Of a DNA stretch of 64,000 bases, positions 1 to 64,000 are shown piece after piece. How positions within the stretch are numbered: position 1 is the first letter of the stretch; every line of letters begins with the position of its first letter. Made by a program: the position numbers and the translations under genes. The DNA comes from Candidatus Binatia bacterium (GTDB lineage Bacteria > Desulfobacterota > Binatia > UBA9968 > CAXXLF01). Location of the stretch: positions 1,184,001-1,248,000 of the forward strand of contig CAXXLF010000002.1 of NCBI GenBank assembly GCA_963664015.2, read 5' to 3'. The notes under the pieces were generated by a model, which did no database searches, was not told the DNA's origin, and was given only the letters and a program-made list of their open reading frames with translations.

Positions 1-749
1 CAACGATAAGGTCGATGCCCGTGGCGGCCTCCAGGGCCCGGATATTCCTTCCCTCGCGGCCAATGATCCTTCCCTTCATGTCATCACTGGGTAGGTGTAC
101 CGCTGAGACCGTCCGTTCGGTCACGGAAATCCCCCGCCAGTCTTTCGATGGCCAGGGTCGCAATCTTTTTAGCCTTCTGATCGGCCTCTTCCTTGGCCTG
201 TTCTTCGATCAAACGAATTCGTTTGGCTGCTTCATGCCGGGCCTCTTCTAACATCTCATCCACTAAACTCTTCTTGGCCTCATCCCGACTCATCTCCGCA
301 ACTTGCTCCAACTGGACCCTCGCCTGATCAATCTGCCGGCGATACTCGGCTTCCTGCACCGAAAGCGCCTTTTCCTTCTCCCGGAACGACTCCTCCCGCT
401 TGCCCATATCCTCATCGCGGCGTTCCAGAGCGTTAGCCCGTTTATCCAGGCTATCCTCCCGATTCCCCTGCCTCTTCTCCAGAGCCTGCAACTCCTTACG
501 GGTCTCGCGCACTTCCTTTTCGAAGTCGACCCTGGCCTGCAAAATGCCGTCCTTGGCCTGGATCTCTCCTTCTCTCTTGGTGGCCGACGCTTCTTTCTTC
601 GCCTCTTCAATGATACGAGCAGCCGCACCCTTGGACATTTCAAACTGCGCCTGAGCTTGCCGCTTGCGAATCCACGCAAAAATTACAACAAGCAGGCCAC
701 CCGCTAACAAACCACCAAGACCAAATATAAGATTCATATTTTCCAACAT
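1..749 (-). CDS. rny: Ribonuclease Y (N-terminal part, runs off the left edge); one extra base near 125 shifts the frame
   Basis: N-terminal TM helix plus coiled coil. Removing one base at ~125 gives [42 protein letters not shown], the RNase Y KH-domain motif. Conserved zapA-6S-ygfA-rny context. Confidence 0.93.
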
Positions 750-795
750 GACCCACCTCCCTTCTCCCTAAGGGAAGAAAATAATACCGGTCCGC

Positions 796-1390
796 TCAAT
801 TGGAAACCGGCTTGATGCAACAAATAATTCTCTCCTCGGTTATAATTTGATGAACCTTCTGGTCCCAATCCTCCACGGGCAGGGACTCCACGATCTGAAA
901 CTCAAAAGGCCAAGGCAACTCGCACCGGTGCCGTTCCTATTCTATCCAACGCGCGATCGTACCAACCTTTGCCCCGGCCCAGGCGATTTCCCACAAGATT
1001 GAACGCCAAGCCGGGTATGAACAAGATCAAATCGTCAGGATCCCGCTCGGTCAGCAATTCGTCGCCAAGGGGCTCTAGGATTCCGTTCCTTCGCATGCGC
1101 AGGTCGTCGCGTGAGTCTACACGCACCAGACCGGGGGACTCGCCCCCCACCCTCGGATAATAGACTTTCTGGCCGCTTTTTAAGGCGTGATCGCAAATTC
1201 CCGCCGTATCGACCTCATTGCCAAGGGGACTGTAGAGTGCCACAGCCCTGGCCCCAAGGTAGTCAGGAAGAGAAAGGACCCGTTCCTGGATGGCCCGATT
1301 CCAGCGGGTAACTTTATCGGCTGGAAAGGTCTCTCTCTGGAGCATGACCTGCTCTCTGAGGCTTTGTTTCTGATCCCTCATAGGACACAT
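796..1390 (-). CDS. ygfA: 5-formyltetrahydrofolate cyclo-ligase (apparent frameshift at ~905)
   Basis: Motif IPGLAFNLVGNRLGRGKGWYDR. Removing one base of the run at 904-907 continues as AFEFQIVESLPVEDWDQKVHQIITE to a stop at 796. Confidence 0.9.
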
Positions 1391-1705
1391 CCACAGGCGA
1401 GTCCTTAGAGGAGGGGATGGTGAGATAGCTATCTGTAGGGAGGAGACTGTCCCGAACGACTAGGATCTACTAACTGCTGGGCCCAACCACGTGCGCAAGA
1501 AACCGACCTTCGCCCCGTACCCTTCCGTAAAAGGTGGGAACTCTGCTAACGTCAGCTTCCCAACCGCTAAAAATCCCAGTACAAACTGTCAAACCGTTCA
1601 CGATCATTGCACCCAGTGTCTCAAGTCCATTCAGATTAAAGTGTTAAAAAACAGTGTTACCTATCCCGCCAATACGTCTATCTTCCACCCCACCCCTTGA
1701 TTTTA

Positions 1706-1889
1706 AATTCCCCCGCATCGTGCCGTGTCGATGAGCTAACTTGAACCTGGTAATCAGGTGGACGCCGTGTACCCGTATGAGCCTTCCCCGTTAACAGGGG
1801 GCATGGCCTCCGCGGGAAGGGACAGCTTCCGTTCTTTCTCTTCAATGGTTCTAAGTTGCATTCGTCGATCACAAACACAGCAGGGGAAA
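1706..1889 (-). ncRNA. ssrS: 6S RNA
   Basis: About 185 nt with complementary ends (TTCCCCTGC...GCGGGGGAA) and inner pairing TAGAACC/GGTTCAAG, in the canonical position between zapA and ygfA. Confidence 0.88.
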
Positions 1890-1900
1890 GTATCGCTTGC

Positions 1901-2179
1901 CTAACTCTCCTTGGTTAAAGTGATTGAAAGCTTCTCCGACCATCGGTCCAGTCGGGTCAGGACCTCTTCATATCGGTCCTTCAATCGGTAATACTCATCG
2001 GCAATATTCAATGCTGCCAGCATGGCAACATTGGCCTTAGTTACAGGTGGGTTGCCCTTGAGTACCTCTTTCATTTTGATATCAACGTAGCCAGCAACCT
2101 TGCGGACATAAACTTCCTCTTCCTCGCTACGAAGGACCAATTTCTGCCCTAAAATCTCGACATCAACCGGTTTCTTCAT
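1901..2179 (-). CDS. zapA: Cell division protein ZapA
   Basis: VDVEILGQ...VAMLAALNIADE motif; 92 aa. Confidence 0.92.
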   Translation of the reverse strand: MKKPVDVEILGQKLVLRSEEEEVYVRKVAGYVDIKMKEVLKGNPPVTKANVAMLAALNIADEYYRLKDRYEEVLTRLDRWSEKLSITLTKES

Positions 2180-2195
2180 AAGAGTTTCTCCACTT

Positions 2196-2408
2196 TCAAG
2201 GAAGATCCAGACGAGAGATATGCCCCAAGATCTTTACTAACCCTTGCCGGATCTCGTTTCTTTCACGCTCGCGCTGACGCAGTTGAACCTGAAACTCGTT
2301 CTCTTTCTGTTGAAGCTGCTTCTCTACCTGCTCCTTCTCTTTCCTAATTTGTTCATGACTTTCCAGTAGTTGCTCAATCTTAGCTTCTAATTGTTCAAGG
2401 CCTTCCAC
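2196..2408 (-). CDS. zapB: ZapB-like coiled-coil cell division protein
   Basis: 70-aa coiled coil (LEQLEAKIEQLL) directly upstream of zapA. Confidence 0.7.
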   Translation of the reverse strand: MEGLEQLEAKIEQLLESHEQIRKEKEQVEKQLQQKENEFQVQLRQRERERNEIRQGLVKILGHISRLDLP

Positions 2409-2503
2409 TTAAAGAGCTCGATATCCCTGTAATCTTAAACGCTTAGTCTAGTTTTAGCTTGATGCATTGTCAAGTCGTCTCTATCGGCCAAGTTTCGACG
2501 GGT

Positions 2504-3445
2504 TCAGGTGCCCTGTGTAAAGAGGGCGTCAACAAAACGGCCGGGATCGAATCGCTGCAAGTCGTCGACGGATTCCCCCACCCCGATGTATTCGAGCGGG
2601 ATCCGCAGCTCCTCATGGATACCCACAACCACGCCCCCTTTTGCCGTGCCGTCCAATTTTGTCAACACGATACCCGTCACCCCCAGGGATTCCTTAAAGG
2701 CTCTTGCCTGCTGGACCGCATTCTGACCCGTCGTGGCGTCCAGAACCAGCAGGGTTTCATGAGGGGCACCAGGAAGCTCCCTGTCAACGACACGCTGCAT
2801 CTTTTTCAGCTCCTCGACCAGGGGGGCCTTCGTATGGAGTCTCCCGGCGGTATCGATCAGGACTACATCGGCGTCTCGTTTTTGCGCGGCACGAATGGCG
2901 TCGAATGCTACTCCCGATGGATCCTGACCGTGTTGATGCTTGATCACTTCGGCCCCCACCCGGTTGCCCCAGATTTCCAACTGCTCAATGGCAGCTGCAC
3001 GAAAGGTATCCCCAGCGGCCAAGATGACCTTTCGCCCCTCCCGTCGGTGTTGCGCCGCCAGCTTACCAATAGTCGTTGTTTTTCCAACCCCATTCACCCC
3101 TACGAAAAGAACAACCCAGGGCCGAACTGAGTAACGCGGCCGCACCTCTTTGTCATTTCCTGAGTCGGTGAGGATCCCAACAATTTCCTCCCGTAAACAA
3201 GCGGTCAACCCTTCAGGATGGTCTTCCCACTGTCGCTTGGACCGCCGCTCGATAGCTTCAAGCAGTTTCTGCGTCGCTGCGACCCCCACATCGGCTGTGA
3301 TCAGTATCTCCTCCAAGCCCTCCATGACTTCTGTATTTGAAACCTTGCCTTGAAAGAGGGATCCCAGCTTTTGGGATAATCCCTTGCGGCTCTGCGCAAG
3401 TCCGCTTCTCAGTCGTTGGAAGAATCCCTGATTTTCTGCTGCCAT
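2504..3445 (-). CDS. ftsY: Signal recognition particle receptor FtsY
   Basis: GVNGVGKTTTIGK, DTFRAAA, DTAGR and TKLDGTAKGG motifs. Confidence 0.97.
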   Translation of the reverse strand: MAAENQGFFQRLRSGLAQSRKGLSQKLGSLFQGKVSNTEVMEGLEEILITADVGVAATQKLLEAIERRSKRQWEDHPEGLTACLREEIVGILTDSGNDKEVRPRYSVRPWVVLFVGVNGVGKTTTIGKLAAQHRREGRKVILAAGDTFRAAAIEQLEIWGNRVGAEVIKHQHGQDPSGVAFDAIRAAQKRDADVVLIDTAGRLHTKAPLVEELKKMQRVVDRELPGAPHETLLVLDATTGQNAVQQARAFKESLGVTGIVLTKLDGTAKGGVVVGIHEELRIPLEYIGVGESVDDLQRFDPGRFVDALFTQGT

Positions 3446-3546
3446 TGTAATTCATTAATGAAGGCTTCGGATATTACGCCTACTAGAGGCCCCGTACACT
3501 CATGGTAAACTTCAGCTCCAAGACCGACAGAACCCAGAAATAATCA

Positions 3547-6500
3547 TCATCTCATCTCCACGGAGACGACTGTTGAAACCCCCGGATCTGACATTGTGAT
3601 CCCATAGAGAACACCCGCCGCCTGCATGGTCCGCTTGTTGTGCGTAATGAGAACAAATTGGGAAGTTTGGCTCATCTCCTCCAGCATCCCGTTGAATCGC
3701 TCCACGTTGGCGTCATCCAGCGGGGCATCGACCTCGTCGAGGAAACAGAAGGGACTCGGTTTGGTCAGAAAGATACCGAAGAGCAGGCTGATTGCAGTCA
3801 GCGCCTTTTCCCCTCCCGAGAGAAGGGTAATGGACTGGAGTTTCTTGCCCGGCGGTTGGACGATGATGTCGACACCGGTGGTCAAATAATCATTCTCATC
3901 AGTCAATACAAGCCGGGCCTTCCCTCCTTGAAACAGGCGTGTGAAAATCTCCTGGAACCTCTGATTAATCTCGTCGAAACTCTCTTTAAACCGCATCCGA
4001 CAGAAACGGTTGAGCTTGGAGATCGTCCGCTGCAGATCAGCCGTGGACCTTTCCAAGTCCTCTTTTTGCTTGCTCAAAAACTCGAAACGGTCGCTGAGGT
4101 CTTCAAATTCACCTATGGCCGTCAGATTCACCTCGCCCATTCGTTCCAGTCGTCCGCGCAGGTCTTCGATCTCCTCGGGAAGACCTGCCGAATCGACCCC
4201 CTCAGGATAGTCAGCTTGAGGACTCTCGGCAATTTCCACTCCGTATTTCCCCCGAATACCGTCGACGAGATGCTGCAAGTTGAGCTTTTTCTCCGATAAA
4301 AAGAGCTTTAGGCGGTTCTTTTCATCCTGAGAGGTCGCCACAGCGGACCGGACTTCCTTGATGGACTCTTCCATCTCCGCTAATCGACGGGAAAGCTCTC
4401 GATAGGCCTGCCGCTCTGTCTCCAATTTCTGCTCTAGTCCCTCCAGCCTTTTCCTTCCCTCATCAAGGGTACCCTCGGTCCCTATGGCTTCCTCTTCGAT
4501 TCGATCGCGTTTAAGCCCCATCTCGGTTACCTGCGCACGGACGGATTGAATTTGTCTCGATAGTTCGTCCTTCAGGTTGACCCGGTTTTCCATGTTGAGA
4601 TGGGCATTTTCTTTTTTCTCACCCAAGGCAGCCGTCCGAACTCGGGAGTCGGTGACCTGAGATTCGACCCGTCGCAGCTCCTCCGCCAAAAGGCCGAGAT
4701 TGCTTTCCTGGTCATCCACTCTCTTTTCTTCGTCGGTGCGCGACCGCTGCTGGGTCTCTAGCTTGGAACCGGATTCACGAATCTTCTCTACGTAGGATTG
4801 AAGGCTGATCGATAGCTCCTCTTTCTGCTGTCCTATCCTTTGGTGGGCTTGGGCTAAACGCTCCAATTCCTGTCTCGACTGGCGGAATTCATGCTCCGAT
4901 TGAATTCGGTCGAGGTCGAGCCGATGGCCTTCTTCAACGAGCGAAACCTTCTTATCCTCAGCGGCCCGTAAATCCTCCTTGAGCCCCTTGACCTCTTGCT
5001 CCTTTTCCTGGACCCCACCTTCCAGATCGGCGAGTTGTATCTCAAATTCCTTCATGCGACGCCTTTGGGTAAGAAAATTATCCTGGAGGTTATCCACGCT
5101 CCCTCCACTGATGACTCCCATGGGATCAATGACCTCGCCCTCCGGTGTCACCAAGGTATTCACAAACCCATTCCTACCCCAGAGGCCCAGTCCCGATTTC
5201 AGGTCCCGGACGACGACCACGTCCCCTAAAAGATACTCGGCAACCTCGCTATACCCCTTTTTTACCGAGACGAGTCCCAACAGGGTCGAGACAACCTCAG
5301 GCTCCGTCGCCGTGGCGAGCTGCCGCTCTCTGTGCGATAACCGTTGGGGAATAAATGTTCCGCGCCCGGCGGATTCCCGCTTGAGATAGTCAATTGCTTC
5401 GAGGCCATCCTCATGGCTCTGCACGATGATGTACTGCAAGCGCTCCCCCAGAACCGCGGTCAACGCCTTTTCCATGGGCTCCGGCGCCTCGATAATATCC
5501 GCCACGAGTCCGTGTACCCCTCCGAAGGCCTCTTCCTCCTGCCGTCTGAACATGATGGCGCGCACGCCTTCCTGATAGCCGTCGAAGTTTTTTTGCAAGG
5601 CCTCCAAAGAAGCGAGTTTGGACCGGGCCTCCTGCCACTGTTGCTTGCGGCCTTCAAATTCCCCCTCGCCGACTTCCCGAAGCTGAGCTAACTCCCTGAC
5701 CTTGTCCCCGGCTGTATCGATTTCCGCCTTGATACCACTTGCCCGGTTATCGTAGTTCCTGAGAGCCTCGTATTTTTCCTGCCGCTTCTGTTTCCAGTTC
5801 TCCACGGATTGGTCGATCTCGGCCTGCTCTTCGGCGCCGCGGTTCAACTCCCTCTCGATCTCACTCCGTCGCCTCTCGTCGGCAAGCTGATCGTTTTTTA
5901 GCTGTGCCCCAAGGTTCAACACCTCGATAAGCCGGGTTTTTTCCTGATCTAGCTCGGACTGTACCCTATCGATCTGGCCTCTCACGTGTGCTAACTCATC
6001 TTCCTTTTCCTGTAGATAGGATCCTTCGAACAGGGAAAGCTGGACAAACTCGTCCCCGGCTTTTTTCAACTGATCGATCTCCAGGGAAAACTTTTCCAGC
6101 TTGGCCTCAAGCTCCTGAATCTCGATCTTGGCCCTGGCTTCCGCCTCCAGGAGTTCCTTGTGATCTCTTTTCAAAAATTGACTTCTTTGTTCATCGCTGT
6201 TGATCTGAACCTTACACTGGTAGGCGGCCTCCTGAAGGGCACTCACTTGCCCCTCTCCCTCCAATAGGGCCCTTTTGGTTTCTTCCGTTTCGGCTTCTTG
6301 GGAGCGTAAAGAGACAATAGATTGGACCGACCGGTCTTCCACCTCCGTCAGTTCCTTACCGTACCGCGAGATCTCCTCGGCCAGGTCCTTCTGCTGGTGG
6401 TGCGCCCAGGTGAGCTCTTTTCCCTTCAGCTCCTCCCTGATGGATCGGTACCGTTCCGCACGCTTGGCCTGGAGTTCCACACTACGGATCTGCCGCTCGA

Positions 6501-7101
6501 TTTCCCGAACGATATCGATCAGCCTGAGAAGATTTTGATGAGTGCGATCGAGCTTCCGTTCCGCAGCCAACTTTCGGCTCATGTATTTGCTGATGCCAGC
6601 GGCTTCCTCGATCAACGTCCGACACTCTTCGGGCTTCGCGTTTATCATTTCCGACACGCGACCCTGCTCCATGATGGAATAGGCCTTGTTCCCCACGCCT
6701 GTTCCAAGGAATAGGTCGATAATATCTTTGAGGCGACACTGAACCTTATTAATCGAGTATTCGGATTCACCGGACCGGAACAACCGCCGCGTAACAGCAA
6801 TCTCGCTAAAGTTGCTGTACTCGCCCGGGCCCCGGCCGTCCTCGTTGTCGAAGATCAACGAAACTTCGGCCATCCCGGTCGCAGGGTGAGTTTCATTGCC
6901 GTTGAAGATGACATCTTCCATAAGATGGCCCCGGAGATGGCGCGCGCTTTGCTCGCCCATCACCCAGCGCAAGGCATCGACGACGTTCGACTTACCACAG
7001 CCGTTGGGACCGACAATAGCGGTAATTTCCGGAATGAATTGGATTACAGTCCGGTTCACGAAGGATTTAAAACCCTGCAATTCTAGACGGCTGAGACGCA
7101 T
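3547..7101 (-). CDS. smc: Chromosome segregation protein SMC
   Basis: Walker A GPNGCGKSN, long coiled coils with hinge, LSGGEK signature and LDEVDAPLD; 1184 aa. Confidence 0.98.
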   Translation of the reverse strand: MRLSRLELQGFKSFVNRTVIQFIPEITAIVGPNGCGKSNVVDALRWVMGEQSARHLRGHLMEDVIFNGNETHPATGMAEVSLIFDNEDGRGPGEYSNFSEIAVTRRLFRSGESEYSINKVQCRLKDIIDLFLGTGVGNKAYSIMEQGRVSEMINAKPEECRTLIEEAAGISKYMSRKLAAERKLDRTHQNLLRLIDIVREIERQIRSVELQAKRAERYRSIREELKGKELTWAHHQQKDLAEEISRYGKELTEVEDRSVQSIVSLRSQEAETEETKRALLEGEGQVSALQEAAYQCKVQINSDEQRSQFLKRDHKELLEAEARAKIEIQELEAKLEKFSLEIDQLKKAGDEFVQLSLFEGSYLQEKEDELAHVRGQIDRVQSELDQEKTRLIEVLNLGAQLKNDQLADERRRSEIERELNRGAEEQAEIDQSVENWKQKRQEKYEALRNYDNRASGIKAEIDTAGDKVRELAQLREVGEGEFEGRKQQWQEARSKLASLEALQKNFDGYQEGVRAIMFRRQEEEAFGGVHGLVADIIEAPEPMEKALTAVLGERLQYIIVQSHEDGLEAIDYLKRESAGRGTFIPQRLSHRERQLATATEPEVVSTLLGLVSVKKGYSEVAEYLLGDVVVVRDLKSGLGLWGRNGFVNTLVTPEGEVIDPMGVISGGSVDNLQDNFLTQRRRMKEFEIQLADLEGGVQEKEQEVKGLKEDLRAAEDKKVSLVEEGHRLDLDRIQSEHEFRQSRQELERLAQAHQRIGQQKEELSISLQSYVEKIRESGSKLETQQRSRTDEEKRVDDQESNLGLLAEELRRVESQVTDSRVRTAALGEKKENAHLNMENRVNLKDELSRQIQSVRAQVTEMGLKRDRIEEEAIGTEGTLDEGRKRLEGLEQKLETERQAYRELSRRLAEMEESIKEVRSAVATSQDEKNRLKLFLSEKKLNLQHLVDGIRGKYGVEIAESPQADYPEGVDSAGLPEEIEDLRGRLERMGEVNLTAIGEFEDLSDRFEFLSKQKEDLERSTADLQRTISKLNRFCRMRFKESFDEINQRFQEIFTRLFQGGKARLVLTDENDYLTTGVDIIVQPPGKKLQSITLLSGGEKALTAISLLFGIFLTKPSPFCFLDEVDAPLDDANVERFNGMLEEMSQTSQFVLITHNKRTMQAAGVLYGITMSDPGVSTVVSVEMR

Positions 7102-7258
7102 CGGATTAGGTGTAGGGCCTCGAATGAGACATTCTGTTTTACGGAGTGAAAAGAGTCATTTTGACTATTTCACAAGCCAGGGGCGGGTGTCAAGAAAGAA
7201 TTACAAGATAGGGGGGGGTGTCACACTGGAACCACAATATATTGAATTTGCGGGACTG

Positions 7259-7891
7259 CTACTTCTCCAGGAGATCCGCATTCCAATAGGAGACTTCGAC
7301 CATATTTATAAAGGGTAGCCACTCCCGATATCGCGCCAGGCTGAAGGTCTGCTGCATAAAAGGGGTCCATTTGGGCTTAAAGGGCGGACGCAAGAGGGAC
7401 AGCTTGGCTTCCGCCGGAGTACGGCCCCCTTTTCGCCAGTTACAGTTTTGGCAAGAGCAGACCACATTCTCCCATGTGGATGTCCCGCCCCGCGAACGAG
7501 GTATCACGTGATCCAGGTTGAGTTCCTGCCGGGGAAATTTCTTACCACAGTACTGGCAAGTACAGTTGTCCCTCGCATAAATGTTAAAGCGACTGAAACG
7601 GACCTGCCGCCTAGGGATCCGATCATAGCTCACAAGTAGAATCACCCTTGGAACCCGTATGGCGTGGTTAATCAACCCGATAGATTCGTCATGAGCAGAT
7701 ACGGATAGGTCGTTCCAGCTTTCAAAATCAAAGGTTTGGTACTGTTCATTGACGGCCCGTGCAAGGCCCTGGTAGAGGAGAGCGAATGCCCGGCGCACCG
7801 ATGTGACATGAATGGGCAGGTAGGAACGATTCAACATCAATACCTTGGTATTGAGCAACGAGCTACCCTGGCCACTGTTCACAACCATCAT
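7259..7891 (-). CDS. HNH endonuclease (McrA-like family)
   Basis: RDNCTCQYCG...LDHVIPRSRGG..WENVVCSCQNCNWRKG. Confidence 0.9.
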   Translation of the reverse strand: MMVVNSGQGSSLLNTKVLMLNRSYLPIHVTSVRRAFALLYQGLARAVNEQYQTFDFESWNDLSVSAHDESIGLINHAIRVPRVILLVSYDRIPRRQVRFSRFNIYARDNCTCQYCGKKFPRQELNLDHVIPRSRGGTSTWENVVCSCQNCNWRKGGRTPAEAKLSLLRPPFKPKWTPFMQQTFSLARYREWLPFINMVEVSYWNADLLEK

Positions 7892-8132
7892 CAGAGCGTT
7901 CCTTTAAGCCATGATCTGGACATTGCGTCACGTGGGTTTGTCAGGATTCATAATGAAAATATCGGGTGCCCTTACCATTGTCAATACGGCCATCCCGGAC
8001 AACCTCTTGATATTCCCCCGGTTTTGGATTATTTTAAGAATGCGATTTTGGGTCTGGCTAAAAACCTGGCTGATAGATGTCCTCTAATTCTTCTTATCCA
8101 TCCGACCAATCCGGTCTGAGAACCCTCTGACG

Positions 8133-9641
8133 ATGAAAGAAATTTATATCAACTCCCTCCCTCAGGAAACCCGTATTGCCATCATAGAAGACGGCGCCCT
8201 TTCGGATATGATGATTGAAAGGAAGCGGGAAAAAGGGATTGTCGGCAATCTATACAAAGGTAAGGTGCTGCGAGTGCTTCCTGGAATTCAGGCCGCATTT
8301 GTCGACATCGGCATGGAAAAAGCCGGCTTTATCCATGTCTCCGATCTCTCCACCGGACCGGGCGATTTTTCCTCCCTGCTCCACGGCACGGACGATGAAA
8401 TCCTCTTTGAACGTACAAGCCGTCCCTCCCGTAGACGCCAGCCTATTGAACGTCAGATTGCTGTGGGGCAAGAAATTTTGGCCCAGGCGGCAAAGGAACC
8501 CCTTGGCACTAAAGGGGTTCGGCTCACCTGTCATATCTCGCTTCCCGGAAGACATCTCGTGTTCATGCCGAACATGAACCATCTCGGGGTCTCGCATCGG
8601 ATCGAGGACGAAAATGAGCGTAGGCGTCTCAGGGAAATCGTACAGTCTCTCGTGCACGAAGGGGGTGGATTTATCCTGAGAACCGCATGCGAGGGAAGAA
8701 GCAAACAGGAGATCCAGCGGGACTTTCAGTTTCTCACCAAACTATGGCAGCGCATTCAAAGCGACGCAGGATCGGCGTCGGCCCCCGCTTTAATCCACCA
8801 GGATCTGGACCTCATTACCCGGACCATCCGGGATTTCTTCAGCACCGAAACCCAGAAAGTCCTCGTGGATAACGTCAAGGAACACCGCCGGATCCTGGAA
8901 CTGGTGGGTCACTTCATGCCTCGTTTAAGACCACGAATCACCCTGTACACGGGGCCGGACCCCATCATGGATCAGTTCGGCATCGAGGAAAAAATCCAGA
9001 AGGCCTTGGAGCCCAAGATCTGGCTCAGCTCAGGAGGCCACCTTGTCATCGAGCGCACGGAAGCCCTCACCGCAATTGACGTCAACACGGGTAGGTACGT
9101 AGGCAAAAGAGATCAGGAAGAGACCATTCTGAAGACCAACATGGAGGCTGCCCGTGAAATTGTTAGGCAGCTACGCTTGAGAAATGTTGGGGGCATCATC
9201 ATCATCGACTTTATTGATATGGAAAAGGCCGCCAACAGGAAGAGGGTCTACGAGAACCTCAGAGAGGCAATTAAAAAGGATAAGGCCAGAATCAATATTC
9301 TACAGATCTCCGAACTGGGCCTGGTGGAAATGACCCGGCAAAGAACCCGTGAAAGCCTTGAAAACACCCTGTTGAGCCCATGCCCCCATTGCGAGGGGCG
9401 CGGTCGTATCAAGTCCGATGCAACCGTTGCCTACGAGATCCTTCGGGAGCTCAAGAAGTACCAGAGCCAGTTAACTAACGGCAAGCGGCTTATGGTACGG
9501 GTGAATCCGGGAATTGCCAACTTTCTATACGATGAGGCCAACGAGAGCCTCGACTATCTGGAGCGGGAGATCAACCACAAGATTATCATCAAGGCAACCA
9601 AGGGTTTGAACCATGGGGAGTACGAAATCTCCGTCAACTAG
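8133..9641 (+). CDS. rng: Ribonuclease G/E family
   Basis: S1 domain GNLYKGKVLRVLPGIQAAFVDIG, AIDVNTG, LRNVGGIIIIDFIDM and CPHC zinc link; 502 aa with no long C-terminal tail. Confidence 0.93.
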   Translation: MKEIYINSLPQETRIAIIEDGALSDMMIERKREKGIVGNLYKGKVLRVLPGIQAAFVDIGMEKAGFIHVSDLSTGPGDFSSLLHGTDDEILFERTSRPSRRRQPIERQIAVGQEILAQAAKEPLGTKGVRLTCHISLPGRHLVFMPNMNHLGVSHRIEDENERRRLREIVQSLVHEGGGFILRTACEGRSKQEIQRDFQFLTKLWQRIQSDAGSASAPALIHQDLDLITRTIRDFFSTETQKVLVDNVKEHRRILELVGHFMPRLRPRITLYTGPDPIMDQFGIEEKIQKALEPKIWLSSGGHLVIERTEALTAIDVNTGRYVGKRDQEETILKTNMEAAREIVRQLRLRNVGGIIIIDFIDMEKAANRKRVYENLREAIKKDKARINILQISELGLVEMTRQRTRESLENTLLSPCPHCEGRGRIKSDATVAYEILRELKKYQSQLTNGKRLMVRVNPGIANFLYDEANESLDYLEREINHKIIIKATKGLNHGEYEISVN

Positions 9642-9882
9642 TCAACTCAACTTGCAGGCGACTGAAAAAGCCGTATATGCTTTGTTGCCCTCAATCCCCT
9701 CGCCCATAAGGTCTTTTTGAGCACCCCGCAATTACAGATTTTCGGTAGCTTGCTACTCCCCTTTCGTGTTTTAATTCCCGCGACGTCCCGTTGCTAGCTA
9801 TTGATTATCCTTAATAGTTCTATTGATTCTTGCACCTGAGCGGCATAGAATGAATTAGCATTTCGTTAATAGGAGGACTCTC

Positions 9883-10599
9883 ATGGCACGACCTGAGGGA
9901 AAGGTTGATCCGTACAATTACGAGACATTCACTCGAACTCAAGGTGCTAGTAAATCGGCCGAGTTTAAGATCCGTCTCCGCGCTGGTGATGAGGCTCCTG
10001 ACTTCGAGCTAAGCACACTGGAATGGGGAAAGGTTCGTCTCTCTCAGTTCCGCGGCCAAAAACACGTCTTGCTGGAGTTTGGGAGCATTACCTGACCCCC
10101 CTTCGTGGGCGAGGTCTTGCCCCTCAACCAGCTTTACGAACGCTTTCGGGAACGTGGCTTCGAGTTCTTTACCGTGTATGTACGTGAACCCCACCCGGGA
10201 CAGAACTATGGGCCTCACGAGAGTTTGGAGCAAAAGCTCGAATATGCCCACGATTGCAAGACCCAGGACGGGATTCAAACCCCCATGCTTGTCGATGATC
10301 TGGACGGGACCATGCATCGCAATTACGGCACCATGCCCAACATGGTCTACCTTATCGATAAAGACGGGAATATCGCTTATAAGTCCATGTGGACGGACCA
10401 CAACGAGATCGAAAATGTCCTGGAGAACGTGGCCCATGCCGATGAGTTGAGGGCCCAGGGACTCCGTCTCAAGCCCTCCTACACCGAACGAATCAACTAC
10501 ATCCCCGCCGAATACTCGGGTGGCATCCGGGAAAAGGTCTTTGGACGCTCCGGGCAAAAGTCCTGGGACGATTACAAAAAGGCCTTCAACCCCAAGTGA
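9883..10599 (+). CDS. Deiodinase-like / peroxiredoxin-fold selenoprotein (TGA 10093-10095 read as Sec)
   Basis: ORFs 9883-10095 and 10105-10599 are in the same frame. Read-through gives LLEFGSIT-U-PPF...VYVREPHP, matching the deiodinase motifs FGSxTUPPF and YxxEAHP. A SECIS-like hairpin follows. Confidence 0.85.
10107..10122 (+). promoter_or_regulatory. Putative bacterial SECIS element
   Basis: GGGCGA-GGTC-TTGCCC hairpin 11 nt after the UGA; apical AGGUCU as in the E. coli fdhF SECIS. Confidence 0.75.
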
Positions 10600-10602
10600 T
10601 AA

Positions 10603-10620
10603 CGAGTCGCTAGCGACTCG
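10603..10620. terminator. Perfect 18-bp palindrome after the selenoprotein stop (possible terminator or operator)
   Basis: CGAGTCGCTAGCGACTCG; no clear U-tract. Confidence 0.4.
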
Positions 10621-11000
10621 ATTCATTGGAAGCCCGAATACCCTCTGATCTTTTCCGATCAGAGGGATCACACTCGGGGATAAGGCCTGATACCGCGAGA
10701 ATCCTGACGAAAGCAAATCTCCGCTCATTGCCCTGTCCCTCCACTATTTCCCCTATCACTTCGACCTCCCCGGCCAAATCCGGATACCTAAATAAGCAAC
10801 CGGAGAATATATCAAGGCAGAATCAATATCCTCGATTGGGGAGACCCTTGCCCAGGCTCCCCGAAGGGCAAGTTGATTAACTACGGGGACCATCCCATTG
10901 CAGCGAGCTGCGTCAGTTGACGAGGAGGGGCCTTTTATGAAAGAAGACGGCTTCGGTCACTGTTTGTCATCACAATGAAATGCCTTGGAGGATGAATCAA

Positions 11001-12147
11001 ATGACGGTTATGGCCTCGAGCAAATCCTTTTTGATTTCTAGTGAATCATGCTTGGTAACGATTGGGATTTTATCAACTGCCTGGCTACCCCTAGCCCTCG
11101 GTCAGGGTGAGCCAGGTTGGCAGCAGAAATGAAAGAGGGTAAAAAACGCGGCTAAATAAGGAAGGGGAAGTTGTGGTGTGGGGACCACCGGGCCCCAATG
11201 CTCGTGATTCATTGATCCGCGGTTTCCGAAAGTCCTACCCAGGCATCAAAATCGTATTTACTAGTGGTAGCGGCTCACAAGGTTCTTCCAAATTACTTAG
11301 GGAACGGAGGGCTAACCACTTCCTATTTGATATCCACATTGGGGGTATCACCACGATGCTGTCGACACTGCGGCCAACCGGCGCATTGGACCCCATCAAG
11401 CCTGCCCTCATATTGCCCGAGGTACTGGATTCCACCAAGTGGCTAAAGGGCCGGCTGGATTTTTCCGATGAGACAGGAAAGCACAACCTGGTTTTCACCA
11501 GCGCCGTAAAGATTCCTCTCGCGATCAATCCGAAGCTCGTCAAGCGTGAGGAGATTCATTCCTTTAAGGACCTGTTAGATCCCAAATGGGCGGGGAAAGT
11601 CGCCATGAGAGATCCAACCGGGCCGGGACCGGGCTTAGCGACGGTAACCCATTGGTATGCGCACCCAGCCTTGGGCAAGGAGTTTATCCGAGATCTTTTT
11701 GTTAAACAGAAATTGATTCTCTCGCGCAATGATCGTCAGCTGTGGGAATGGGTAACTCGAGGAAAGTATTCGATTGTCATTTCTCCAAGTGAGCTCGCGA
11801 CCAATGACCTCCAATCAAAGGGTGTACAAGTAGAATTGATTGGGGCGGACCAAATGAAGGAGGGGAGTTATCTCACGGCCGCCTTTGGGAGCGTTGGACT
11901 GGTTAACCGGGCACCTCATCCAAACGCCGCTAAGGTCTATCTCAATTGGCTTCTTTCGCGTGAGGCCCAGACCGCCTGGAGTCAAGCGAGCGGGTATTCC
12001 AGCAGGAGACTTGACGTACCGAGAGATAAACTTAATCCACTCTCGGTCCCTAAAAAAGGCCGTGTGTACCAAGACAATTACAGAGAACAATACGTGCGCA
12101 TGAGGGGCGAGATAAGAGCCCTCCTACGTAAGATTGTCAAAATGTAA
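11001..12147 (+). pseudogene. ABC transporter extracellular solute-binding protein (Fe3+/thiamine-like family) with disrupted N-terminus
   Basis: Body is homologous to 47717-48865 (APHPNAAKVYLNWLLS). The N-terminus reads GQGEPGWQQK*KRVKNAAK, then a frameshift precedes KEGEVVVWGPPG. Confidence 0.7.
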
Positions 12148-12167
12148 AACCCGCACCCTCAGGGATC

Positions 12168-12980
12168 CTACAGCTTTTCCCCAATGGCCAGGACGGCAGG
12201 CATGGGAACCTCAAAGCCACGACCTGATCGATAAGTTGCTACGGTCTCTCGAATAGCGTTACCGATAACCTCCAACGCCTCCGGGAGCTGAGCCCGGAGT
12301 ATTCCTGACGTTCTTACCGTACCTCGTTGCATGGCGCTGAATAGGGCAACCGGCGACGATAACCGCCACGTTTGTGGGATCCGGACGACTTCAGGCCGTA
12401 CGAAGCCCGCCTCAAGCAAGGCACGAATGCATTCTTCCGGTTCGCTGAAGCGAAAGAAGGGGGGGCCGGGGGGAAGCGGAACATTGATGTTGCCATGCCG
12501 TTGGACAGCGTCTAGAACAATGCCGAAGCCCACGGCCTCCTCGGGTTTGCACCAAGCAGTGAAACCGAATCGGCCCGACGACCGCAGGACACGATGGGCC
12601 TCTGCTAAAGCCCGCTCAGGATGAGCCAGATGCAGGACGGCAAAGTTCATGTCCACCGCGTCGAAACTGCCATCAGTAAAGGGCAGCACTTCAGCATCGC
12701 CGACACAGAATCTGCCCGACGGGGTTCGAGTTTTGGCCATGTCCACCATGGCCGTCGAAAAATCCAGACCGACGGCACGGGCGCCACGCCGGGATGCGGC
12801 TGCAATTACGTATCCAGGGCCCGTGGCAACATCCAATAAGCGCACCTTTGGACCCACTAACACCGCGTCTAAGAGAGGACCGGTGGCCTGATCCGTGAGT
12901 TCACCAAAGGCCTCGTGGTAATCGCCAAAGACCGTCTGCCAACCGTTCAGTTCAAACGAGCGAAATGCGTTATCATCCAC
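12168..12980 (-). CDS. Class I SAM-dependent methyltransferase (UbiE-like)
   Basis: LLDVATGPG motif I and GDAEVLPFTDGSFDAV; GTG start with RBS. Confidence 0.88.
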   Translation of the reverse strand: MDDNAFRSFELNGWQTVFGDYHEAFGELTDQATGPLLDAVLVGPKVRLLDVATGPGYVIAAASRRGARAVGLDFSTAMVDMAKTRTPSGRFCVGDAEVLPFTDGSFDAVDMNFAVLHLAHPERALAEAHRVLRSSGRFGFTAWCKPEEAVGFGIVLDAVQRHGNINVPLPPGPPFFRFSEPEECIRALLEAGFVRPEVVRIPQTWRLSSPVALFSAMQRGTVRTSGILRAQLPEALEVIGNAIRETVATYRSGRGFEVPMPAVLAIGEKL

Positions 12981-13149
12981 TGAACCCCTCCCGGTGCTAA
13001 TAGCCCAATGCAAATGTACAGACCTCAAAGCCTATTTATCAAGAATGGAAGGGAAAAAGTATGGTTGGAGGGTGTCGGGGTAATGACCAACGGTCAGTGA
13101 AACAGGGGGTTCGGTCATTAAGACATCCGGGAGGAAACCGGTTGGAGTC

Positions 13150-13782
13150 TCAACTCGATTTATCCTTCATCGTTTGGACTAAATCTTGGAACGAGGATTT
13201 TTCATAATGCGACCGAATTGGGAGGGATAGTTGTTGACGAGGCTAACGTTCTCCACGAACAGATCGTATATTCCCCAATCCCCATCCCGGTTCAACAGCT
13301 TATAAGTGACCGCGTACGGTGTCCCTTTACTATCGGTAACCTTGGAATCGACGCGGGCATAGTCCTCATCGATGACCTCCCGCAGGAAGGTCACGTCACC
13401 CCCCTTAATATAGATCGATCCTATCCGCGTAAGTCATCTCCAGGTAGTCCGTAAAGACGCCGACGAATTCCTCCCGTTCTTCAGCGGTACGGTTGCTCCA
13501 GTAACGGCCAAGAGAGCGGCGTGCCATTTCGCCGAAATTGAATAGGGGATGGACAATCTCTTTCAATCTCTCAATCCGTTCTTTTTCCCCGTTTTCATCG
13601 GAGGCTGTTTCTTTGAGGACCACAAGCCCCTTTTCGATGGCGGTACGGAGCTCATCGGTCAATTCCCCCGCCCGGGTGAGGGACGGTGTCGTTAAAAAGA
13701 ATATCGCGGCCAGAGCCAACCCGGTTACTCCTCGAAGTTTCACGATCGCCACCCCTCCTTGTGCAAGTAAACCAATCCCCAC
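13150..13782 (-). pseudogene. mlaC: MlaC/Ttg2D phospholipid-binding protein, frameshifted twice
   Basis: FNFGEMARRSLGRYW and WGIYDLFVENVSLVNNY motifs; frameshifts at ~13406 and ~13200. Confidence 0.75.
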
Positions 13783-13889
13783 ATACCCTCAGAATATCCG
13801 CCGGTATAGGAATCCGCCCAGGCACCTTTGTTTCAAGCTAAGTTCCATATTTTAAAGGATTATCATACTAATGAATTGTTCTGTAACTG

Positions 13890-13905
13890 AGCAAAACGGA
13901 TGCCA
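13890..13905 (-). promoter_or_regulatory. Sigma-54 (-24/-12) promoter upstream of mlaC
   Basis: Minus strand TGGCATCCGTTTTGCT fits TGGCAC-N5-TTGCW with GG-N10-GC spacing; palindromes lie 60-110 bp upstream. Confidence 0.6.
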
Positions 13906-14279
13906 TAGTCGTAACAGCGTGATCTTTAGGGGAGTTCCATCTTTTTGTGGGAAACGGGAGGTACCAAATTGCGCAATTAATACCGGAAAATGTTCCCCCT
14001 ATGAGAACAATTTTTCACCAATGTTCCGAGGGAAGTGATGGCAATCTCTATTTTCTTAAACCTCTTCCCATAGAATCAGCTCGACCTTCAAGCAAAGGGA
14101 TGTGTAGCCTTGACAGGTGATGGAGGCATTGGATACAAAATGAAGTTGCCAATCTAACCCATGGACGCGTTTTCACGCCGATTACAGAGCAACTAGGTCT
14201 CGATTGGAGCAATACGGCACCCGCCCCGGAATAAATTGGCCCTCAATTTAACTGGGGTTAGAAAGAAGAGCGTTTCACC

Positions 14280-14684
14280 ATGATGGTCATTGATGCCGAC
14301 GGACACGTGGAAGAATCCACTACAATGTTTGGTTCCATCGAGAACGAGTACTACCCAAGGCGGCCATTGGCCCTAGGGTTCGACCGGGACACCGCGCTAG
14401 GGGACCGCAATGCGGTCTGGCTCATCGACGGTAAGGCATATCCCAAATTGACCGGTAAGGGTGGTGTGATTTTCCTGACACCCACCCTGATGGAGAAAGC
14501 AAAACGAAAATCTGTTTCCATTCCCGCTCAAGAGCTCACCGATGTGGATGCTCGTGTGAAAGATCTGGATAAGATGGGCGTCCAGATTCAGGTGGTTTAC
14601 CCGACCCTTTTTTTAACCACCACAGCGGAAGACCAAGCCCTCGAATCAGCCCTCTTTCGGGCCTACCAACCCACGACCCATTAA
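14280..14684 (+). pseudogene. Amidohydrolase N-terminal fragment (truncated)
   Basis: IDADGHV motif and DLDKMGVQIQVVYPT, ending after 134 aa. Confidence 0.7.
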
Positions 14685-14707
14685 TTCCCTTAGAGACGGA
14701 GGCTCTC

Positions 14708-15916
14708 ATGCAAGCAACAAACAGGATCATTTCAGGCGACTCACATGTGGAAGTCGATTCCAAGCTCTGGGTCCACCGGGTCGACTCCAAGTATCGTGAC
14801 CGGACCCCGCGTGTCGTGCGACTTCCCAACGGCGGCGATGGCTGGGTGGTCGAGGGAATGCCCCCACGGCAGGTGGCTTCGGACCTGTACGGCGGCATGG
14901 GGCGAGAGGTCTGGCAGCCCTTTGGACAGAGGTACGAGGATACGCCGGGGACAGGTCCTGGAGAGCAACGGATCCAGGAACAGGACCGTGACGGCATTGC
15001 CGGGGAGGTGCTATTCCCTAACCAACAGGCGGGCCCAAAACTGTGGCGCAATATCAAAGACAACGACGCCTACAAGGCGGTGGTGCGGGGCTACAACGAC
15101 TGGCTGGCGGAAGAGTACTGCACGGTTGCTCCCGACCGCTTGATAGGGATCGGCGTCCTACCGAAGACCAACATCAAAGACGCCATTAGGGAGATGGAGC
15201 ATTGCGCCAAGACCGGCATGAGGGGAGTCCTGTTAACAAACTTTCCAAGCAACCATATCCACCCGACGGACGAGGACGACGAGTTCTGGAGGGCAGCCCT
15301 GGACATGAACATGCCGGTGACAGTTCACGTGGATTTGGATCGATCCGGCGCTGGCGTGGAACTGGGTCAAACCGGTCCTTTTGAAGAAAGCCTCCTGTAC
15401 TACCCCAAGGACTCTCCAGAGGTGCGTGAGAAGATTGGCCGCAACGGTCTCGTCGAACAGGTCTCCCGATTCGGACCCGTCCGGGGCTCCGGTGCCATTC
15501 CCGCTGTGCAGTTGGCATTGTCCGGAGTGTTCGACCGCTTTCCCCATCTGAGGATTTTCTTTGCAGAGAACCAGATCGGCTGGATCCCCTTCTTCCTTCA
15601 GATGGCCGATGTCCGCTACGACCGCCATGTGCACTGGACCAAGAGACTGCTTGGCTTCGAGCCGCTGAAGCGCCTACCCAGTGAGATAATACGAGATCAC
15701 TGTTGGTGGGGATTCCAATTTGACAGGATCGGCGTTGAGATGCGCCACCACATCGGTGTCGATCGCGTCATGTGGGGATCCGATTTCCCCCATCAGGAAT
15801 CCGACTGGCCGAACTCACGGGAAATCCTGGAGCGAAACTTTACCGGCGTCTCTGAGGAAGAGACTTACAAGATGTGCGGCGGTAACGTCATCGAGTTTTT
15901 CCACTTGTCCCAGTGA
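14708..15916 (+). CDS. Amidohydrolase_2 family (LigW/ACMSD-like decarboxylase or hydratase)
   Basis: ISGDSHV, PVTVHV, GVFDRFPHLRIFFAE and MWGSDFPH. Confidence 0.88.
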   Translation: MQATNRIISGDSHVEVDSKLWVHRVDSKYRDRTPRVVRLPNGGDGWVVEGMPPRQVASDLYGGMGREVWQPFGQRYEDTPGTGPGEQRIQEQDRDGIAGEVLFPNQQAGPKLWRNIKDNDAYKAVVRGYNDWLAEEYCTVAPDRLIGIGVLPKTNIKDAIREMEHCAKTGMRGVLLTNFPSNHIHPTDEDDEFWRAALDMNMPVTVHVDLDRSGAGVELGQTGPFEESLLYYPKDSPEVREKIGRNGLVEQVSRFGPVRGSGAIPAVQLALSGVFDRFPHLRIFFAENQIGWIPFFLQMADVRYDRHVHWTKRLLGFEPLKRLPSEIIRDHCWWGFQFDRIGVEMRHHIGVDRVMWGSDFPHQESDWPNSREILERNFTGVSEEETYKMCGGNVIEFFHLSQ

Positions 15917-15986
15917 CCTCGACTTGCAACAAACTTCCAGTGAACGAACGCTGGAGATCCTTCTTGGCTGTATTTATCAGCAGATC

Positions 15987-16709
15987 TCAGAGGAGCATCG
16001 TATCAAAGAAAAACTGTTCAGCGGCGGTATAGGATTGGGGTGTACCAATATCCAAAAAGCGTCCTTCACACAAATATTCGTATAACCCCTTCCCAATCCA
16101 TGCAGGAAAGACTTCCGTCTCCAGAGAAACCATATGGGCCGGTTGGATAGCCTCAATCAAAGAGCGGTCGATGATATATATTCCGGCATTGATCCACGCC
16201 GGACCTGAATTGCCGGTCTTCTCGGCAAATTCGACCACCGCTCCATTTGCGTCAACTTTACCCCGGCCGTACCGCGCCGCATCGTTCACCTTGATTAGTG
16301 CCATGGTCGCCCGCGCCCCATGACCTCTGTGCCAAGCATACAAGTGTTCCAGGTCAATGGTGCAGAAGGTATCCCCGTTCATGACCAGCACTGGATCCGA
16401 GTCCAACTTGGGTAAAGCCAGGCGCAAAGCCCCGGCGGTGCCCAGAGGCGAGTCTTCTTGGGAATAGACCAATCGCATCTTGCCCCGAATGTCGCCACAG
16501 GTCATCCATACCTTTTCCCCCAGGTATCCTGTGCATAGAAAAACCCTTCGAGCCCCAAATAATGAAAGTTGGTCCAGCAGGTAGTTCAATAAGGGCTTTC
16601 CATGGATTTCAGCTAAGGCCTTGGGGCGGTCGCCTACAACTGGACTCAAACGGGTTCCCAATCCTCCGACTAAAATCGCTGCCGTTAAATTCGCCCTCAC
16701 ACGTTCCAA
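15987..16709 (-). CDS. Sugar-phosphate nucleotidyltransferase (HddC/GMPP-like)
   Basis: ILVGGLGTRL...PKAL, LGTAGAL, VMNGDT, INAGIY and FLDIGTP. Confidence 0.88.
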   Translation of the reverse strand: MERVRANLTAAILVGGLGTRLSPVVGDRPKALAEIHGKPLLNYLLDQLSLFGARRVFLCTGYLGEKVWMTCGDIRGKMRLVYSQEDSPLGTAGALRLALPKLDSDPVLVMNGDTFCTIDLEHLYAWHRGHGARATMALIKVNDAARYGRGKVDANGAVVEFAEKTGNSGPAWINAGIYIIDRSLIEAIQPAHMVSLETEVFPAWIGKGLYEYLCEGRFLDIGTPQSYTAAEQFFFDTMLL

Positions 16710-16724
16710 GGGACGCTCGCCCCG

Positions 16725-17490
16725 TCAATTGATACCCTTGCGCAGTTCCTGAATTCCCTCTTCTAAGGAACGCCGCGCCTCGGAACCTGCCTCACGCAAC
16801 CTTTGGTTCGACACCAAGTAGTTGCGTTTATCCGGGTCCATCCTGATGGGCGCAAAGTGAATGTAGAAGTGGGGGACGAATCCCTTCACCTTGAGCGCCA
16901 GACCCTCTTTGGACAAGTTGGCCTCGTCGAGCCCCACGTTATAAGAACAACCCGTCATCTTCTTGGAGTTTTCGATACCGTAGATAAAACAATTGGCGAC
17001 GTCTCGAATGTGGAAGTAATTGCGCTTGAAGTCCTTTTCAAAGATCACGAGATAGCCGTCTTTGGCAGCGGCATAGACAAAGTGGTTTACGAGAAGGTCC
17101 AGTCGCATCCTCGGCGACATGCCAAACACCGTGACCAGTCGAAGGGGAATGGTATTGGGGGCTGCACAACTCCGCTTCTGCATCCATCTTGCCCCGACCG
17201 TAAAGCGAGACGGGTTCCAACGGGGTCTCTTCAGTACAGTAGGAATCGCCCGATTGGGTCCCGTAGCCGCTGTTGGTCGTTGGGAAGACAACCAATTGGG
17301 CCGGGCTCCGCAGTTGATTGAGAAGTCGGATCGCATCCAGGTTGACCGAGCGGGCAAGCCACGGGTCCCGGTCACAGGCCGGCGCCCCAACAACCGCAGC
17401 CAGTGGGATAATCACATCGGCCTCGCTGACCAGGCTCCGCATCAAACCTTCATCCCGAACGTCACCGAGAATAAAGTGGAAACGCAACTT
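16725..17490 (-). pseudogene. NAD-dependent epimerase/dehydratase remnant (5'-truncated, frameshifted)
   Basis: GDVRD...IIPLAAVVGAPAC and YGRGK in one frame; LRLVTVFGMSPRMRLDLLVN and RNYFHIRDVA in another; no GxxGxxG N-terminus. Confidence 0.75.
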
Positions 17491-18043
17491 GGCGCAGAGG
17501 TGAAGGTAGCGGAGGCAGAAAACTTTATGCTGAGGGGGCCCGACGGATCGGAGCGAGGGAAGATGGGCACGTCTCCCGAAGGTCATCCCTACCTAGTCTT
17601 ATTGGAACGAAGCGGAAGGCCCCGCGTCGCTCTAGGCAGGCTTTATGGACATGCAAGCCGAGAAATAGAAGGGCAAGTGATAACGTACGGGAGTGGGCCG
17701 AGCGAAGGGTACTACGACAAGGACGGCAAACCTCGGTCCACCGTACCCTATTCCCAATGGCTAAAAGAGCGAACCACCTATGTTCAAAAGCCGGGGGAAC
17801 CCGCCGAGTCCGTTGTGGTCATATTTGATGGGTCAGGCAATGTGGCCTGAAGCGTACCGTAGTGAGCCTTTACTTCAGAGCGCATAGAGCAGAAGATAGC
17901 GAACAATAGGCAGCGGGCAGTCTTCAGCCTTTCTGCGATCCTCAATCATCAATTTTCTATTTTCGAATCCCGTTGCTCAGTTCTCACCACTCGTCACTCC
18001 TTCCTGAGGACGCTATAGGTTCTGCGCTTAGCACTTTGCATTC

Positions 18044-18844
18044 TTAAAAATGGCCTAGCTCCTGGGCATGCTTATATATTCCGTCGTGGAACAGAGCGAC
18101 AAAATCCGCATTGGAAAGGCAGGTATATTCAGCAGACCACCCGGGACGCGACCAGACAAGACCGTCTACTAGCATTGTTTGAAACACCGTCTGGGCCACC
18201 TGGCCATGAGCCATCAACCCGTCTTCATGCTCATGAAGATCAGCCTCTTCGTGGACTTTAAAATAGTGCAGTTGGGCGTCGGTGAATTTGTATTTTTCCA
18301 GCAGCGCCTCACGCCACTGCTTTGACCAGTGACCGAACATCTCTTCATTGAGAGAACGCCCCCACCATTCGATCATAGACCCTTCGTAGACCAACCCCCG
18401 GGCAAACTCCGTCAGGGCACGGCACTCGGGATAGACCTCGCAATTGACCATGTCGTCCCGAGTCAAACCGAAAATATAGCCTTGCTCGAGTAACACCTGG
18501 ATATGACCCGGTATCTTTGGATTGACCAGTTCATCACTGATCTTACCCACGTAGGGACCCAACAGCTCCGGGTGGCGGGAGAAGAACCCCTGGTGCCGCT
18601 GGTATATAATGAGATGAAAGTTGTTAATTTCCAGGGGATAGCTGTAGTAGTGACGCCAGAAAAGCTTGATCGTTTCTAGAGGGAGTTTTCCTGCTCTTAA
18701 ATCGCGCATGAAGGGCCCGTCGAATATCTTTTCCTGCCACCGGGCACGCATTTTCTGGCAAATTTCATCCGAGTAGGCCTTGGCCTGCTCGGGGGTAAAG
18801 CTCTGCCCCTGATCCAGCGTAGCGCCTTTGGTTCCGTCCCTCAT
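18044..18844 (-). CDS. Heme-oxygenase-like (TenA/PqqC/CADD superfamily) putative diiron protein
   Basis: PFMRDLRAGKLP, DEL...GH, NEE and YFKVHEEADLHEH metal-ligand pattern. Confidence 0.7.
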   Translation of the reverse strand: MRDGTKGATLDQGQSFTPEQAKAYSDEICQKMRARWQEKIFDGPFMRDLRAGKLPLETIKLFWRHYYSYPLEINNFHLIIYQRHQGFFSRHPELLGPYVGKISDELVNPKIPGHIQVLLEQGYIFGLTRDDMVNCEVYPECRALTEFARGLVYEGSMIEWWGRSLNEEMFGHWSKQWREALLEKYKFTDAQLHYFKVHEEADLHEHEDGLMAHGQVAQTVFQTMLVDGLVWSRPGWSAEYTCLSNADFVALFHDGIYKHAQELGHF

Positions 18845-18915
18845 GATTCCCTCCCTGCTCTCTCATTCACGGGTTTTCACCGACACGACATTCCATTGAT
18901 CGATAGTGCCAAGGG

Positions 18916-19845
18916 TCACGGGAGGGCGAGCGAGATCCCCGTCTCGATTAAGCCGTTTTTCAATTCCTCCCGCTCCTTATCAGTGAAGGGCAAGCAGTCC
19001 CAGCGAGGGAACTTCCGTACCGGAAGACCCCGAAGCTGCATAATCTCCTGGAATGTTACCCGTCCATGGGCCCCCAGATAACGTCCCACCACCTGGAGCA
19101 CTGCAGCGATCTGATCATGGTACTTTCGGGCGTCTTCAGACCGTCCTTCCTTCAAGGCGAGCCACATCTGGACGCATATCTCCGGAAAGGGTGTGGTCGG
19201 CGGGTGAATGGCCCCTCTGGCTCCGAGAGCAAAACCCGAGAAGAGCGATAATACGGACCCTGGGAATACCCCAATGGAGGAAGGAAGCTTGAAGAGATAC
19301 CCCAATAACGCATCGAAGGTGAGAAAAGAGACTTTGATTCCGGCTAGCGAAGATTTGGGGGAAATGGCCTCCTGAATCTTCAATGCCTTTTCCGGAGTGA
19401 CATGGACCCGGGTGGTTTCCGTGTTGTCGTAGATAAACAAAGGGACACCGGGGACGGCTTCCGCGACCTTCTTGTAATGGGCGATCACCTCATAATCATT
19501 GTGGGGATAATAGTAAGGCGTAATTAGCGCCAGGGCATCAACCCCAAGGCCGGCGCCGTGCCGTGCCAAATCGATGGAAGAGTAGGTGTTAGCGGTGCCA
19601 ACCTGGAGGACGATGGGAACCCGCCCAGCGACGCGACGTACGAAACGCTCGGACGCCCGCTTTCGTTCGTCGATCTCCATCACCATACCCTGTCCGTGGG
19701 TGCCGAAGGCAAAAAAGCCTTGAACACCGGCATTGATATAAAAGTCGGTGAGGGCATCGTTGCCTTCATCATCGAAGCTGCCGTCCTCCCGGAAGGCGGT
19801 AGGGGCCGGAATGAGAATCCCTTCGAGCTTTGAATTACTAGCCAT
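18916..19845 (-). CDS. DHDPS/N-acetylneuraminate lyase family aldolase
   Basis: GTHGQG, PYYY, FIYDN and GIKVS (Schiff-base Lys). Confidence 0.85.
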   Translation of the reverse strand: MASNSKLEGILIPAPTAFREDGSFDDEGNDALTDFYINAGVQGFFAFGTHGQGMVMEIDERKRASERFVRRVAGRVPIVLQVGTANTYSSIDLARHGAGLGVDALALITPYYYPHNDYEVIAHYKKVAEAVPGVPLFIYDNTETTRVHVTPEKALKIQEAISPKSSLAGIKVSFLTFDALLGYLFKLPSSIGVFPGSVLSLFSGFALGARGAIHPPTTPFPEICVQMWLALKEGRSEDARKYHDQIAAVLQVVGRYLGAHGRVTFQEIMQLRGLPVRKFPRWDCLPFTDKEREELKNGLIETGISLALP

Positions 19846-20031
19846 GGGCGAGTCCTCTCCTTTGTTGGATTTGCTTTGCTAAGGTGCCCTTATATTTTCA
19901 TCCTCGGGACGTGTCAACCCCAAACCGAAAGATTTTGACCAGAACGAGCTTGACATGAGATTGCCCGTTCGGATAGGTTCCGACGCAATAAGAAAGAAGA
20001 GGGCCCATCCCCCCCCTCAAGAAAGGCAAAC

Positions 20032-21633
20032 ATGGCTTACTACCGCGACCTCAGAGATTGGCTCAACACGCTGGAAGACAAAGGCTATCTGTATCGAATT
20101 CGGACACCTGTAAACAAAGACTCGGAGATGCACCCCCTGGTCCGTCTGCAATTCCGCGGGCTACAGGAAGAAGCACGCAAGGGGTGGCTATTCGAAAAGG
20201 TCACCGACGTCTCGGGCAGGACTTATGACATACCCGTGGCCCTAGCGGTGATGGCCCCCAATCGGTCCGTCTACGCACTGGGGATGGGTGTGAGTTCCCC
20301 CGCGGAGATTGCTGGCAAGTGGACACAAGCACTGTCCCACCCCATTCCACCCCGGATCGTTTCCTCGGCCCCCTGTCAGGAAGTGGTCTACGAAGGTAAG
20401 GCCCTCGACGAGGCAGGCGGTGCCGGCATACTCCCCGTCCCCATCTCCACACCCGGTTACGATTCCGCTCCGTTCCTAAGTTTAGGCCACTGGGTAACCA
20501 ATGACCCTGAAACAGGCGACACAAATTTTGGCACGTACCGGGGTCAGATAAAGAGCCCCACACGTATCGGTTTATTTGCATTTCCTTATCAAGACATCAG
20601 TAAGCACTGGACCAAGGCACAATCCATGGGAAAGCCCCTAGAGGCCGCCATTGTAATTGGCTGCACCCCCAATCTCTCCTACTGTTCTACTTCCAGGCTC
20701 ACCGAACCAGAGTACACGGTGGCGGGAGGTATCGCGGGAGAGCCCGTGGACCTGGTGCATTGCAAGACAGTTGACCTGCTGGTCCCGGCTAATAGTGAAA
20801 TTGTAATTGAAGGGGTTATCCCCACGGATCAGCTCGAACCCGAGGGTTGCTTCGGTGAGTTTACGGGATACATGGCCCACCGTGATTCGGATAAGTTCAT
20901 TAACGTCACCTGCATTACTCATAGACGTGCACCCATTTTTCAAGCCTTTCTTAGCCAGTTCCCACCCAGCGAATCGAGCGTGCTACGCGGCATAGGGTTG
21001 GAGAGCGTCATCACCAAGCTCCTCACCGTGGAGCATAAAATAAAAGAGATTCTCGAGGTGTCACTTCCGGACGCTGCGGGTAGTCACGGGGTCTGCGTCA
21101 TCAGGATGGACAAAAAAGAAAAGACCCTCAAACCGATGGAGGCGTTACACGTGGTTGCCGGAATGCCCAGGGCTGCACCCAAGATCATTATTGCTGTGGA
21201 CGAGGACGTGGACCCGCGGGACGCCGAAGCCGTCAACTGGGCCATGTCTTACCGGATGCAGCCCTATCGCGACATCGAGATCCGAGAGACCGAGTTATCC
21301 CTCGGACTTGATTTCTCCATTGCCCCCCCTGATGCCCGTAAAGATGTGGCATCCATGAAAAGCTCGGCCATCCTGATCGACGCCACATGCAAGTGGGCCT
21401 ACCCCCCGACCTCCCTACCCCAACGGCCATTTATGGAAAAGGCCCAGGCCATCTGGGAGGAGATGGGACTCCCTGAGCTCAAGCTCAAGACCCCCTGGTT
21501 CGGTACTAACTTAGGGAGCTGGAGCCAGGAGGACGTAGAGGATGCCCAACGGGCCCTCCAAGGCGAGCACTACATTACGGGTAAAATTAGGGAAGGACAG
21601 CGGGTAACTCTAAAAAAACCGGAGAAGAAATAG
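20032..21633 (+). CDS. UbiD family prFMN-dependent (de)carboxylase
   Basis: YRDLRDWLNTLE, NFGTYR, EGCFGEFTGY and IIAVDEDVD. Confidence 0.93.
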   Translation: MAYYRDLRDWLNTLEDKGYLYRIRTPVNKDSEMHPLVRLQFRGLQEEARKGWLFEKVTDVSGRTYDIPVALAVMAPNRSVYALGMGVSSPAEIAGKWTQALSHPIPPRIVSSAPCQEVVYEGKALDEAGGAGILPVPISTPGYDSAPFLSLGHWVTNDPETGDTNFGTYRGQIKSPTRIGLFAFPYQDISKHWTKAQSMGKPLEAAIVIGCTPNLSYCSTSRLTEPEYTVAGGIAGEPVDLVHCKTVDLLVPANSEIVIEGVIPTDQLEPEGCFGEFTGYMAHRDSDKFINVTCITHRRAPIFQAFLSQFPPSESSVLRGIGLESVITKLLTVEHKIKEILEVSLPDAAGSHGVCVIRMDKKEKTLKPMEALHVVAGMPRAAPKIIIAVDEDVDPRDAEAVNWAMSYRMQPYRDIEIRETELSLGLDFSIAPPDARKDVASMKSSAILIDATCKWAYPPTSLPQRPFMEKAQAIWEEMGLPELKLKTPWFGTNLGSWSQEDVEDAQRALQGEHYITGKIREGQRVTLKKPEKK

Positions 21634-21697
21634 CTATCAAACATATTTGAAATTTTCCCCTAAGTTTGCCCTTTAAGGGAATCGGATAAACAACGAC

Positions 21698-21776
21698 TCG
21701 CGCAAAGACGCAAAGGACGCCAAGTTCGGCGCAAATAACCAAACTCTTCTCTTTGCGGGCTTGGCGTCTTGAAGCG
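21698..21776. repeat. Imperfect palindromic (REP-like) element between convergent genes
   Basis: Arms CGCAAAGACGCAAAGGACGCCAAG and CTTTGCGGGCTTGGCGTCTTG are built from complementary short units. Confidence 0.55.
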
Positions 21777-21809
21777 ATTAAAATCCGGCTCCTAAAGCTT
21801 TGATGCCCT

Positions 21810-22511
21810 TCAGTCCACCTGGAGGAGAGGATCTTTCAAACCAGCCTCGGCAAACCCTTTTTTTCTGAGTAGACAGGAATCACACTGACCGCAGGGGTTA
21901 CCCTCGGGTGTGGCCTCGTAACACGACCAGGTCGATCCAAAATCCACCCCCAGTTCGTATCCCTTGCGAATAATCTGGTTCTTGCTCATTTGAATGAGGG
22001 GCGTGTGAATCTTGAAACGACTTTTACCCTCGACCCCGGCCTTCGTCGCCAGGTTGGCAAGCCGCTCGAAGGCCTCCACGTATTCGGGTCGGCAATCCGG
22101 GTAACCCGAATAGTCGTAGACGTTGGCACCGAAGAACAGATCCTCGGCACCGATGACTTCCGCCCAACCTAGGGCATGGGCGAGGAATATGGTGTTTCGC
22201 GCGGGGACATAGGTAACGGGGATACCGTGTCCGATCTCTTTCAGTGCCCGTCCCTTGGGTACCGGAATATCCGCAGTGAGGGCGGAACCTCCCGTGGCGC
22301 GGAGGTCCAGAGTAAGGATCAGATGCTCGGCAACTCCCAACGTAGCAGCGACGCGCCTGGCCGATTCGAGTTCTCGGCCATGACGCTGGCCGTAAGAGAA
22401 GGAAAGGGCATAGCACGCAAAGCCTTCGCTTTTCACCGTGGCCAGTACTGTCGATGAATCGGCGCCACCGGATAATAGGACCACAGCTTTTTTCAACTGA
22501 TTTTCTTCCAT
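21810..22511 (-). CDS. queC: 7-cyano-7-deazaguanine synthase
   Basis: [26 protein letters not shown] and TWSCY...CGQCDSC. Confidence 0.96.
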
Positions 22512-22577
22512 GTGCGGATCGAAAAGAGACAGGAGATGCCCCCCCCCATTGCCCAAGTGACGAAGGGGCACGCCAAT

Positions 22578-23756
22578 CTAACGTGCGCCAACCTGTGCGT
22601 CGTGGCTGGCGCGGATAGCACGGGCCCGGCCTTCCATCACGCCAGCCTCGTCCTCGCGCTGGGTCTTTCGAAGCAGTGCAGCGTAGTTGTCCAGGGTGAT
22701 AGCCACATCCGGATGCGCCTCGCCCAAAGTCCTCTCCCAAACCACCAGCGCCCGTTGGTAATGGGCTTCCGCCGCGCCGGACTTTCCCTGCGCATGGTAG
22801 AGCAATGCCAGGTTGTTCAAACCCTGCCCCCGATACGGGTGGTCGTCTCCCAGACGCTTTTCTACGATAGCCAGCGAACGTTTGAAGATCGGCTCAGCCT
22901 CGGTGTACTTTCCCTGGGCCTGTAAGGCCAGTCCCAGGTTGTTCAGATCCGTAGCCACATCTGGATGGCCGCGGCCAAGGGCCTTCTCGCCAATGGCTAA
23001 ACCGCGCTTGTGAACCCGCTCCGACTCGGCGTACCTGCCCTGGCCACGGTAGAGGGTCCCCAGGTTGTTCAGATCCCTACCCACATCGGGATGTTTGGAT
23101 CCGAGCGCCTTTTCATCGATCTTAAGCGCCCTGATCAATATGGGTTCGGCCTCAGCATATCGTTCCTCGGCTTGATACAGCGACGCCAGGTTGTTCAGGC
23201 TTGTGGCAACATGGGGATGGGTCGCACCAAGGGACTTTTCCAGGATTCCCAGGGCACGCTTGTAAAGCGGTTCGGCCTCGGCGTACTTGGCCTGTGCATA
23301 GTAGACCGCCGCCAGGTTGTTCAAGTCCGTAGCGATATCCGGGTTATCGGGCCCCAACGTCTTTTCGTCAATAGCCAGGACCCGCTTGTGCATGGCTAAG
23401 GCCTCGGCGTATCTACCCTGGGCATAGTAGAGTTGGGCCAGGTTGTACATGTTCGGGACCAGCTCGGGGTTGTCGGATCCGAGTAATTCCTCACCGATTG
23501 CTAAAGCCTTCTTCAATAACGATTCGACTTGAGCATACTTCCCTTGGATGTAGAGCTCTTTGGCCTTTTTATTTAAGGTTTGGGCCAGATACCAGTCCTT
23601 AGGTCCCAATGGGCGATCTTCGGCGGAACTGGAGGTGGTCCATCCCAGTCCAAGGAGCAGGGCTACGGATATAGCACATACCCAAATCCGACCCAACCGA
23701 TGGACGGCGTTCGGGAATTCCCCTCCTTGTACGGATACTCGGCGCTTAAAACTCAT
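22578..23756 (-). CDS. Secreted or membrane-anchored TPR protein (42-aa kinesin-light-chain-type repeats)
   Basis: Seven or more HPDVATxLNNLAxLYxxQGxYAEAE repeats after a hydrophobic N-terminal segment. Confidence 0.88.
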   Translation of the reverse strand: MSFKRRVSVQGGEFPNAVHRLGRIWVCAISVALLLGLGWTTSSSAEDRPLGPKDWYLAQTLNKKAKELYIQGKYAQVESLLKKALAIGEELLGSDNPELVPNMYNLAQLYYAQGRYAEALAMHKRVLAIDEKTLGPDNPDIATDLNNLAAVYYAQAKYAEAEPLYKRALGILEKSLGATHPHVATSLNNLASLYQAEERYAEAEPILIRALKIDEKALGSKHPDVGRDLNNLGTLYRGQGRYAESERVHKRGLAIGEKALGRGHPDVATDLNNLGLALQAQGKYTEAEPIFKRSLAIVEKRLGDDHPYRGQGLNNLALLYHAQGKSGAAEAHYQRALVVWERTLGEAHPDVAITLDNYAALLRKTQREDEAGVMEGRARAIRASHDAQVGAR

Positions 23757-24400
23757 CCGCGAGTTTTCCTCCGGCGCGGCGTCCTGGCCTGTCTTTTCCG
23801 AGGTTGTGCTGGGGGCTGAGCTTTAAGTGCGGACTTGGGTGAGATCATCGTTTCGTTGGTCTTACGGGTAAAGTCCAGTACGAGCTCGATGCGATCCGAC
23901 CCCTTTAGAAGTATGATCTTCCCGGGTTCGACCTCGGCCAATTCAAATCCTCCCTGGCTATCGCCAAGGTCAACCCGCCGTAGTTGATTCGCTCCCCTTT
24001 TGCCCACAATCACGCCAGGACCTTTACTGCCCTGGCTTCCGTCCGTAGAGGACCGGGGGACCCGAATGATAGCCTGACGGGCACCTGGTGTAATCATTGT
24101 CCCCAGAAAGACAAAGTCTTGGGCTGGTTTGCGGTTCACAGAAGACGTCTCTGTTACCTTGCCGGGGCCACTGCCGCGCTTCGGATCAAAGAGGGTTTTA
24201 TTAACAATAGAGGCGATACTCAGAGAAAAAGGTTTGAGCCGTGGCTGGCTTTCAATGTCCGGTCCCGTACCTGCGTGTTTCTTCGGGGAAGCAGGAGGCG
24301 CCATCAGCGGTTCCTGCCAGAGCTGAAAAATCCTGTAACCGGCAAACACAATGGCGGCGAATATAACCAGGCTGAGAGTTGATGATCGCTTGAAGGGCAT
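23753..24400 (-). CDS. Membrane-anchored protein resembling type II secretion GspC/GspN
   Basis: N-terminal TM, IVNKTLFDPKRG, FLGTMI...AII and LGDSQGGFELAEV beta-rich segment. Confidence 0.45.
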   Translation of the reverse strand: MPFKRSSTLSLVIFAAIVFAGYRIFQLWQEPLMAPPASPKKHAGTGPDIESQPRLKPFSLSIASIVNKTLFDPKRGSGPGKVTETSSVNRKPAQDFVFLGTMITPGARQAIIRVPRSSTDGSQGSKGPGVIVGKRGANQLRRVDLGDSQGGFELAEVEPGKIILLKGSDRIELVLDFTRKTNETMISPKSALKAQPPAQPRKRQARTPRRRKTRG

Positions 24401-24604
24401 TGGGAACCTTTTTCAGTGCGGATGCATGCCATCCGCCTCATTTCCTTTAGGTAACCGCATGAGTTTTTAATAGAGTCTCATCCCGCTGTCAATAAGACGG
24501 GAATCCGCCAGCGCGTTCAGGTTGATAGGGTTTGACCGATCGAATATCGTCGCCTCACTCAGCCCCAGCGACCTTTGTTAAGGAATTACCGAGATCTTCC
24601 GTGC

Positions 24605-24781
24605 CTGGGCCCAATCGGACCGCTGGCCACCGGATATATCCGGGACCTGACTGGAAGCTATTCTCTCGCATTCACTGTATTCGCGGGTGTCTTTCTCCTG
24701 ATGTTCGTGCTTATATTCTTTGCCACCCCTCCCTCAAAGGCCATCGCCGCATCCGGTACTGGTAGCGCTGAATCAAACTAA
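24605..24781 (+). pseudogene. C-terminal remnant of an MFS transporter paralogue
   Basis: LGPIGPLATGYIRDLTGSYSLAF is nearly the same as the last helices of the adjacent MFS (LGPLGPVFTGFIRDVTGSYTLAF). Confidence 0.7.
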
Positions 24782-24904
24782 AGAGTATGGGTTAAGGAAC
24801 CGAATAGGGTCCACCCTGCAAACTGGGAAGTTGTCGCCATTGGGCGTAGCCCCTTATCAAAGCCCGTTCAAAGCGTTCAAAGAAGGACCCGCTGAACCGT
24901 AGGA

Positions 24905-26221
24905 ATGAGTCTCCAACGCCCTCCCACCTTGCTCCCCATACCGCGTGTCTGGCCTTTCAAGCGCGTCTACTATGGATGGGCCATTGTTACAGCCGCCGTG
25001 CTTGCCTCCTTTGGTCAGGTCCCGGTATTTGGTCCGGTGCTCGGGGTCTTTATTTTTCCTATGCAGGAGGAACTCGGCTGGTCAAGACTCACCCTCTCCC
25101 TGGGCTTCACACTTGGCAGCATGACCGGGTCCGTCATAACGTATATTATCGGTTCGCTGCTTGACCGGTACGGCGCGCGAATTATCGTCGTGGCAACGGG
25201 AGTCATCATTACCGCAGCCATGTTAGGTCTGGCGGTGATGGATCAGCCCTGGCAATTCTGGACTTTTTTTGCCATGGGCCGCGGGGCGGCACTAGCAGGC
25301 ATCCAGATGGGCGCCTCCGTAGCTATCGCCAACTGGTTCGTCCGCAAGCGTGGCCGCGCCATCGCTATTAAAGGGATGGGACTCCGGATTGGTCAGGCCA
25401 CTTTCCCATTGGTCATATTTGCCATCATGGCAGCATCCACATGGCGCCATGCCTATCTTGCTCTGGCCGGCTTAACCTTTGTGTGTATCGTTTTGCCATC
25501 CGCGTTATTTATTCGGCGGCGGCCTGAAGACTTTGGACTCCATCCCGATGGCGCGACTCCCGACGCCTCAGCGCCTCGAGAAACTTCCAATACCCCGGGA
25601 TCCAGCCAAGACAGCAAAAAAGAAGATGAGGAGTCGTGGACGTTGTCCGAAGCCAGGAGGACCCGCACCTTATGGCTGCTCGTGCTCTTCACCCTTGTTG
25701 CACCGTTCGCTTTAGGCTCCATGAACCTCCACATGGTTGCAAATTTCCAGGACAAAGGAATCCCAGCCGGTTGGGCCGTCAGCGTTCTATCCATCTTCGC
25801 CGCCACCTCTTCGCTGACTGTTTTACCGTGGGGGTTTTTATTGGAGCGCGTCCACGTTCGTTACGCTTCCATGTTCATGTGTGTGTTCCATAGCATGGCG
25901 GTTGTCATGATCATCCTAGCGAATACTTATCCCATGGCCGTTGCCTTTGGAATTGTCTTCGGCATTGCTCAGGGTGGCTGGACGGTGATTCAGAACCTAA
26001 TTTTTTCGGATTACTTTGGACGTCGCCATGCGGGAGTCATAAGAGGATTCGTAGCACCGTTCAAGATCCTCGGTCCACTGGGCCCAGTGTTCACCGGATT
26101 CATTCGAGACGTGACCGGCAGTTACACTCTGGCCTTCAAGATCCTAGCTGGAACCTTTGTTATTATGTTCGTTCTCTTGATTCTGGCGGTTCCACCGAAA
26201 AAAGCGTCCTACTCAGAGTAG
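24905..26221 (+). CDS. MFS transporter (OFA/MCT-like)
   Basis: About 12 TM segments, YYGWAIV, GSLLDRYGAR and NWFVRKRGRA. Confidence 0.92.
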   Translation: MSLQRPPTLLPIPRVWPFKRVYYGWAIVTAAVLASFGQVPVFGPVLGVFIFPMQEELGWSRLTLSLGFTLGSMTGSVITYIIGSLLDRYGARIIVVATGVIITAAMLGLAVMDQPWQFWTFFAMGRGAALAGIQMGASVAIANWFVRKRGRAIAIKGMGLRIGQATFPLVIFAIMAASTWRHAYLALAGLTFVCIVLPSALFIRRRPEDFGLHPDGATPDASAPRETSNTPGSSQDSKKEDEESWTLSEARRTRTLWLLVLFTLVAPFALGSMNLHMVANFQDKGIPAGWAVSVLSIFAATSSLTVLPWGFLLERVHVRYASMFMCVFHSMAVVMIILANTYPMAVAFGIVFGIAQGGWTVIQNLIFSDYFGRRHAGVIRGFVAPFKILGPLGPVFTGFIRDVTGSYTLAFKILAGTFVIMFVLLILAVPPKKASYSE

Positions 26222-26335
26222 GAATTTAAAGGGGGTTCATAAAACGCCTTGCCTTCAAATAGAAAGGCATCGTCGCGCGAGCCTTCTTTTACCCGTTACC
26301 GTAAAATACAACCAAAAAATTGAGATTGGGTTGCT

Positions 26336-26492
26336 TAGCAGGTTACTGAAAAATTATGTTGGCAGACTGTTCAAAAAGATCTCAGAGGCGAGGCGCGCGA
26401 AAGATCGGCGAGCGGAAGCGTCCTTGCGTGGTACGTGGGAGTGAGACGATTGAGCGCAACGAAGCATATGAGGCTTTTTCAGTAGCCTGCTA
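26336..26492. mobile_element. MITE-like non-autonomous element with terminal inverted repeats
   Basis: TAGCAGGTTACTGAAAAA ... TTTTTCAGTAGCCTGCTA (17/18 complementary); 157 bp with no ORF. Confidence 0.65.
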
Positions 26493-27272
26493 GAGTTTAA
26501 AGCGGCGCACGTACCCCCGCAGAACCAGTGCCCAAACCTTGACCGTCATCTCCGCCGCGTATTCCATGCTCCAGTTGAACCTTGTTTCAGTCAAACCGTG
26601 TTCAAATACCTGGCGCAGCATGATGGCGTTTTCTTCCCGGGTGCCTAAAGCGCCACCGCCCTCTTTGTCTTTGTCCAAGCGGCTGTTCATCGCCCAGTAT
26701 TCGATTGCTTCACCGCTCAATCCGCATTGCTTGTCCAGCGCTTTGCACCACAGCCGCGCATATGGCGAGAGGGCACTACCAATCTGCGCGGCCACAACCT
26801 CCGCAAACGTCCCTTCTGAATGCAACCGTCCCAAGTAGGCAACCAGTCCTCTAAGATCCGTACTCCGTGGCGGGTCGTTCACTTGGACCTCCGAGATGCC
26901 AATAGCGAAGAGAAGGTTTCGCAGCAGGATCGTTCGGCCACCGGCCATGGGACGGGTCAGCTCGTTGGAAATCCTTTCCAGATACTCTTCTTCAATTACG
27001 ACGTAGGTGCGGCTGATATCGACGAAGCGTTTGTAGAGACGGCTGAAGCTTGCCGCCATCTCTCGATGAAAGACATACCAGTCTAGGCTCGCCGCATGGA
27101 TGGCTTCCAACGGCAGATCACAGGCCTCCAGGCGCAGTGTGAAGGGGTGATTTAAGATATAAGTGCGAACCAGTTCATCGGTAGTCTTTAGGAAACGGTC
27201 CGCTTGAGCATCGGCTTCGGCGACGGGAAGCTCTACCCGTTGGACTGAACTGGCTTGCGCTGGGTTCACCAT
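26490..27272 (-). CDS. Heme-oxygenase-like (TenA/PqqC) protein with degenerate metal ligands
   Basis: HPFTLRLEACDLPLEAI, ISNEL and EGTFAE are collinear with 18044-18844, but the His ligands are replaced. Confidence 0.6.
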   Translation of the reverse strand: MVNPAQASSVQRVELPVAEADAQADRFLKTTDELVRTYILNHPFTLRLEACDLPLEAIHAASLDWYVFHREMAASFSRLYKRFVDISRTYVVIEEEYLERISNELTRPMAGGRTILLRNLLFAIGISEVQVNDPPRSTDLRGLVAYLGRLHSEGTFAEVVAAQIGSALSPYARLWCKALDKQCGLSGEAIEYWAMNSRLDKDKEGGGALGTREENAIMLRQVFEHGLTETRFNWSMEYAAEMTVKVWALVLRGYVRRFKL

Positions 27273-27321
27273 TGCACAGCACCTAAGGACACTCCGTGGA
27301 ACACCGTGATTTAAAATCCAG

Positions 27322-28920
27322 TCACGGTTTGACCCGCCCGGACTTAGCCTTTTCGCCGGTTATGAAATGGTCGCCTTTTAATGCAAGCTGGGCCTCTTCC
27401 ACGTCCTGGTCGCTCCAAACACCCAGGCTGTAACCGTACCAAGGCATGCGGGGCTTCAATTTGGGCAAGCCCAGCTCTTCCCAGATTCCCTTGGCATTCT
27501 CCATTATATCCTTACGCGGCAGAGAAACCGGCATATAGGGCCAGGGCCGGGTCGCGTCGATCAACAGGGTTGTCATTTCTGCTTCTCTGCGCTGTTGGTT
27601 AGTGGCCGATGGCGGTGCTGCCGACGGGTCCAGGCCAGGATATTTCCCCTTGCCAATCACGACGTCCTTATCGGGGATGACATTAAAACAGATTGCCCAG
27701 TTGACCATGGCCGGGTCGCGGATATCGACATCCTCGTCGACAGCGATAGCGATTTTTGCAAAGGGTCCGACAAACCCAGCTGTCGCGTGCAAGGCCCGCC
27801 AGACCTCGGAAGTAAGGTGTTTCTTCATTTTGATAACGCAATAGGATTGGCCGCTCCCGCTCACTTCGTCATGAAGGGCAACATCGAGCACACTGGAATT
27901 TCCGCTATCGTATCGCAGGTACTTGTAAAGAATCTTTTCAGTCCCCATATGCTTGATCTTGCTGCTCTCACTGGGAGGGAACTGACTAATGAGAGCGGAA
28001 TAGATGGCATCCTGACGGTGAGTTATGGCCGTGACTTCCATATAGGGCGAAAGTCCCCGTGGCCCCATGTAGCCGGGATACTCGCCGAACGGCCCTTCGG
28101 GCTCGACAAAATCCGTGGGGATGATTCCTTCGATGACTAATTCGGCGGTGGCCGGCACCTCGATATCCACCGTGGCGCACCTGACCAGTTCTATAGGTTG
28201 TCCGGCGAGCCCTCCGGCCAGACGGTATTCATCGAAATCAAACGGGATCTTTGCAGTTGCCGCGTAGGCAACGGCCGGAATAGCACCTACGATAACGGCG
28301 GCCTCCAACGGTTTGCCCATGGCCATGCACTTTCTCCAGTGTTGCCCCATGTGTTGCCCGGTGAAAAACCCTCCCGTACGGGTCGAACTTTTGATCTGCC
28401 CCCGATAGTTTCCGATGTTGTATATGCCGCTCTCAGGATCCTTGGATACCCAGTTGGCCGAAGTCAGATATGGCCCATTATCAAAACCAGGGGTGGAAAT
28501 GGGCACAGGAATCCTTTCCAGCCCGTGACCGTTACGAAGGTCGTCTCCCTGCCAGACCACCTCTTGGACCGGTCCCGACCGAACGGTTGTGGGAGAGATG
28601 GCCCTTAACTGAGCATTGGTCCATCGGTCGTGGATCTCTTCCGGCTTGCACATAAGCCCGATGGCATAGATCTCAGACGATGCAGCGAGGGTTCCAACAG
28701 AGACGGGCATGTCATAGCGTTGGCCTTTGGAATCGATCACCTTCTCGAAGAGAAAGGCCTTCCTCTGTTCCTCGTCCAGGCCGCGGAACTGCCAGCGCAC
28801 GAGCGGCATGAGCTCCGTATCTTTGTTTATTTCGCGGCTGATCCTAACCAGTTTGTCCTGTTGCTCCAGCGCCGCCAGATGCTCTCTCACATCCTGGTAG
28901 TATTTCCTTTTTTGCTCCAT
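27322..28920 (-). CDS. UbiD family prFMN-dependent (de)carboxylase
   Basis: NIGNYR, EGPFGEYPGY, SQFPPSESS and IAVDEDVD. Confidence 0.93.
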   Translation of the reverse strand: MEQKRKYYQDVREHLAALEQQDKLVRISREINKDTELMPLVRWQFRGLDEEQRKAFLFEKVIDSKGQRYDMPVSVGTLAASSEIYAIGLMCKPEEIHDRWTNAQLRAISPTTVRSGPVQEVVWQGDDLRNGHGLERIPVPISTPGFDNGPYLTSANWVSKDPESGIYNIGNYRGQIKSSTRTGGFFTGQHMGQHWRKCMAMGKPLEAAVIVGAIPAVAYAATAKIPFDFDEYRLAGGLAGQPIELVRCATVDIEVPATAELVIEGIIPTDFVEPEGPFGEYPGYMGPRGLSPYMEVTAITHRQDAIYSALISQFPPSESSKIKHMGTEKILYKYLRYDSGNSSVLDVALHDEVSGSGQSYCVIKMKKHLTSEVWRALHATAGFVGPFAKIAIAVDEDVDIRDPAMVNWAICFNVIPDKDVVIGKGKYPGLDPSAAPPSATNQQRREAEMTTLLIDATRPWPYMPVSLPRKDIMENAKGIWEELGLPKLKPRMPWYGYSLGVWSDQDVEEAQLALKGDHFITGEKAKSGRVKP

Positions 28921-29514
28921 GTGATTTCCCTATACTAGGTAAGATTGGTATGTTGGAAAGGGCTTCAGGTAATTTTACTTAGAATGGCATTAATTTGGTT
29001 TGATCTCATTAACATTGACAAACTATACTGTCAAGCCTCACCCCCAAGGTTCGCAGCAAACGGATGTCCTGCGCGTTTACGTTTTGTTGCACTGCATTGC
29101 CAAGGAGATCACTTTTCAGTGACCGATTCGAACATTCTGTTGATAAACGGACGCCCTCCAGTGGCCCAGAACTTGCATAACCCATTCACCACAACGAGGG
29201 TTCGTCCATCGCATTCCTCCATGAGCTTATGCCCATGATCTACTGAGAAGGCGGATAATCCAGCTTTGCCACCACGAGTTTCGTAATATGGGCTGGTAAT
29301 TTCCTTGACCTATGGGCCCGAAGCGATAAGATCAACTGGTTTCAAAGGGTCAACAGCGGAGAAATCCACCCTCATCGGAATTCCGCTAAGGAAAGAAAGA
29401 AACGGATTATAGGCACGGGCCCCCCCGGCAGGTAAGGAAGACCGCCGAAGGCCCCATTGAATCCCATCACTGGAGTTCCTCCCGGAAATTTGTTCCCTTA
29501 AGGAGACCAAGAAT

Positions 29515-31404
29515 ATGTCATTTTTCCCCCAACATCGCACCACCCCTCTCCCCGGTGGTTACATGGGCAAGATCCTACGGGTCAATCTCACCTCTGGGTC
29601 CATAAAAGATGAGAACCTTCCCGAGGAACCCGTACTCCGAAGATTCATCGGCGGCCAGGCACTGGCGTCATACATCCTGCTCAAGGAATTGCCCCTGGAC
29701 GCTACGCCCTTCGGGCCTGAAAACAAGGTCGTGCTGATGACCGGACCTATCACGGGAAACGGATTGACACCGGGCGGCACCAAGTTTACGTCCGTGTACC
29801 TGAGTCCCCTCACAGGCAATACACTGGGGCGTGGAGCGTCCAGCGGGTTCTGGGGAATCTATCTCAAGGCCGCCGGTTACGATGGGCTCATCATTGAAGG
29901 AGCCGCATCGGAGCCTACTTACCTGTTCATCCATGAGGGCAAGGTAGAGCTACGCGATGCTACCAAGTTTTGGGGACAAGGGACGAGGGCAACGGAGGAC
30001 AACCTGCGCGAAGAGGTAGGGTTCAAAGACGCCAAGGTCCTCTGTATGGGCCCGGCAGGGGAAAATCTCAACCATGCTGCTATGTTGTGCAATGACTACA
30101 ACCATTTTGCTGCTCATAGCGGCGGAGCGGTCTTCGGGTCGAAAAAGCTCAAGGCAATCGTAGTTCATGGGACTTTACGCCCGAGGATTCAGAACAAAGA
30201 CGGCCTATTGGACGCAGGAATGCGCTGGCGCAAGATTTTGACCCCGCAGAAAGTCGAAGAGAAAAAAACCAAGATGGGCCACGGCGAGTCCTGGGGTGCG
30301 CTCAACAACCTCAACTGGCGTAGCACTGAAATTGCGGACCATAACCGCGGCTTCAATCAGAACCGCGTCGTGCTCCGGCCTTGCTTTCAATGTGCAAGGC
30401 TTTGCCCTTGGGATGTGGAGATTCAGGAAGGGCCACACAAAGGGACCCTGGCCCATTTTAATGCCGGGGGCGAATGGCTCGATGCCTTCTTTAATCTCGG
30501 GATTAAAGGCAACTCGGTCTTGTATCTGTCAGAGCGCATCAATGATCTCGGCATCGAGTGCAGCCACTTCTCCTGCGGTGCAGGGGTTGCCTTCGAAGCC
30601 TGGGAAAAGGGCATGCTCAAATTGGAACAAACCGAAGGACTGAAACTGGAATGGGGAAGTGTCGAAGCAGTTGAAGGGTTATTAGAGATGGCCGCTCGCC
30701 GCCAGGGGTGGCTGGGGAATCTCCTGGCCGACGGTCCCAAGCAGCTCGCCGAGGCGATCGGAGGCGACGCACCCAACTGGGCAGTGCACACTAAAGGCGG
30801 GACTCCGGCCATGCACGAGTGGCGACCGCTACTTGGACAGATGCTGAGAGAGCTAGTTAGTAGTGGAGGGATGAAACCGCAGGGGGGAGGGTCTGTAAAC
30901 CCTCCACCGGACCTCAGCGAACGCGAGAAATGGGGGCCGCTGAATCGGGATGACCCAAAGGGCTGGCCCCGCTCACAAGTTATCTCAGAACAGTACCGGC
31001 AATTCTGCGGCATCATCGGCGGTTGCTGGTTTGCTCAGGTCCCTAACAAGCCCGACGGTCTCAACTGTATCAGAGACACCCTCAACGCAACGACGGGGTG
31101 GGATTTCGACATGGAAGAGGTTCTAGACGCCGGTCACCGGAGTATGATCCTGCAGAGTATTTTTGGAACTCAGCGGGGATGGATAGCAGAACTGGACTGG
31201 AAGGATGTGGGACCGAGATTCCTAGAGCCTATTCCTGACGGCAAATATAAGGGCTTTACCATCGCCAAGTGGCTACCCGACATGATCTACGAATACCACC
31301 GGCTATGCGAGCGAGACGAAAAGACCGGTCGTCCCTTGAAACAGCTCTTGGAAAGACTCGGCCTGGACGAGTTCATGGAGTGGAGCCAGCCTGACTCGAA
31401 TTAG
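29515..31404 (+). CDS. Aldehyde:ferredoxin oxidoreductase family (W/Mo-bis-pterin)
   Basis: GYMGKILRVNLT, LKAAGYDGLIIEG, GSKKLKAI, CFQCARLC and GGCWF Fe-S ligands. Confidence 0.9.
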   Translation: MSFFPQHRTTPLPGGYMGKILRVNLTSGSIKDENLPEEPVLRRFIGGQALASYILLKELPLDATPFGPENKVVLMTGPITGNGLTPGGTKFTSVYLSPLTGNTLGRGASSGFWGIYLKAAGYDGLIIEGAASEPTYLFIHEGKVELRDATKFWGQGTRATEDNLREEVGFKDAKVLCMGPAGENLNHAAMLCNDYNHFAAHSGGAVFGSKKLKAIVVHGTLRPRIQNKDGLLDAGMRWRKILTPQKVEEKKTKMGHGESWGALNNLNWRSTEIADHNRGFNQNRVVLRPCFQCARLCPWDVEIQEGPHKGTLAHFNAGGEWLDAFFNLGIKGNSVLYLSERINDLGIECSHFSCGAGVAFEAWEKGMLKLEQTEGLKLEWGSVEAVEGLLEMAARRQGWLGNLLADGPKQLAEAIGGDAPNWAVHTKGGTPAMHEWRPLLGQMLRELVSSGGMKPQGGGSVNPPPDLSEREKWGPLNRDDPKGWPRSQVISEQYRQFCGIIGGCWFAQVPNKPDGLNCIRDTLNATTGWDFDMEEVLDAGHRSMILQSIFGTQRGWIAELDWKDVGPRFLEPIPDGKYKGFTIAKWLPDMIYEYHRLCERDEKTGRPLKQLLERLGLDEFMEWSQPDSN

Positions 31405-31788
31405 ACAAGAGCAAAGGGTCCTTGCTCTATGCGCTATGCAGTAAATTCTATGCGGCCCTCTGGGCGCATCCGTGGGAAGCCTGCCAAATTGCTAGAATCA
31501 TTAAACTATTATGGGGCAATTTCAAACTTGGAACGAATTTTCCCCGCTCATTGACACCCGGTTTCCATCCCAATATAAGAACCTATCCCGAAATTCGGAT
31601 TCCTAGGCTCTGACCGTACAGCGCAGGCTATATGTCTGGCCGGATCCTGTGGGATTCCATTGGGAATGATTGGGGTAGAATTCGGACTCCAGGTAACTCC
31701 AAGTTTCGACACTTTCCTCCACGTGGGCATCTGCATCAATAACCATCTTTCGTTATCTCCTCAAAAACTGTTTGTTCACGGTCTTGGT

Positions 31789-32574
31789 CTAGCTACCGCC
31801 ATGGGCATCAAGGATCGCTCCGTTGACAAAGGCCGCAGCCTCCGAGGCCAGGAACAGGGCCACCCCCCCAATATCATCGGCCACACCCACCCGTCCCACG
31901 GCGATGCGCTTCGCCGCATTTGCGAGGGCACCTCTGTCGGTTCCGACCCTGGGTGTGTTGATCATGCCCGGGGCGATGCAGTTGACACGGACATCGGGGC
32001 CCCACTGATGGGCCATATTGACTGTCAAGTTGATGACGGCAGCCTTCGCCGCTGCGTAGGCCGCCATATCCAAACTGTTTGTCGGGTTCCCGCGGCCCGC
32101 ATTGGAACCGATATTGATGATTACGCCTTTACCTTGTTTTTTCATTACCGGTACCACGGCTTTTGAGCACAGAAACACGCTCTTCACGTTAATCTCAAAG
32201 ACACCCATGAAGTCTTCCTCGCTCATTTCAACCAGTGGCACCTTCTTAAACTGTGTCGTATATGAGCTACGACTGAAAGATCCGCCGGCCACGTTGGCCA
32301 GGATATCGATCCGACCAAACTTCTCCACGCTCTGTTTCACCATTGCTGCAACCTGGTCGGATTTGGACACATCAACCGTCACCCCCAGGGCCTGAACCCC
32401 CAACGCCTCGACTTCCGCGACCGCAGGCGGGATCTCCTCCGGTGGAACGGAGGCAATAACAACGTTGGCTCCAGCCTTGGCAAAAGCCCGCGCGCATCCG
32501 CGTCCGATCCCTCCACCTCCACCGGTGACAATGGCGGTCTGCCCTTCAAGAGAAAATCGGGATAGATCGGTCAT
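31789..32574 (-). CDS. Short-chain dehydrogenase/reductase
   Basis: TGGGGGIG, YAAAK and VRVNCIAPG. Confidence 0.93.
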   Translation of the reverse strand: MTDLSRFSLEGQTAIVTGGGGGIGRGCARAFAKAGANVVIASVPPEEIPPAVAEVEALGVQALGVTVDVSKSDQVAAMVKQSVEKFGRIDILANVAGGSFSRSSYTTQFKKVPLVEMSEEDFMGVFEINVKSVFLCSKAVVPVMKKQGKGVIINIGSNAGRGNPTNSLDMAAYAAAKAAVINLTVNMAHQWGPDVRVNCIAPGMINTPRVGTDRGALANAAKRIAVGRVGVADDIGGVALFLASEAAAFVNGAILDAHGGS

Positions 32575-32702
32575 GGTTCTCCTCCTGTATTGACACCGGG
32601 GCTCGGCCGCCCGTAATCCGACCCCACGTCAACACGGAGTGCCGAATTGTCAAGCGTTGAACACACCCTAAAACATCCGACTCATTTGTTTTTCTGCGGC
32701 GA

Positions 32703-33794
32703 CTATAGGCCGTAAAGGGTTTTGGGGTTATCCCAGAGTATTTTTCGTTTTGCCCCGTCGCTGATGCCTTCCATGCTTTTGAACTTTGCAATAGCGTTAA
32801 GCTCACTCGACGTGTCACCATGGCCATAGTCTGTTCCAATGACGAGGTTTTCTTCACCCGCGTAGGAGATGACGTATGGAAAGTCGTCGTCGGTCTGGGT
32901 CGAAACGTAAATATTGTACTCACGCAGTGGATTGCTGGGCGCCGGGTGATCGCCTCCCGCCGTACGTCGGACAGCCTCGTGAATCACCCACGGGACCCAT
33001 TGACTGGATACCTCGATAAACCCCCACCGTAGCTTAGGAAACACACGGGGGATCTCGCTCATGATCAATGCGTAACAAGCGGTTACCGTGGGGATCCGAA
33101 ACGTCGAGAAACCCCCTCCGGCTTCGTTGGCCATGAGCTTGAACAATTCATGGCTTCCATTACCGAGGTGCACGGTGATGGGCATGTCCAGGCGCTGAGC
33201 CTCGTCATAGATCGGATAGAAAAATGGATCCGTCATCATCTTTTCTTTTTCGAACGGCCGCATACAAACGCCAACGGCACCGTGCTCTTTGGCGAAACGA
33301 ATTTGCGGAATTGCCTCGGAAGGTGTCAGTGCGGGGACCACACAAGTGTAGCGTAGTCGGCCTTCGCCCTCCTTCCATACGTCAGCCATCCAACGGTTCC
33401 AACTCCACGATAGGGCGATCTCCGCGTCGGGCCGTTTGGTAACCGGCGTGATCCACATGGAATTGAACACCACCTGCACATCGATCCCCAACTCATCCAT
33501 ATGGCGCAGCCGCTTGGTCACATCGGCAACCTCTCGGGCTTCCACCGGGGTCCCCACGACCCGGCCGTATCTCTTTAAATGCTCCTCGGCTTGTTTTTCA
33601 TCGGGTGCTGGGAATTTACTTCCCAGGTTCTCACCGTCGAGAACCCATTGCTGTCTTTTGGGAGTTTTCGGCGACTGTACCAAAGTCGGACGGTATTTCT
33701 GCTCCGACGGTTCCAGGTAATCCCATACGCGCTCGCTTTCGACAACATGCGCATCAGCGTCAATGACTAAATTACTACCTTCGGTCGATTCCAT
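32703..33794 (-). CDS. Amidohydrolase_2 family protein
   Basis: IDADAHV, PITVHLG and IGTDYGH. Confidence 0.88.
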   Translation of the reverse strand: MESTEGSNLVIDADAHVVESERVWDYLEPSEQKYRPTLVQSPKTPKRQQWVLDGENLGSKFPAPDEKQAEEHLKRYGRVVGTPVEAREVADVTKRLRHMDELGIDVQVVFNSMWITPVTKRPDAEIALSWSWNRWMADVWKEGEGRLRYTCVVPALTPSEAIPQIRFAKEHGAVGVCMRPFEKEKMMTDPFFYPIYDEAQRLDMPITVHLGNGSHELFKLMANEAGGGFSTFRIPTVTACYALIMSEIPRVFPKLRWGFIEVSSQWVPWVIHEAVRRTAGGDHPAPSNPLREYNIYVSTQTDDDFPYVISYAGEENLVIGTDYGHGDTSSELNAIAKFKSMEGISDGAKRKILWDNPKTLYGL

Positions 33795-33924
33795 AAGCTC
33801 CTCCAAGGCGGCCTGCCCCCTCTTGTTGGCAAATCACCCTACACCGGAAACCTGCCGCTACCTCTATCACCCTTCAAGAAAAAACTCTATACTTCGGGCG
33901 CGGTTTCCATGCAGTCGCCAGGAC

Positions 33925-34046
33925 GGTATGAGTAGGTTGACACAACGGTCACGATCTTTTATAATGGTATGAGTAGGTTGACACAACGGTCACGATCTTT
34001 TATAATGGTATGAGTAGGTTGACACAACGGTCACGATCTTTTATAA
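33925..34046 (+). repeat. Three tandem 41-bp copies, each with a sigma70 promoter TTGACA-N17-TATAAT (third copy TATAAA)
   Basis: Unit GGTATGAGTAGGTTGACACAACGGTCACGATCTTTTATAAT at 33925, 33966 and 34007. Confidence 0.92.
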
Positions 34047-34622
34047 ATGAAGGAGAATCAAGTGAATCCCATCATGAGAGTTTTCTACAGCACATTGATA
34101 CTTGCATTCGTTTTAAGCGCGGCCGCCATCGCGGATGAAGAATCTCTAGCCCCCCGGGATTTAAAGAAGCTCAAAATTATTTCTTTTGTTCCCCCGGAAA
34201 AGGCATCCGAGTTTTCCCTCCAAAACCTCAAGGGCGAGACCGTCAAGCTCAGCAGCTATCGGGGAAAGCCCTTGATGCTCTATTTCTGGACCACCTGGTG
34301 ACCCGTATGCGCGAGGGAGTTGCCCTCGCTCCAAAAGATCTACCCTAAAATCAAGCAACACGGACTGGTCATCCTCCTCATCAACGTCAAGGAGCCCCCA
34401 GCAAAGGTCCGGAGCACGGTCAAGGAGCGAGGCTACGGTTTGCCGGTCCTTCTTGACATCCAGGGGACTACCGCCCAAGCCTACGGGGCCTGGGGCACCC
34501 CCGCTGTCTATTTGATCGACCCCCGTGGTCGCGTCGTGGCCGGAGGGATGGGGCCACACCATTGGAACACCCCTGAATGGGTCCGGGTGCTCAGTTCCCT
34601 GGGCGGATCGCCAGAAAATTGA
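34047..34622 (+). CDS. TlpA/ResA-like exported thioredoxin selenoprotein (UxxC; TGA 34299-34301 read as Sec); start may be GTG 34062
   Basis: Read-through gives LYFWTTW-U-PVCARELPSL, the FWATWCxxC motif, in frame with ORF 34320-34622 (YGAWGTPAVYLIDPRG). Signal peptide and SECIS-like hairpin present. Confidence 0.87.
34311..34329 (+). promoter_or_regulatory. Putative SECIS hairpin
   Basis: GCGAGGG-AGTTG-CCCTCGC, a 7-bp stem 9 nt after the UGA. Confidence 0.65.
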
Positions 34623-35331
34623 TTTACGAGTAAAAATGGTGGAACCTGACAATCCATTGATACGTTTAAACAGCACTAGACATCTCATCGGTCACCGTAT
34701 TGAATCTAAAAGGGAGATCTTTATGAAACGTCTCAAAAGGGCAGTGCTCGTTCTAATTCTTCCATTTGCCCTTTTCACGGTTTCAGTCTCGAGTGCTGCC
34801 GCCGTCTCGGTAGGTAATTATTTACCTGGCGTGACCGGGGCTACAATTTGACCCGACATTGAAAAGCTCCACGTATTGGCACCGCAGTTGTTGTGCGTGG
34901 CTGTTAGACTGAACGATTCGCCGCCCCCCCCAACGGTTATGGATAAGGCGACCTGGGCGTTCTGCCTGAATCCAGAGCTTGTCAAAGTGCTTACAGAGCT
35001 CGTATAAGTTTCGTTATCTATAAAAAAGGCCTCTTGATGGAGCGCGCCCTGCTTCCAATTTTGTCGGGAGCCGCCTGAATGCTGATCAGGATGTCTTTGG
35101 CGTGTTTCCTAACCAGCGCCTCGCGGAGCCAAAGTTCGACGGCTAGGAGAGGAGTAGGAACGAGTAGCAAGAGAACAAAGACAGGAATCCGAACCATAAG
35201 AACCGCTTGGACGGGGATCCATCCCTGTCAAATGAGATGTGCTATTACCCGGTCTGGAATTATAGAGAGGGCCCCTAAACAGCGGCCTCGTCCAACAATT
35301 TGTAGCTTCACAATATCACCTTTGCTGCGAG

Positions 35332-36483
35332 CTAACGGTAGACCTCATCGGGCATCTGGAACTTGGCGCCTTCTTTCTCCAGGGCTTCGAGGTAGCTCTT
35401 GCGGATCTGGGGGTCCTCATCCCTGTACTCGATGGTGTTCCCTCCCTTGGATTGGTCCAGATTCCAGGTCGTCTCATCGCCGGGTGCCCCGTAATAGGGC
35501 CGGGGATACCCACCGAGGAAGGCGAGAACCCGGAACTGTCCATTGGCGGTTCCGAAATGGGCGTGATACCAGTTGTCGCCCCCTGGTGCTGCACTCACGA
35601 GTCCGCCTTCAACGTAGTCCTGCCGCTTCACTAGATGGCCCTGTCCCGTTTCCCAAGGACGAATCCCAATCTCCCGGGGCCAGGTGATTGAGTATCCCTT
35701 ACCCCGCACACACACCACCACGGGTCCCGATTCGTGATAGTGGGCTTTGGAATATCGTCCCTGTGGGTACTCGGCTAAAAATCCAAAAAAGCTATTTTCA
35801 GACAGTCGCCATTTGAAATATCGGTGTCCTGCGCCCCTTTGGTTCTCCAGGGGCAACTCACAGTTTAGGGTGTCGGGCACCAGGTTACCGGGATTGACGT
35901 GGCGACCTGACAGGGGATCGATATCCAGCTGATCAGCGGGCTTGAAGTAGTCCGTGTCGGCACCATACCGGTCGTCAAATTCAAAGTGATTCTCGAAGAT
36001 AAATCGCCGGCTGCGGTAGAGCGCCATGATGGGAGGCGCATTGGTCGCAACGAGCAAGAGTGCCGGACTGGAGGCTGCGTTCACTAGACGGTGCCAACTA
36101 TTAAGAGGAGGGGAGAACAAACTACTCTTTTGCCACTCAAAGATCTGTTTCTTCTCGGGATTGCCGTCCGTCCAAATTTCAGTCGTTCCGCGGCCTTCTA
36201 CGACCCAGAAGATCTCCTCGTACATGTGCCTTTCGGGAATAAGGGCACCGCCGGGAGGTATCTCCAGGACGTAAAGGCCCGATTTGCCCCCGACCCCGTT
36301 GAGTTCGAGATAGGCGCCGTTGCCGCCGGTACGTTTCCACGGGCCCAGGGTCAGGTCTCGCACATCATAGACCCCTAATCCCCGGACAATGGGAATACCC
36401 TCTTCCTCGATGAAGGACTCGTAGACCGTGGGAGGCCGTTTCCAGCGAAAACGTCCTACAACTTTTAGATCTTCCTCCGCCAT
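35332..36483 (-). CDS. Bicupin domain protein
   Basis: ERHMYEEIFWVVEGRG...WHRLVN and KAHYHESG...WYHAHF cupin motifs. Confidence 0.8.
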   Translation of the reverse strand: MAEEDLKVVGRFRWKRPPTVYESFIEEEGIPIVRGLGVYDVRDLTLGPWKRTGGNGAYLELNGVGGKSGLYVLEIPPGGALIPERHMYEEIFWVVEGRGTTEIWTDGNPEKKQIFEWQKSSLFSPPLNSWHRLVNAASSPALLLVATNAPPIMALYRSRRFIFENHFEFDDRYGADTDYFKPADQLDIDPLSGRHVNPGNLVPDTLNCELPLENQRGAGHRYFKWRLSENSFFGFLAEYPQGRYSKAHYHESGPVVVCVRGKGYSITWPREIGIRPWETGQGHLVKRQDYVEGGLVSAAPGGDNWYHAHFGTANGQFRVLAFLGGYPRPYYGAPGDETTWNLDQSKGGNTIEYRDEDPQIRKSYLEALEKEGAKFQMPDEVYR

Positions 36484-37162
36484 GACTGCTCCTCCAAGTT
36501 GCTTTTTGATTCAATCTTGTCTGAATAACAGCACTTCAGTGCCGAATGCGAATCTTCCAACGCGGGGTGCTGAATGCCGTATGAATATGATTTCTGACGG
36601 TAGGTTATAGCGCTCTTAGCGAGAGGATTGCAACCGGACCTTGTCTCGCCTATTTCAAGATTGAGGTGAAACAATTATATCCAACCCAGGCTCAAGGACT
36701 AGAGCTTGGGATCAATATCACATTGCTTGCGGCTGTCAGGATGTTTTGGTTGAAATTCAGGTAAAATTGCAGGTTCGGAACGACTATGAAAACTCTACCC
36801 GTGACGGAAACATAAAGGAGGTCAACAAGGGATTCGACAAAAATATCAAGTTTCCAGTGCAACCGAGGGTCAACTAGCAGAAGTGATTGGCAAAGTTTCC
36901 CCTTCCATATTACCCCTCAATAGGCTAGCTTTGAGTCTACTCTGGCCTCCTCAAAACTTACTAGATTATCCTAATAAGCCAGGCACATCAGGGACCGGAT
37001 TTACTCCTTGTGTTTCGCATAAACGGAGTCTAGATGATGGTGGGGATAGAATTCCTTCAATAGATGAGCTTAATAACTATTTCCAGGGGACATCTTTTCG
37101 GGAAAAACCGTGGAGAAGATGCAAAAGATAAAAGTTCCTAATCACCCTGAAAGAGGTATTCG

Positions 37163-38752
37163 ATGCGCATATTCCTGATCCACATTCGCGACCCCCAGTT
37201 CTACGCGCTGCCGGCAACAACCCGTGCCAAGAACGGAAACATCCGGGTTATGGGGTTCCCGCCCATTGGGATCATGTCACTCTCGGCAGTGCTCAAGCGC
37301 GACGGCCACGAGTGCGTTATATTCGACCAGGCCAATCCGGCGACACCGAACGAGGTGATTATCGAGGAGATCAAGCGGCAGCGTCCGGCGCTGGTCGGCC
37401 TGAGTTTCCTGAGTACCACCAGCTACCCGTATGCGAAGATCCTCGCCCGACAGATCCGGGCGTCCGATGCGGCGGTGCGACTGGCATTCGGTGGGGTGTT
37501 CGCCACCCTTAACGCCCAGCTGGTAAAGCGACAATGCCCTGAAGTGGACTTCGTATGCCGCGGCGACGGTGAGCAACTGCTTCTGGACCTGCTGGATCGC
37601 TTGGAAGACCCTGCCGACGTTGCCGGGCTTACCTGGGCCAAGGATGGAGAGCTGGTGCATAATCCAGACCGGCCGCTGGAGCGCAATCTTGACCAGTGGC
37701 CGTTCCCGGACCGGGAGAGCCTTCCCTTGGACTTCATCGAGTCCATGCCCCTCGATGTACCCGCCGTCCTCTCCATGGATCGATTCACGACCATGCAGAC
37801 TTCCCGCGGCTGCCCGTGGCCGTGCGTGTTCTGCGACATTCCGATCTTCAACGAGGGGAAGTGGCGCTCCCGTTCCCCACAGCACGTTCTAGCGGAGTTT
37901 GACCACCTGCAAGAGATGGGTTACGGAGCAGTGTACTTCGTGGACGACCACTTCCTCCTTCAGCCCAAACGGATCGAAGCCATCTGCAAGGGGATCAACC
38001 GGAACGGGATCACCATTGAGTGGGGCTGTGAAGGGCGCGTCGACTCGGTCGTCCAGCACCTGTTTCCGGCCATGGCCAAGGCTCACTGCCGTACGCTCAT
38101 GTTGGGGATCGAGTCGGGAAGCCAGAAAGTGCTCGATCGACTAAAGAAAGAGCAATCGCTTGCTGAGGTTGAGACAGCCGTGGTCAATGCCAAAGAAGCG
38201 GGGATTGAGATCGTACACGGGTTCTTCGTCCTCGGGAACCCGGACGAGACGGTTGAGGATGTTCGCGCCACCTTCGACTTCGCCGCCAAGCTCCCGCTGG
38301 ACACCTTTGGCTTCAACCGCCTTTGCGTCTATCGCGGAACACCGCTCTGGCACGAGTACGTCCAGCGCGGCCTGGTGAACGAAGTGGACGATTGGTACAA
38401 GTATTTCAAGTGCTCGGAAATCGACCCTACCTGTCTTTCCGGCGAAGCGATCAACATCGAGCGTACCGCCGGGTTGCGGCGGTTGTTTCGCTACAAGTTA
38501 ATGCACTACCCACTCCAGACGTTCCGGCTGCTGCGGCGTTTTCTCCGTCACATGCCCCTGCGCGACGTTGTCTATCTTCTCGCTAAGCCGTTCCTCGGGG
38601 CGAAACGCGGGGCAACGAAGGCCGAGGTACTATCACGCGCCGTCGATCACGGCGAGGCAAAGACGGCGGCAGCAGAGCTCACAAGGGTATCCGACCCCAT
38701 CCTTGCTAAAGTTGCGCATGAGTCACAGTTGGAACGCCAGCGGTTGCAGTAA
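37163..38752 (+). CDS. B12-binding radical SAM protein (class B methylase-like)
   Basis: PPIGIMSLSAVL cobalamin-binding domain, TSRGCPWPCVFC and GIESGSQ. Confidence 0.9.
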   Translation: MRIFLIHIRDPQFYALPATTRAKNGNIRVMGFPPIGIMSLSAVLKRDGHECVIFDQANPATPNEVIIEEIKRQRPALVGLSFLSTTSYPYAKILARQIRASDAAVRLAFGGVFATLNAQLVKRQCPEVDFVCRGDGEQLLLDLLDRLEDPADVAGLTWAKDGELVHNPDRPLERNLDQWPFPDRESLPLDFIESMPLDVPAVLSMDRFTTMQTSRGCPWPCVFCDIPIFNEGKWRSRSPQHVLAEFDHLQEMGYGAVYFVDDHFLLQPKRIEAICKGINRNGITIEWGCEGRVDSVVQHLFPAMAKAHCRTLMLGIESGSQKVLDRLKKEQSLAEVETAVVNAKEAGIEIVHGFFVLGNPDETVEDVRATFDFAAKLPLDTFGFNRLCVYRGTPLWHEYVQRGLVNEVDDWYKYFKCSEIDPTCLSGEAINIERTAGLRRLFRYKLMHYPLQTFRLLRRFLRHMPLRDVVYLLAKPFLGAKRGATKAEVLSRAVDHGEAKTAAAELTRVSDPILAKVAHESQLERQRLQ

Positions 38753-38843
38753 ACGGCCAACAGTGTTTTGGGGACAGGTCTAGCAATCACGCAGCGTAAG
38801 GGCTGGACGGATGGGAGAGAGAGGGTTCGAAGATTATATCGAA

Positions 38844-38890
38844 TGGTGGTCGCAGCAGGACTCGAACCTGCGACCTCTTGCATGTGAAGC
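38844..38890 (-). mobile_element. 3' half of tRNA-Val(CAC), interpreted as the att site of an integrated element
   Basis: Minus strand GC-TTCACAT-GCAAGAGGTC-GCAGG-TTCGAGT-CCTGC-TGCGACC-ACCA; the 5' acceptor strand and D arm are absent. Confidence 0.85.
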
Positions 38891-39487
38891 GTATTACTAC
38901 CGTGACGATAACCTAATCCTTCCTACAATACCCAAGCAATCCAATGGATCTGGCCTTCGTGGTTCGTCAGTTGTTGGGGCTTGTATGCTCCAGTACACGG
39001 ACATAAGGCGGTACAGTGGCGTAGACCCATCTATGGGGTCTACCCGCTACCTCAAAAGAGATTCTTACCCCCTACTCCAGGCAATATTAGCTAGGTATCT
39101 GTTGCGTATTATGCAAAAGGTCCCTTCTAACCACTTGAACAGCAAGGCCTATTTCACCCCTGTCCGTGTTCTGTCCGTGGCTTTCACGGGAGGTCCCATA
39201 TAATACGACCAGCCAAAACAAAGCAGGGGAAGCGGGGATAGTAAGAACACCATGGAGAGTGTGTATCAAAATGCCCCGATGTCGAGATCCCAAGGGTCGC
39301 AGCGTCCAGGGCAGAATCCCCAAGGGCAAGGCGGCACACCCCCCACCCCGGCATATGGGCATAGGGGAGGTTGGCGCACGTCCCCACGAAACAAAAGGCC
39401 CCCCCCTGGGGGATCACATGGGGGGCCCCTCTCCCAATTTTTCAAAAATCATAAAAGGGTTCAAATTATTACTAGAGGATAACCAAT

Positions 39488-39946
39488 ATGGCAGGAAAGA
39501 GCAGATTACGGACTAATATACCAGACGCAGCAAGGGCTAAGGCTATGCATGAGGCCGGTATAAGGATAGGCGAGATCGTGGAGGCTACAGGAGTCTCTCA
39601 ACGGGTGATTTATGACATTGTCCATGGGGTCGGTAAATGGGGTCAGATCGTCCATAACGATGAGCGGTTCAAGCAGTATAGAGATGAGGTAAAAAAGCAG
39701 CTACAAACCGGCTCCCTGGAACTTTCCAAAAAGTGCCTAACCCAGATAGAGGATAAGCTACCGCAGGCCAGTGCAGCACAGGCAGCGGTGGTCTACGGCA
39801 TCATCTTTGACAAGGAACGCCTTCAGGCCGGGGAAAGTTCCTTGAATGTAGCCGTCATCAACAAACGTGATCTGGAGGATGAGGACGCCCTTTTAGCCAG
39901 GCTGGCAGCTTCCATGATAGAGGATAAGGTTTCCAAGGGTGAGTAA
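39488..39946 (+). CDS. Phage-like HTH protein resembling a terminase small subunit
   Basis: N-terminal HTH (GIRIGEIVEATGVSQRVIYDIV), helical middle and QAAVVYGIIFDKERL; lies next to the att site. Confidence 0.45.
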   Translation: MAGKSRLRTNIPDAARAKAMHEAGIRIGEIVEATGVSQRVIYDIVHGVGKWGQIVHNDERFKQYRDEVKKQLQTGSLELSKKCLTQIEDKLPQASAAQAAVVYGIIFDKERLQAGESSLNVAVINKRDLEDEDALLARLAASMIEDKVSKGE

Positions 39947-39987
39947 TCCAATATCGTTAACGCTCTTAATGTGGACTCTCAGCACCA

Positions 39988-40406
39988 CTACCAAAACTTC
40001 CACCAACTAGGTTTGTTCCTTCCACATCCCTTGTATTTCTTCTTCACGCATTCACGGGCAAGTTCTTGTGCGGCAGAGATGTCGGTGGGGGTCATCAGTT
40101 TCGCAATAATGTCTCTGTTTTTGGATGCGCTCTTAGATTTCCCAGATGATACGGCAATATTTGCCCACATATGGGCATAGACATAGTCCTGTAAAACACC
40201 TTGTCCCGTGTGGTACATCAAACCCAGATTGAACTGGGCATCGGCATATCCCTGTTCCGCAAGGGGTGTCCATTCACGCAGAGCGGTTGCGTAGTCACCA
40301 CTTTGGGCAGCAGTTAGACCCTTTTGGAAATCAGCACTCCAACTCATCCCGTAATCCCAAGAAGCAGGGCAATCGTCAGGCAGATGGTGGCGGTCAGGTT
40401 TCTCAT
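39988..40406 (-). CDS. Sel1-repeat protein A (1 repeat, GRNKPSWWKFW tail); signal peptide frameshifted
   Basis: MRNLTATICLTIALLLGITG* is out of frame with MSWSADFQKG...ARECVKKKYKGC. Confidence 0.8.
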
Positions 40407-40460
40407 AGGGAAAAGAGTTACACAGAATGGGGGATTTGGGTAGTCAGAATGAGATTATAC

Positions 40461-41708
40461 TCAACACCCTTTGTATTTCTTACGGACGCATTCACGGGCA
40501 AGGTCTTGTGTTTTTTCAAGTTGGGATGGGGTCAATAACTTCGCAACCAAATCTCTCACCTTCTCCCCTCCCTCATATCCATTAGATGCGGCAATATTCC
40601 CCCACATATGGGCATAGACATAGTCCTGGATGACACCTCGTCCCATGCCGTACATCACACCCAGATTGGACTGGGCAACGGCAAGCCCCTGCTTGGCAGC
40701 AAGTCGGTACCACTTCACCGCAGTCTTATAGTTCTGTGGAACACCTTGTCCCTTGGCGTACATCCAACCCAGATTGAACTGAGCCTCGGCATCCCCCTGT
40801 TCGGCAGCAAGTCTGTACCACTTCAGTGCAGTCTTGTAGTCCTGTGGAACACCCTCTCCTTTGCGGTACATCCAACCCAGATTGTTCTGGGCATCGGCAT
40901 CCCCCTGTTCGGCAGAAAGCGTGTACCACTTCACCGCAGCCCTATAGTCCTTTGGCACATTTTGTCCTTTTGCGTACATCAAACCCAGATTGTACTGGGC
41001 ATCGGCATTCCCCTGTTCGGCAGAAAGTCGGTACCACTTCACCGCAGTCTTATAATCCTGTGGGACACCTCGTCCTTTATCGTACATCACACCCAGATTA
41101 TACTGGGCAATGGCAAGCCCCTGTTCGGCAGCAAGTCTGAGCCACTTCACCGCAGTCTTATAGTCCGGTGGAACACCTTGTCCCTTGGCGTACATCAAAC
41201 CCAGATTGGACTGGGCATCGGCATCCCCCTGTTCGGCAGAAAGCGTGTACCACTTCACCGCAGCCCTATAGTCCTTTGGCACACCTTGTCCTTTTGCGTA
41301 CATAAAACCCAGATTGTACTGGGCATCGGCATTCCCCTGTTCGGCAGAAAGTCGGAACCACTTCACCGCAGTCTTATAGTTCTGTGGAACACCTTGTCCC
41401 TTGGCGTACATCCAACCCAGATTGAACTGAGCCTCGGCATCCCCCTGTTCGGCAGCAAGTCGGTACCACTTCACCGCAGTCTTATAGTTCTGTGGAACAC
41501 CCTCTCCTTTGTCGTACATCCAACCCACATTGTACTGGGCCTCGGCATATCCCTGTTCGGCAAGGGGTGTCCATTCACGCAGAGCAGTTGCGTAGTCTTT
41601 CTTGTTGTACGCATCCCATCCCTTCTGGAAGTCAGCACTCCACGACATCCCCGCACTTCCAAGAAGCACGGCAATGGTCAGGCAGATGGTGGCGGTCAGA
41701 CGTTTCAC
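40461..41708 (-). CDS. Secreted Sel1-repeat protein B (9 repeats)
   Basis: Signal peptide, nine 36-aa AQxNLGxMYxxGxGVPQDYxxAxKW units and ARECVRKKYKGC cap. Confidence 0.93.
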   Translation of the reverse strand: MKRLTATICLTIAVLLGSAGMSWSADFQKGWDAYNKKDYATALREWTPLAEQGYAEAQYNVGWMYDKGEGVPQNYKTAVKWYRLAAEQGDAEAQFNLGWMYAKGQGVPQNYKTAVKWFRLSAEQGNADAQYNLGFMYAKGQGVPKDYRAAVKWYTLSAEQGDADAQSNLGLMYAKGQGVPPDYKTAVKWLRLAAEQGLAIAQYNLGVMYDKGRGVPQDYKTAVKWYRLSAEQGNADAQYNLGLMYAKGQNVPKDYRAAVKWYTLSAEQGDADAQNNLGWMYRKGEGVPQDYKTALKWYRLAAEQGDAEAQFNLGWMYAKGQGVPQNYKTAVKWYRLAAKQGLAVAQSNLGVMYGMGRGVIQDYVYAHMWGNIAASNGYEGGEKVRDLVAKLLTPSQLEKTQDLARECVRKKYKGC

Positions 41709-41762
41709 AGGGAAAAGAGTTACACAGAATGGGGGATTTGGGTAGTCAGAATTGAATTATAC

Positions 41763-41910
41763 TCAACACCCTTTGCATTTCTTACGGACGCACTCACGGG
41801 CAAGTCTCTGTGCTTCTGCGATTTGGGTAGGGGTCATTTGTTTCGCAACCATGTCTTGCAACTTCATTCCCTTCTTACTCCCATTGGACGCACCTAGGTT
41901 TCCCCACATA
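41763..41910 (-). pseudogene. Sel1 gene C-terminal remnant
   Basis: MWGNLGASNGSKKGMKLQDMVAKQMTPTQIAEAQRLARECVRKKCKGC*; cut off 15 bp from the tRNA-Ser 3' end. Confidence 0.85.
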
Positions 41911-41925
41911 AAGGTTGGGAAGTCG

Positions 41926-42016
41926 TGGCAGAGGGGGAGGGATTCGAACCCCCGTTACCCAATGGGCAACCTTGATTTCGAGTCAAGCGCCTTCAAGCGG
42001 GCTCGGCCACCTCTCC
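41926..42016 (-). tRNA. tRNA-Ser(CGA), possibly degenerate
   Basis: GGAGAGG acceptor, CTTGA-CTCGAAA-TCAAG anticodon arm, long variable arm, TTCGAAT T loop and GCCA end. One A-C acceptor mismatch and no GG in the D loop. Confidence 0.75.
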
Positions 42017-42165
42017 CCAATGAAATTGACAACTCCCAGCTTTGTGTAAATCAAATCTATCATTCTATCTTATATTTGATAACACTAAAGGCAGAAGGCT
42101 TACTACCGATAGAACCAACCAAATAATATGAATAGTAGTAGTAATAAAATGGAGGGATTAGAAGG

Positions 42166-43332
42166 ATGATAAGCAGCAGGACTGTGGCCGTCTTGGTGAT
42201 TTTAATATTATCCGGAGTCACTTTGAGTTTCGGGGAATCTATCTATGTTTCTCATAGATTAGAAAATTTGGTCCCTAAGCCAGAAGGAAGTAGACGTGCA
42301 ACGAATCGACATGCAATGATTCCCTTACCAGAAGTTCCATTCAATGTTGATCGACGAATTTTATCTCATAACCGACCGGCTCGTGAGTATGACAAGCCCT
42401 ACCACGGACCTATGATTGATATGCACGTCCACCTAAAATCTAGGTTCCGTAAGCAAACACCCCTCAGAGCTTTGGGTGAGGTTATTGATGGAATTCGCGA
42501 AGCAGGAATAGACCTAGCGATTGTAACGCCTACACCCAATGAGGGACGAAGAAGAGGTGGAAACGAAAAACACCGCTTATACAGAAAGTTACTTAAAGAA
42601 CTCGGTGAGGGAACGATCAAGCTTATGTGCTGCGGCAACTATATAGGTCAATGGATCCATAATGCTTATTACGAGACCTATACAAAGAATAGTTTGTATT
42701 CACTTCTACAGAGAATCAACATGGATCTTGATAGCGGATTATACATTGGTGTCGGTGAGTTGGGGTTATATCATTTCAACAAGAGTGGAAGACAAATGAC
42801 TATTCGATACCCACCAAATTTTGAACCATTTGTGAAAGTAGTAGAAACAATCGCAAATAAGGGGTACTGGATCCTACTGCATGCAGAAACCGTTGATCCA
42901 AATGGAGTATCCTATGAAGAAACGTTTTTCTCTGGCATTGAGCTACTTTATAAACGAATTCCAAATCTCAAATTAATTATTGCCCACACGTCGACCACTA
43001 ATCCTGACAATGTGCGCAGCATGCTCCATCAGTATCCAAATCTCATGATAGATTTTAAGATTGTTAAAAAACTAAAATACTGGTGGTACACAGAACCTGT
43101 GAATAACGCAAATAGAGAATTACATGAGGATTGGGCTAATCTATTTGAGTCAATGCCTAAACGATTTATGGTAGGTACTGATAGGAAATTTTATCGCCGT
43201 CGCATGAATGCTAAAAAATACATAAGAAAAAATAACCGGTTGAGAAATATACTAGGGACATTGAATTCGAATGCCGCACAATTGATTGCTTACGGAAATG
43301 CTAAAAGATTATTTAGTAAAGCTAATCCTTGA
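42166..43332 (+). CDS. Secreted amidohydrolase/TatD-like TIM-barrel protein (AT-rich)
   Basis: Signal peptide, IDMHVH, GVGELG, LLHAE, IIAH and FMVGTD. Confidence 0.8.
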   Translation: MISSRTVAVLVILILSGVTLSFGESIYVSHRLENLVPKPEGSRRATNRHAMIPLPEVPFNVDRRILSHNRPAREYDKPYHGPMIDMHVHLKSRFRKQTPLRALGEVIDGIREAGIDLAIVTPTPNEGRRRGGNEKHRLYRKLLKELGEGTIKLMCCGNYIGQWIHNAYYETYTKNSLYSLLQRINMDLDSGLYIGVGELGLYHFNKSGRQMTIRYPPNFEPFVKVVETIANKGYWILLHAETVDPNGVSYEETFFSGIELLYKRIPNLKLIIAHTSTTNPDNVRSMLHQYPNLMIDFKIVKKLKYWWYTEPVNNANRELHEDWANLFESMPKRFMVGTDRKFYRRRMNAKKYIRKNNRLRNILGTLNSNAAQLIAYGNAKRLFSKANP

Positions 43333-43416
43333 ACTTGAGAATAGAGTGGTAATAGACAGGCCGTGGACCAGCTGAACGATGTGGAAAAGGTTAAAACTGA
43401 GGATCAGCCTCAGAGT

Positions 43417-43436
43417 GGTCACAAAACGGTCACAAA
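43417..43436. repeat. Tandem GGTCACAAA direct repeat (integrase arm-type site-like)
   Basis: GGTCACAAAacGGTCACAAA, preceded by the hairpin CTGAGG-atcag-CCTCAG. Confidence 0.45.
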
Positions 43437-43555
43437 CCGATTGGAGAGAGAGTCAGACTATGTCTAAGGCACTCTGAAAGTGTCTCTATGAGGAGATTTG
43501 GAGGTTTGGGGAGGGGTTCTATGGGACTGCGAGGATGGATTATGAGGGGGTTTTC

Positions 43556-44265
43556 TCAACACCCCTTGTAGTTCTTCTTCACGCATTCACGGGCAAGTCT
43601 CTGTGCGGTTTCAATTTGGGATGGGTTCATCCGTTTGGCAATGATGTCTCTGTTTTTAGATGCGTCCTTACTGTCCGCCGATGTTGCGGCGATGTTGTAC
43701 CACATATGGGCTTGAACATAGTCTTGCGGTACACCCTGACCTTCACCATACATGTACCCCAGATTGTACTGGGCAAGGGCATGCCCCTGTCCGGCAGCAA
43801 GTCTGAACCACTTCACCGCAGTCTTATAGTCCTGTGGAACACCCTCTCCTTTGTCGTACATCCAACCCACATTGTACTGGGCCTTGGCAAATCCCTGGTC
43901 GGCAGCAAGTCTGAACCACTTCAGTGTAGTCTTGTAGTCCTGTGGAACACCCTCTCCTTTGCCGTACATCCAACCCAGATTGTTCTGGGCATCGGCATCC
44001 CCCTGTTCGGCAGCAAGTCTGTACCACTTCAGTGCAGTCTTGTAGTCCTGTGGAACACCCTCTCTTTTGCGGTACATCCAACCCAGATTGTTCTGGGCAT
44101 CGGCATCCCCCTGTTCGGCAAGGGATTTCCATTCACGCAGAGCGGTTGCGTAGTCACCACTTTGGAGAGCAGTTAGACCCTTTTGGAAATCAGCACTCCA
44201 ACTCATCCCGTAATCCCAAGAAGCACGGCAATCGTCAGGTAGATGGTGGCGGTCATGTTTCTCAT
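43556..44265 (-). CDS. Sel1-repeat protein C (4 repeats); signal peptide frameshifted as in gene A
   Basis: MRNMTATIYLTIAVLLGITG* precedes MSWSADF... in another frame; ends ARECVKKNYKGC. Confidence 0.82.
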
Positions 44266-44319
44266 AGGGAAAAGAGTTACATAGAATGGGGGATTTGGGT
44301 AGTCAGAATTGAATTATAC

Positions 44320-44364
44320 TCAACACCCTTTGTATTTCTTACGTACGCATTCACGGGCAAGTTT
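44320..44364 (-). pseudogene. Sel1 C-terminal remnant (KLARECVRKKYKGC*)
   Basis: 45 bp matching the 3' ends of the intact paralogues. Confidence 0.8.
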
Positions 44365-44407
44365 CTAGAACTTCAGTGATTTGAAGCAAAACACACATTC
44401 CTAACTA

Positions 44408-45046
44408 TTATCTCAACCCTAGGACTTTTTCCCTCATCGCCTTTCGTTCCTCATCGTTAATGAGGGATTTTTCGTACATATCTTCTATGCGTTGAAGTTC
44501 CGTTTCTTGTCCCGAGGTTTCTTCCACTACCTTGTCCTCGGCTTCGGGCTCAATTGCCCACGACTTCCAAAGTGACGCCAGCGCCACTTGCAAGGGGGAG
44601 AGCGCCGGAACTTGCCTCGGTGTTTGTGATTCTCCATCAGATTTAGCGGGGATATCAATTCCCAACTTGGCAATCACATCTTTCAATTCCCTCTTATCCA
44701 CATCTCTGCCGATGAAACGACACAGTTGATCATCAAAAGAAGACGCACTGGCACAAGAAACAGCGTGGTAACCTTTGGAAATAAGTTCTTTGATATACAA
44801 TTTGTTATAAATAAAACCAAATACCAGATTATTCAAAAAAACAAACACTGGTTCGTTCGGTGCTAAGTTGGAAACAACCGCCCCGGTAATACAGGATAAA
44901 AAGGCGACAATTGCCGCCCACTTCCAATCACGACGGACAACCATCGGAAGGAAACTCCAAAATAGTGCGGTATAAGAAAACCCTACTGGCGCAGATTTTA
45001 CCTCTCCCGTGTTGTCGTTTTTAAAGGTGATTACAGCACTTGCCAT
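44408..45046 (-). CDS. Membrane protein, HrgC/DUF2628-like N-terminus plus C-terminal SHOCT domain
   Basis: KSAPVGFSYTALFWSFLPMVVRRDW...YNKLYIKELISKGY; ELQRIEDMYEKSLINDEERKAMREKVL. Confidence 0.7.
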   Translation of the reverse strand: MASAVITFKNDNTGEVKSAPVGFSYTALFWSFLPMVVRRDWKWAAIVAFLSCITGAVVSNLAPNEPVFVFLNNLVFGFIYNKLYIKELISKGYHAVSCASASSFDDQLCRFIGRDVDKRELKDVIAKLGIDIPAKSDGESQTPRQVPALSPLQVALASLWKSWAIEPEAEDKVVEETSGQETELQRIEDMYEKSLINDEERKAMREKVLGLR

Positions 45047-45104
45047 TTTTTCCTTTCTGAAGGTTAAGTTGCCTACTTATTTCCCACTATTTATCTTAAA
45101 AAGA

Positions 45105-45146
45105 GCAATCGTCAGGCAGATGGTGGCGAGGGTACGTTTCATAGGG
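45105..45146 (-). pseudogene. Sel1 gene N-terminal remnant (MKRTLATICLTIA)
   Basis: CCCTATGAAACGTACCCTCGCCACCATCTGCCTGACGATTGC matches the paralogue starts, then diverges. Confidence 0.78.
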
Positions 45147-45242
45147 AGAGTCTGACAAAAGGCGGGGGATTAAGAAAGAGAAAACTTAATTTCCCTATCG
45201 CGGACTCATGTAATTCAATAATCCGCATACTTTGAATAATAT

Positions 45243-45500
45243 TTAAAACTGGAAAACTAAGTTATTGATGTTCTTAGAAGGTCTAGTTCTTCCACCCATG
45301 TTGGTGCCGCAATGTCCGCACACCATAATGTCTCTTAAAATGTAGAAGTGAGTAGGTCTGTTTACTTGTCCCTTCCGTTTCAAGTGACTCACTCGTCGTT
45401 GCTGGACATTGTGGTAGACAGTCTTGTCAACCAACCTTGGACATGAGACTTCCGCAGGTTCCTCTGTCTTAGAATCTGTAAACACATATCTGCCGTTATA
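45243..45500 (-). pseudogene. Large serine recombinase internal fragment (recombinase domain end plus zinc ribbon)
   Basis: YNGRYVF...CPRLVDKTVYHNVQQRR...YILRDIMVCGHCGTNMGG. Confidence 0.65.
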
Positions 45501-45941
45501 GTATATGTTGCTCGACGTGCCTATTGTAGTGGTAAATGCGAATGCACTTCCAGCAGTCGAGTATCCAAGACAACTCGTCGTTTTTGAAACATCCACGATC
45601 CCTTGGATCGGATAACCTGATCCTCGCTACGTCCGACTGCATATAAACTTGTTCTTCCTGTTTCCGTGGTCCGGTAAACGACGAATTTTGATCGTACCGA
45701 TGCAGCATTACCTTGAAATTCAATCTGTATATTAGATACAAGATGTAGCCGCCTAGCTGTGTCAAGCACGTAGTTGGGGACCAGATCCATCCTTTTCACA
45801 AACTCGTTCCTTGTGAGTTTCATTACGTAATCGTCGATACCGCCGAGTTCTTTGCTTTCAAACAGCATCTCGTACTCTGATGTCGCAGTAAATAGGCCAG
45901 TCCATTCCCTGATTTGTCCTTCGTCGAGCAACTGAGCGGCT
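45424..45941. repeat. 518-bp direct repeat, copy 1 (5'-truncated oxygenase beta-subunit gene 45521-45941)
   Basis: Matches 52794-53311 at an offset of 7370 with 7 substitutions. Confidence 0.95.
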
Positions 45942-45998
45942 TGCCTTCGGCGCCTTATGAAGCCTTATGCCCCTCTTGTAATCGTAGGCATGAATACC

Positions 45999-47717
45999 TT
46001 AATCCTTCTGCTCAAGCCCCAAACGCATACCTAGAAGGCGACTGGCGAGAACGACGAGGAGAATAAGGAAGACGGTGAAAACGCCGATAATGGCGGCCTG
46101 TTCCAGATTGCCCTCCGGAATGTAATCGAGCATCAGAAGGGAGAGGGTTTTCGTCTGATGGGTAGCCAGGAAAACAACCGAAGATACATCGCGCACCGCC
46201 GCGATGAATAGAATTAGCCCTACGGCCATCAGGGTCGGATTCAAAAGCGGCAACTGGATACGCCGAAAGGTGGAAGTCCAGGACGCCCCTGAAACCGCAG
46301 AAGCCTCCTCCAATTCACTGCTGATCTGCATGACCCCCGCCTTGACGATTTGGATCCCGACGGGCATCTCTTTGATGATGATAGCGAGGATGAGCACAAA
46401 GAGCGTGCCGTAGATGACCCTGAGGATACTACCCGATCCCAGAACTGCCCAGAGAAGGCCCAGACTCAGTAAAATCCCGGGCAGCGCCCAGGGCAACCAC
46501 GAAAGGAGGTCCATTAGCCCACGACCGGTAAAGCGGACCCGCACGATGCAGTAACTGACCAGCGCATAAAAGGTAACGCCCACCGCACTAGCCCCCACCC
46601 CAAGGACAAGGGTGTTCCATAGCGACCGCATGAAAGTCGGATCATCCACGGCTTCGATCCAGTGCCTCGTCGTCCATGTAGATTCCAAGTTGAAAAAGCC
46701 AAAGACCTCCATAAAGGTCCCCAGGAACAGAGCGCTCAAGGGTAAAAGAACCATGATCAGGATGAAGAGAAGGCATATGGAGAAAGTCAGCCAGCGCCAG
46801 GGGCCCAGGCTTAAAGTTCGGGACACATAACCTCGGCCGGTGATGGTGGTGTACTCCCTCCCGTGAAGAAGCACCCTCTGAAGCCATATCAAGACAAAAA
46901 TAACCACGAGAAAGATGCTTGACAGGGCCGTGGCCCGACCATAGAGGGGAGGCTCCCAGTTGATATAGTCGAAAATTTTGGTCGGCACTACGAAGAGCCC
47001 CGCCGGGATTCCTAACACCAGTTCAATCTCAAGTGACTCCAGGCTCTTGATAAAGCCCAGGATCGTGGAAGCCAGGATTGCCGGGGCCAGGAGCGGGACC
47101 GTGATACGCAACAGGGTTCCTAACTTGTTACTCCCGGAGGTTAGAGCGGCCTCTTCCAGGGCCGCATCCATGGCTTTGAAGGCCGGTGTCATCAACAGAA
47201 ACCGTATGGAGGTACTGAAGGCCAGGTGACACCAGACAATGCCCCAGTAAGAGAAAATGTCAAAGGGCGCCCTGGAGAGGCCGAAGATGCCTACGAGAAA
47301 CTTATTGAGTACCCCATTATGAGGATCCAAGAGGAGGATCCACCCCATGGTCATGGGCAACAGGGGCAGAAAAAACCCCAACCAAAGTACCAATTCCAGG
47401 AAACCCCTGAAGGGTGTATCGGTCCGGGTGACGACCCAGACAAAGAAAATGGCCAGAACGGTGGTAATGACTATCCGGACAACGGCTAAGCTAAAGGTAT
47501 TGGCCAGGACCAAGGGGAGGGCTACATCACTAAAGGCTGCAACCCACCCTTGGATACCCCAGGCAACCGGTTGTCCCGGCCGAGTAATAGTAAAACTTTT
47601 GAGGAAAATGAGACTGACAGGATAGAGCGTCAGGAGGGCCATCAGCACCATTAAGAGGGGTAAGAATACCCTTACCCAGGATGGCCCTGACCCTCGCCTA
47701 AACCCCGCCAAAAACAT
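45999..47717 (-). CDS. ABC transporter permease (FbpB-like, two TM domains)
   Basis: Two EAA loops: LEEAALTSGS and LEEASAVSGA. Confidence 0.9.
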   Translation of the reverse strand: MFLAGFRRGSGPSWVRVFLPLLMVLMALLTLYPVSLIFLKSFTITRPGQPVAWGIQGWVAAFSDVALPLVLANTFSLAVVRIVITTVLAIFFVWVVTRTDTPFRGFLELVLWLGFFLPLLPMTMGWILLLDPHNGVLNKFLVGIFGLSRAPFDIFSYWGIVWCHLAFSTSIRFLLMTPAFKAMDAALEEAALTSGSNKLGTLLRITVPLLAPAILASTILGFIKSLESLEIELVLGIPAGLFVVPTKIFDYINWEPPLYGRATALSSIFLVVIFVLIWLQRVLLHGREYTTITGRGYVSRTLSLGPWRWLTFSICLLFILIMVLLPLSALFLGTFMEVFGFFNLESTWTTRHWIEAVDDPTFMRSLWNTLVLGVGASAVGVTFYALVSYCIVRVRFTGRGLMDLLSWLPWALPGILLSLGLLWAVLGSGSILRVIYGTLFVLILAIIIKEMPVGIQIVKAGVMQISSELEEASAVSGASWTSTFRRIQLPLLNPTLMAVGLILFIAAVRDVSSVVFLATHQTKTLSLLMLDYIPEGNLEQAAIIGVFTVFLILLVVLASRLLGMRLGLEQKD

Positions 47718-48865
47718 TATCGGGCAAAGAGTTCCTTCAGGATTTCCTCCTCCTCAGCCGACCGTTTGATGTTTTTCTCCTGATAAAAGGAAGAGTATTT
47801 GCTCCCCGGCTTGGGAATGACGTAAGGGGCCAGGTGAGCCGTAGAAACATCCACCCGCCGGCTTGTATATCCCGACGCCTTGCTCCAGGCCGTCTGTCCT
47901 TCCTTACTCAACAACCAGTTGATAAATACCGTAGCGGCGTTGCGGTGGGGCGCTTTGTTGATCAACAAAACACTTCCGGGGCCCGGAGTGATGTAGCTCC
48001 CATGGTCCTTGAACTCAGACAAAACACCGAACTTGAGTCCACGCCCCTTTAATTGGCGCACCATCCGGTCACTCCCGCCCAGAACGAAGGCATACTTACC
48101 CTGGGCAACCCATTCAATCTGGCGCCGTTCGTTTCGGTCCACGATCCCCGCGTTGGCCCGAATATTCCGGTAATACTCCAATGCCTTTTTAGGCCCCAGC
48201 GCTTGCCATATGTGGCGGAAAGTCACTCCGCCCGATCCGCTTGGAACGGGATCATTGATAATGAATTTCCCTTTCCACTTCGGGTCAATAAGCTCATGGA
48301 GCTCATCTAACTCATTGACCTTCGCTTGATTGAGATTAAAGACCACCGGTGCCTTGACGTTGGTTGAAAAAACCAGGTTCAGGCTGCGCTTCGCGTCGGA
48401 GAACTCGAGGCGGCCGTTGCGCCAGTATTTCCCCAACTTGACCTCGGGTAGCACCAAGACAGGTCCGATGGGATCCAGCGCCCCCATGGGCTTAAAATAG
48501 ACTAGGGCCGTTGTCGTCCCTTGCAAAATGACATCAACTGAATAGATACCGCCGTCTCGCTCCGCCTTAATCTTCGCTGCCAAGCGACCTCCGCGCCCCC
48601 CTGCATATTCGATACTGATATCGGGGAACGCCTTCTTAAACCCGCTGGTTACGGCCTTCCGGATGGCCGCGCCCCCGGGCCCGAAGACCACCACCTTGCC
48701 CTCTTTCTTGGCTCCACTCAGAACCTTCTCCCATCTGTCTTTCCAACCGGCCTCGCCCTGGGCTTGGACCCACTGGGGCAACCCCAGATAAAAAATTCCA
48801 ACTGCAAGTAAACACAGGATTATCAAAAACGACTGGGTCTTGTTCCTTCCGCTTGTCTCGTTCAT
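47717..48865 (-). CDS. ABC transporter extracellular solute-binding protein
   Basis: Signal peptide, AKKEGKVVV, LIDPKWKGK and APHRNAATVFINWLLS. Confidence 0.9.
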   Translation of the reverse strand: MNETSGRNKTQSFLIILCLLAVGIFYLGLPQWVQAQGEAGWKDRWEKVLSGAKKEGKVVVFGPGGAAIRKAVTSGFKKAFPDISIEYAGGRGGRLAAKIKAERDGGIYSVDVILQGTTTALVYFKPMGALDPIGPVLVLPEVKLGKYWRNGRLEFSDAKRSLNLVFSTNVKAPVVFNLNQAKVNELDELHELIDPKWKGKFIINDPVPSGSGGVTFRHIWQALGPKKALEYYRNIRANAGIVDRNERRQIEWVAQGKYAFVLGGSDRMVRQLKGRGLKFGVLSEFKDHGSYITPGPGSVLLINKAPHRNAATVFINWLLSKEGQTAWSKASGYTSRRVDVSTAHLAPYVIPKPGSKYSSFYQEKNIKRSAEEEEILKELFAR

Positions 48866-48979
48866 TATTCTACCCTCCTCATTAATATTTGCCTCCAGAA
48901 CCAGCGGGGGTCCGCCAGTCCCAGTGCAGTTAATTTAAAAACACCATCATTTCATTCGCTTTGTTTTAGAAACTTCTCC

Positions 48980-50044
48980 CTATGCTCCTTCTCCCGGCTC
49001 CTCGCGGTACAGCTTCAGGGCTTCCATCAAGGGCATATCGTTCACCGAGAAGAGGATCGCTTCTTTTTCTTTTGACCGGTTATGGTGACTATGCCAACTC
49101 CACAAGGGAACGACAAAGCAGTCCCCCTTCTCCCAGCTGAACTTCTCCCCATTGATAACCGTCGTTCCGCTGCCCTCAAACACATGATAGACGACACTGC
49201 TGTTATGTCGATGGGTCTTGGTGACCTCCCCCGGCCTGAACGCCTGAATCCAACACGACAAGGTCGGAAAGGTATGGCCCCCTGTCATGGGGTTCACGTA
49301 TTCCAGGGCGACACCGTCGAAGGGGCTTGCGGGGGTATCCATAAGGTTCTTCAACGTCGGGTAGGTATCCTTCCATTTGTAAGCCAATGGACAGTTGTAA
49401 TTTATGAGATTAGAGGATTTCTCCCATACCGGCCTTGCCAGGCCCACCTTGTACCCCGTGTAGTCTGAAGGCTTCTTGATGGTTTGGAAATCTCCGGGAT
49501 AGGGTTCCCAAGAAATAACCTGAAGGGAGTTGATGAGGATATTATCGAGCCCGTCCATCCACACCATGGGCTCGGTTTCGTTCACATGGCCATGCCAGGT
49601 GTTAGGGGGCGTCAAGATCAAATCGCCCTTCTCCATCTCGATCTTTTCCCCTTCCACGACCGTGTAGGCACCATGCCCCTGGATAATAAACCGGAAAGCA
49701 GCGAAGTTGTGCCGATGGCTGCGCGCCTTTTCCCCAGGCTTGAGCATCTGCATCGTCGTTTGCATCGTCTGGGTGGTCCCCCGCTGGCGCTTCATCTTCA
49801 AATCTTTGAGTCCCGGATTCACCAGACAGAGCAGGCGCCGCTCCGCCTGCCCCTCCAGGCCGTGCATTTCCGCGACCATTTGAAGATCCCCGTAGAGGTC
49901 CTGCCATTTCCACAGGTAAGGGACGACGGAGGTTCGAGGGTCCTTACCGACGACGTCGACCTCCGTGAGGCCGTGCCACAAACCTTCCACGTTCCTTTCC
50001 AAGAGCTTCTTGTCGAACTCCTGGAGCTCTCTGTCTTCAGTCAT
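48980..50044 (-). CDS. Gentisate 1,2-dioxygenase-like bicupin ring-cleavage enzyme
   Basis: WKW, AERR..LVNPG, HRHNFAAFRFII, TPPNTWHGH, WMDGLD and HRHNSSVVYHVFEG. Confidence 0.88.
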   Translation of the reverse strand: MTEDRELQEFDKKLLERNVEGLWHGLTEVDVVGKDPRTSVVPYLWKWQDLYGDLQMVAEMHGLEGQAERRLLCLVNPGLKDLKMKRQRGTTQTMQTTMQMLKPGEKARSHRHNFAAFRFIIQGHGAYTVVEGEKIEMEKGDLILTPPNTWHGHVNETEPMVWMDGLDNILINSLQVISWEPYPGDFQTIKKPSDYTGYKVGLARPVWEKSSNLINYNCPLAYKWKDTYPTLKNLMDTPASPFDGVALEYVNPMTGGHTFPTLSCWIQAFRPGEVTKTHRHNSSVVYHVFEGSGTTVINGEKFSWEKGDCFVVPLWSWHSHHNRSKEKEAILFSVNDMPLMEALKLYREEPGEGA

Positions 50045-50142
50045 GATCGCACCTCCTCTTTCCCGTATCCCTGTCCATGGTCACGTCCAGGCCCCCTATC
50101 CAACTCATAAAACCGACAGCGCGCCCCACGCTCCCAAGGCCG

Positions 50143-51054
50143 CTACGGCACCGTAGGGATTCCAACATTGCGCATGGCGCTCTCGAGCAGGCTCCGATGT
50201 TCCGCGGTAAGTGGCTTAGTGGCGTACCTGGGAAACCTCTTCACCCGTAGGCCCCTAAGCCGCATCGCTTCACACTGAACGGCCTCACCGTAAAGAGGCC
50301 TCAGGTCGCGCATGGTCTTTCGCACCTCGTTCACCTTTACCTGTAATGCCAACGCCTCTTCCAATTTCTTCTCTTCCAGAGCCCGCCAGAGGGCGGCCGA
50401 CAGCTCGGGAAAGGATATCATCGTCGGCACGATGGTCCCCTTGATCCCATAGAGGACACCCGGCATCAGGCCTGACGCAAGACCATAGACCAAAAAATCC
50501 TCTGGCATCTGATTGAGATAGCTCAGAGCCCCATCCAGGTTATCCGCCGAATATTTCATACCGCAGATCTGGGGCACCTGTTCCTTGAGTCGGAGCATCA
50601 TAGGCGGGGTGATATCATAACCTGAGTAGGGGGGATTGTGATAAACCATCAAGGGCATTCCCACCCGAGCGCCTACCTCTCGGTAGTGCTCCGTGATCTC
50701 GAATTCCGTATGATCACTGTAATAATAAGGCCCCACTACGGCGATGGCTTCGCAATCCAGCGATCTGGCATGGAGCCCCAGTTCCACCGTAGAGAACACG
50801 TCTGCGGTACCGACGTGCAGTACGATCGGGACCCTTCCCCGGGTGTGTTTTACGATGACTTCTGCAAACCTTTTTCTCTGATCAATTCTCATGGCGGGAC
50901 CTTGACCGAAAGACCCCAGCAAGAACAACCCGTGGACCCCGCCGTCGATGAGAAAATCGGCAATCTGGCACCCCAAGGACTCATCCAATTCACCGTCTTC
51001 TTTAAATGGCGTCATGATCGGCATGACAATCCCCTTAATCCCATTCAAATCCAT
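50143..51054 (-). CDS. DHDPS/NAL family aldolase
   Basis: TPF, GSFGQG, PYYY, VYHNP and GMKYS. Confidence 0.85.
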   Translation of the reverse strand: MDLNGIKGIVMPIMTPFKEDGELDESLGCQIADFLIDGGVHGLFLLGSFGQGPAMRIDQRKRFAEVIVKHTRGRVPIVLHVGTADVFSTVELGLHARSLDCEAIAVVGPYYYSDHTEFEITEHYREVGARVGMPLMVYHNPPYSGYDITPPMMLRLKEQVPQICGMKYSADNLDGALSYLNQMPEDFLVYGLASGLMPGVLYGIKGTIVPTMISFPELSAALWRALEEKKLEEALALQVKVNEVRKTMRDLRPLYGEAVQCEAMRLRGLRVKRFPRYATKPLTAEHRSLLESAMRNVGIPTVP

Positions 51055-51195
51055 CTTCCCTCCATTTAAAATACAAATTTTGGGTCTTCTTGACCGCTCT
51101 TCCCCATCACCTTCATCTAAACCATTTTCTCCCATAGACTTCCATGGGAACAGATGCTCCCGCCGAAATCGTCCTTTGCTTTCCCCGTGCCGTCT

Positions 51196-52638
51196 TTATT
51201 GACTTCCGCTGAGCGATCGAATCAAATCGCCCCACTTCTCGGTTACCCGCCCACGCAGGTCACTGTCAAATTCCACACTCGGCGGGAAACGATCCTTCCA
51301 GGCAAAGGGTTTGGTAGCATCCACGATCGCCCGCGAGTTAAAGGGAGCCTCACCTTGGCGCACGAGCGGGTCAAGCGGACTGCTCCAGCAGTTGCGAATA
51401 ATATCGATATCTCGCTCCGGGTCGCAACGGGTTCCCATAGCCCATATGACCTCTCCCAGGTTGAAGGGATCGATATCCTCGTCCACCACGACGATGAAAC
51501 GGCTTACATATACGCCCCCCGGAAGCTGGCTGGCCAGGAGGGCGGTCTGCTTGGCGTGACCGGCAAAGCGCTGGCGGATCGAGATCACATTGAAAACGAC
51601 CCCGGCTCCCTCCTCATGACAACAAACCCCTCGAATGTCAGTGACTCCTCCATCCTCCAGTGCGTTCCAGAGCACGGATGAACGCATACGGGCCTGAGAA
51701 AAGGTAGCATCTTGCGGAGGTCTCCCGTTGGGAACCCCACAAATGATAGGACTTTCACGATGCATGAGTCGCTTGACCCGCATGACATATTCAGGGTGCG
51801 TGCCGCTGGCATAATAACCAAGAAATTCGGCGAAGGGACCTTCCGGCATCGTTTCGCCCGGGACGATCTCTCCTTCTACTGCTATCTCGGAATGGGCCGG
51901 AATTGGCAGACCGGTATAGCTCCCCTCCAGGATCTCGATCGGTCTCCCCTTTATCCCTCCTGCGTATTCAAGTTCCGAGACGCCGTAGCGCAAGTTAAGA
52001 GGGGCGGCGAGAAAAACCGCCGGGTCATGCCCGAAGGAAAGGGTTATGGGGCAGGGGGAGCCGCGCTCAAAGTATTTGTCACGGTTGATTCGGCCGTGCT
52101 TCCCAGGTGAGATATAGACGGTAAGACGCTGCCGGTCCTGGACCATGACACGATAGGTACCCATGTTGATGACGCCAGTATCCGGGTCACGGGTGAAGGC
52201 AATCGTCGCCGTCCCGATATAGCGCCCGCCATCGAGCTTATGCCATCGTGGGGAGGGAAATTTCCACATATCGATGGCCTCGTTTTCGTACACGTGATCA
52301 AGGACAGGGCCCGTTTTCACTACCTGTGGCGGCTCCATTTTCAGCGCTCGCAAGCGCCGGCGCCATTGTTCGACGAATTCCGATTCGGCTATATCCACGG
52401 GAAGCCCGGTTGTAAGGGCAAGCCGACGAACCGTGTTGAGAATTCCGGTCAGCACACGGTAACCCTGTGGATAGCCTTCGACCCTATCGAACAGGATCGC
52501 CGGAGGAACCTTGCTCTTCCTACGGATGATCTCCGTCAATGCACCGATCTCCAGGTCCCAATGGGCTCCGTCGATATTCGCTAATTCGCCATAGTTGTCT
52601 ACCGTAGCCAGCCAATCCCGTAGATCAGTGTAACTCAT
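51196..52638 (-). CDS. UbiD family (de)carboxylase
   Basis: YTDLRDWL, DGGRYIGT, NMGTYR, EGPFAEFLGY and VVVDEDIDP. Confidence 0.93.
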   Translation of the reverse strand: MSYTDLRDWLATVDNYGELANIDGAHWDLEIGALTEIIRRKSKVPPAILFDRVEGYPQGYRVLTGILNTVRRLALTTGLPVDIAESEFVEQWRRRLRALKMEPPQVVKTGPVLDHVYENEAIDMWKFPSPRWHKLDGGRYIGTATIAFTRDPDTGVINMGTYRVMVQDRQRLTVYISPGKHGRINRDKYFERGSPCPITLSFGHDPAVFLAAPLNLRYGVSELEYAGGIKGRPIEILEGSYTGLPIPAHSEIAVEGEIVPGETMPEGPFAEFLGYYASGTHPEYVMRVKRLMHRESPIICGVPNGRPPQDATFSQARMRSSVLWNALEDGGVTDIRGVCCHEEGAGVVFNVISIRQRFAGHAKQTALLASQLPGGVYVSRFIVVVDEDIDPFNLGEVIWAMGTRCDPERDIDIIRNCWSSPLDPLVRQGEAPFNSRAIVDATKPFAWKDRFPPSVEFDSDLRGRVTEKWGDLIRSLSGSQ

Positions 52639-52793
52639 TGATTATCCATCTCCTCCGCAAATGCCACCCACCTGACCGTAGAAATGCTTAAGTCCATAAG
52701 AGAATTCCCAAAACACTTTTGAGGGCACAGTATCGACTCTCTGCCTTAAGTGATTTTCGTCTATTTCACGCTTATATTACACCATTTCAAAGA

Positions 52794-53311
52794 TTGTCAA
52801 CCAACCTTGGACATGAGACTTCCGCAGGTTCCTCTGTCTTAGAATCTGTAAACACATATCTGCCGTTATAGTATGTGTTGCTCGACGTGCCTATTGTAGT
52901 GGTAAATGCGAATGCACTTCCAGCAGTCGAGTATCCAAGACAACTCGTCGTTTTTGAAACATCCACAATCCCTTGAATCGGATAACCTGATCCTCGCTAC
53001 GTCCGACTGCATACAAACTTGTTCTTCCTGTTTCCGTGGTCCGGTAAACGACGAATTTTGATCGTACCGATGCAGCATTACCTTGAAATTCAATCCGTAT
53101 ATTAGATACAAGATGTAGCCGCCTAGCTGTGTCAAGCACGTAGTTGGGGACCAGATTCATCCTTTTCACAAGCTCGTTCCTTGTGAGTTTCATTACGTAA
53201 TCGTCGATACCGCCGAGTTCTTTGCTTTCAAACAGCATCTCGTACTCTGATGTCGCAGTAAATAGGCCAGTCCATTCCCTGATTTGTCCTTCGTCGAGCA
53301 ACTGAGCGGCT
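52794..53311. repeat. 518-bp direct repeat, copy 2
   Basis: Matches 45424-45941. Confidence 0.95.
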
Positions 53312-53370
53312 CTAAAAAGCAACTCTTCTACAGCGCGATAGGGGGACAGGTCTGATCGTGTCTTTGCCAT
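52891..53370 (-). CDS. Aromatic ring-hydroxylating oxygenase beta subunit (NTF2 fold)
   Basis: LLFRAAQLLDE...WTGLF, RRLHLVSN, SKFVVYRT and FQKRRVVLD. Confidence 0.82.
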   Translation of the reverse strand: MAKTRSDLSPYRAVEELLFRAAQLLDEGQIREWTGLFTATSEYEMLFESKELGGIDDYVMKLTRNELVKRMNLVPNYVLDTARRLHLVSNIRIEFQGNAASVRSKFVVYRTTETGRTSLYAVGRSEDQVIRFKGLWMFQKRRVVLDTRLLEVHSHLPLQ

Positions 53371-53599
53371 GGTAAAACTTGCTAGGTTCAAGTGCGTACA
53401 GTTGACCCAGCGACTTATAGTTCTGATCCGCAGGCCGTGTCAAGGTCTAGTAAGCTGACGTTGGATTATACCAGGTGGCATTTTACTTTTTGATATATTA
53501 CAGTACTCAAGTTTTCACCTTTGGTACGTAGATTTGTTAGAGATTAAACACCTGGTGCCAGGGGGACTCAGTAGATATAGTATGAATGGAGGGCGTCTT

Positions 53600-54829
53600 A
53601 TGGGTGATCGGAGTCAAGGAATCGGACCCGAGAGGGTCCCTAATCTACCACGGACCCATTTCATTGATACTCGGATTTACACCGACCCAAACCTCTTCGA
53701 AGAGGAACGCTCAAGGATCTTTGCCAACGTTTGGAATTTTGTGGGTCATGAGAGTGAGATACCGAGGCCCGGGTGCTTCCGGACAGTGACCATCGCGGGT
53801 TTCCCCATACTGGTAGTTCGCCAAGAGGACGGTGGCGTCCGGGGTTTTTACAATATTTGCAGGCATCGTCAGGCACAGGTGGTGAGATCATGTAGTGGGC
53901 AGAGCAAGTCATTCCAGTGCTTCTATCATTTGTGGACCTATGGATTAGATGGACGGCTTTTGGGTGTCACGTTACCAGAGGGCTACAAGGATACAGGTTT
54001 CAACGTTGCTGATTTTGGATTGAGGGAGATCCGAGTGGAGTTGGTAGCGGGCTTAATCTTTGTATGTCTCAGTGACGAGACCGTAACTCTTCGGGAGTAT
54101 TTGGGTGAAGTTGCTTCGGTACTCGAAAAGTATGCGCCCCCTGAGGGGTTTGAGGTGTTTCACTACCACCAGGCAGAGATCAAGACCAATTGGAAGCTTT
54201 TTTTCGAGAACAATTCGGAAAGATATCATACGGCGCTACATTGGGCTCACAGAAACCGGGCGAATTGGGGTAAGCCCGGCGGACCTGCCGATGGGTGGAT
54301 ATTTGTGGGTAATGGCCACAATTATACCCCGTTTAATCGTGGAAAACACATGGGGCGAAGCAAGAATATTGGCCTTGAGGAAAGGGATCGATTTACTTTA
54401 CCGGGGCACCAGGGGAATGTTACGAGCTCTCATCATCTGTTCCCAGATGTGCTCCTAGTCACGATTTCAACAGTCCTAAGAATTGATCATCTCATACCTT
54501 TAAGTCCAGGTCGCACGTTAGTCGAGTGGCGCGGACTTGGAGTGAAAGGCGAGGCAGCGGATGTACGTGCTCTCCGAGTTAAACATCATAATGAGTTTTG
54601 GGGCTATTCAGGCTCTAATTTGCCCGAGGATATTACCGCTGCAGAATCCCAATGGCCAATGATGGCATCAGGAGCGGTAAGGTATAGTATCGTGGCGAGA
54701 GAAGGAAATGCCTTCAGCGACGAATCCTTGCGACACTACTATAAAGAGTGGAGTCGCCGTATGGGGCGGCAATATTGGGACCCCTTTGGAGAGATTGATG
54801 GCGCAGCTACAGTTGGGTCAGAAGTGTAA
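53600..54829 (+). CDS. Rieske aromatic ring-hydroxylating oxygenase alpha subunit
   Basis: NICRHR and CFYHLWTY Rieske ligands; NWKLFFENNSERYH..LH and ED mononuclear iron ligands. Confidence 0.92.
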   Translation: MGDRSQGIGPERVPNLPRTHFIDTRIYTDPNLFEEERSRIFANVWNFVGHESEIPRPGCFRTVTIAGFPILVVRQEDGGVRGFYNICRHRQAQVVRSCSGQSKSFQCFYHLWTYGLDGRLLGVTLPEGYKDTGFNVADFGLREIRVELVAGLIFVCLSDETVTLREYLGEVASVLEKYAPPEGFEVFHYHQAEIKTNWKLFFENNSERYHTALHWAHRNRANWGKPGGPADGWIFVGNGHNYTPFNRGKHMGRSKNIGLEERDRFTLPGHQGNVTSSHHLFPDVLLVTISTVLRIDHLIPLSPGRTLVEWRGLGVKGEAADVRALRVKHHNEFWGYSGSNLPEDITAAESQWPMMASGAVRYSIVAREGNAFSDESLRHYYKEWSRRMGRQYWDPFGEIDGAATVGSEV

Positions 54830-54911
54830 CTCAAAAATGACTTGGCTACTCTAACTCAAGTATTGAATCTCCATTCTTGTAGAGGCACGCTCGAGTGGGT
54901 TACGACCACCA

Positions 54912-55544
54912 CTACCAAAACTTCCACCAACTAGGTTTGTTCCTTCCACATCCCTTGTATTTCTTCTTCACACATTCACGGGCAAGTTTTTGTGCTTTTT
55001 CAAGTTGGGATGGAGTCATTTTATTCGCAATCCTATCTCTCAACTGCCCCGCTTGCTCACTTCCATTAGACGAAGCAAGGTTCCCCCACATATGGGCATA
55101 GACATAGTCCCGTAGAACACCTCGTCCTTGGAGGTACATCCCACTCAGAAATAACTGGGCATTAGCATACCCCTGTTCGGCAGCAAGTCTGTACCACTTC
55201 GCCGCAGTCTTATAGTCCGGGAGACCGCCTTGTCCAAGATAGTACATCAAACCCAGATTGAACTGAGCATCGGTATTCCCCTGTTCGGCAGCAAGTCTGT
55301 ACCACTTCAGTGCAGTTTCATAGTCCTGTGGAACACCTTCTCCGTTGCGGTACATAAAACCCAGATTGTACTGGGCATCGGCATCCCCCTGTTCAGCAAG
55401 AGGTGTCCATTCACGCAGAGCAGTTGCGTAGTCCCAACTCTGGTATGCAGTTAGACCCTTTGGGAAATCAGCACTCCACGACATCCCCGCACTTCCAAGA
55501 AGCACGGCAATCGTCAGGCAGAGTGTGGCGGTCAGGTTTTTCAT
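54912..55544 (-). CDS. Secreted Sel1-repeat protein D (3 repeats, GRNKPSWWKFW tail)
   Basis: Intact signal peptide, Sel1 units and conserved cap. Confidence 0.92.
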   Translation of the reverse strand: MKNLTATLCLTIAVLLGSAGMSWSADFPKGLTAYQSWDYATALREWTPLAEQGDADAQYNLGFMYRNGEGVPQDYETALKWYRLAAEQGNTDAQFNLGLMYYLGQGGLPDYKTAAKWYRLAAEQGYANAQLFLSGMYLQGRGVLRDYVYAHMWGNLASSNGSEQAGQLRDRIANKMTPSQLEKAQKLARECVKKKYKGCGRNKPSWWKFW

Positions 55545-55598
55545 AGGGAAAAGATTTACATAAAATGGGGATTTGGGGTAGTCAGAATTGAATTATAC

Positions 55599-56201
55599 TC
55601 AACACCCTTTGTATTTCTTACGTACGCATTCACGGGCAAGGTCTTGTGCTTTTTCAATTTGGGATGGAGTCATTTTCTTCGCAACAAAATCTCTCAACCC
55701 CCCCGCTCCCTCATATCCATTAGATACGGCAATGTTCGACCACATATGGGCATAGACATAGTCCTGTAAAACACCTTGTCCCTTGTAGTACATCACACCC
55801 AGATTGGACTGGGCATCGGCATCCCGCTGTTCAGCAGCAAGTCTGTACCACTTCAGTGTAGTCTTGTAGTCCTGTGGAACACCCTCTCCTTTGCCGTACA
55901 TCCAACCCAGACTGTTCTGGGCATCGGCATCCCCCTGTTCGGCAGCAAGTCTGTACCACTTCAATGCAGTTTCATAGTCCTGTGGGACACCTCGTCCTTC
56001 GTGGTACATCAAACCCAGATTGAACTGGGCCTTCGCATCCCCCTGTTCGGCAAGGGGTGTCCATTCACGCAGAGCAGTTGCGTAGTCTTTCTTTTCGTAA
56101 GCGACGAATCCTTTTTGATAGTCATCCGCGTGGGCCGTCACTCCCACGAGCAAGGCGATACCGAGGATTGCGAAAAACAGTTTATGGTGACTTTTGACCA
56201 T
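55599..56201 (-). CDS. Secreted Sel1-repeat protein E (3 repeats, different signal peptide)
   Basis: MVKSHHKLFFAILGIALLVGVTAHA leader fused to the family body. Confidence 0.9.
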   Translation of the reverse strand: MVKSHHKLFFAILGIALLVGVTAHADDYQKGFVAYEKKDYATALREWTPLAEQGDAKAQFNLGLMYHEGRGVPQDYETALKWYRLAAEQGDADAQNSLGWMYGKGEGVPQDYKTTLKWYRLAAEQRDADAQSNLGVMYYKGQGVLQDYVYAHMWSNIAVSNGYEGAGGLRDFVAKKMTPSQIEKAQDLARECVRKKYKGC

Positions 56202-56208
56202 TTCGCCA

Positions 56209-56288
56209 CCATCCTCCTACGTCACAGCCATGCTGTCAAATGCCGGGATTGACGTCCTATGGCTTAGCGTTATAATCCGCGCTGGGGG
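56209..56288. repeat. 80-bp direct repeat, copy 1, with divergent promoter-like signals
   Basis: Matches 61451-61530. Plus strand TTGACG-N16-TATAAT; minus strand TTGACA and AGGAGG. Confidence 0.85.
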
Positions 56289-56629
56289 CCTGCCCACCCC
56301 TAGCGCGAATAAATCCGCCTGGTGGCAATACATATTAGGGTAGGCCCGAAACAATTATCGATGTTGGAACAAATATTACGCAGAGGGCAAAAGAGAATGA
56401 GCAAAAACGCAAAATATGAAATCTCCAAAGTCACCCGGGGTTGCCCTGGTCCGCCCAATGATGCTTTCGGAAATCCGCCGCTAGTCGATCGTAGTTTGTC
56501 AATCTCTACGTACGAAAGTCGTTCTTCCCCCTCTTTCTGCCTTTTAAGATATGAAAATACTTGAGTGTTTCTCCATTGGTTTCCTTTGCTCGCACTTATA
56601 GTATATGCAAGAAACGGATAGGGTGTTGG

Positions 56630-59011
56630 ATGGATCAGATAACCTCTGCGAATTGCTGGAAAGACTTTGAGCAATCCCTTGAATCTCTCGGGGATAAGGA
56701 GAAAGGTGACGCATTTGAAGAACTGACCCACCTTCATCTTCTAACTGACCCAACGTTTTCCACCAAGCTTAAGAATGTTTGGCACCACTCCGTTGTTCCT
56801 CAGCTAATAGTCGACGAACTTGGGTTGCAACGACCTGAGATCGGTGTGGATCTTGTAGCACAAGACCGAGACGGCAAATACTGGGCAATTCAGTGCAAGT
56901 TTCATCAGGACAGAACTAGGAATGTTAGATATGAAGAACTAAACAGTTTCTTCAGTCTTACTGAACGGGATAAAACGTATCAAAAACTCTCTCATCGACT
57001 GGTATGTACCTCAGCAAATGGGGTCAGTCCTGCAGTCAATAAGGTGCATGGAGAAAAACTTGGTTATCTCACCTCCTTAGAATTCTCAAAACTCGGTCAG
57101 GAGGAGTTTGATGCCTTTAGAAAGTTTCTCGCCGGAGGTCATCCTGTACCGGAACCCAAGGTTCCACGAAAGCACCAAGGAGTTGCATTGGACAAATGCG
57201 AGACCTTCTTCAAAGACCCAAACAATACCCGTGGAAAACTTATTCACCCATGCGGGTCGGGTAAAAGTCTCATTGGATACTGGGCCTCTCAGAGACTGAA
57301 CGCAAAGACCGTCCTGATTGCCGTCCCTAGTCTTGCATTGGTTCGTCAGACGTTGGGTGATTGGACACGAGAGGCAGTAGCAAACGGAATCAATATGGAC
57401 TGGATCGCCGTTTGTAGTGATGATGATGTTTCGAATTCTGATGACCCTGCAATGCAATCTGTCGATCTTGGAATTGAAGTTGATACAGATCCAGAGATCA
57501 TTTCTAGTTTTCTTCGAAAACCATCAACAGGAACGAAGATAGTTATTACGACATACCAGAGCGCCCTTGCAGTTAGTGAGAGTGCCCAGAAGGCAGGGAC
57601 CGTATTCGACCTTGGTGTCTACGATGAAGCACATAAGACCGTTGGACAAAAAGACAAAGCATTCGCTCATCTTCTCTATGATAAGAATGTCGAGGTCAGG
57701 AAACGGGTTTTTATGACTGCTACAGAACGTCAGTTCCAAGGGAACTCTGACGAATACCTATCGATGAATGATGAAGGTATCTATGGAACGATTATTGATG
57801 AACTATCATTCAAGGCGGCGTTGGCACAAGATCCACCAATTGTCAGCGACTATAAGATCGTTTCAACGATTGTTACAGAATCAGAAATAAAAGAACTTAT
57901 AGATAATAACAAGTTTGTTAAATGCGATGGAAAAGAGTGGACGATTGAAGGTGATGCATCGACCTTAACGTCACTGATTGTACTTAGAAAATTGATCAGA
58001 GACCGTGATCTTAAACATGTTGTCTCCTTTCATAGCAGCATCAAACGATCCCGCGATTTTCAGAAACTTAATTCAGATTTTAATAAAGGGGATGGTACCT
58101 TTGATGATCTGACTTCTTTTCATGTTTCGGGGAAAGATAGTACCGGAATTCGAGCGCAGGAGCTTGAGCGGTTTGTAAATGTTGAACCGAGTTTGATTAC
58201 CAATGCACGGTGTTTAACGGAAGGTGTTGATGTTCCGGCAATTGATGCCGTTCTCTTTGCGGATCCAAAGCAGAGTAAAATTGATATTGTTCAGGCAGCG
58301 GGACGTGCATTGCGGAGATTCGATGGTAAGGACTTCGGGTATATCATCGTCCCCGTAGTTTTGGATGAAGAGTCAGAAGACCCAAGTGATGATGCCTTCA
58401 AGCAGATCATTACAGTAATATCTGCACTTGGGATGAGTGATGACCGGATCATTGATGAGTTTAGGACAATCGCAAATGGGGGGAATCCTGGTAAGGAAAG
58501 AATAAATGATATCGTTCTCCCTGAGATCTACCGAGCGAAGTTTGCGCACTTGATTTCAAATATTGGAATTCGAATCTGGGATCGTTTGAGTTTTGGTTGG
58601 GCAAAGGGGTTTGAAAAATTAAAGAGGTATGTGGAACAGAACGATAATCCCCGAGTTCACAACCGTTACACCGATGAGGATGGGTTCAAATTAGGTGGTT
58701 GGGTTAGCAATCGGCGCATGGAGTACAGAAAAGGAAAGTTGGCACGGGATCGTATTCAACAATTAGAATCGATTAAAGGTTGGGTCTGGGATCCGATCGA
58801 AGCGGACTTTCAAGAGGGTTTGGAGAAACTAAAGAGGTATGTGGAACAGAACGATAATCCCCGAGTTCCTACTAGTTACACCGATGAGGATGGGTTCAAA
58901 TTAGGTACTTGGATTAACAATCGGCGCATGGAGTACAAAAACGGACAGTTGGAACCGGATCGTATTCAACAATTAGAATCGATTAAAGGTTGGGTCTGGA
59001 AGTCGCGGTAG
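56630..59011 (+). CDS. Mrr-like nuclease - SF2 DEAH helicase - two helicase-associated (HA) domains
   Basis: GVDLVA..YWAIQCK, HPCGSGKS, DEAH, TATER, LTEGVDVP, QAAGRALR and two 70-aa W-rich repeats (210-bp duplication). Confidence 0.85.
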   Translation: MDQITSANCWKDFEQSLESLGDKEKGDAFEELTHLHLLTDPTFSTKLKNVWHHSVVPQLIVDELGLQRPEIGVDLVAQDRDGKYWAIQCKFHQDRTRNVRYEELNSFFSLTERDKTYQKLSHRLVCTSANGVSPAVNKVHGEKLGYLTSLEFSKLGQEEFDAFRKFLAGGHPVPEPKVPRKHQGVALDKCETFFKDPNNTRGKLIHPCGSGKSLIGYWASQRLNAKTVLIAVPSLALVRQTLGDWTREAVANGINMDWIAVCSDDDVSNSDDPAMQSVDLGIEVDTDPEIISSFLRKPSTGTKIVITTYQSALAVSESAQKAGTVFDLGVYDEAHKTVGQKDKAFAHLLYDKNVEVRKRVFMTATERQFQGNSDEYLSMNDEGIYGTIIDELSFKAALAQDPPIVSDYKIVSTIVTESEIKELIDNNKFVKCDGKEWTIEGDASTLTSLIVLRKLIRDRDLKHVVSFHSSIKRSRDFQKLNSDFNKGDGTFDDLTSFHVSGKDSTGIRAQELERFVNVEPSLITNARCLTEGVDVPAIDAVLFADPKQSKIDIVQAAGRALRRFDGKDFGYIIVPVVLDEESEDPSDDAFKQIITVISALGMSDDRIIDEFRTIANGGNPGKERINDIVLPEIYRAKFAHLISNIGIRIWDRLSFGWAKGFEKLKRYVEQNDNPRVHNRYTDEDGFKLGGWVSNRRMEYRKGKLARDRIQQLESIKGWVWDPIEADFQEGLEKLKRYVEQNDNPRVPTSYTDEDGFKLGTWINNRRMEYKNGQLEPDRIQQLESIKGWVWKSR

Positions 59012-59203
59012 GCATCCAATCCTAATGAAAGTCTCAGACACCCAAGAGTTCGTTAGGAGAATATTCTATTCCCACAGCGAATAGGTTAATGCGTACTTGG
59101 GTGACTTTAGACGCTACAAACGCAATGCCAACTAGCAAATACGCTATAAGTGCGACGCCATAGATTGAACCAGTTAGAAACCACTCCAAAATACCCTGCA
59201 AGC

Positions 59204-59694
59204 TCAACACCCTTTGTATTTCTTACGGACGCATTCACGGGCAAGTTTATGTGCTTCAGCGATTTGGGCAGGGGTCATCAGTTTCGCAATAATGTCTCTG
59301 TTTTTGGATGCGCTCTTAGATTTCCCAGATGATGCGGCAATATTCGTCCACATATGGGCATAGACATAGTCCTGTGGAAGACCTTGTCCTTCTTTATACA
59401 TCCAACCCAGATTGAGCTGGGCAACGGCAATTCCCTGTTCGGCAGCCAGTCTGTACCACTTCACCGCAGTCTTATAGTCCTGGAGAACACCTAGTCCTTC
59501 ATCGTACATCCAACCCAGATTGTACTGGGCCTTGGCACCCCCCTGTTCGGCAGCCAGTCTGTACCACTTCACCGCAGCCTTATAATTCTGTCGAATGCGG
59601 CACGTCCCTTCTGGAAGTCAGCACTCCACGACATCCCCGCACTTCCAAGAAGCACGGCAAGGGTCAGGCAGATGGTGGCGGTCAGGTTTCTCAT
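59204..59694 (-). pseudogene. Sel1-repeat gene F with an out-of-frame internal deletion at ~59590
   Basis: MRNLTATICLTLAVLLGSAGMSWSADFQKGRAAFD is joined out of frame to QNYKAAVKWYRL...; two repeats and the cap remain. Confidence 0.85.
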
Positions 59695-59748
59695 AGGGGA
59701 AAGAGTTACATAGAATGGGGGATTTGGGTAGACAGAATGGAATTCTAC

Positions 59749-60564
59749 TCAACACCCCTTGTAGTTTTTCTTCACGCAATCACGGGCAAGGTCTTGTGCT
59801 TTTTCAAGTTGGGATGGGGTCATTTTCTTCGCAACCAAATCTCTCAACTCCCCCCCTCTCTCATATCCATTAGATGAAGCAAGGTTCCCCCACATATGAG
59901 CATAGACAGAGTCCAGTGGAACACCTAGTCCTTGGTGGTACATCACACCCAGATTGAACTGGGCAGTGGCATATCCCTGTTCGGCTGCAAGTCTGTACCA
60001 CTTCACCGCAGTCTTATAGTCCTGTGGAACACCTTCTCCCCTGCGGTACATCAAACCCAGATTGTTCTGGGCCTTGGCATGTCCCTGTCCGGCAGCAAGT
60101 CTGTACCACTTCACCGCAGTCTTATAGTCCTGTGGAACACCTTCTCCATTATCGTACATCAAACCCAGATTGTACTGGGCATTGGCAAATCCCTGTTTGG
60201 CAGCAAGTGTCCACCACTTCACCGCAGTCTTATAGTCCTGTATAACACCTTGTCCCTTGTAGTACATCACACCCAGACTGTACTGGGCAGAGGCCTGCCC
60301 CTGTTCGGCAGCAAGTCGGTACCACTCCACCGCAGTCTCATAGTCCTGTGGAACACCCTCTCCTTTGTCGTACATCAAACCCAGAAAGAGCTGGGCAGCG
60401 GCATCTCCCTGCTCGGCAAGGGGTGTCCATTCACGCAGAGCAGTTGCGTAGTCGCCACTATCGTATGCGGTAACTCCCTTTTGTAAATCAGCACTCCAAC
60501 TCACCCCCGTACTTCCAAGAAACACGGCAATCGTCAGGCAGATGGTGGCGGTCAGGTTTCTCAT
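59749..60564 (-). CDS. Secreted Sel1-repeat protein G (5 repeats)
   Basis: Intact signal peptide, five units and ARDCVKKNYKGC. Confidence 0.93.
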   Translation of the reverse strand: MRNLTATICLTIAVFLGSTGVSWSADLQKGVTAYDSGDYATALREWTPLAEQGDAAAQLFLGLMYDKGEGVPQDYETAVEWYRLAAEQGQASAQYSLGVMYYKGQGVIQDYKTAVKWWTLAAKQGFANAQYNLGLMYDNGEGVPQDYKTAVKWYRLAAGQGHAKAQNNLGLMYRRGEGVPQDYKTAVKWYRLAAEQGYATAQFNLGVMYHQGLGVPLDSVYAHMWGNLASSNGYERGGELRDLVAKKMTPSQLEKAQDLARDCVKKNYKGC

Positions 60565-60618
60565 CGGGAAAAGAGTTACATAGAATGGGGGATTTGGGTA
60601 GTCAGGATGGAGTTCTAC

Positions 60619-60657
60619 TCAACATCCTTTGTATTTCTTACGGACGCATTCACGGGC
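60619..60657 (-). pseudogene. Sel1 C-terminal remnant (ARECVRKKYKGC*)
   Basis: 39 bp matching the paralogue 3' ends. Confidence 0.8.
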
Positions 60658-60746
60658 TTTGTATTCATAGCATTTCCATCTGACGCTCGACCTCTACTGA
60701 TGCCTTACCCCACCAAATGCCTTCCCTTGTGTAGACACTGAGCGGG

Positions 60747-61112
60747 CTACTTCTGATACCTTTTCAAACCTGGATTATAATACGGGCTAAGCTGATTAGT
60801 GGTACTGTTAGGGCTTAGCTGGTTCCCGTATTCCCCCAAGGGGTTAAAGGGGCTTTCAGGACTCAGTTGACTCCCGTACCTTCCGAGTGGGTTGGATAAA
60901 CTATCAGGATGCAACGGGCTCCCTACTCCCAACTGGTTATTGGGGCTCTCCGGGCTTAATTGGCTCCCATATCTACCGAACGGATTGTTTAGGCTATCGG
61001 GATGGAATTGATTTTCGTTTGTCTGGCGGGTCTGATGCCAATAGGTATGCTCGGCAAAAGCCGGGACCGCTATCATAAAGGCAATTACGAACGTAACGGT
61101 TGAAACTCTCAT
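60747..61112 (-). CDS. Small secreted protein with SPxSxxNPxGxYG repeats
   Basis: Signal peptide ending AFA, RBS GAGGAG and five or six 16-aa repeats. Confidence 0.75.
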   Translation of the reverse strand: MRVSTVTFVIAFMIAVPAFAEHTYWHQTRQTNENQFHPDSLNNPFGRYGSQLSPESPNNQLGVGSPLHPDSLSNPLGRYGSQLSPESPFNPLGEYGNQLSPNSTTNQLSPYYNPGLKRYQK

Positions 61113-61154
61113 AGGATCTCCTCGTATATGAGCCTGGACCTACATATGATAACC

Positions 61155-61340
61155 CTACAACCTCACCTCCTGATTGCCTTCCTTTGGGCAGGAACGAATT
61201 AGCCGCCACTCTAATCTAAACCCGCATACGGTACAATGGGCATCAATGGCAACCTCCTCCTTCGGCTCAGGCGGGTTAGGTATAACCACGCCGAAATAGT
61301 CACCACACCTGGGGCAATCACGGGAAAGGTATCGGGCCAT
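61155..61340 (-). CDS. Small zinc-ribbon protein
   Basis: MARYLSRDCPRCG...CTVCG. Confidence 0.5.
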   Translation of the reverse strand: MARYLSRDCPRCGDYFGVVIPNPPEPKEEVAIDAHCTVCGFRLEWRLIRSCPKEGNQEVRL

Positions 61341-61450
61341 GGCCGGATTATCCGTAAGGTCGGTACGACTGTCAACCCTTGACCTAATTTGACCTAAAGC
61401 CGAACAGAAACTATGATTGACTGAAGGAGGTGGGATGAAAAAAGTCCCCG

Positions 61451-61530
61451 CCATCCTCCTACGTCACAGCCATGCTGTCAAGTACCGGGATTGACGTCCT
61501 TTGGCTTAGCGTTATAATCCACGCTGGGGG
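61451..61530. repeat. 80-bp direct repeat, copy 2
   Basis: Matches 56209-56288. Confidence 0.85.
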
Positions 61531-61559
61531 GTTGGTCGCTGAAGTGAATGCATATTAAC

Positions 61560-62255
61560 TCAAATCACTAATTCCCGTGCATGTTCCTTCAACCATTCCC
61601 GAAAGACCTCATAGTCTGAAACCTCACGTCTCACAGACCTCCAGTATGCCGGTGAATGGTTGGGGTGCTTGAGATGACAGAGTTCATGCACCACCACATA
61701 GTCCACGATGTGATGCGGTGCGATGATGATTCTCCAGTTGTAGGAAATCTCTCCCTTTGAGGAACATGACCCCCATCTCGCTTTGTAGTCTCGAACAGTG
61801 ATCGAGTTGGGTGAAACACCCATGATTCCTGCGTATCGACTGGTCTTTTCGGTTAGACGGTCGAGTGCGTGTTGCTCATACCATTCGGCCAATGCACTCC
61901 GAATGTCGCCATCCTTGGGTTTTTTCGGAAGACCCACCTCAAGATAACCGCCGTTGAGTTTGACCTTAGGATCAGTTCCCCGTGAAACCTTCAGACGGTA
62001 GTTGCGTCCAAGGTAGGTGAAACTCTCACCGCTGACGTATTCCTTGGGTTTTGGAGTGACTATCTGTGATTGCTCACGCAGTTTCTTGCGTATCCAAGGA
62101 GTGCGCTTCTGTATGAGTGCTTCGACCCTGCCATCCGAGAGTTGGTCAGGAACGATTGCTTGGACCAAACCGTCAATCACTTTAATCGATGCGGTCTTGC
62201 GTCTCTTGGTGCGAACCACCTCAATCGATAAGTCTTTATCGAAAGTAAGGTTCAC
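61560..62255 (-). CDS. M48/YgjP (DUF45) metallopeptidase-like protein associated with type I R-M
   Basis: RWGSCS and YVVVHELCHL..NHS; overlaps the hsdR stop. Confidence 0.9.
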   Translation of the reverse strand: MNLTFDKDLSIEVVRTKRRKTASIKVIDGLVQAIVPDQLSDGRVEALIQKRTPWIRKKLREQSQIVTPKPKEYVSGESFTYLGRNYRLKVSRGTDPKVKLNGGYLEVGLPKKPKDGDIRSALAEWYEQHALDRLTEKTSRYAGIMGVSPNSITVRDYKARWGSCSSKGEISYNWRIIIAPHHIVDYVVVHELCHLKHPNHSPAYWRSVRREVSDYEVFREWLKEHARELVI

Positions 62256-64000
62256 CGGAATTTGACCTCTGCAAGTTCCATGAATCTATCAGTGACGGGT
62301 ATCACCAGATTGAGGTCATCAAACTCCTCAAGAATTGCCCGCTTGATATTCCGCCGAACACGCTTCTGCTCATCCCATTTCTGGAAGAAATCAACGATCT
62401 CGGTTGCTTCGTCCATCATTGAGACGAGTTGCTGGACGACACTCTTGATCTTGAGGTGCATCTCTTCATCGATTGCTTCGACACCTTCACCCTTGGTGAT
62501 CTCTGCCATCAGAATGCCGTGGAATGCGAACTCCGTCTCAGTCAGTCCCAGTTCCTCTGCTCGTGCTCCGCGCTCTTCCTCGATAGTGCCACGGAAGTCC
62601 ATGAGCAACTGAACCAACTCCTCCCACTTCTCCTCGTGCTTCCGAATAATGGATTCCAGTTTCTCGGAGAGGGATTTGTAATATTCGGGGTCATCCTCGA
62701 GTTTGATCTTGATGTGATGCTTGATTGCATTCTCAATCTCGGATGCCTTTGCCCGATTGGATTTATGGTCGTTAAGTTTTTCTATGAAGTCTGCCGCTAA
62801 GAGATCGACAGGGGGAATCTTGGGATCAACACCTGTTGAGAAAATATGATCCTCGATGAGTTTCCGGACCTTCTCACCTGCACCCGCAATGGATAGTTGC
62901 TCATCTCGAAAGAGGTTCTTCGCACCATGAGAGATCTTACCCAGTTTTCTTAGGTCGGAGACGTAGGGGACTGCTGCAGGGTCAGGAAACACGATATCCA
63001 TCTGCTGTGAGAACTTCTGGAAGTCCAACTGGAACGTCTGTCTCTTGGTCTCATCCTCAAGAGAAAGGATACAGGTATCGAGGTCATCGAGATCCATACC
63101 CTTGAAGTGCTGCATCACGCGCGTGTGCGCACTCTGTAGTTTGGGGATCTCGTCCTTGAGGTCTCGCAACGCCCCTTCGATATCGTCTGACGAGAACATC
63201 TCCAGTGCTTCGGTGAGGTAATCGCTCAGTCCGAAATAATCGACAATATACCCACGGTGCTTGTTCTTATTGGTGCGGTTCACCCGCGCAATTGCCTGAA
63301 GGAGAGTGTGGTCTGTCAGTTTACGGTCGAGATACATCACCTGCGCGATGGGTGCATCGAACCCCGTCAACAACATGTCTTTGACGATCAGGATAGACAG
63401 GTTGGATTGCCCGTCACCTGACCCTATGGGTTTCTTGTAGTTCTCTATCTGGGTCTTGTGCTTGGTGCTGTCGGTGTATTCCCAATACCGTTGCTCGTCA
63501 TTGTGATCCTCAGAGATGATGACTGCAGATTCCGGTGCCTCCAGTTCATCCATCATTTCTTTGTAGGTGATCGCTGCATATCGCGATGAGGTCACTATCA
63601 TCGCCTTGAACCCATTGGGTTGAATGAACTCGCGATAGTGCTTGAGAATATCGATGCAGACCCTGCGAATGCGCTGTGGTGCCTCTAAGACAGATCTCGC
63701 ATTCGCATATTTGCGTTTGATCGCTGCCTGCTCTTCTTCCGTCCGATCTCCGAAATACTCATCGAACAGACTGTCCAGAGAGTCTCCTGTGACATCTACT
63801 CGTGCTTCACGTCCCTCATAGAGGATCTGAACCGTCGCACCGTCCTCTACGGACTGCTCGATGGTGTAGGTGTCGATGTAGGAACCAAACTCATTGCTGG
63901 TCTTCTCAGCCTTGATTAGAGGGGTTCCTGTGAACGCAATCTTGGGTGCGTTGGGGAGTGCGACATTGATTGCTGCACCCAGAGTTCCGTATTGGGTTCG
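62252..64000 (-). CDS. hsdR: Type I restriction enzyme R subunit (C-terminal 582 aa; runs off the right edge)
   Basis: Open frame from 64000: RTQYG..AFTGTP, KAMIV, DMLLTGFDAP, LDRKL..LLQAIARVNR and IVDY. Confidence 0.93.
   Translation of the reverse strand, partial: RTQYGTLGAAINVALPNAPKIAFTGTPLIKAEKTSNEFGSYIDTYTIEQSVEDGATVQILYEGREARVDVTGDSLDSLFDEYFGDRTEEEQAAIKRKYANARSVLEAPQRIRRVCIDILKHYREFIQPNGFKAMIVTSSRYAAITYKEMMDELEAPESAVIISEDHNDEQRYWEYTDSTKHKTQIENYKKPIGSGDGQSNLSILIVKDMLLTGFDAPIAQVMYLDRKLTDHTLLQAIARVNRTNKNKHRGYIVDYFGLSDYLTEALEMFSSDDIEGALRDLKDEIPKLQSAHTRVMQHFKGMDLDDLDTCILSLEDETKRQTFQLDFQKFSQQMDIVFPDPAAVPYVSDLRKLGKISHGAKNLFRDEQLSIAGAGEKVRKLIEDHIFSTGVDPKIPPVDLLAADFIEKLNDHKSNRAKASEIENAIKHHIKIKLEDDPEYYKSLSEKLESIIRKHEEKWEELVQLLMDFRGTIEEERGARAEELGLTETEFAFHGILMAEITKGEGVEAIDEEMHLKIKSVVQQLVSMMDEATEIVDFFQKWDEQKRVRRNIKRAILEEFDDLNLVIPVTDRFMELAEVKFR

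Follow-up and report, generated by a model that had tools for sequence, protein, structure and literature searches.

The window analysed here, a 64-kb stretch of DNA to whose positions all coordinates refer, carries seven genes and one 5' fragment of a single family, grouped in three arrays on the minus strand (Table 1). Every one of the seven genes matched the Sel1 model PF08238, with scores of 34.3 to 367.1 bits (Pfam gathering cut-off, 30.7 bits) and one to nine stretches per gene. The Sel1 repeat is 36 residues long; at the DNA level, we counted 26 in-register copies of a 108-nt repeat with 61–88% identity to a reference copy, and found tandem-repeat arrays of 108-nt and 324-nt period with 76–87% matches. 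From their sequences, the Sel1-repeat proteins are predicted to be periplasmic or secreted solenoids. Among named NCBIfam models, MerG (NF033786) comes nearest, and the C-terminal part of the family aligns to it; we rejected this identity because the scores, 161.9 bits for the 271-aa protein and 254.7 bits for the 415-aa protein, lie below the curated cut-off of 350.

The six genes headed by the junction described below begin with a nearly invariant signal peptide, MRNLTATICLTIAVLLGSAGVSWSA, directly downstream of the spacer, with likely cleavage before D/E. This peptide resembles the signal peptidase I type, and no lipobox was seen by eye. Three of these six genes are frameshifted; in the one starting at 44265, a 216-aa open reading frame lacking the signal peptide begins at 44206. 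The remaining gene, starting at 56201, has an upstream region unlike that of the family, with a Shine-Dalgarno sequence. The orphan start at 45142 has no cap, and its leader, different from the others though related to them, is of a type found in related genomes.

Table 1. Features of the Sel1 arrays and their surroundings
Feature	Position	Strand	Details
Sel1 gene	39988..40406	-	signal-peptide frameshift shared with gene 44265; end read through to ..GRNKPSWWKFW
Junction copy 6	40407..40499	-	full upstream gene
Sel1 gene, intact, 415 aa	40461..41708	-	GTG start; nine Sel1 stretches; 324-nt higher-order period
Junction copy 5	41709..41801	-	spacer and 152-nt upstream-gene remnant (41763-41914)
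tRNA-Ser(cga)	41926-42016		adjoins remnant of junction copy 5, 12 nt from its end
Sel1 gene, frameshifted	43556..44265	-	GGGG to GGG within signal peptide; type-B cap without spacer
Junction copy 4	44266..44358	-	cap remnant 44320-44358 (possible homology to 44371) and spacer
Orphan 5' fragment	45077..45142	-	MKRTLATICLTIA..; family homology stops near 45105
Large serine recombinase/integrase fragment (zinc-ribbon part)	45243..45596	-	upstream of orphan start; not intact
Sel1 gene, intact, 210 aa	54912..55544	-	cap stop read through to ..GRNKPSWWKFW; array end
Junction copy 3	55545..55637	-	full upstream gene
Sel1 gene, intact, 200 aa	55599..56201	-	different N-terminus (MVKSHHKLFF..); no junction before start
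Sel1 gene, broken	59204..59694	-	deletion/frameshift past codon 35; type-A cap without spacer after
Junction copy 2	59695..59787	-	full upstream gene; TAGAAT variant
Sel1 gene, intact, 271 aa	59749..60564	-	five Sel1 stretches; family signal peptide; type-B cap
Junction copy 1	60565..60657	-	cap remnant 60619-60657 and 54-nt spacer; clean break at G of GCCCGTG
Type I restriction R subunit	62252-64000		

A 93-nt junction at the head of the genes

Our census of this window located six junctions of 93 nt each, all on the minus strand, beginning at the G of GCCCGTG and ending immediately before the start codon, just where an earlier sequence-only reading had placed them. Each consists of a 39-nt coding tail (..ARECVRKKYKGC, stop included), which we call the cap, followed by a 54-nt spacer. 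The cap encodes the conserved C-terminus of the upstream gene (..A-R-E-C-V-R/K-K-x-Y-K-G-C, then the stop), and the spacer is a pyrimidine-rich leader. Motif counts were far above expectation for the first 14 nt of the cap (10 matches versus 0.48 expected), for a 20-nt spacer core (five matches at ≤3 mismatches versus 0.01) and for a 20-nt core of the signal peptide (seven matches versus 0.00); in the sixth spacer core, that of junction copy 3, the C/A run is displaced by 1 nt. The earlier reading had held that such a junction precedes every family-type start, which is true of six of the seven and fails at the orphan start at 45142. Its remark that a Shine-Dalgarno sequence is missing also held: GGAG, GAGG or AGGA occurs at -20 to -4 before none of the seven family starts, whereas 25 of the window's 39 other ORF starts have one.

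At four further caps, those of the gene ends at 39988, 43556, 54912 and 59204, no spacer comes next, and the sequences diverge at the stop or a few bases beyond. A spacer follows five of six type-A caps and one of four type-B caps; in the array of genes 60564 and 59694 the two types have exchanged places.

Similarity between units runs through the junction

In three pairs of junctions, similarity of 84–86% crosses the junction from one gene into the next: 40182-40939 versus 55319-56072 (86% over 762 nt), 40319-41130 versus 59606-60418 (84% over 821 nt) and 41056-41801 versus 59912-60657 (85% over 749 nt). Wherever an upstream gene exists, the similarity between units extends well past the cap into that gene. 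Other segments are closer still, at 92% between 40184-40502 and 44043-44361, which have a frameshift in common, and at 98% between 39983-40071 and 54907-54995. These closer matches point to recent copying. By our reading of the alignment, three of four genes have a type-I 3' region ahead of the spacer, and a type-II 3' region lies at the array end in three of three. Mosaicism among the array copies shows in the four-gamete test, which 322 of 561 pairs of biallelic informative sites failed, and in a PHI-type permutation test (p = 0.001; six sequences and 34 sites from one genome, in an alignment partly within repeats).

Compared pairwise, the six copies had a mean identity of 0.90 in the cap, 0.90 in the spacer and 0.88 in the signal peptide, with 0.70–0.80 in adjacent coding sequence. 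For comparison between genomes we used seven related loci, chosen through the signal-peptide pattern rather than the junction. The spacer is homogeneous inside a genome and diverged among genomes: between window gene 60564 and the gene of one related locus, L004, spacer identities were 0.50 and 0.41, and L004 has its own version of the spacer in two copies at 88%. The same two genes, by comparison, share 0.87 identity in the signal peptide and 0.79 in coding sequence (79–87% for coding sequence overall).

We judge it probable, at roughly 0.7, that the junction is the boundary between adjacent genes in a tandemly amplified family encoding secreted Sel1-repeat proteins, and that recombination between copies has homogenised it; at the same rough probability we attribute the likeness of the junctions to concerted evolution within an array of tandem paralogs. 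The internal 108-nt Sel1 repeats would be the site of unequal homologous recombination that duplicates or deletes units composed of a 3' end, the spacer and the next 5' end, and gene conversion would keep the junctions alike. Arrays of two genes may have been copied blockwise, and the isolated tips of upstream genes would be eroded paralogs, truncated at array edges through deletion or insertion of other DNA. The earlier proposal of a permuted propagating unit fits the 749–821-nt similarity across junctions; its reading of that unit as a cassette does not follow, since unequal recombination of tandem paralogs yields the same pattern.

A possible promoter in the cap and spacer

A second explanation, which we regard as possible but rather doubtful, is that the cap and the first spacer bases contain the promoter of the downstream gene, with a -10 TATAAT directly past the stop. 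An upstream activator or UP-like site would then reach to about GCCCGTG, so that the tips mark the promoter's upstream edge, and truncated copies would retain a tip because tip-less copies fall silent and decay. As had been noticed from the sequence, TATAAT (four junctions) or a TAGAAY variant (TAGAAT in one, TAGAAC in one) follows the stop; in five of six, the TATAAT or TAGAAT begins 2 nt past it, and if transcription began about 7 nt beyond that, the leader would be about 40 nt long. A sigma-70 consensus scan of the minus strand found, however, a -35/-10 pair at 16–18 nt spacing in none of the six junctions, and TAAGAA, which lies 17 nt upstream, agrees with TTGACA at two of six positions when judged by eye. 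Nor is the -10-like hexamer conserved among related genomes: the final T is missing (TAGAAC) in L005 and L006, as in the one remaining window copy, and L004 has TTAGGAAAT.

The behaviour of the cap and spacer between genomes weighs against a promoter as well. Among the window copies, spacer conservation equals that of the best coding parts, as a promoter would predict, but this conservation does not extend to other genomes. The cap is missing before the same leader and signal peptide in five of the seven related loci, including all three with other cargo (L002, L006 and L009), and L004 retains just about 12 nt of it; on the other side, L006 has a lone cap remnant upstream of a gene from outside the family. 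The frameshifted genes (three of six downstream genes are broken) still carry the junction, which is easier to explain by copying than by selection acting on every copy. Promoter selection on the cap and spacer could nevertheless contribute to their conservation.

Breakpoints and a proposed site-specific recombination

The sequence-only reading had also noted that in three cases only the 3' tip of the upstream gene is left, and we found remnants of 39, about 43–52 and about 152 nt at these junctions; an nhmmer search found no family homology upstream of 60657. Remnants in other genomes measure about 12 nt (L004), 28 nt (L006) and 31–44 nt (L005). When the breakpoints were tabulated, as that reading had suggested, those of all six remnants were scattered over about 135 nt, with no single crossover base. 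Two of the window tips had been said to break within about 7 bp of the same position; they lie 4–13 nt apart, and with L005 added, three breaks are confined to about 13 nt near GCCCGTG, which suits a promoter edge (0–13 nt from one position). This clustering of three remnants exceeds what uniform breakage along a gene of 600–1250 nt would give, and it counts against the paralog-array explanation. It may reflect erosion of dead DNA and the small sample (n = 6).

Breaks at one place would also be expected if a recombinase cut in the cap near GCCCGTGAA and excised or inserted a unit of cap, spacer and gene, a scenario that we consider very improbable. Integron gene cassettes form one-way arrays of short units in which boundary sequence is shared between neighbours, and the units here likewise lie all in one orientation, with a boundary split between neighbours. 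The two closest breaks and the serine-recombinase fragment in the island point the same way, as do recombinase-domain fragments that adjoin the leader and signal-peptide module both of L002 and of protein P0017. Unlike in integron cassettes, however, homology runs through the supposed boundary and on into the upstream gene, breakpoints are spread, and the four caps without a spacer diverge only at the stop rather than at GCCCGTG. No attC-like single-strand DNA fold was found in three junctions on both strands (z = +0.43, +0.19, -0.96, -1.75, +0.12 and +0.76), the consensus RNA fold of the junction had -1.67 kcal/mol and no inverted repeat, and plasmid and phage records gave no match to the junction. 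The recombinase that the earlier reading proposed to look for in the island came down to the fragment at 45243-45596; among 57 ORFs compared with Pfam (28 + 29; in 1–36 kb, those of 90 aa or more), none encoded an intact integrase, transposase, recombinase or IntI. With no attC fold in these junctions, no IntI among these ORFs and no fixed crossover base, an integron-like array with its crossover in the cap finds no support.

The leader and signal peptide in related genomes

A scan of genomes other than the source genome found the same signal-peptide DNA with a related leader of about 45 nt in seven of nine loci, and protein searches returned 125 of 131 candidate proteins at E ≤ 10 and at least 174 cluster representatives at E ≤ 0.001. 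By our reading, 22 among the 150 representatives listed have unrelated mature sequences behind MRNLTATICLTIAVLLGSAGVSWSA, with similarity stopping at ..SWSA before D/E. Other cargo comprises a 139-aa protein of no family (L006) and a protein with MORN and trypsin-like parts (L009), and in some chimeras the signal peptide is joined to C-terminal pieces of cytoplasmic proteins (NDUS4, NUBPL/ParA and HATPase_c). Short metagenome contigs are the source of many chimeras, and these may be pseudogenes or result from read-through in gene calling. Judged by sequence, the leader and signal peptide appear to be the deeper conserved piece, shared across the lineage; their presence across genomes and on unrelated mature proteins suggests that they probably serve expression and Sec export.

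The variety of cargo, and a related leader that travels with the signal peptide in seven loci, would also suit a portable promoter and secretion module that is actively moved before or into other genes, with the Sel1 arrays as its commonest carrier. We think this quite unlikely: besides the doubtful contigs, we saw neither terminal repeats nor target duplications nor a linked transposase, and at the nucleotide level the module is 0.87 identical between genomes, much like Sel1 coding sequence (0.79–0.85), so special mobility is unnecessary. Rearrangement in or around the recombination-prone arrays would be the simplest way for the signal peptide to have reached new cargo. A broader and still unlikely proposal is that in one group of uncultured marine bacteria a single leader and signal peptide form a common 'export head' that recombination repeatedly puts on new coding sequence, with the Sel1 arrays as the workshop and the cap remnant as the upstream limit of the travelling piece, either a promoter or a recombination anchor. 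If true, bacteria would have their own counterpart of gene shuffling anchored on a signal peptide, and it would give a lineage-specific secretome of more than 100 protein clusters.

Comparison with known systems

The junction is probably an ordinary outcome of tandem paralog evolution. A unit of 3' end, intergenic region and next 5' end is already described for the lpl cluster of the Staphylococcus aureus nuSa-alpha island, where recombination at a conserved intra-ORF region leads to duplication, deletion, apparent conversion and translocation via circles (Tsuru and Kobayashi, 2008; PMC2568036). The Sel1 arrays likewise consist of same-strand tandem paralogs for exported proteins, have an intra-ORF conserved region able to serve homologous recombination (here the 108-nt repeats), hold the 3' region, intergenic sequence and next 5' region together as a unit, and share their island with type I restriction genes and what is left of an integrase. 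They differ from lpl in offering recombination a varying number of 108-nt Sel1 repeats in place of one central conserved block; in the one genome compared, the 5' and 3' ends are conserved and the repeat number varies. Remnant-only junctions at array edges are a further departure from the lpl model.

The locus is a clean new case of a unit spanning two genes, here probably driven by the DNA of an internal protein repeat. Annotators should take note, since frameshifts disrupt half of the genes that a junction heads, and relatives commonly contain remnants and chimeras. Found on many different proteins in several uncultured genomes, the nearly identical leader and signal peptide define a lineage-specific secretome that can be retrieved with a single short motif, and a shared export leader on many proteins raises a testable question, the origin of new secreted proteins.

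For such a shared head, the closest counterpart among the systems compared is the 'upstream homology box' of OspE, OspF and Elp on the cp32 plasmids of Borrelia burgdorferi, a shared upstream or promoter region with a leader peptide that heads paralogous and also dissimilar exported proteins, lipoproteins on spirochaete prophage plasmids (PMC7002432). Here, by contrast, the leader peptide resembles the signal peptidase I type, the genes are chromosomal and arrayed, and the shared upstream sequence is short, about 45 nt, and diverges between genomes. As in the Borrelia case, one signal peptide with a leader of about 45 nt (seven loci) stands before unrelated mature parts.

Junction copies in arrays of Sel1-repeat genes

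Seven genes encoding Sel1-like-repeat proteins, together with an orphan 5' fragment, lie on the minus strand of the window between 39,988 and 60,657. PF08238 was found by Pfam in all seven genes, with one to nine repeat stretches in each, and at the DNA level a 108-nt period recurs in 26 in-register copies, with tandem arrays of periods 108 and 324 nt. On translation, four genes (named by their starts: 60564, 56201, 55544 and 41708) are intact and three (59694, 44265 and 40406) are frameshifted. An in-frame ATG lies just past the signal-peptide frameshift at 44206 and 40347 (minus strand); translated from it, the ORFs (216 and 119 aa) would encode Sel1 proteins lacking a signal peptide. We rejected phase variation at the signal-peptide G run (GGG, GGGG, GGGGG), as the two copies with this frameshift share 92% identity, indicating a single event, and none of the runs is long. 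At the ends of arrays (39983-40071 and 54907-54995), GGA replaces the TGA stop and produces read-through into ..GRNKPSWWKFW; similar W-rich C-terminal tails occur in metagenome relatives, for example P0050 and P0098.

Coordinates of arrays, upstream-gene remnants and other features in the window
Feature	Position	Strand	Remark
Sel1 array	60564-59204	-	
Sel1 array	56201-54912	-	
Sel1 array	44265-39988	-	interrupted by a plus-strand gene and tRNA-Ser
Upstream-gene remnant, 39 nt	60619-60657	-	
Upstream-gene remnant, about 43-52 nt	44320 to roughly 44371	-	
Upstream-gene remnant, about 152 nt	41763-41914	-	stops 12 nt from tRNA-Ser
Mrr_cat_2 + ResIII + Helicase_C + two HA domains	56561-59011	+	
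YgjP-like metallopeptidase	61560-62255	-	
Type I restriction R subunit	62252 to window end	-	
6S RNA gene, 78.3 bits	1706-1889	-	between zapA and the 5-formyltetrahydrofolate cyclo-ligase gene
RNase Y N-terminal-region ORF	84-749		

A sequence-only reading had described a conserved junction before every family-type start. All six copies it located are present, each of 93 nt: 39 nt coding for the C-terminus of the preceding gene's product (..ARECVRKKYKGC, stop), here called the cap, followed by a 54-nt spacer. However, the rule does not extend to every start, as the orphan start 45142 has a different leader and no cap, and gene 56201 has a different N-terminus and upstream region. Pattern searches gave numbers well beyond chance, with 5 matches to the spacer core (0.01 expected), 10 to the cap start (0.48 expected) and 7 to the signal-peptide core (0.00 expected); four caps have no spacer behind them, with divergence setting in at the stop. 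Other details of that reading were confirmed: the hexamer after the stop reads TATAAT four times, and TAGAAT and TAGAAC once each; a Shine-Dalgarno tetramer at -20 to -4 precedes 0/7 family starts, compared with 25/39 other ORF starts; and in three cases only a tip of the upstream gene is left. An nhmmer search with a 3'-coding-region profile gave zero family homology upstream of 60657 and, upstream of 44359, a single 4.6-bit match within the adjoining gene that we took as chance; we therefore rejected hidden older remnants beyond the two short tips.

Similarity of 84-86% extends over 749-821 nt; it links the 5' part of a gene, across the spacer and the cap, with the final repeats of its upstream neighbour. 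The permuted cassette proposed earlier is thus real as a unit of gene end, spacer and next gene start, but not as an integron-like element. Such a unit probably arose by unequal homologous recombination between internal Sel1 repeats of neighbouring genes, an exchange that is bound to yield units spanning two genes; it would also account for the range in repeat number.

Uniformity within genomes and divergence between them

Mean pairwise identity among the six copies is 0.90 for the cap and for the spacer, 0.88 for the signal-peptide DNA and 0.70-0.80 for adjacent coding sequence. For a between-genome comparison, we set window gene 60564 against an equally long gene in L004, a locus from another genome. 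Identity was 0.87 for the signal-peptide DNA and 0.79 for the coding sequence, and 0.50 and 0.41 for the two spacers. L004 has a spacer version of its own, in two copies that are 88% identical. Because the spacer is uniform within a genome and diverged between genomes, the junction appears to evolve in concert; a non-coding stretch with this distribution is the signature of concerted evolution and not of a deeply conserved site.

Several further observations point to copying between units. The segments 40184-40502 and 44043-44361 are 92% identical over 320 nt and have a frameshift in common, and two array ends are 98% identical over 89 nt. The four-gamete test was failed by 322 of 561 site pairs, with a PHI-type p = 0.001 that is indicative only, coming from six sequences, and two cap alleles are not always paired with the same neighbours. 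We infer that the junction probably belongs to an array of tandem paralogs evolving in concert, in which the unit covers parts of two genes (probability about 0.7).

Breakpoints, folding and recombinases

The earlier reading had suggested that the cap may be a crossover site, noting that two tips break near the same position. A genome scan with a degenerate 24-nt signal-peptide pattern gave nine loci, none with more than one match and all in genomes other than the source; seven (L002 and L004-L009) have the family start and the remaining two are unrelated coding contexts. The related loci come from metagenome-assembled genomes labelled Alphaproteobacteria or Rhodospirillaceae and, being picked by this pattern, sample junctions only before that type of start. 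Three of these loci add remnants, keeping about 31-44 nt of the cap in L005, about 12 nt in L004 and 28 nt in L006, where the remnant stands alone some 600 nt ahead of the family start. The two tips do lie close together, but closeness of two breakpoints out of six is not remarkable, and the six remnants (three in the window, three in other genomes) define no single site, their breakpoints spanning about 135 nt. Most of the remnants are short, which is what erosion of dead DNA would give.

Folding of three junctions on both strands gave DNA z-scores of +0.76 to -1.75, with no attC-like DNA hairpin, and the consensus RNA fold is -1.67 kcal/mol; 13 aligned leaders have no conserved fold. As for an RNA element, no Rfam family matched at E <= 1 in 38-64 kb except tRNA-Ser and a weak overlapping sX4. 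The suggested search for a recombinase elsewhere in the island found no intact one among 57 ORFs scanned with Pfam, and blastn of the junction and signal-peptide DNA had no match in plasmid or phage records, so that we also discarded an origin from either. With breakpoints this dispersed and neither fold, intact recombinase nor plasmid or phage match, an integron-like cassette system recombining in the cap is highly improbable.

Fragments of large-serine-recombinase type adjoin family starts. In the window, the orphan start has an integrase fragment upstream of it, at 45243-45596 (minus strand; phrog_95, E 2.4e-11); at L002 (1746-1960) a recombinase-domain piece abuts the leader, and P0017 is a Sel1 N-terminus fused to the same piece, which has no counterpart in the window. 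A tRNA-like 3' fragment (38844-38901, minus strand), comprising the T arm, acceptor strand and CCA, scores 18.2 bits to RF00005, under the cut-off of 29; the first Sel1 gene is about 1.1 kb away. The fragment may be an attachment-site remnant at the island edge; the window holds no second copy. Between two Sel1 arrays, some 7 kb with UbiD, DHDPS-like, cupin and ABC-transporter genes is flanked by a 518-nt direct repeat (98.6%; 45424-45941 and 52794-53311) that copies part of a ring-hydroxylase beta-subunit gene. Defence-type genes adjoin the arrays within 56561-64000, and GC content drops to 43-46% in two stretches, 42-46 kb and 56-60 kb.

A promoter in the junction

The cap or spacer might instead hold the promoter of the downstream gene, as the -10-like hexamer 2 nt past the stop in five of six copies would suggest. 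However, a consensus scan found no -35/-10 pair on the gene strand of any of the six junctions, leading us to reject a sigma-70 promoter there; in related genomes the hexamer is TAGAAC or absent, five of seven loci lack the cap upstream of the same leader, and half of the downstream genes are broken. We consider this explanation doubtful. Weak 9-of-12 antisense sites (TTCTCA-17-TAGAAT/TAAAAT) overlap four junctions on the plus strand, and sigma-70 site totals are no higher than in shuffles (5 against 8.2 expected; 13 against 9.6).

Elsewhere, an 86-nt repeat (93%; 56203-56288 and 61445-61530) contains TTGACG, 16 nt and TATAAT on the plus strand, and one of its copies immediately precedes the atypical Sel1 gene 56201, facing the Mrr/helicase gene. 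At 33925-34046 (plus strand), between two minus-strand genes, a 41-nt unit is repeated perfectly three times in tandem, each copy containing a full consensus promoter (TTGACA, 17 nt, TATAAT; 100% self-match).

A leader and signal peptide shared across the lineage

Of 131 candidates, 125 matched a 40-residue N-terminal query at E <= 10, and by our own pattern the cap motif also ends at least 25 among the 120 matches listed. A 30-residue query against cluster representatives gave 174 at E <= 0.001. Among the 150 of these listed, 33 have Sel1 repeats (E <= 1e-5), six match other Pfam families instead (NDUS4, DUF4886, trypsin + SH3, MORN, NUBPL/ParA and HATPase_c) and 111, many of them short fragments, have none. 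Reading the sequences, we found a clearly unrelated mature part directly after ..SWSA in 22 of the 150. The same DNA-level head, accompanied by a pyrimidine-rich leader of about 45 nt, precedes a 139-aa protein of no family in L006 and a MORN + trypsin-like protease in L009. Rearrangement in recombination-prone arrays would be the simplest source of such combinations, and some of the chimeras may stem from pseudogenes or from gene-calling errors on short contigs. It is this leader and signal peptide, shared lineage-wide, that deserves further study.

MORN-repeat genes located behind family genes (L002 2349-2621; L004 2868-3572, reverse strand) begin with another conserved leader peptide, MK(Q/R)FL.P..LLT.LFP. 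In L004 the Sel1 gene and the MORN gene each have a cap end and spacer in front of them.

Comparison with known systems

Our literature search found nothing specific on this signal-peptide module or on Sel1 arrays of this kind; it gave as precedents the S. aureus lpl cluster and the Borrelia shared-leader families. The lpl account describes a unit of the same composition, has excised circles as one route to translocation, and places the cluster next to genes for type I restriction and the remnant of an integrase (PMC2568036). Both kinds of neighbour recur in the window, as the type I R subunit at 62252-64000 and the integrase fragment at 45243-45596. A tandem paralog array under concerted evolution is a known kind of arrangement, of which the junction array would be a new example.

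What the first reader, a model, noticed from the sequence alone, without database searches (positions are those of the whole stretch)
39988..60657. Shuffled repertoire of secreted Sel1-repeat proteins built from 108-bp modules (candidate natural binder library)
Seen: seven genes with 1, 9, 4, 3, 3, >=2 and 5 repeats plus four remnants, all on the minus strand, near-identical in DNA and mosaic. B repeat 7 is nearly identical to C repeat 1 (DADAQNNLGWMYRK..YKTALKW). C repeat 2 resembles E repeat 2 (WMYGKGEG..KTTLKW), and B repeat 1 resembles C repeat 3 (YNVGWMYDK). The cap SSGKSKSASKNRD is shared by A and F, the SNGYE cap by B, E and G, and the GRNKPSWWKFW tail by A and D. Variation concentrates at a few positions of a fixed scaffold (xAxAQ[YFSNL][NSF]LG[WFLVY]MY-xx-G[EQRL]G). 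Established: Sel1-like repeats are alpha/alpha solenoids that bind partners on their concave face. Inference: recombination or gene conversion among modules generates a DARPin/VLR-like set of exported binding proteins, with unknown targets such as phage, predator or host molecules. This is my best candidate for an undescribed system.
Basis: partly seen in the sequence, partly recalled or inferred. Interest (0 to 1): 0.85.

Follow-up and report, generated by a model that had tools for sequence, protein, structure and literature searches.

The report
Island-borne Sel1-repeat protein gene family
A mobile genomic island in a marine bacterium carries seven related genes for Sel1-repeat binding proteins, four intact and three broken, which have exchanged repeat modules by ordinary recombination; this is a common kind of gene family and not a new diversity-generating system.

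Summary
Seven minus-strand ORFs (1, 9, 4, 3, 3, 2 and 5 repeats) all pass Pfam's Sel1 cut-off and are built from 108-bp units. The quoted module, cap and tail similarities are real.

The copies are not near-identical. Mean module identity is 75.7%, and only 15 of 351 pairs reach 90%. Only four genes (B, D, E, G) are intact with a signal peptide. A and C share a 1-nt frameshift, and F has an out-of-frame deletion.

Paralogue recombination is supported (PHI p=0.0002 on the C-terminal segment; mosaic gene A). Programmed diversification is not. The genome has no reverse transcriptase, the region has no useful inverted repeats, and there is no clear excess of non-synonymous change. The variable positions are the same ones that vary in 700 modules from 79 foreign loci.

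New context: all seven genes lie in a 34.6-kb island integrated at tRNA-Val, with a tyrosine integrase. The closest homologue, 82% identical in DNA, is a foreign-looking gene in an Alphaproteobacteria MAG.

Verdict: an ordinary, horizontally mobile SLR paralogue family.

The parts
38842..38890 (-). 49-nt perfect copy of the 3' part of tRNA-Val(CAC). It is the distal direct repeat (att remnant) of the island. The full tRNA lies outside the window at window-equivalent 73505-73581.
   Evidence: blastn-short gives 100% over 49 nt to C2:1257503-1257551, and ARAGORN calls tRNA-Val(cac) at C2:1257505-1257581.
38891..64000 (.). The window's part of a 34,612-bp integrative genomic island, which continues to window-equivalent 73502. 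The island holds all seven Sel1 genes. Its GC is 49.4% against 53.6% for the genome.
   Evidence: Direct repeats. A tyrosine integrase, a PrimPol/AAA_25 primase and type I R-M genes lie next to tRNA-Val.
39488..39946 (+). Small HTH protein with a weak resolvase-type HTH_7 match and no catalytic domain. It sits at the island's distal end and has a 78% DNA paralogue on contig C1.
39988..40406 (-). Gene A. It has one Sel1 repeat, a type-1 cap (SSGKSKSASKNRD) and a read-through tail (GRNKPSWWKFW). A 1-nt deletion puts the signal-peptide codons (40348-40406) out of frame, and the open frame starts at 40347.
40461..41708 (-). Gene B, 415 aa. It has a signal peptide, an N-cap, nine Sel1 repeats and a type-2 cap ending in C-x7-C. 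It is intact.
   Evidence: (E 2e-113, 9 stretches).
41763..41909 (-). Remnant R1. It is the C-terminal cap of a lost gene, cut inside its last repeat, 16 nt from the tRNA-Ser.
41926..42016 (-). tRNA-Ser(CGA), a second copy carried by the island. The other copy is at C1:260901-260992.
43556..44265 (-). Gene C. It has four repeats and a type-1 cap. It carries the same 1-nt signal-peptide frameshift as A, and the open frame starts at 44206.
44266..44361 (-). Remnant upstream of C. It consists of the last ~44 nt of a cap (LARECVRKKYKGC*) plus the conserved ~52-nt spacer. Weaker, degenerate similarity continues ~25 nt further upstream.
   Evidence: (94.8% over 96 nt).
45424..45941 (.). First copy of a 518-bp, 98.6%-identical direct repeat. 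The second copy is at 52794-53311. The pair brackets a 6.9-kb catabolic and transport cluster that separates the C group from the E-D group.
54912..55544 (-). Gene D, 210 aa. It has a signal peptide, three repeats, a type-2 cap and the same read-through tail as A. It is intact.
55599..56201 (-). Gene E, 200 aa. Its signal peptide and upstream region differ from the others. It has three repeats and a type-2 cap, and it is intact.
56561..59011 (+). Mrr-nuclease/helicase restriction-type gene (low GC) that separates E-D from G-F.
59204..59694 (-). Gene F, broken. The signal peptide and start of the N-cap (59569-59694) are joined out of frame to two repeats plus a type-1 cap (59204-59572).
59749..60564 (-). 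Gene G, 271 aa. It has a signal peptide, five repeats and a type-2 cap, and it is intact. This is the protein modelled with AF2.
60565..60657 (-). Remnant upstream of G, made of the cap end (ARECVRKKYKGC*) plus the conserved spacer.
   Evidence: 88% over 92 nt.

Best explanation
This is a lineage-specific paralogue family of Sel1-like-repeat (SLR) proteins. It is carried as cargo on a 34.6-kb genomic island integrated at tRNA-Val.

Each gene has the common bacterial SLR architecture. A Sec-type signal peptide is followed by a half-repeat N-cap, n x 36-aa helix-turn-helix repeats, a modified last repeat (YVYAHMW), and a C-terminal capping helix that ends in C-x7-C. I infer that the two cysteines form a disulfide outside the cytoplasm.

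The genes were multiplied head to tail as units made of a conserved spacer plus a gene. Repeat numbers then changed by tandem duplication and unequal crossing-over within the 108-bp register. Segments were occasionally exchanged between copies by homologous recombination or gene conversion at the most conserved stretches (the AAEQG junction and the LARECV box).

The arrays were later split by insertions, and several copies decayed: A, C and F, four remnants in the window, and copy I elsewhere.

I infer that the four intact products (B, D, E, G) are exported alpha-solenoid adaptors. They would bind protein or peptide partners through the variable face of helix 1, as other bacterial SLR proteins do. 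Their targets are unknown.

Diversity arises by ordinary evolutionary processes and horizontal transfer, not by a dedicated mechanism.
For: - Family and fold: 7 of 7 genes exceed the Pfam Sel1 cut-off. The AF2 model of G has pLDDT 93.7 and 14 helices. Foldseek's top hits are LpnE, EsiB, Oxalobacter Sel1 proteins, LceB and HcpC. phmmer against the PDB gives 1.7e-109 to 6ok3.
- Head-to-tail units: a 96-nt box plus spacer recurs at 88-100% identity upstream of A, B, C, D and G.
- Whole-gene duplication: the terminal modules form one clade with 100% support. Caps split into type 1 {A,C,F} and type 2 {B,D,E,G,I} with 100% support.
- Intragenic tandem duplication: B3/B6, B2/B8, H3/H4 and H1/H2 are supported sister modules (93-99%).
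- Exchange between genes: the clade {E2,C2,C1,B7} has 96% support. B7/C1 share a 129-nt tract with one mismatch that ends in the conserved junction. PHI gives p=0.0002 on segment T and 0.002 on U+T.
- Decay: A and C share a frameshift, F has a deletion, I has a frameshift in a G-run, and the remnants are degenerate.
- Island: a 49-nt perfect tRNA-Val repeat, an integrase, a PrimPol primase and R-M genes, and GC of 49.4% against 53.6% for the genome.
- Horizontal mobility: family- and order-level relatives reach only 46-62% amino-acid identity to G. An Alphaproteobacteria MAG has a copy at 74% amino-acid and 82% nucleotide identity, including 30 nt of leader. That copy has 53% GC in flanks of 60-64% GC, and transposase genes lie within 3 kb.
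- Commonness: 504 relatives were found in species genomes. 20 of 79 fetched loci hold two or more same-strand SLR ORFs. Per-position variability in the window correlates with that of 700 foreign modules (Spearman 0.73).
- No dedicated machinery: the genome has no RVT_1 match, the region has no inverted repeats of note, and the SLR proteins have no PADLOC family.
Against: - Overall dN/dS among internal modules is high for a bacterial gene (0.65). At the seven variable codons dN (0.545) exceeds the family-wide dS (0.248). Diversifying selection on the binding face therefore cannot be excluded.
- All three internal modules of the broken gene C have their closest relatives in the intact genes B and E (94-99%). 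This is the pattern expected if broken copies exchange sequence with expressed ones.
- The A/C frameshift creates an ATGA stop-start overlap, and both ORFs remain open downstream. A and C might therefore be expressed as cytoplasmic forms and not be dead genes.
- Export, the disulfide and partner binding are inferred from sequence. No signal-peptide predictor or experiment was available.
- Repeat-internal structure could not be checked against reads.
Confidence: 0.72

Rival explanations
1. Gene-conversion-driven variation system. The intact genes are expression sites, and the broken copies and remnants are silent donor cassettes. RecA-type conversion at the conserved junctions keeps producing new binder combinations within a population, as in pilE/pilS or vlsE antigenic variation.
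For: - There are 3 N-terminally disabled copies plus 4 remnants beside 4 intact genes.
- C1/B7 are 99.1% identical, and C2 and C3 are closest to modules of the intact genes.
- Breakpoints fall in conserved junctions.
- PHI is significant on the C-terminal segment.
- Variable residues lie on one helix face.
Against: - Mean module identity is only 75.7%, and only 5 of 351 pairs reach 95%. Efficient ongoing conversion would keep the scaffolds far more alike.
- The broken copies keep the same upstream spacer as the intact ones and carry a different cap type (type 1) from all intact genes.
- Within-module PHI is weak (p=0.03-0.09).
- Unique segments and their junctions with the Sel1 genes are identical (0-2 differences) in three samples from two studies.
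- No nearby recombinase, G4-like element or inverted repeat was found.
Confidence: 0.1
2. Decaying cargo. The family is largely non-functional DNA that hitch-hiked on the island and is being eroded. The apparent 'repertoire' would then have no current role.
For: - Within the window, 3 of 7 genes are broken and 4 remnants are present. Copy I elsewhere is frameshifted, and a solo box J has no gene attached.
- dN/dS in recent module pairs is around 1, although the counts are tiny.
- The arrays are interrupted by insertions.
Against: - B, D, E and G keep long open frames (200-415 aa) with every scaffold residue of the SLR consensus.
- Scaffold positions have dN/dS of 0.44, compared with 0.76 at the variable positions.
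- The box and spacer upstream of the genes are conserved at 88-100%.
- The AF2 model is confident.
Confidence: 0.1
3. Assembly artefact. The mosaics come from mis-joined repeats in the assembly.
For: Repeats of 108 bp are hard to assemble. The contigs of the four public runs all break inside the Sel1 genes, so the internal order is not independently confirmed.
Against: - The genome is in 2 contigs.
- Junctions between unique DNA and the Sel1 genes are reproduced without differences in independent runs. Examples are 41746-43836, 44332-45164, 53282-54936 and 58970-59242.
- All ORFs keep the 36-codon register.
- Paralogues differ by 8-27%, which is enough for long reads to tell them apart.
Confidence: 0.03

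Closest known systems
Helicobacter pylori slr/hcp gene family (HcpA-E and relatives)
   Same: [quoted passage not shown] Family expansion shows signs of positive selection, and the selected residues lie mostly on protein surfaces (PMC1941758, abstract). The paralogues are partly redundant (PMC3608669, abstract). HcpC (1ouv) is a structural match to G.
   Different: As I recall, Hcp proteins carry a cysteine pair in every repeat. Here there is a single C-x7-C in the C-terminal cap only. The H. pylori genes are dispersed chromosomal genes. Here the genes are head-to-tail arrays on a tRNA-integrated island, and 3 of 7 are broken.
Solved bacterial SLR proteins: LpnE and LceB (Legionella pneumophila), EsiB/c5321 (uropathogenic E. 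coli), and six Oxalobacter formigenes Sel1 proteins
   Same: They share the fold and repeat consensus. Foldseek E-values are 1.7e-15 to 1e-11 at 30-39% identity, and phmmer gives up to 1.7e-109. In LceB, helix 1 lines the concave face and a lone C-terminal helix caps the solenoid (PMC10868440, passages). Six different Oxalobacter chains in the PDB show that large SLR families within one genome are known.
   Different: None of these is an orthologue, since identity is at most 39%. No partner or function can be transferred from them. The Legionella proteins are effectors delivered into host cells, and no such delivery system is linked to the genes here.
MerG and other named periplasmic SLR proteins (ExoR, AlgK, MotX) in NCBIfam
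   Same: MerG is the best NCBIfam model for B, C, D, E and G. It aligns from the N-cap to the last residues of the cap (profile 35-214 of 217). It is therefore a small exported SLR protein with the same overall architecture.
   Different: All scores are below the curated cut-off (at most 254.7 against 350 bits). No mer genes are nearby.
Eukaryotic-like repeat proteins (Sel1/TPR/ankyrin) of marine host-associated bacteria
   Same: Sel1-repeat genes are repeatedly reported as enriched in sponge- and invertebrate-associated bacteria (search listing only, 17 papers). The runs that hold this locus carry two coded organism labels as well as seawater metagenome labels. Many of the closest homologues are in marine MAGs.
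   Different: The habitat and any host link of this genome are not established here. I did not read those papers beyond titles and the first lines of abstracts.
Programmed binder or antigen diversification (VLR assembly, pilE/pilS and vlsE cassettes, DGRs) and designed repeat binders (DARPins, consensus TPRs). Mechanisms are recalled, not tested.
   Same: Variable surface positions sit on a fixed repeat scaffold. Broken copies lie beside intact ones. Modules have been exchanged between copies.
   Different: No reverse transcriptase. No inverted repeats. No single expression site. The copies are only 73-92% alike. No population-level variation was seen in what could be examined.

Membership tests
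Sel1-like repeat (SLR) proteins, Pfam PF08238 | The whole-protein score exceeds Pfam's gathering cut-off (30.7 bits). | tested here: met
   7 of 7 genes, scoring 34.3 to 367.1 bits. Across the whole genome there are 36 matching stretches, 28 of them in the window.
Sel1-like repeat (SLR) proteins, Pfam PF08238 | Repeats of about 36 residues, each forming two antiparallel helices that stack into a solenoid. | tested here: met
   All successive module starts are exactly 36 codons apart. TRF gives period 108. The AF2 model of G has pLDDT 93.7 with paired helices of 12-13 residues. Foldseek matches solved SLR proteins.
Exported (periplasmic or secreted) bacterial SLR proteins | An N-terminal Sec signal peptide. 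| tested here: inconclusive
   By inspection only. B, D and G start with M-(K/R)-x-L, a hydrophobic stretch, and S-W-S before AD. E has a different hydrophobic N-terminus. A, C and F lack an in-frame signal peptide. No signal-peptide predictor was available. Residues 1-20 of G have low pLDDT.
Helicobacter cysteine-rich proteins (Hcp) | A cysteine pair (disulfide) in each repeat. This feature is recalled, not taken from a call. | tested here: not met
   None of the 27 window modules contains a Cys. The only Cys pair is the C-x7-C at the C-terminal end.
MerG (NCBIfam NF033786, equivalog) | The score exceeds the curated cut-off of 350 bits. | tested here: not met
   The best score is 254.7 bits (B). 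The others score 102-162 bits.
Diversity-generating retroelement target | A reverse transcriptase in the genome, with template and variable repeat pairs. | tested here: not met
   0 matches to RVT_1 in the genome, which is 97.3% complete. The control search matched in 3 of 14 control genomes.
Shufflon / invertase-driven variation | Inverted repeats flanking invertible segments, with a nearby recombinase. | tested here: not met
   Only 2 weak inverted pairs (20-25 nt, 76-85% complementary) in 38800-64000. All SLR genes are on one strand. The only recombinase signal is a sub-threshold Zn-ribbon fragment at 45243-45596.
Cassette-based antigenic variation (pilE/pilS-like) | Variants that arise at high frequency within a population by conversion from silent cassettes. 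| not testable with these tools
   Only assembled contigs of public runs were available, and they break inside the repeats. No raw long reads were available.
Integron-like or precisely bounded gene cassettes | Cassettes with fixed boundaries at a recombination site. | tested here: not met
   Sensitive alignment shows that the remnants upstream of C and I, and the solo box J, extend beyond the box as degenerate sequence. The boundaries are therefore not fixed. No integron integrase was found.
tRNA-integrated genomic island | A tRNA gene at one end and a direct repeat of its 3' part at the other end. | tested here: met
   A 49-nt, 100%-identical repeat: window 38842-38890 against C2:1257503-1257551, inside tRNA-Val(cac).
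tRNA-integrated genomic island | An integrase next to the tRNA, and base composition that deviates from the genome. | tested here: met
   A Phage_integrase-family ORF ends 96 nt from the tRNA, with a PrimPol/AAA_25 primase beside it. Island GC is 49.4% against 53.6% for the genome.

The most novel reading that the evidence does not exclude
The island carries a horizontally shared 'module pool'. Head-to-tail SLR genes, together with their disabled copies, exchange 108-bp modules at the conserved junctions. The same leader-plus-gene units also move between unrelated bacteria of one marine, possibly host-associated, community. Binding specificities would then be reshuffled at the level of the community and not only within one genome. 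The A/C frameshift with its ATGA stop-start overlap would in addition produce cytoplasmic versions of otherwise exported binders.
Probability: 0.1. Interest if true: 0.65.

Novelty: new member of a known kind. Interest (0 to 1): 0.3.

Why it matters
If the reading is right, the practical value is modest. It documents that SLR ('eukaryotic-like') protein genes can travel as multi-copy arrays on a tRNA-integrated island. Near-identical units (82% DNA identity, leader included) occur in a bacterium with a very different base composition. This gives a concrete vehicle for the spread of such genes among marine bacteria.

It also provides a small natural series of one scaffold with 1 to 9 repeats and defined variable positions. 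That series could serve protein engineers as a consensus-SLR template. It does not reveal a new mechanism for generating diversity.

Tried and rejected
- Cassette or integron idea: three remnants seemed to start at the same nucleotide of the LARECV box, and the box end resembles GTTRRRY. Sensitive alignment showed that the remnants continue as degenerate sequence beyond the box. I dropped the idea.
- tRNA-Ser as attachment site: no repeat of it was found anywhere in the window.
- Rfam over 38000-62500 found only the tRNA.
- The promoter/terminator scan of 54800-60800 found no consensus promoter in the spacers, and counts were close to those of shuffled sequence.
- PADLOC gave no family for the SLR proteins, apart from a spurious PtuA match with 0 stretches.
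- Public runs: no RNA holder is listed.
- The four runs laid are assembled contigs that break inside the repeats. Their joints have short sides (21-51 nt, with one exception). The exception is a 135-nt side explained by the 65-nt identity of the A and D tails. Neither the module order nor the A/C frameshift could therefore be checked.
- Sister genomes: no same-genus genome is held. The nearest complete family member shares only the radical-SAM gene, with no synteny.
- A metagenome scan anchored on the neighbouring Rieske gene gave 46 loci, at most 82% identical. 0 of 46 have SLR ORFs.
- A literature search for Sel1 plus gene conversion gave one irrelevant paper.
- Mapping variable residues onto coordinates was not possible because model coordinates are not exposed. 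I used the DSSP helix ranges only.
- PHI and Nei-Gojobori counts are my own scripts, not RDP, GARD or PAML.

Full report
WHAT IS THERE

The region holds seven minus-strand ORFs: A 39988-40347, B 40461-41708, C 43556-44206, D 54912-55544, E 55599-56201, F 59204-59572 and G 59749-60564. All seven exceed Pfam's Sel1 cut-off, with 1, 9, 4, 3, 3, 2 and 5 repeat stretches. Tandem Repeats Finder reports period 108 in six of them, with 76-87% matches.

I cut the genes into 36-codon modules. This gave 27 modules in the window, always exactly 36 codons apart. It also showed a common architecture:
- a signal-peptide-like N-terminus;
- a half-repeat N-cap (DYATALREWTPLAEQG);
- internal modules;
- a modified last module (..QDYVYAHMW.NIA..);
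- a capping segment that ends ..LARECV.K.YKGC.

The rest of the genome holds two further copies. H is a lipoprotein-like gene with six repeats at C2:934 kb. I has two repeats and lies at C1:659 kb.

CHECK OF THE OBSERVATION

- B7/C1 differ at 1 of 108 nt.
- C2/E2 and B1/C3 are each 94.4% identical.
- The A and F caps share a 63-nt exact match.
- A and D share their last 65 nt exactly, including the read-through tail.
- The SNGYE cap is present in B, E and G.

Two statements need correction.

First, the copies are not near-identical. The 351 module pairs average 75.7% identity. Only 15 reach 90% and only 5 reach 95%. Gene-level blastn identities are 73-92%.

Second, not all seven encode secreted proteins. 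A and C share the same 1-nt deletion in a short G-run. This ends the signal-peptide frame (MRNLTATICLTIALLLGITG*) and leaves an ORF starting at MSWSADF. F has an out-of-frame deletion that joins the N-cap to the middle of a repeat. Only B, D, E and G are intact.

Copy I, on the other contig, is frameshifted in a run of about nine G. I cannot exclude a sequencing error there.

ORGANISATION

Every gene except E is preceded by a conserved spacer of about 52 nt. The spacer is itself preceded by the last ~44 nt of a cap (LARECVRKKYKGC*). This cap end belongs either to the previous gene or to a remnant. The genes are therefore head-to-tail units in four groups: R1-B-A, remnant-C, E-D and remnant-G-F.

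The groups are separated by unrelated DNA:
- an amidohydrolase-like gene and a tRNA-Ser;
- a 6.9-kb transport and aromatic-catabolism cluster bracketed by 518-bp direct repeats;
- a Rieske oxygenase gene;
- an Mrr-nuclease/helicase gene.

I tested whether the remnants mark fixed cassette boundaries, as in an integron. They do not. Sensitive alignment shows degenerate cap or spacer sequence beyond the box in three of the four cases.

THE ISLAND

At window 38842-38890 there is a 49-nt perfect copy of the 3' part of tRNA-Val(CAC). The full gene lies 34.6 kb away at C2:1257505-1257581, beyond the window's end.

Next to that tRNA lie a tyrosine integrase (ending 96 nt from the tRNA), a PrimPol/AAA_25 primase and a type I restriction-modification system. 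The 34,612 bp between the repeats have 49.4% GC, against 53.6% for the genome. They also carry a second copy of tRNA-Ser(CGA).

All seven window genes therefore sit in a classical tRNA-integrated genomic island, which appears to be composite.

RECOMBINATION

In the module tree, the terminal modules form one clade (100%). This shows that whole genes were duplicated.

Several supported sister pairs are within one gene: B3/B6 (99%), B2/B8 (99%), H3/H4 (99%) and H1/H2 (93%). These indicate tandem duplication inside genes. One supported clade joins modules from three genes, at different positions in each: {E2, C2, C1, B7} at 96%.

The B7/C1 tract is 129 nt with one mismatch, and it ends in the conserved AAEQG junction.

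Gene A is a mosaic. Its upstream region and N-terminus are closest to C (94.1%). Its last module and cap are closest to F (85.5%). Its last 65 nt are identical to D, whose cap is otherwise only 75% like A's.

My own implementation of the PHI test gave the following:

| Alignment | p |
|---|---|
| Terminal module + cap (8 copies, 69 informative sites) | 0.0002 |
| N-terminal segment alone | 0.13 |
| N- and C-terminal segments joined | 0.002 |
| Within internal modules | 0.03-0.09 |

Exchange between paralogues is thus supported. It looks like occasional homologous recombination at conserved stretches, not frequent shuffling.

SELECTION

Amino-acid variation concentrates at module positions 1, 3, 6, 10, 13, 14 and 16. 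By the DSSP ranges of the AF2 model, these lie on helix 1 of each repeat. In the LceB structure paper, helix 1 lines the concave face (PMC10868440, passages).

Nei-Gojobori counts over the 20 internal window modules gave these dN/dS values:

| Codons | dN/dS |
|---|---|
| All | 0.65 |
| 29 scaffold codons | 0.44 |
| 7 variable codons (their own dS of 0.71) | 0.76 |

dN at the variable codons (0.545) exceeds only the family-wide dS (0.248). Recent module pairs have ratios around 1, but with just 0-4 synonymous and 1-11 non-synonymous differences each. I therefore see no clear excess of non-synonymous change.

The same positions are the most variable ones in 700 modules taken from 79 loci of other organisms (Spearman 0.73). 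Some positions in that set were fixed by my search pattern. The pattern of variable positions on a fixed scaffold is therefore a general property of this SLR family.

RELATIVES AND TRANSFER

No genome of the same genus is held. Family- and order-level relatives have SLR proteins only 46-62% identical to G, whereas the paralogues within this genome are 62-77% identical to G.

Among 185,579 species genomes there are 504 relatives, in many phyla. The best is in a MAG labelled Alphaproteobacteria:
- 74% amino-acid identity over all 271 residues;
- 82% DNA identity over the whole gene plus 30 nt of the leader;
- gene GC of 53% in flanks of 60-64% GC;
- a DDE transposase gene and an rve-type integrase-core gene within 3 kb.

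Foreign modules are 84-90% identical in DNA to the window's modules. That is as close as many of the window's own paralogous modules are to each other.

20 of the 79 fetched loci hold two or more same-strand SLR ORFs. Arrays with differing repeat numbers are therefore common.

WHAT COULD NOT BE SETTLED

Public runs hold the locus. Four runs contain at least half of the sampled words. They come from three samples and two studies, under two coded organism labels. Seawater metagenomes hold smaller shares.

Only assembled contigs were available. The unique segments are reproduced with 0-2 differences, as are their junctions with R1, C, the remnant upstream of C, D and F. The contigs break inside the repeats, however. 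Neither the internal module order, the frameshifts nor within-population rearrangement could be examined.

A metagenome scan anchored on the neighbouring Rieske gene found no strain-level relative, and none of the 46 loci has SLR genes. The nearest complete relative shares no synteny.

MECHANISM AND COMPARISON WITH KNOWN FAMILIES

The genome has no reverse transcriptase. The region has no inverted repeats of note. The SLR proteins match no defence-system family. No recombinase is present apart from a sub-threshold Zn-ribbon fragment and the island's own integrase.

The closest described situation is the H. pylori slr/hcp family. It comprises eight or nine secreted SLR paralogues, with positive selection during family expansion and selected residues on protein surfaces (PMC1941758, abstract). 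The closest structures are LpnE, EsiB, Oxalobacter Sel1 proteins, LceB and HcpC. The best NCBIfam model is MerG, below its cut-off.

I conclude that this is a new member of a known kind: an island-borne, horizontally mobile SLR paralogue family. It has diversified by duplication, unequal crossing-over and occasional conversion, and it is partly decayed. Export, the C-x7-C disulfide and partner binding through the variable helix-1 face are inferences from sequence and from what is known of the fold.

Noticed in passing
window 45424-45941 and 52794-53311: A 518-bp direct repeat (98.6% identical) brackets a 6.9-kb cluster: ABC permease, solute-binding protein, bicupin dioxygenase, DHDPS-like gene and UbiD-like decarboxylase. 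The repeat duplicates part of a ring-hydroxylating beta-subunit/SnoaL-like gene. Public-run contigs break exactly at these repeats.
   Followed up: partly
window 45243-45596 (-): The ORF has a weak, sub-threshold match to the recombinase zinc-ribbon domain (E 2e-4, 22 bits against a cut-off of 25.3). It may be a scar of a large serine recombinase next to the repeat.
   Followed up: partly
window 60747-61112 (-): A 121-aa ORF with a signal-peptide-like start and three copies of a motif like NP(F/L)GRYGSQLSPESP. It has no Pfam, NCBIfam or PADLOC family. It lies directly upstream of the remnant before gene G.
   Followed up: partly
window 62252-63601 (-) and beyond (L139:2-2248): The type I restriction R subunit seems split. 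A 749-aa N-terminal ORF and a 449-aa C-terminal ORF overlap, and both match domain 3. This suggests a frameshift or a sequencing error. hsdS and hsdM follow intact.
   Followed up: no
window 44408-45046 (-): A 212-aa ORF of low GC with predicted hydrophobic stretches and no family. The only hit is a faint one to a putative T1SS effector family (E 5.5e-4, far below cut-off).
   Followed up: no
G000:C2:931004-931053: A solitary copy of the cap-end box (FARECVRKKYKGC*), followed by a degenerate spacer and no Sel1 gene. It lies 3.5 kb from the lipoprotein-type SLR gene H.
   Followed up: partly
G000:C1:659154-659740: SLR copy I has the same leader and an upstream degenerate cap remnant. It is frameshifted in a G-run and lies about 4 kb from tRNA-Ser(TGA). 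It may mark a second island. The small HTH gene of the island also has a 78% DNA paralogue at C1:196746-197426.
   Followed up: no
window 37112-38750: The B12-binding radical-SAM gene just outside the island is 89% identical in protein (86.5% in DNA) to one in a genome of another genus (G002). Nothing around it is syntenic, which suggests that this gene was also transferred.
   Followed up: partly
window 20032-21633, 27322-28920, 51196-52638: Three UbiD-family decarboxylase genes lie in one 64-kb window. With them are several Amidohydro_2 genes, an aldehyde:ferredoxin oxidoreductase gene and cupin genes. The neighbourhood is rich in aromatic-compound metabolism.
   Followed up: no
window 40348-40352 and 44207-44211: The shared A/C frameshift makes the stop of the 20-codon leader ORF overlap the ATG of the downstream ORF (ATGA). 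This arrangement can allow translational coupling. Both downstream ORFs remain open.
   Followed up: no
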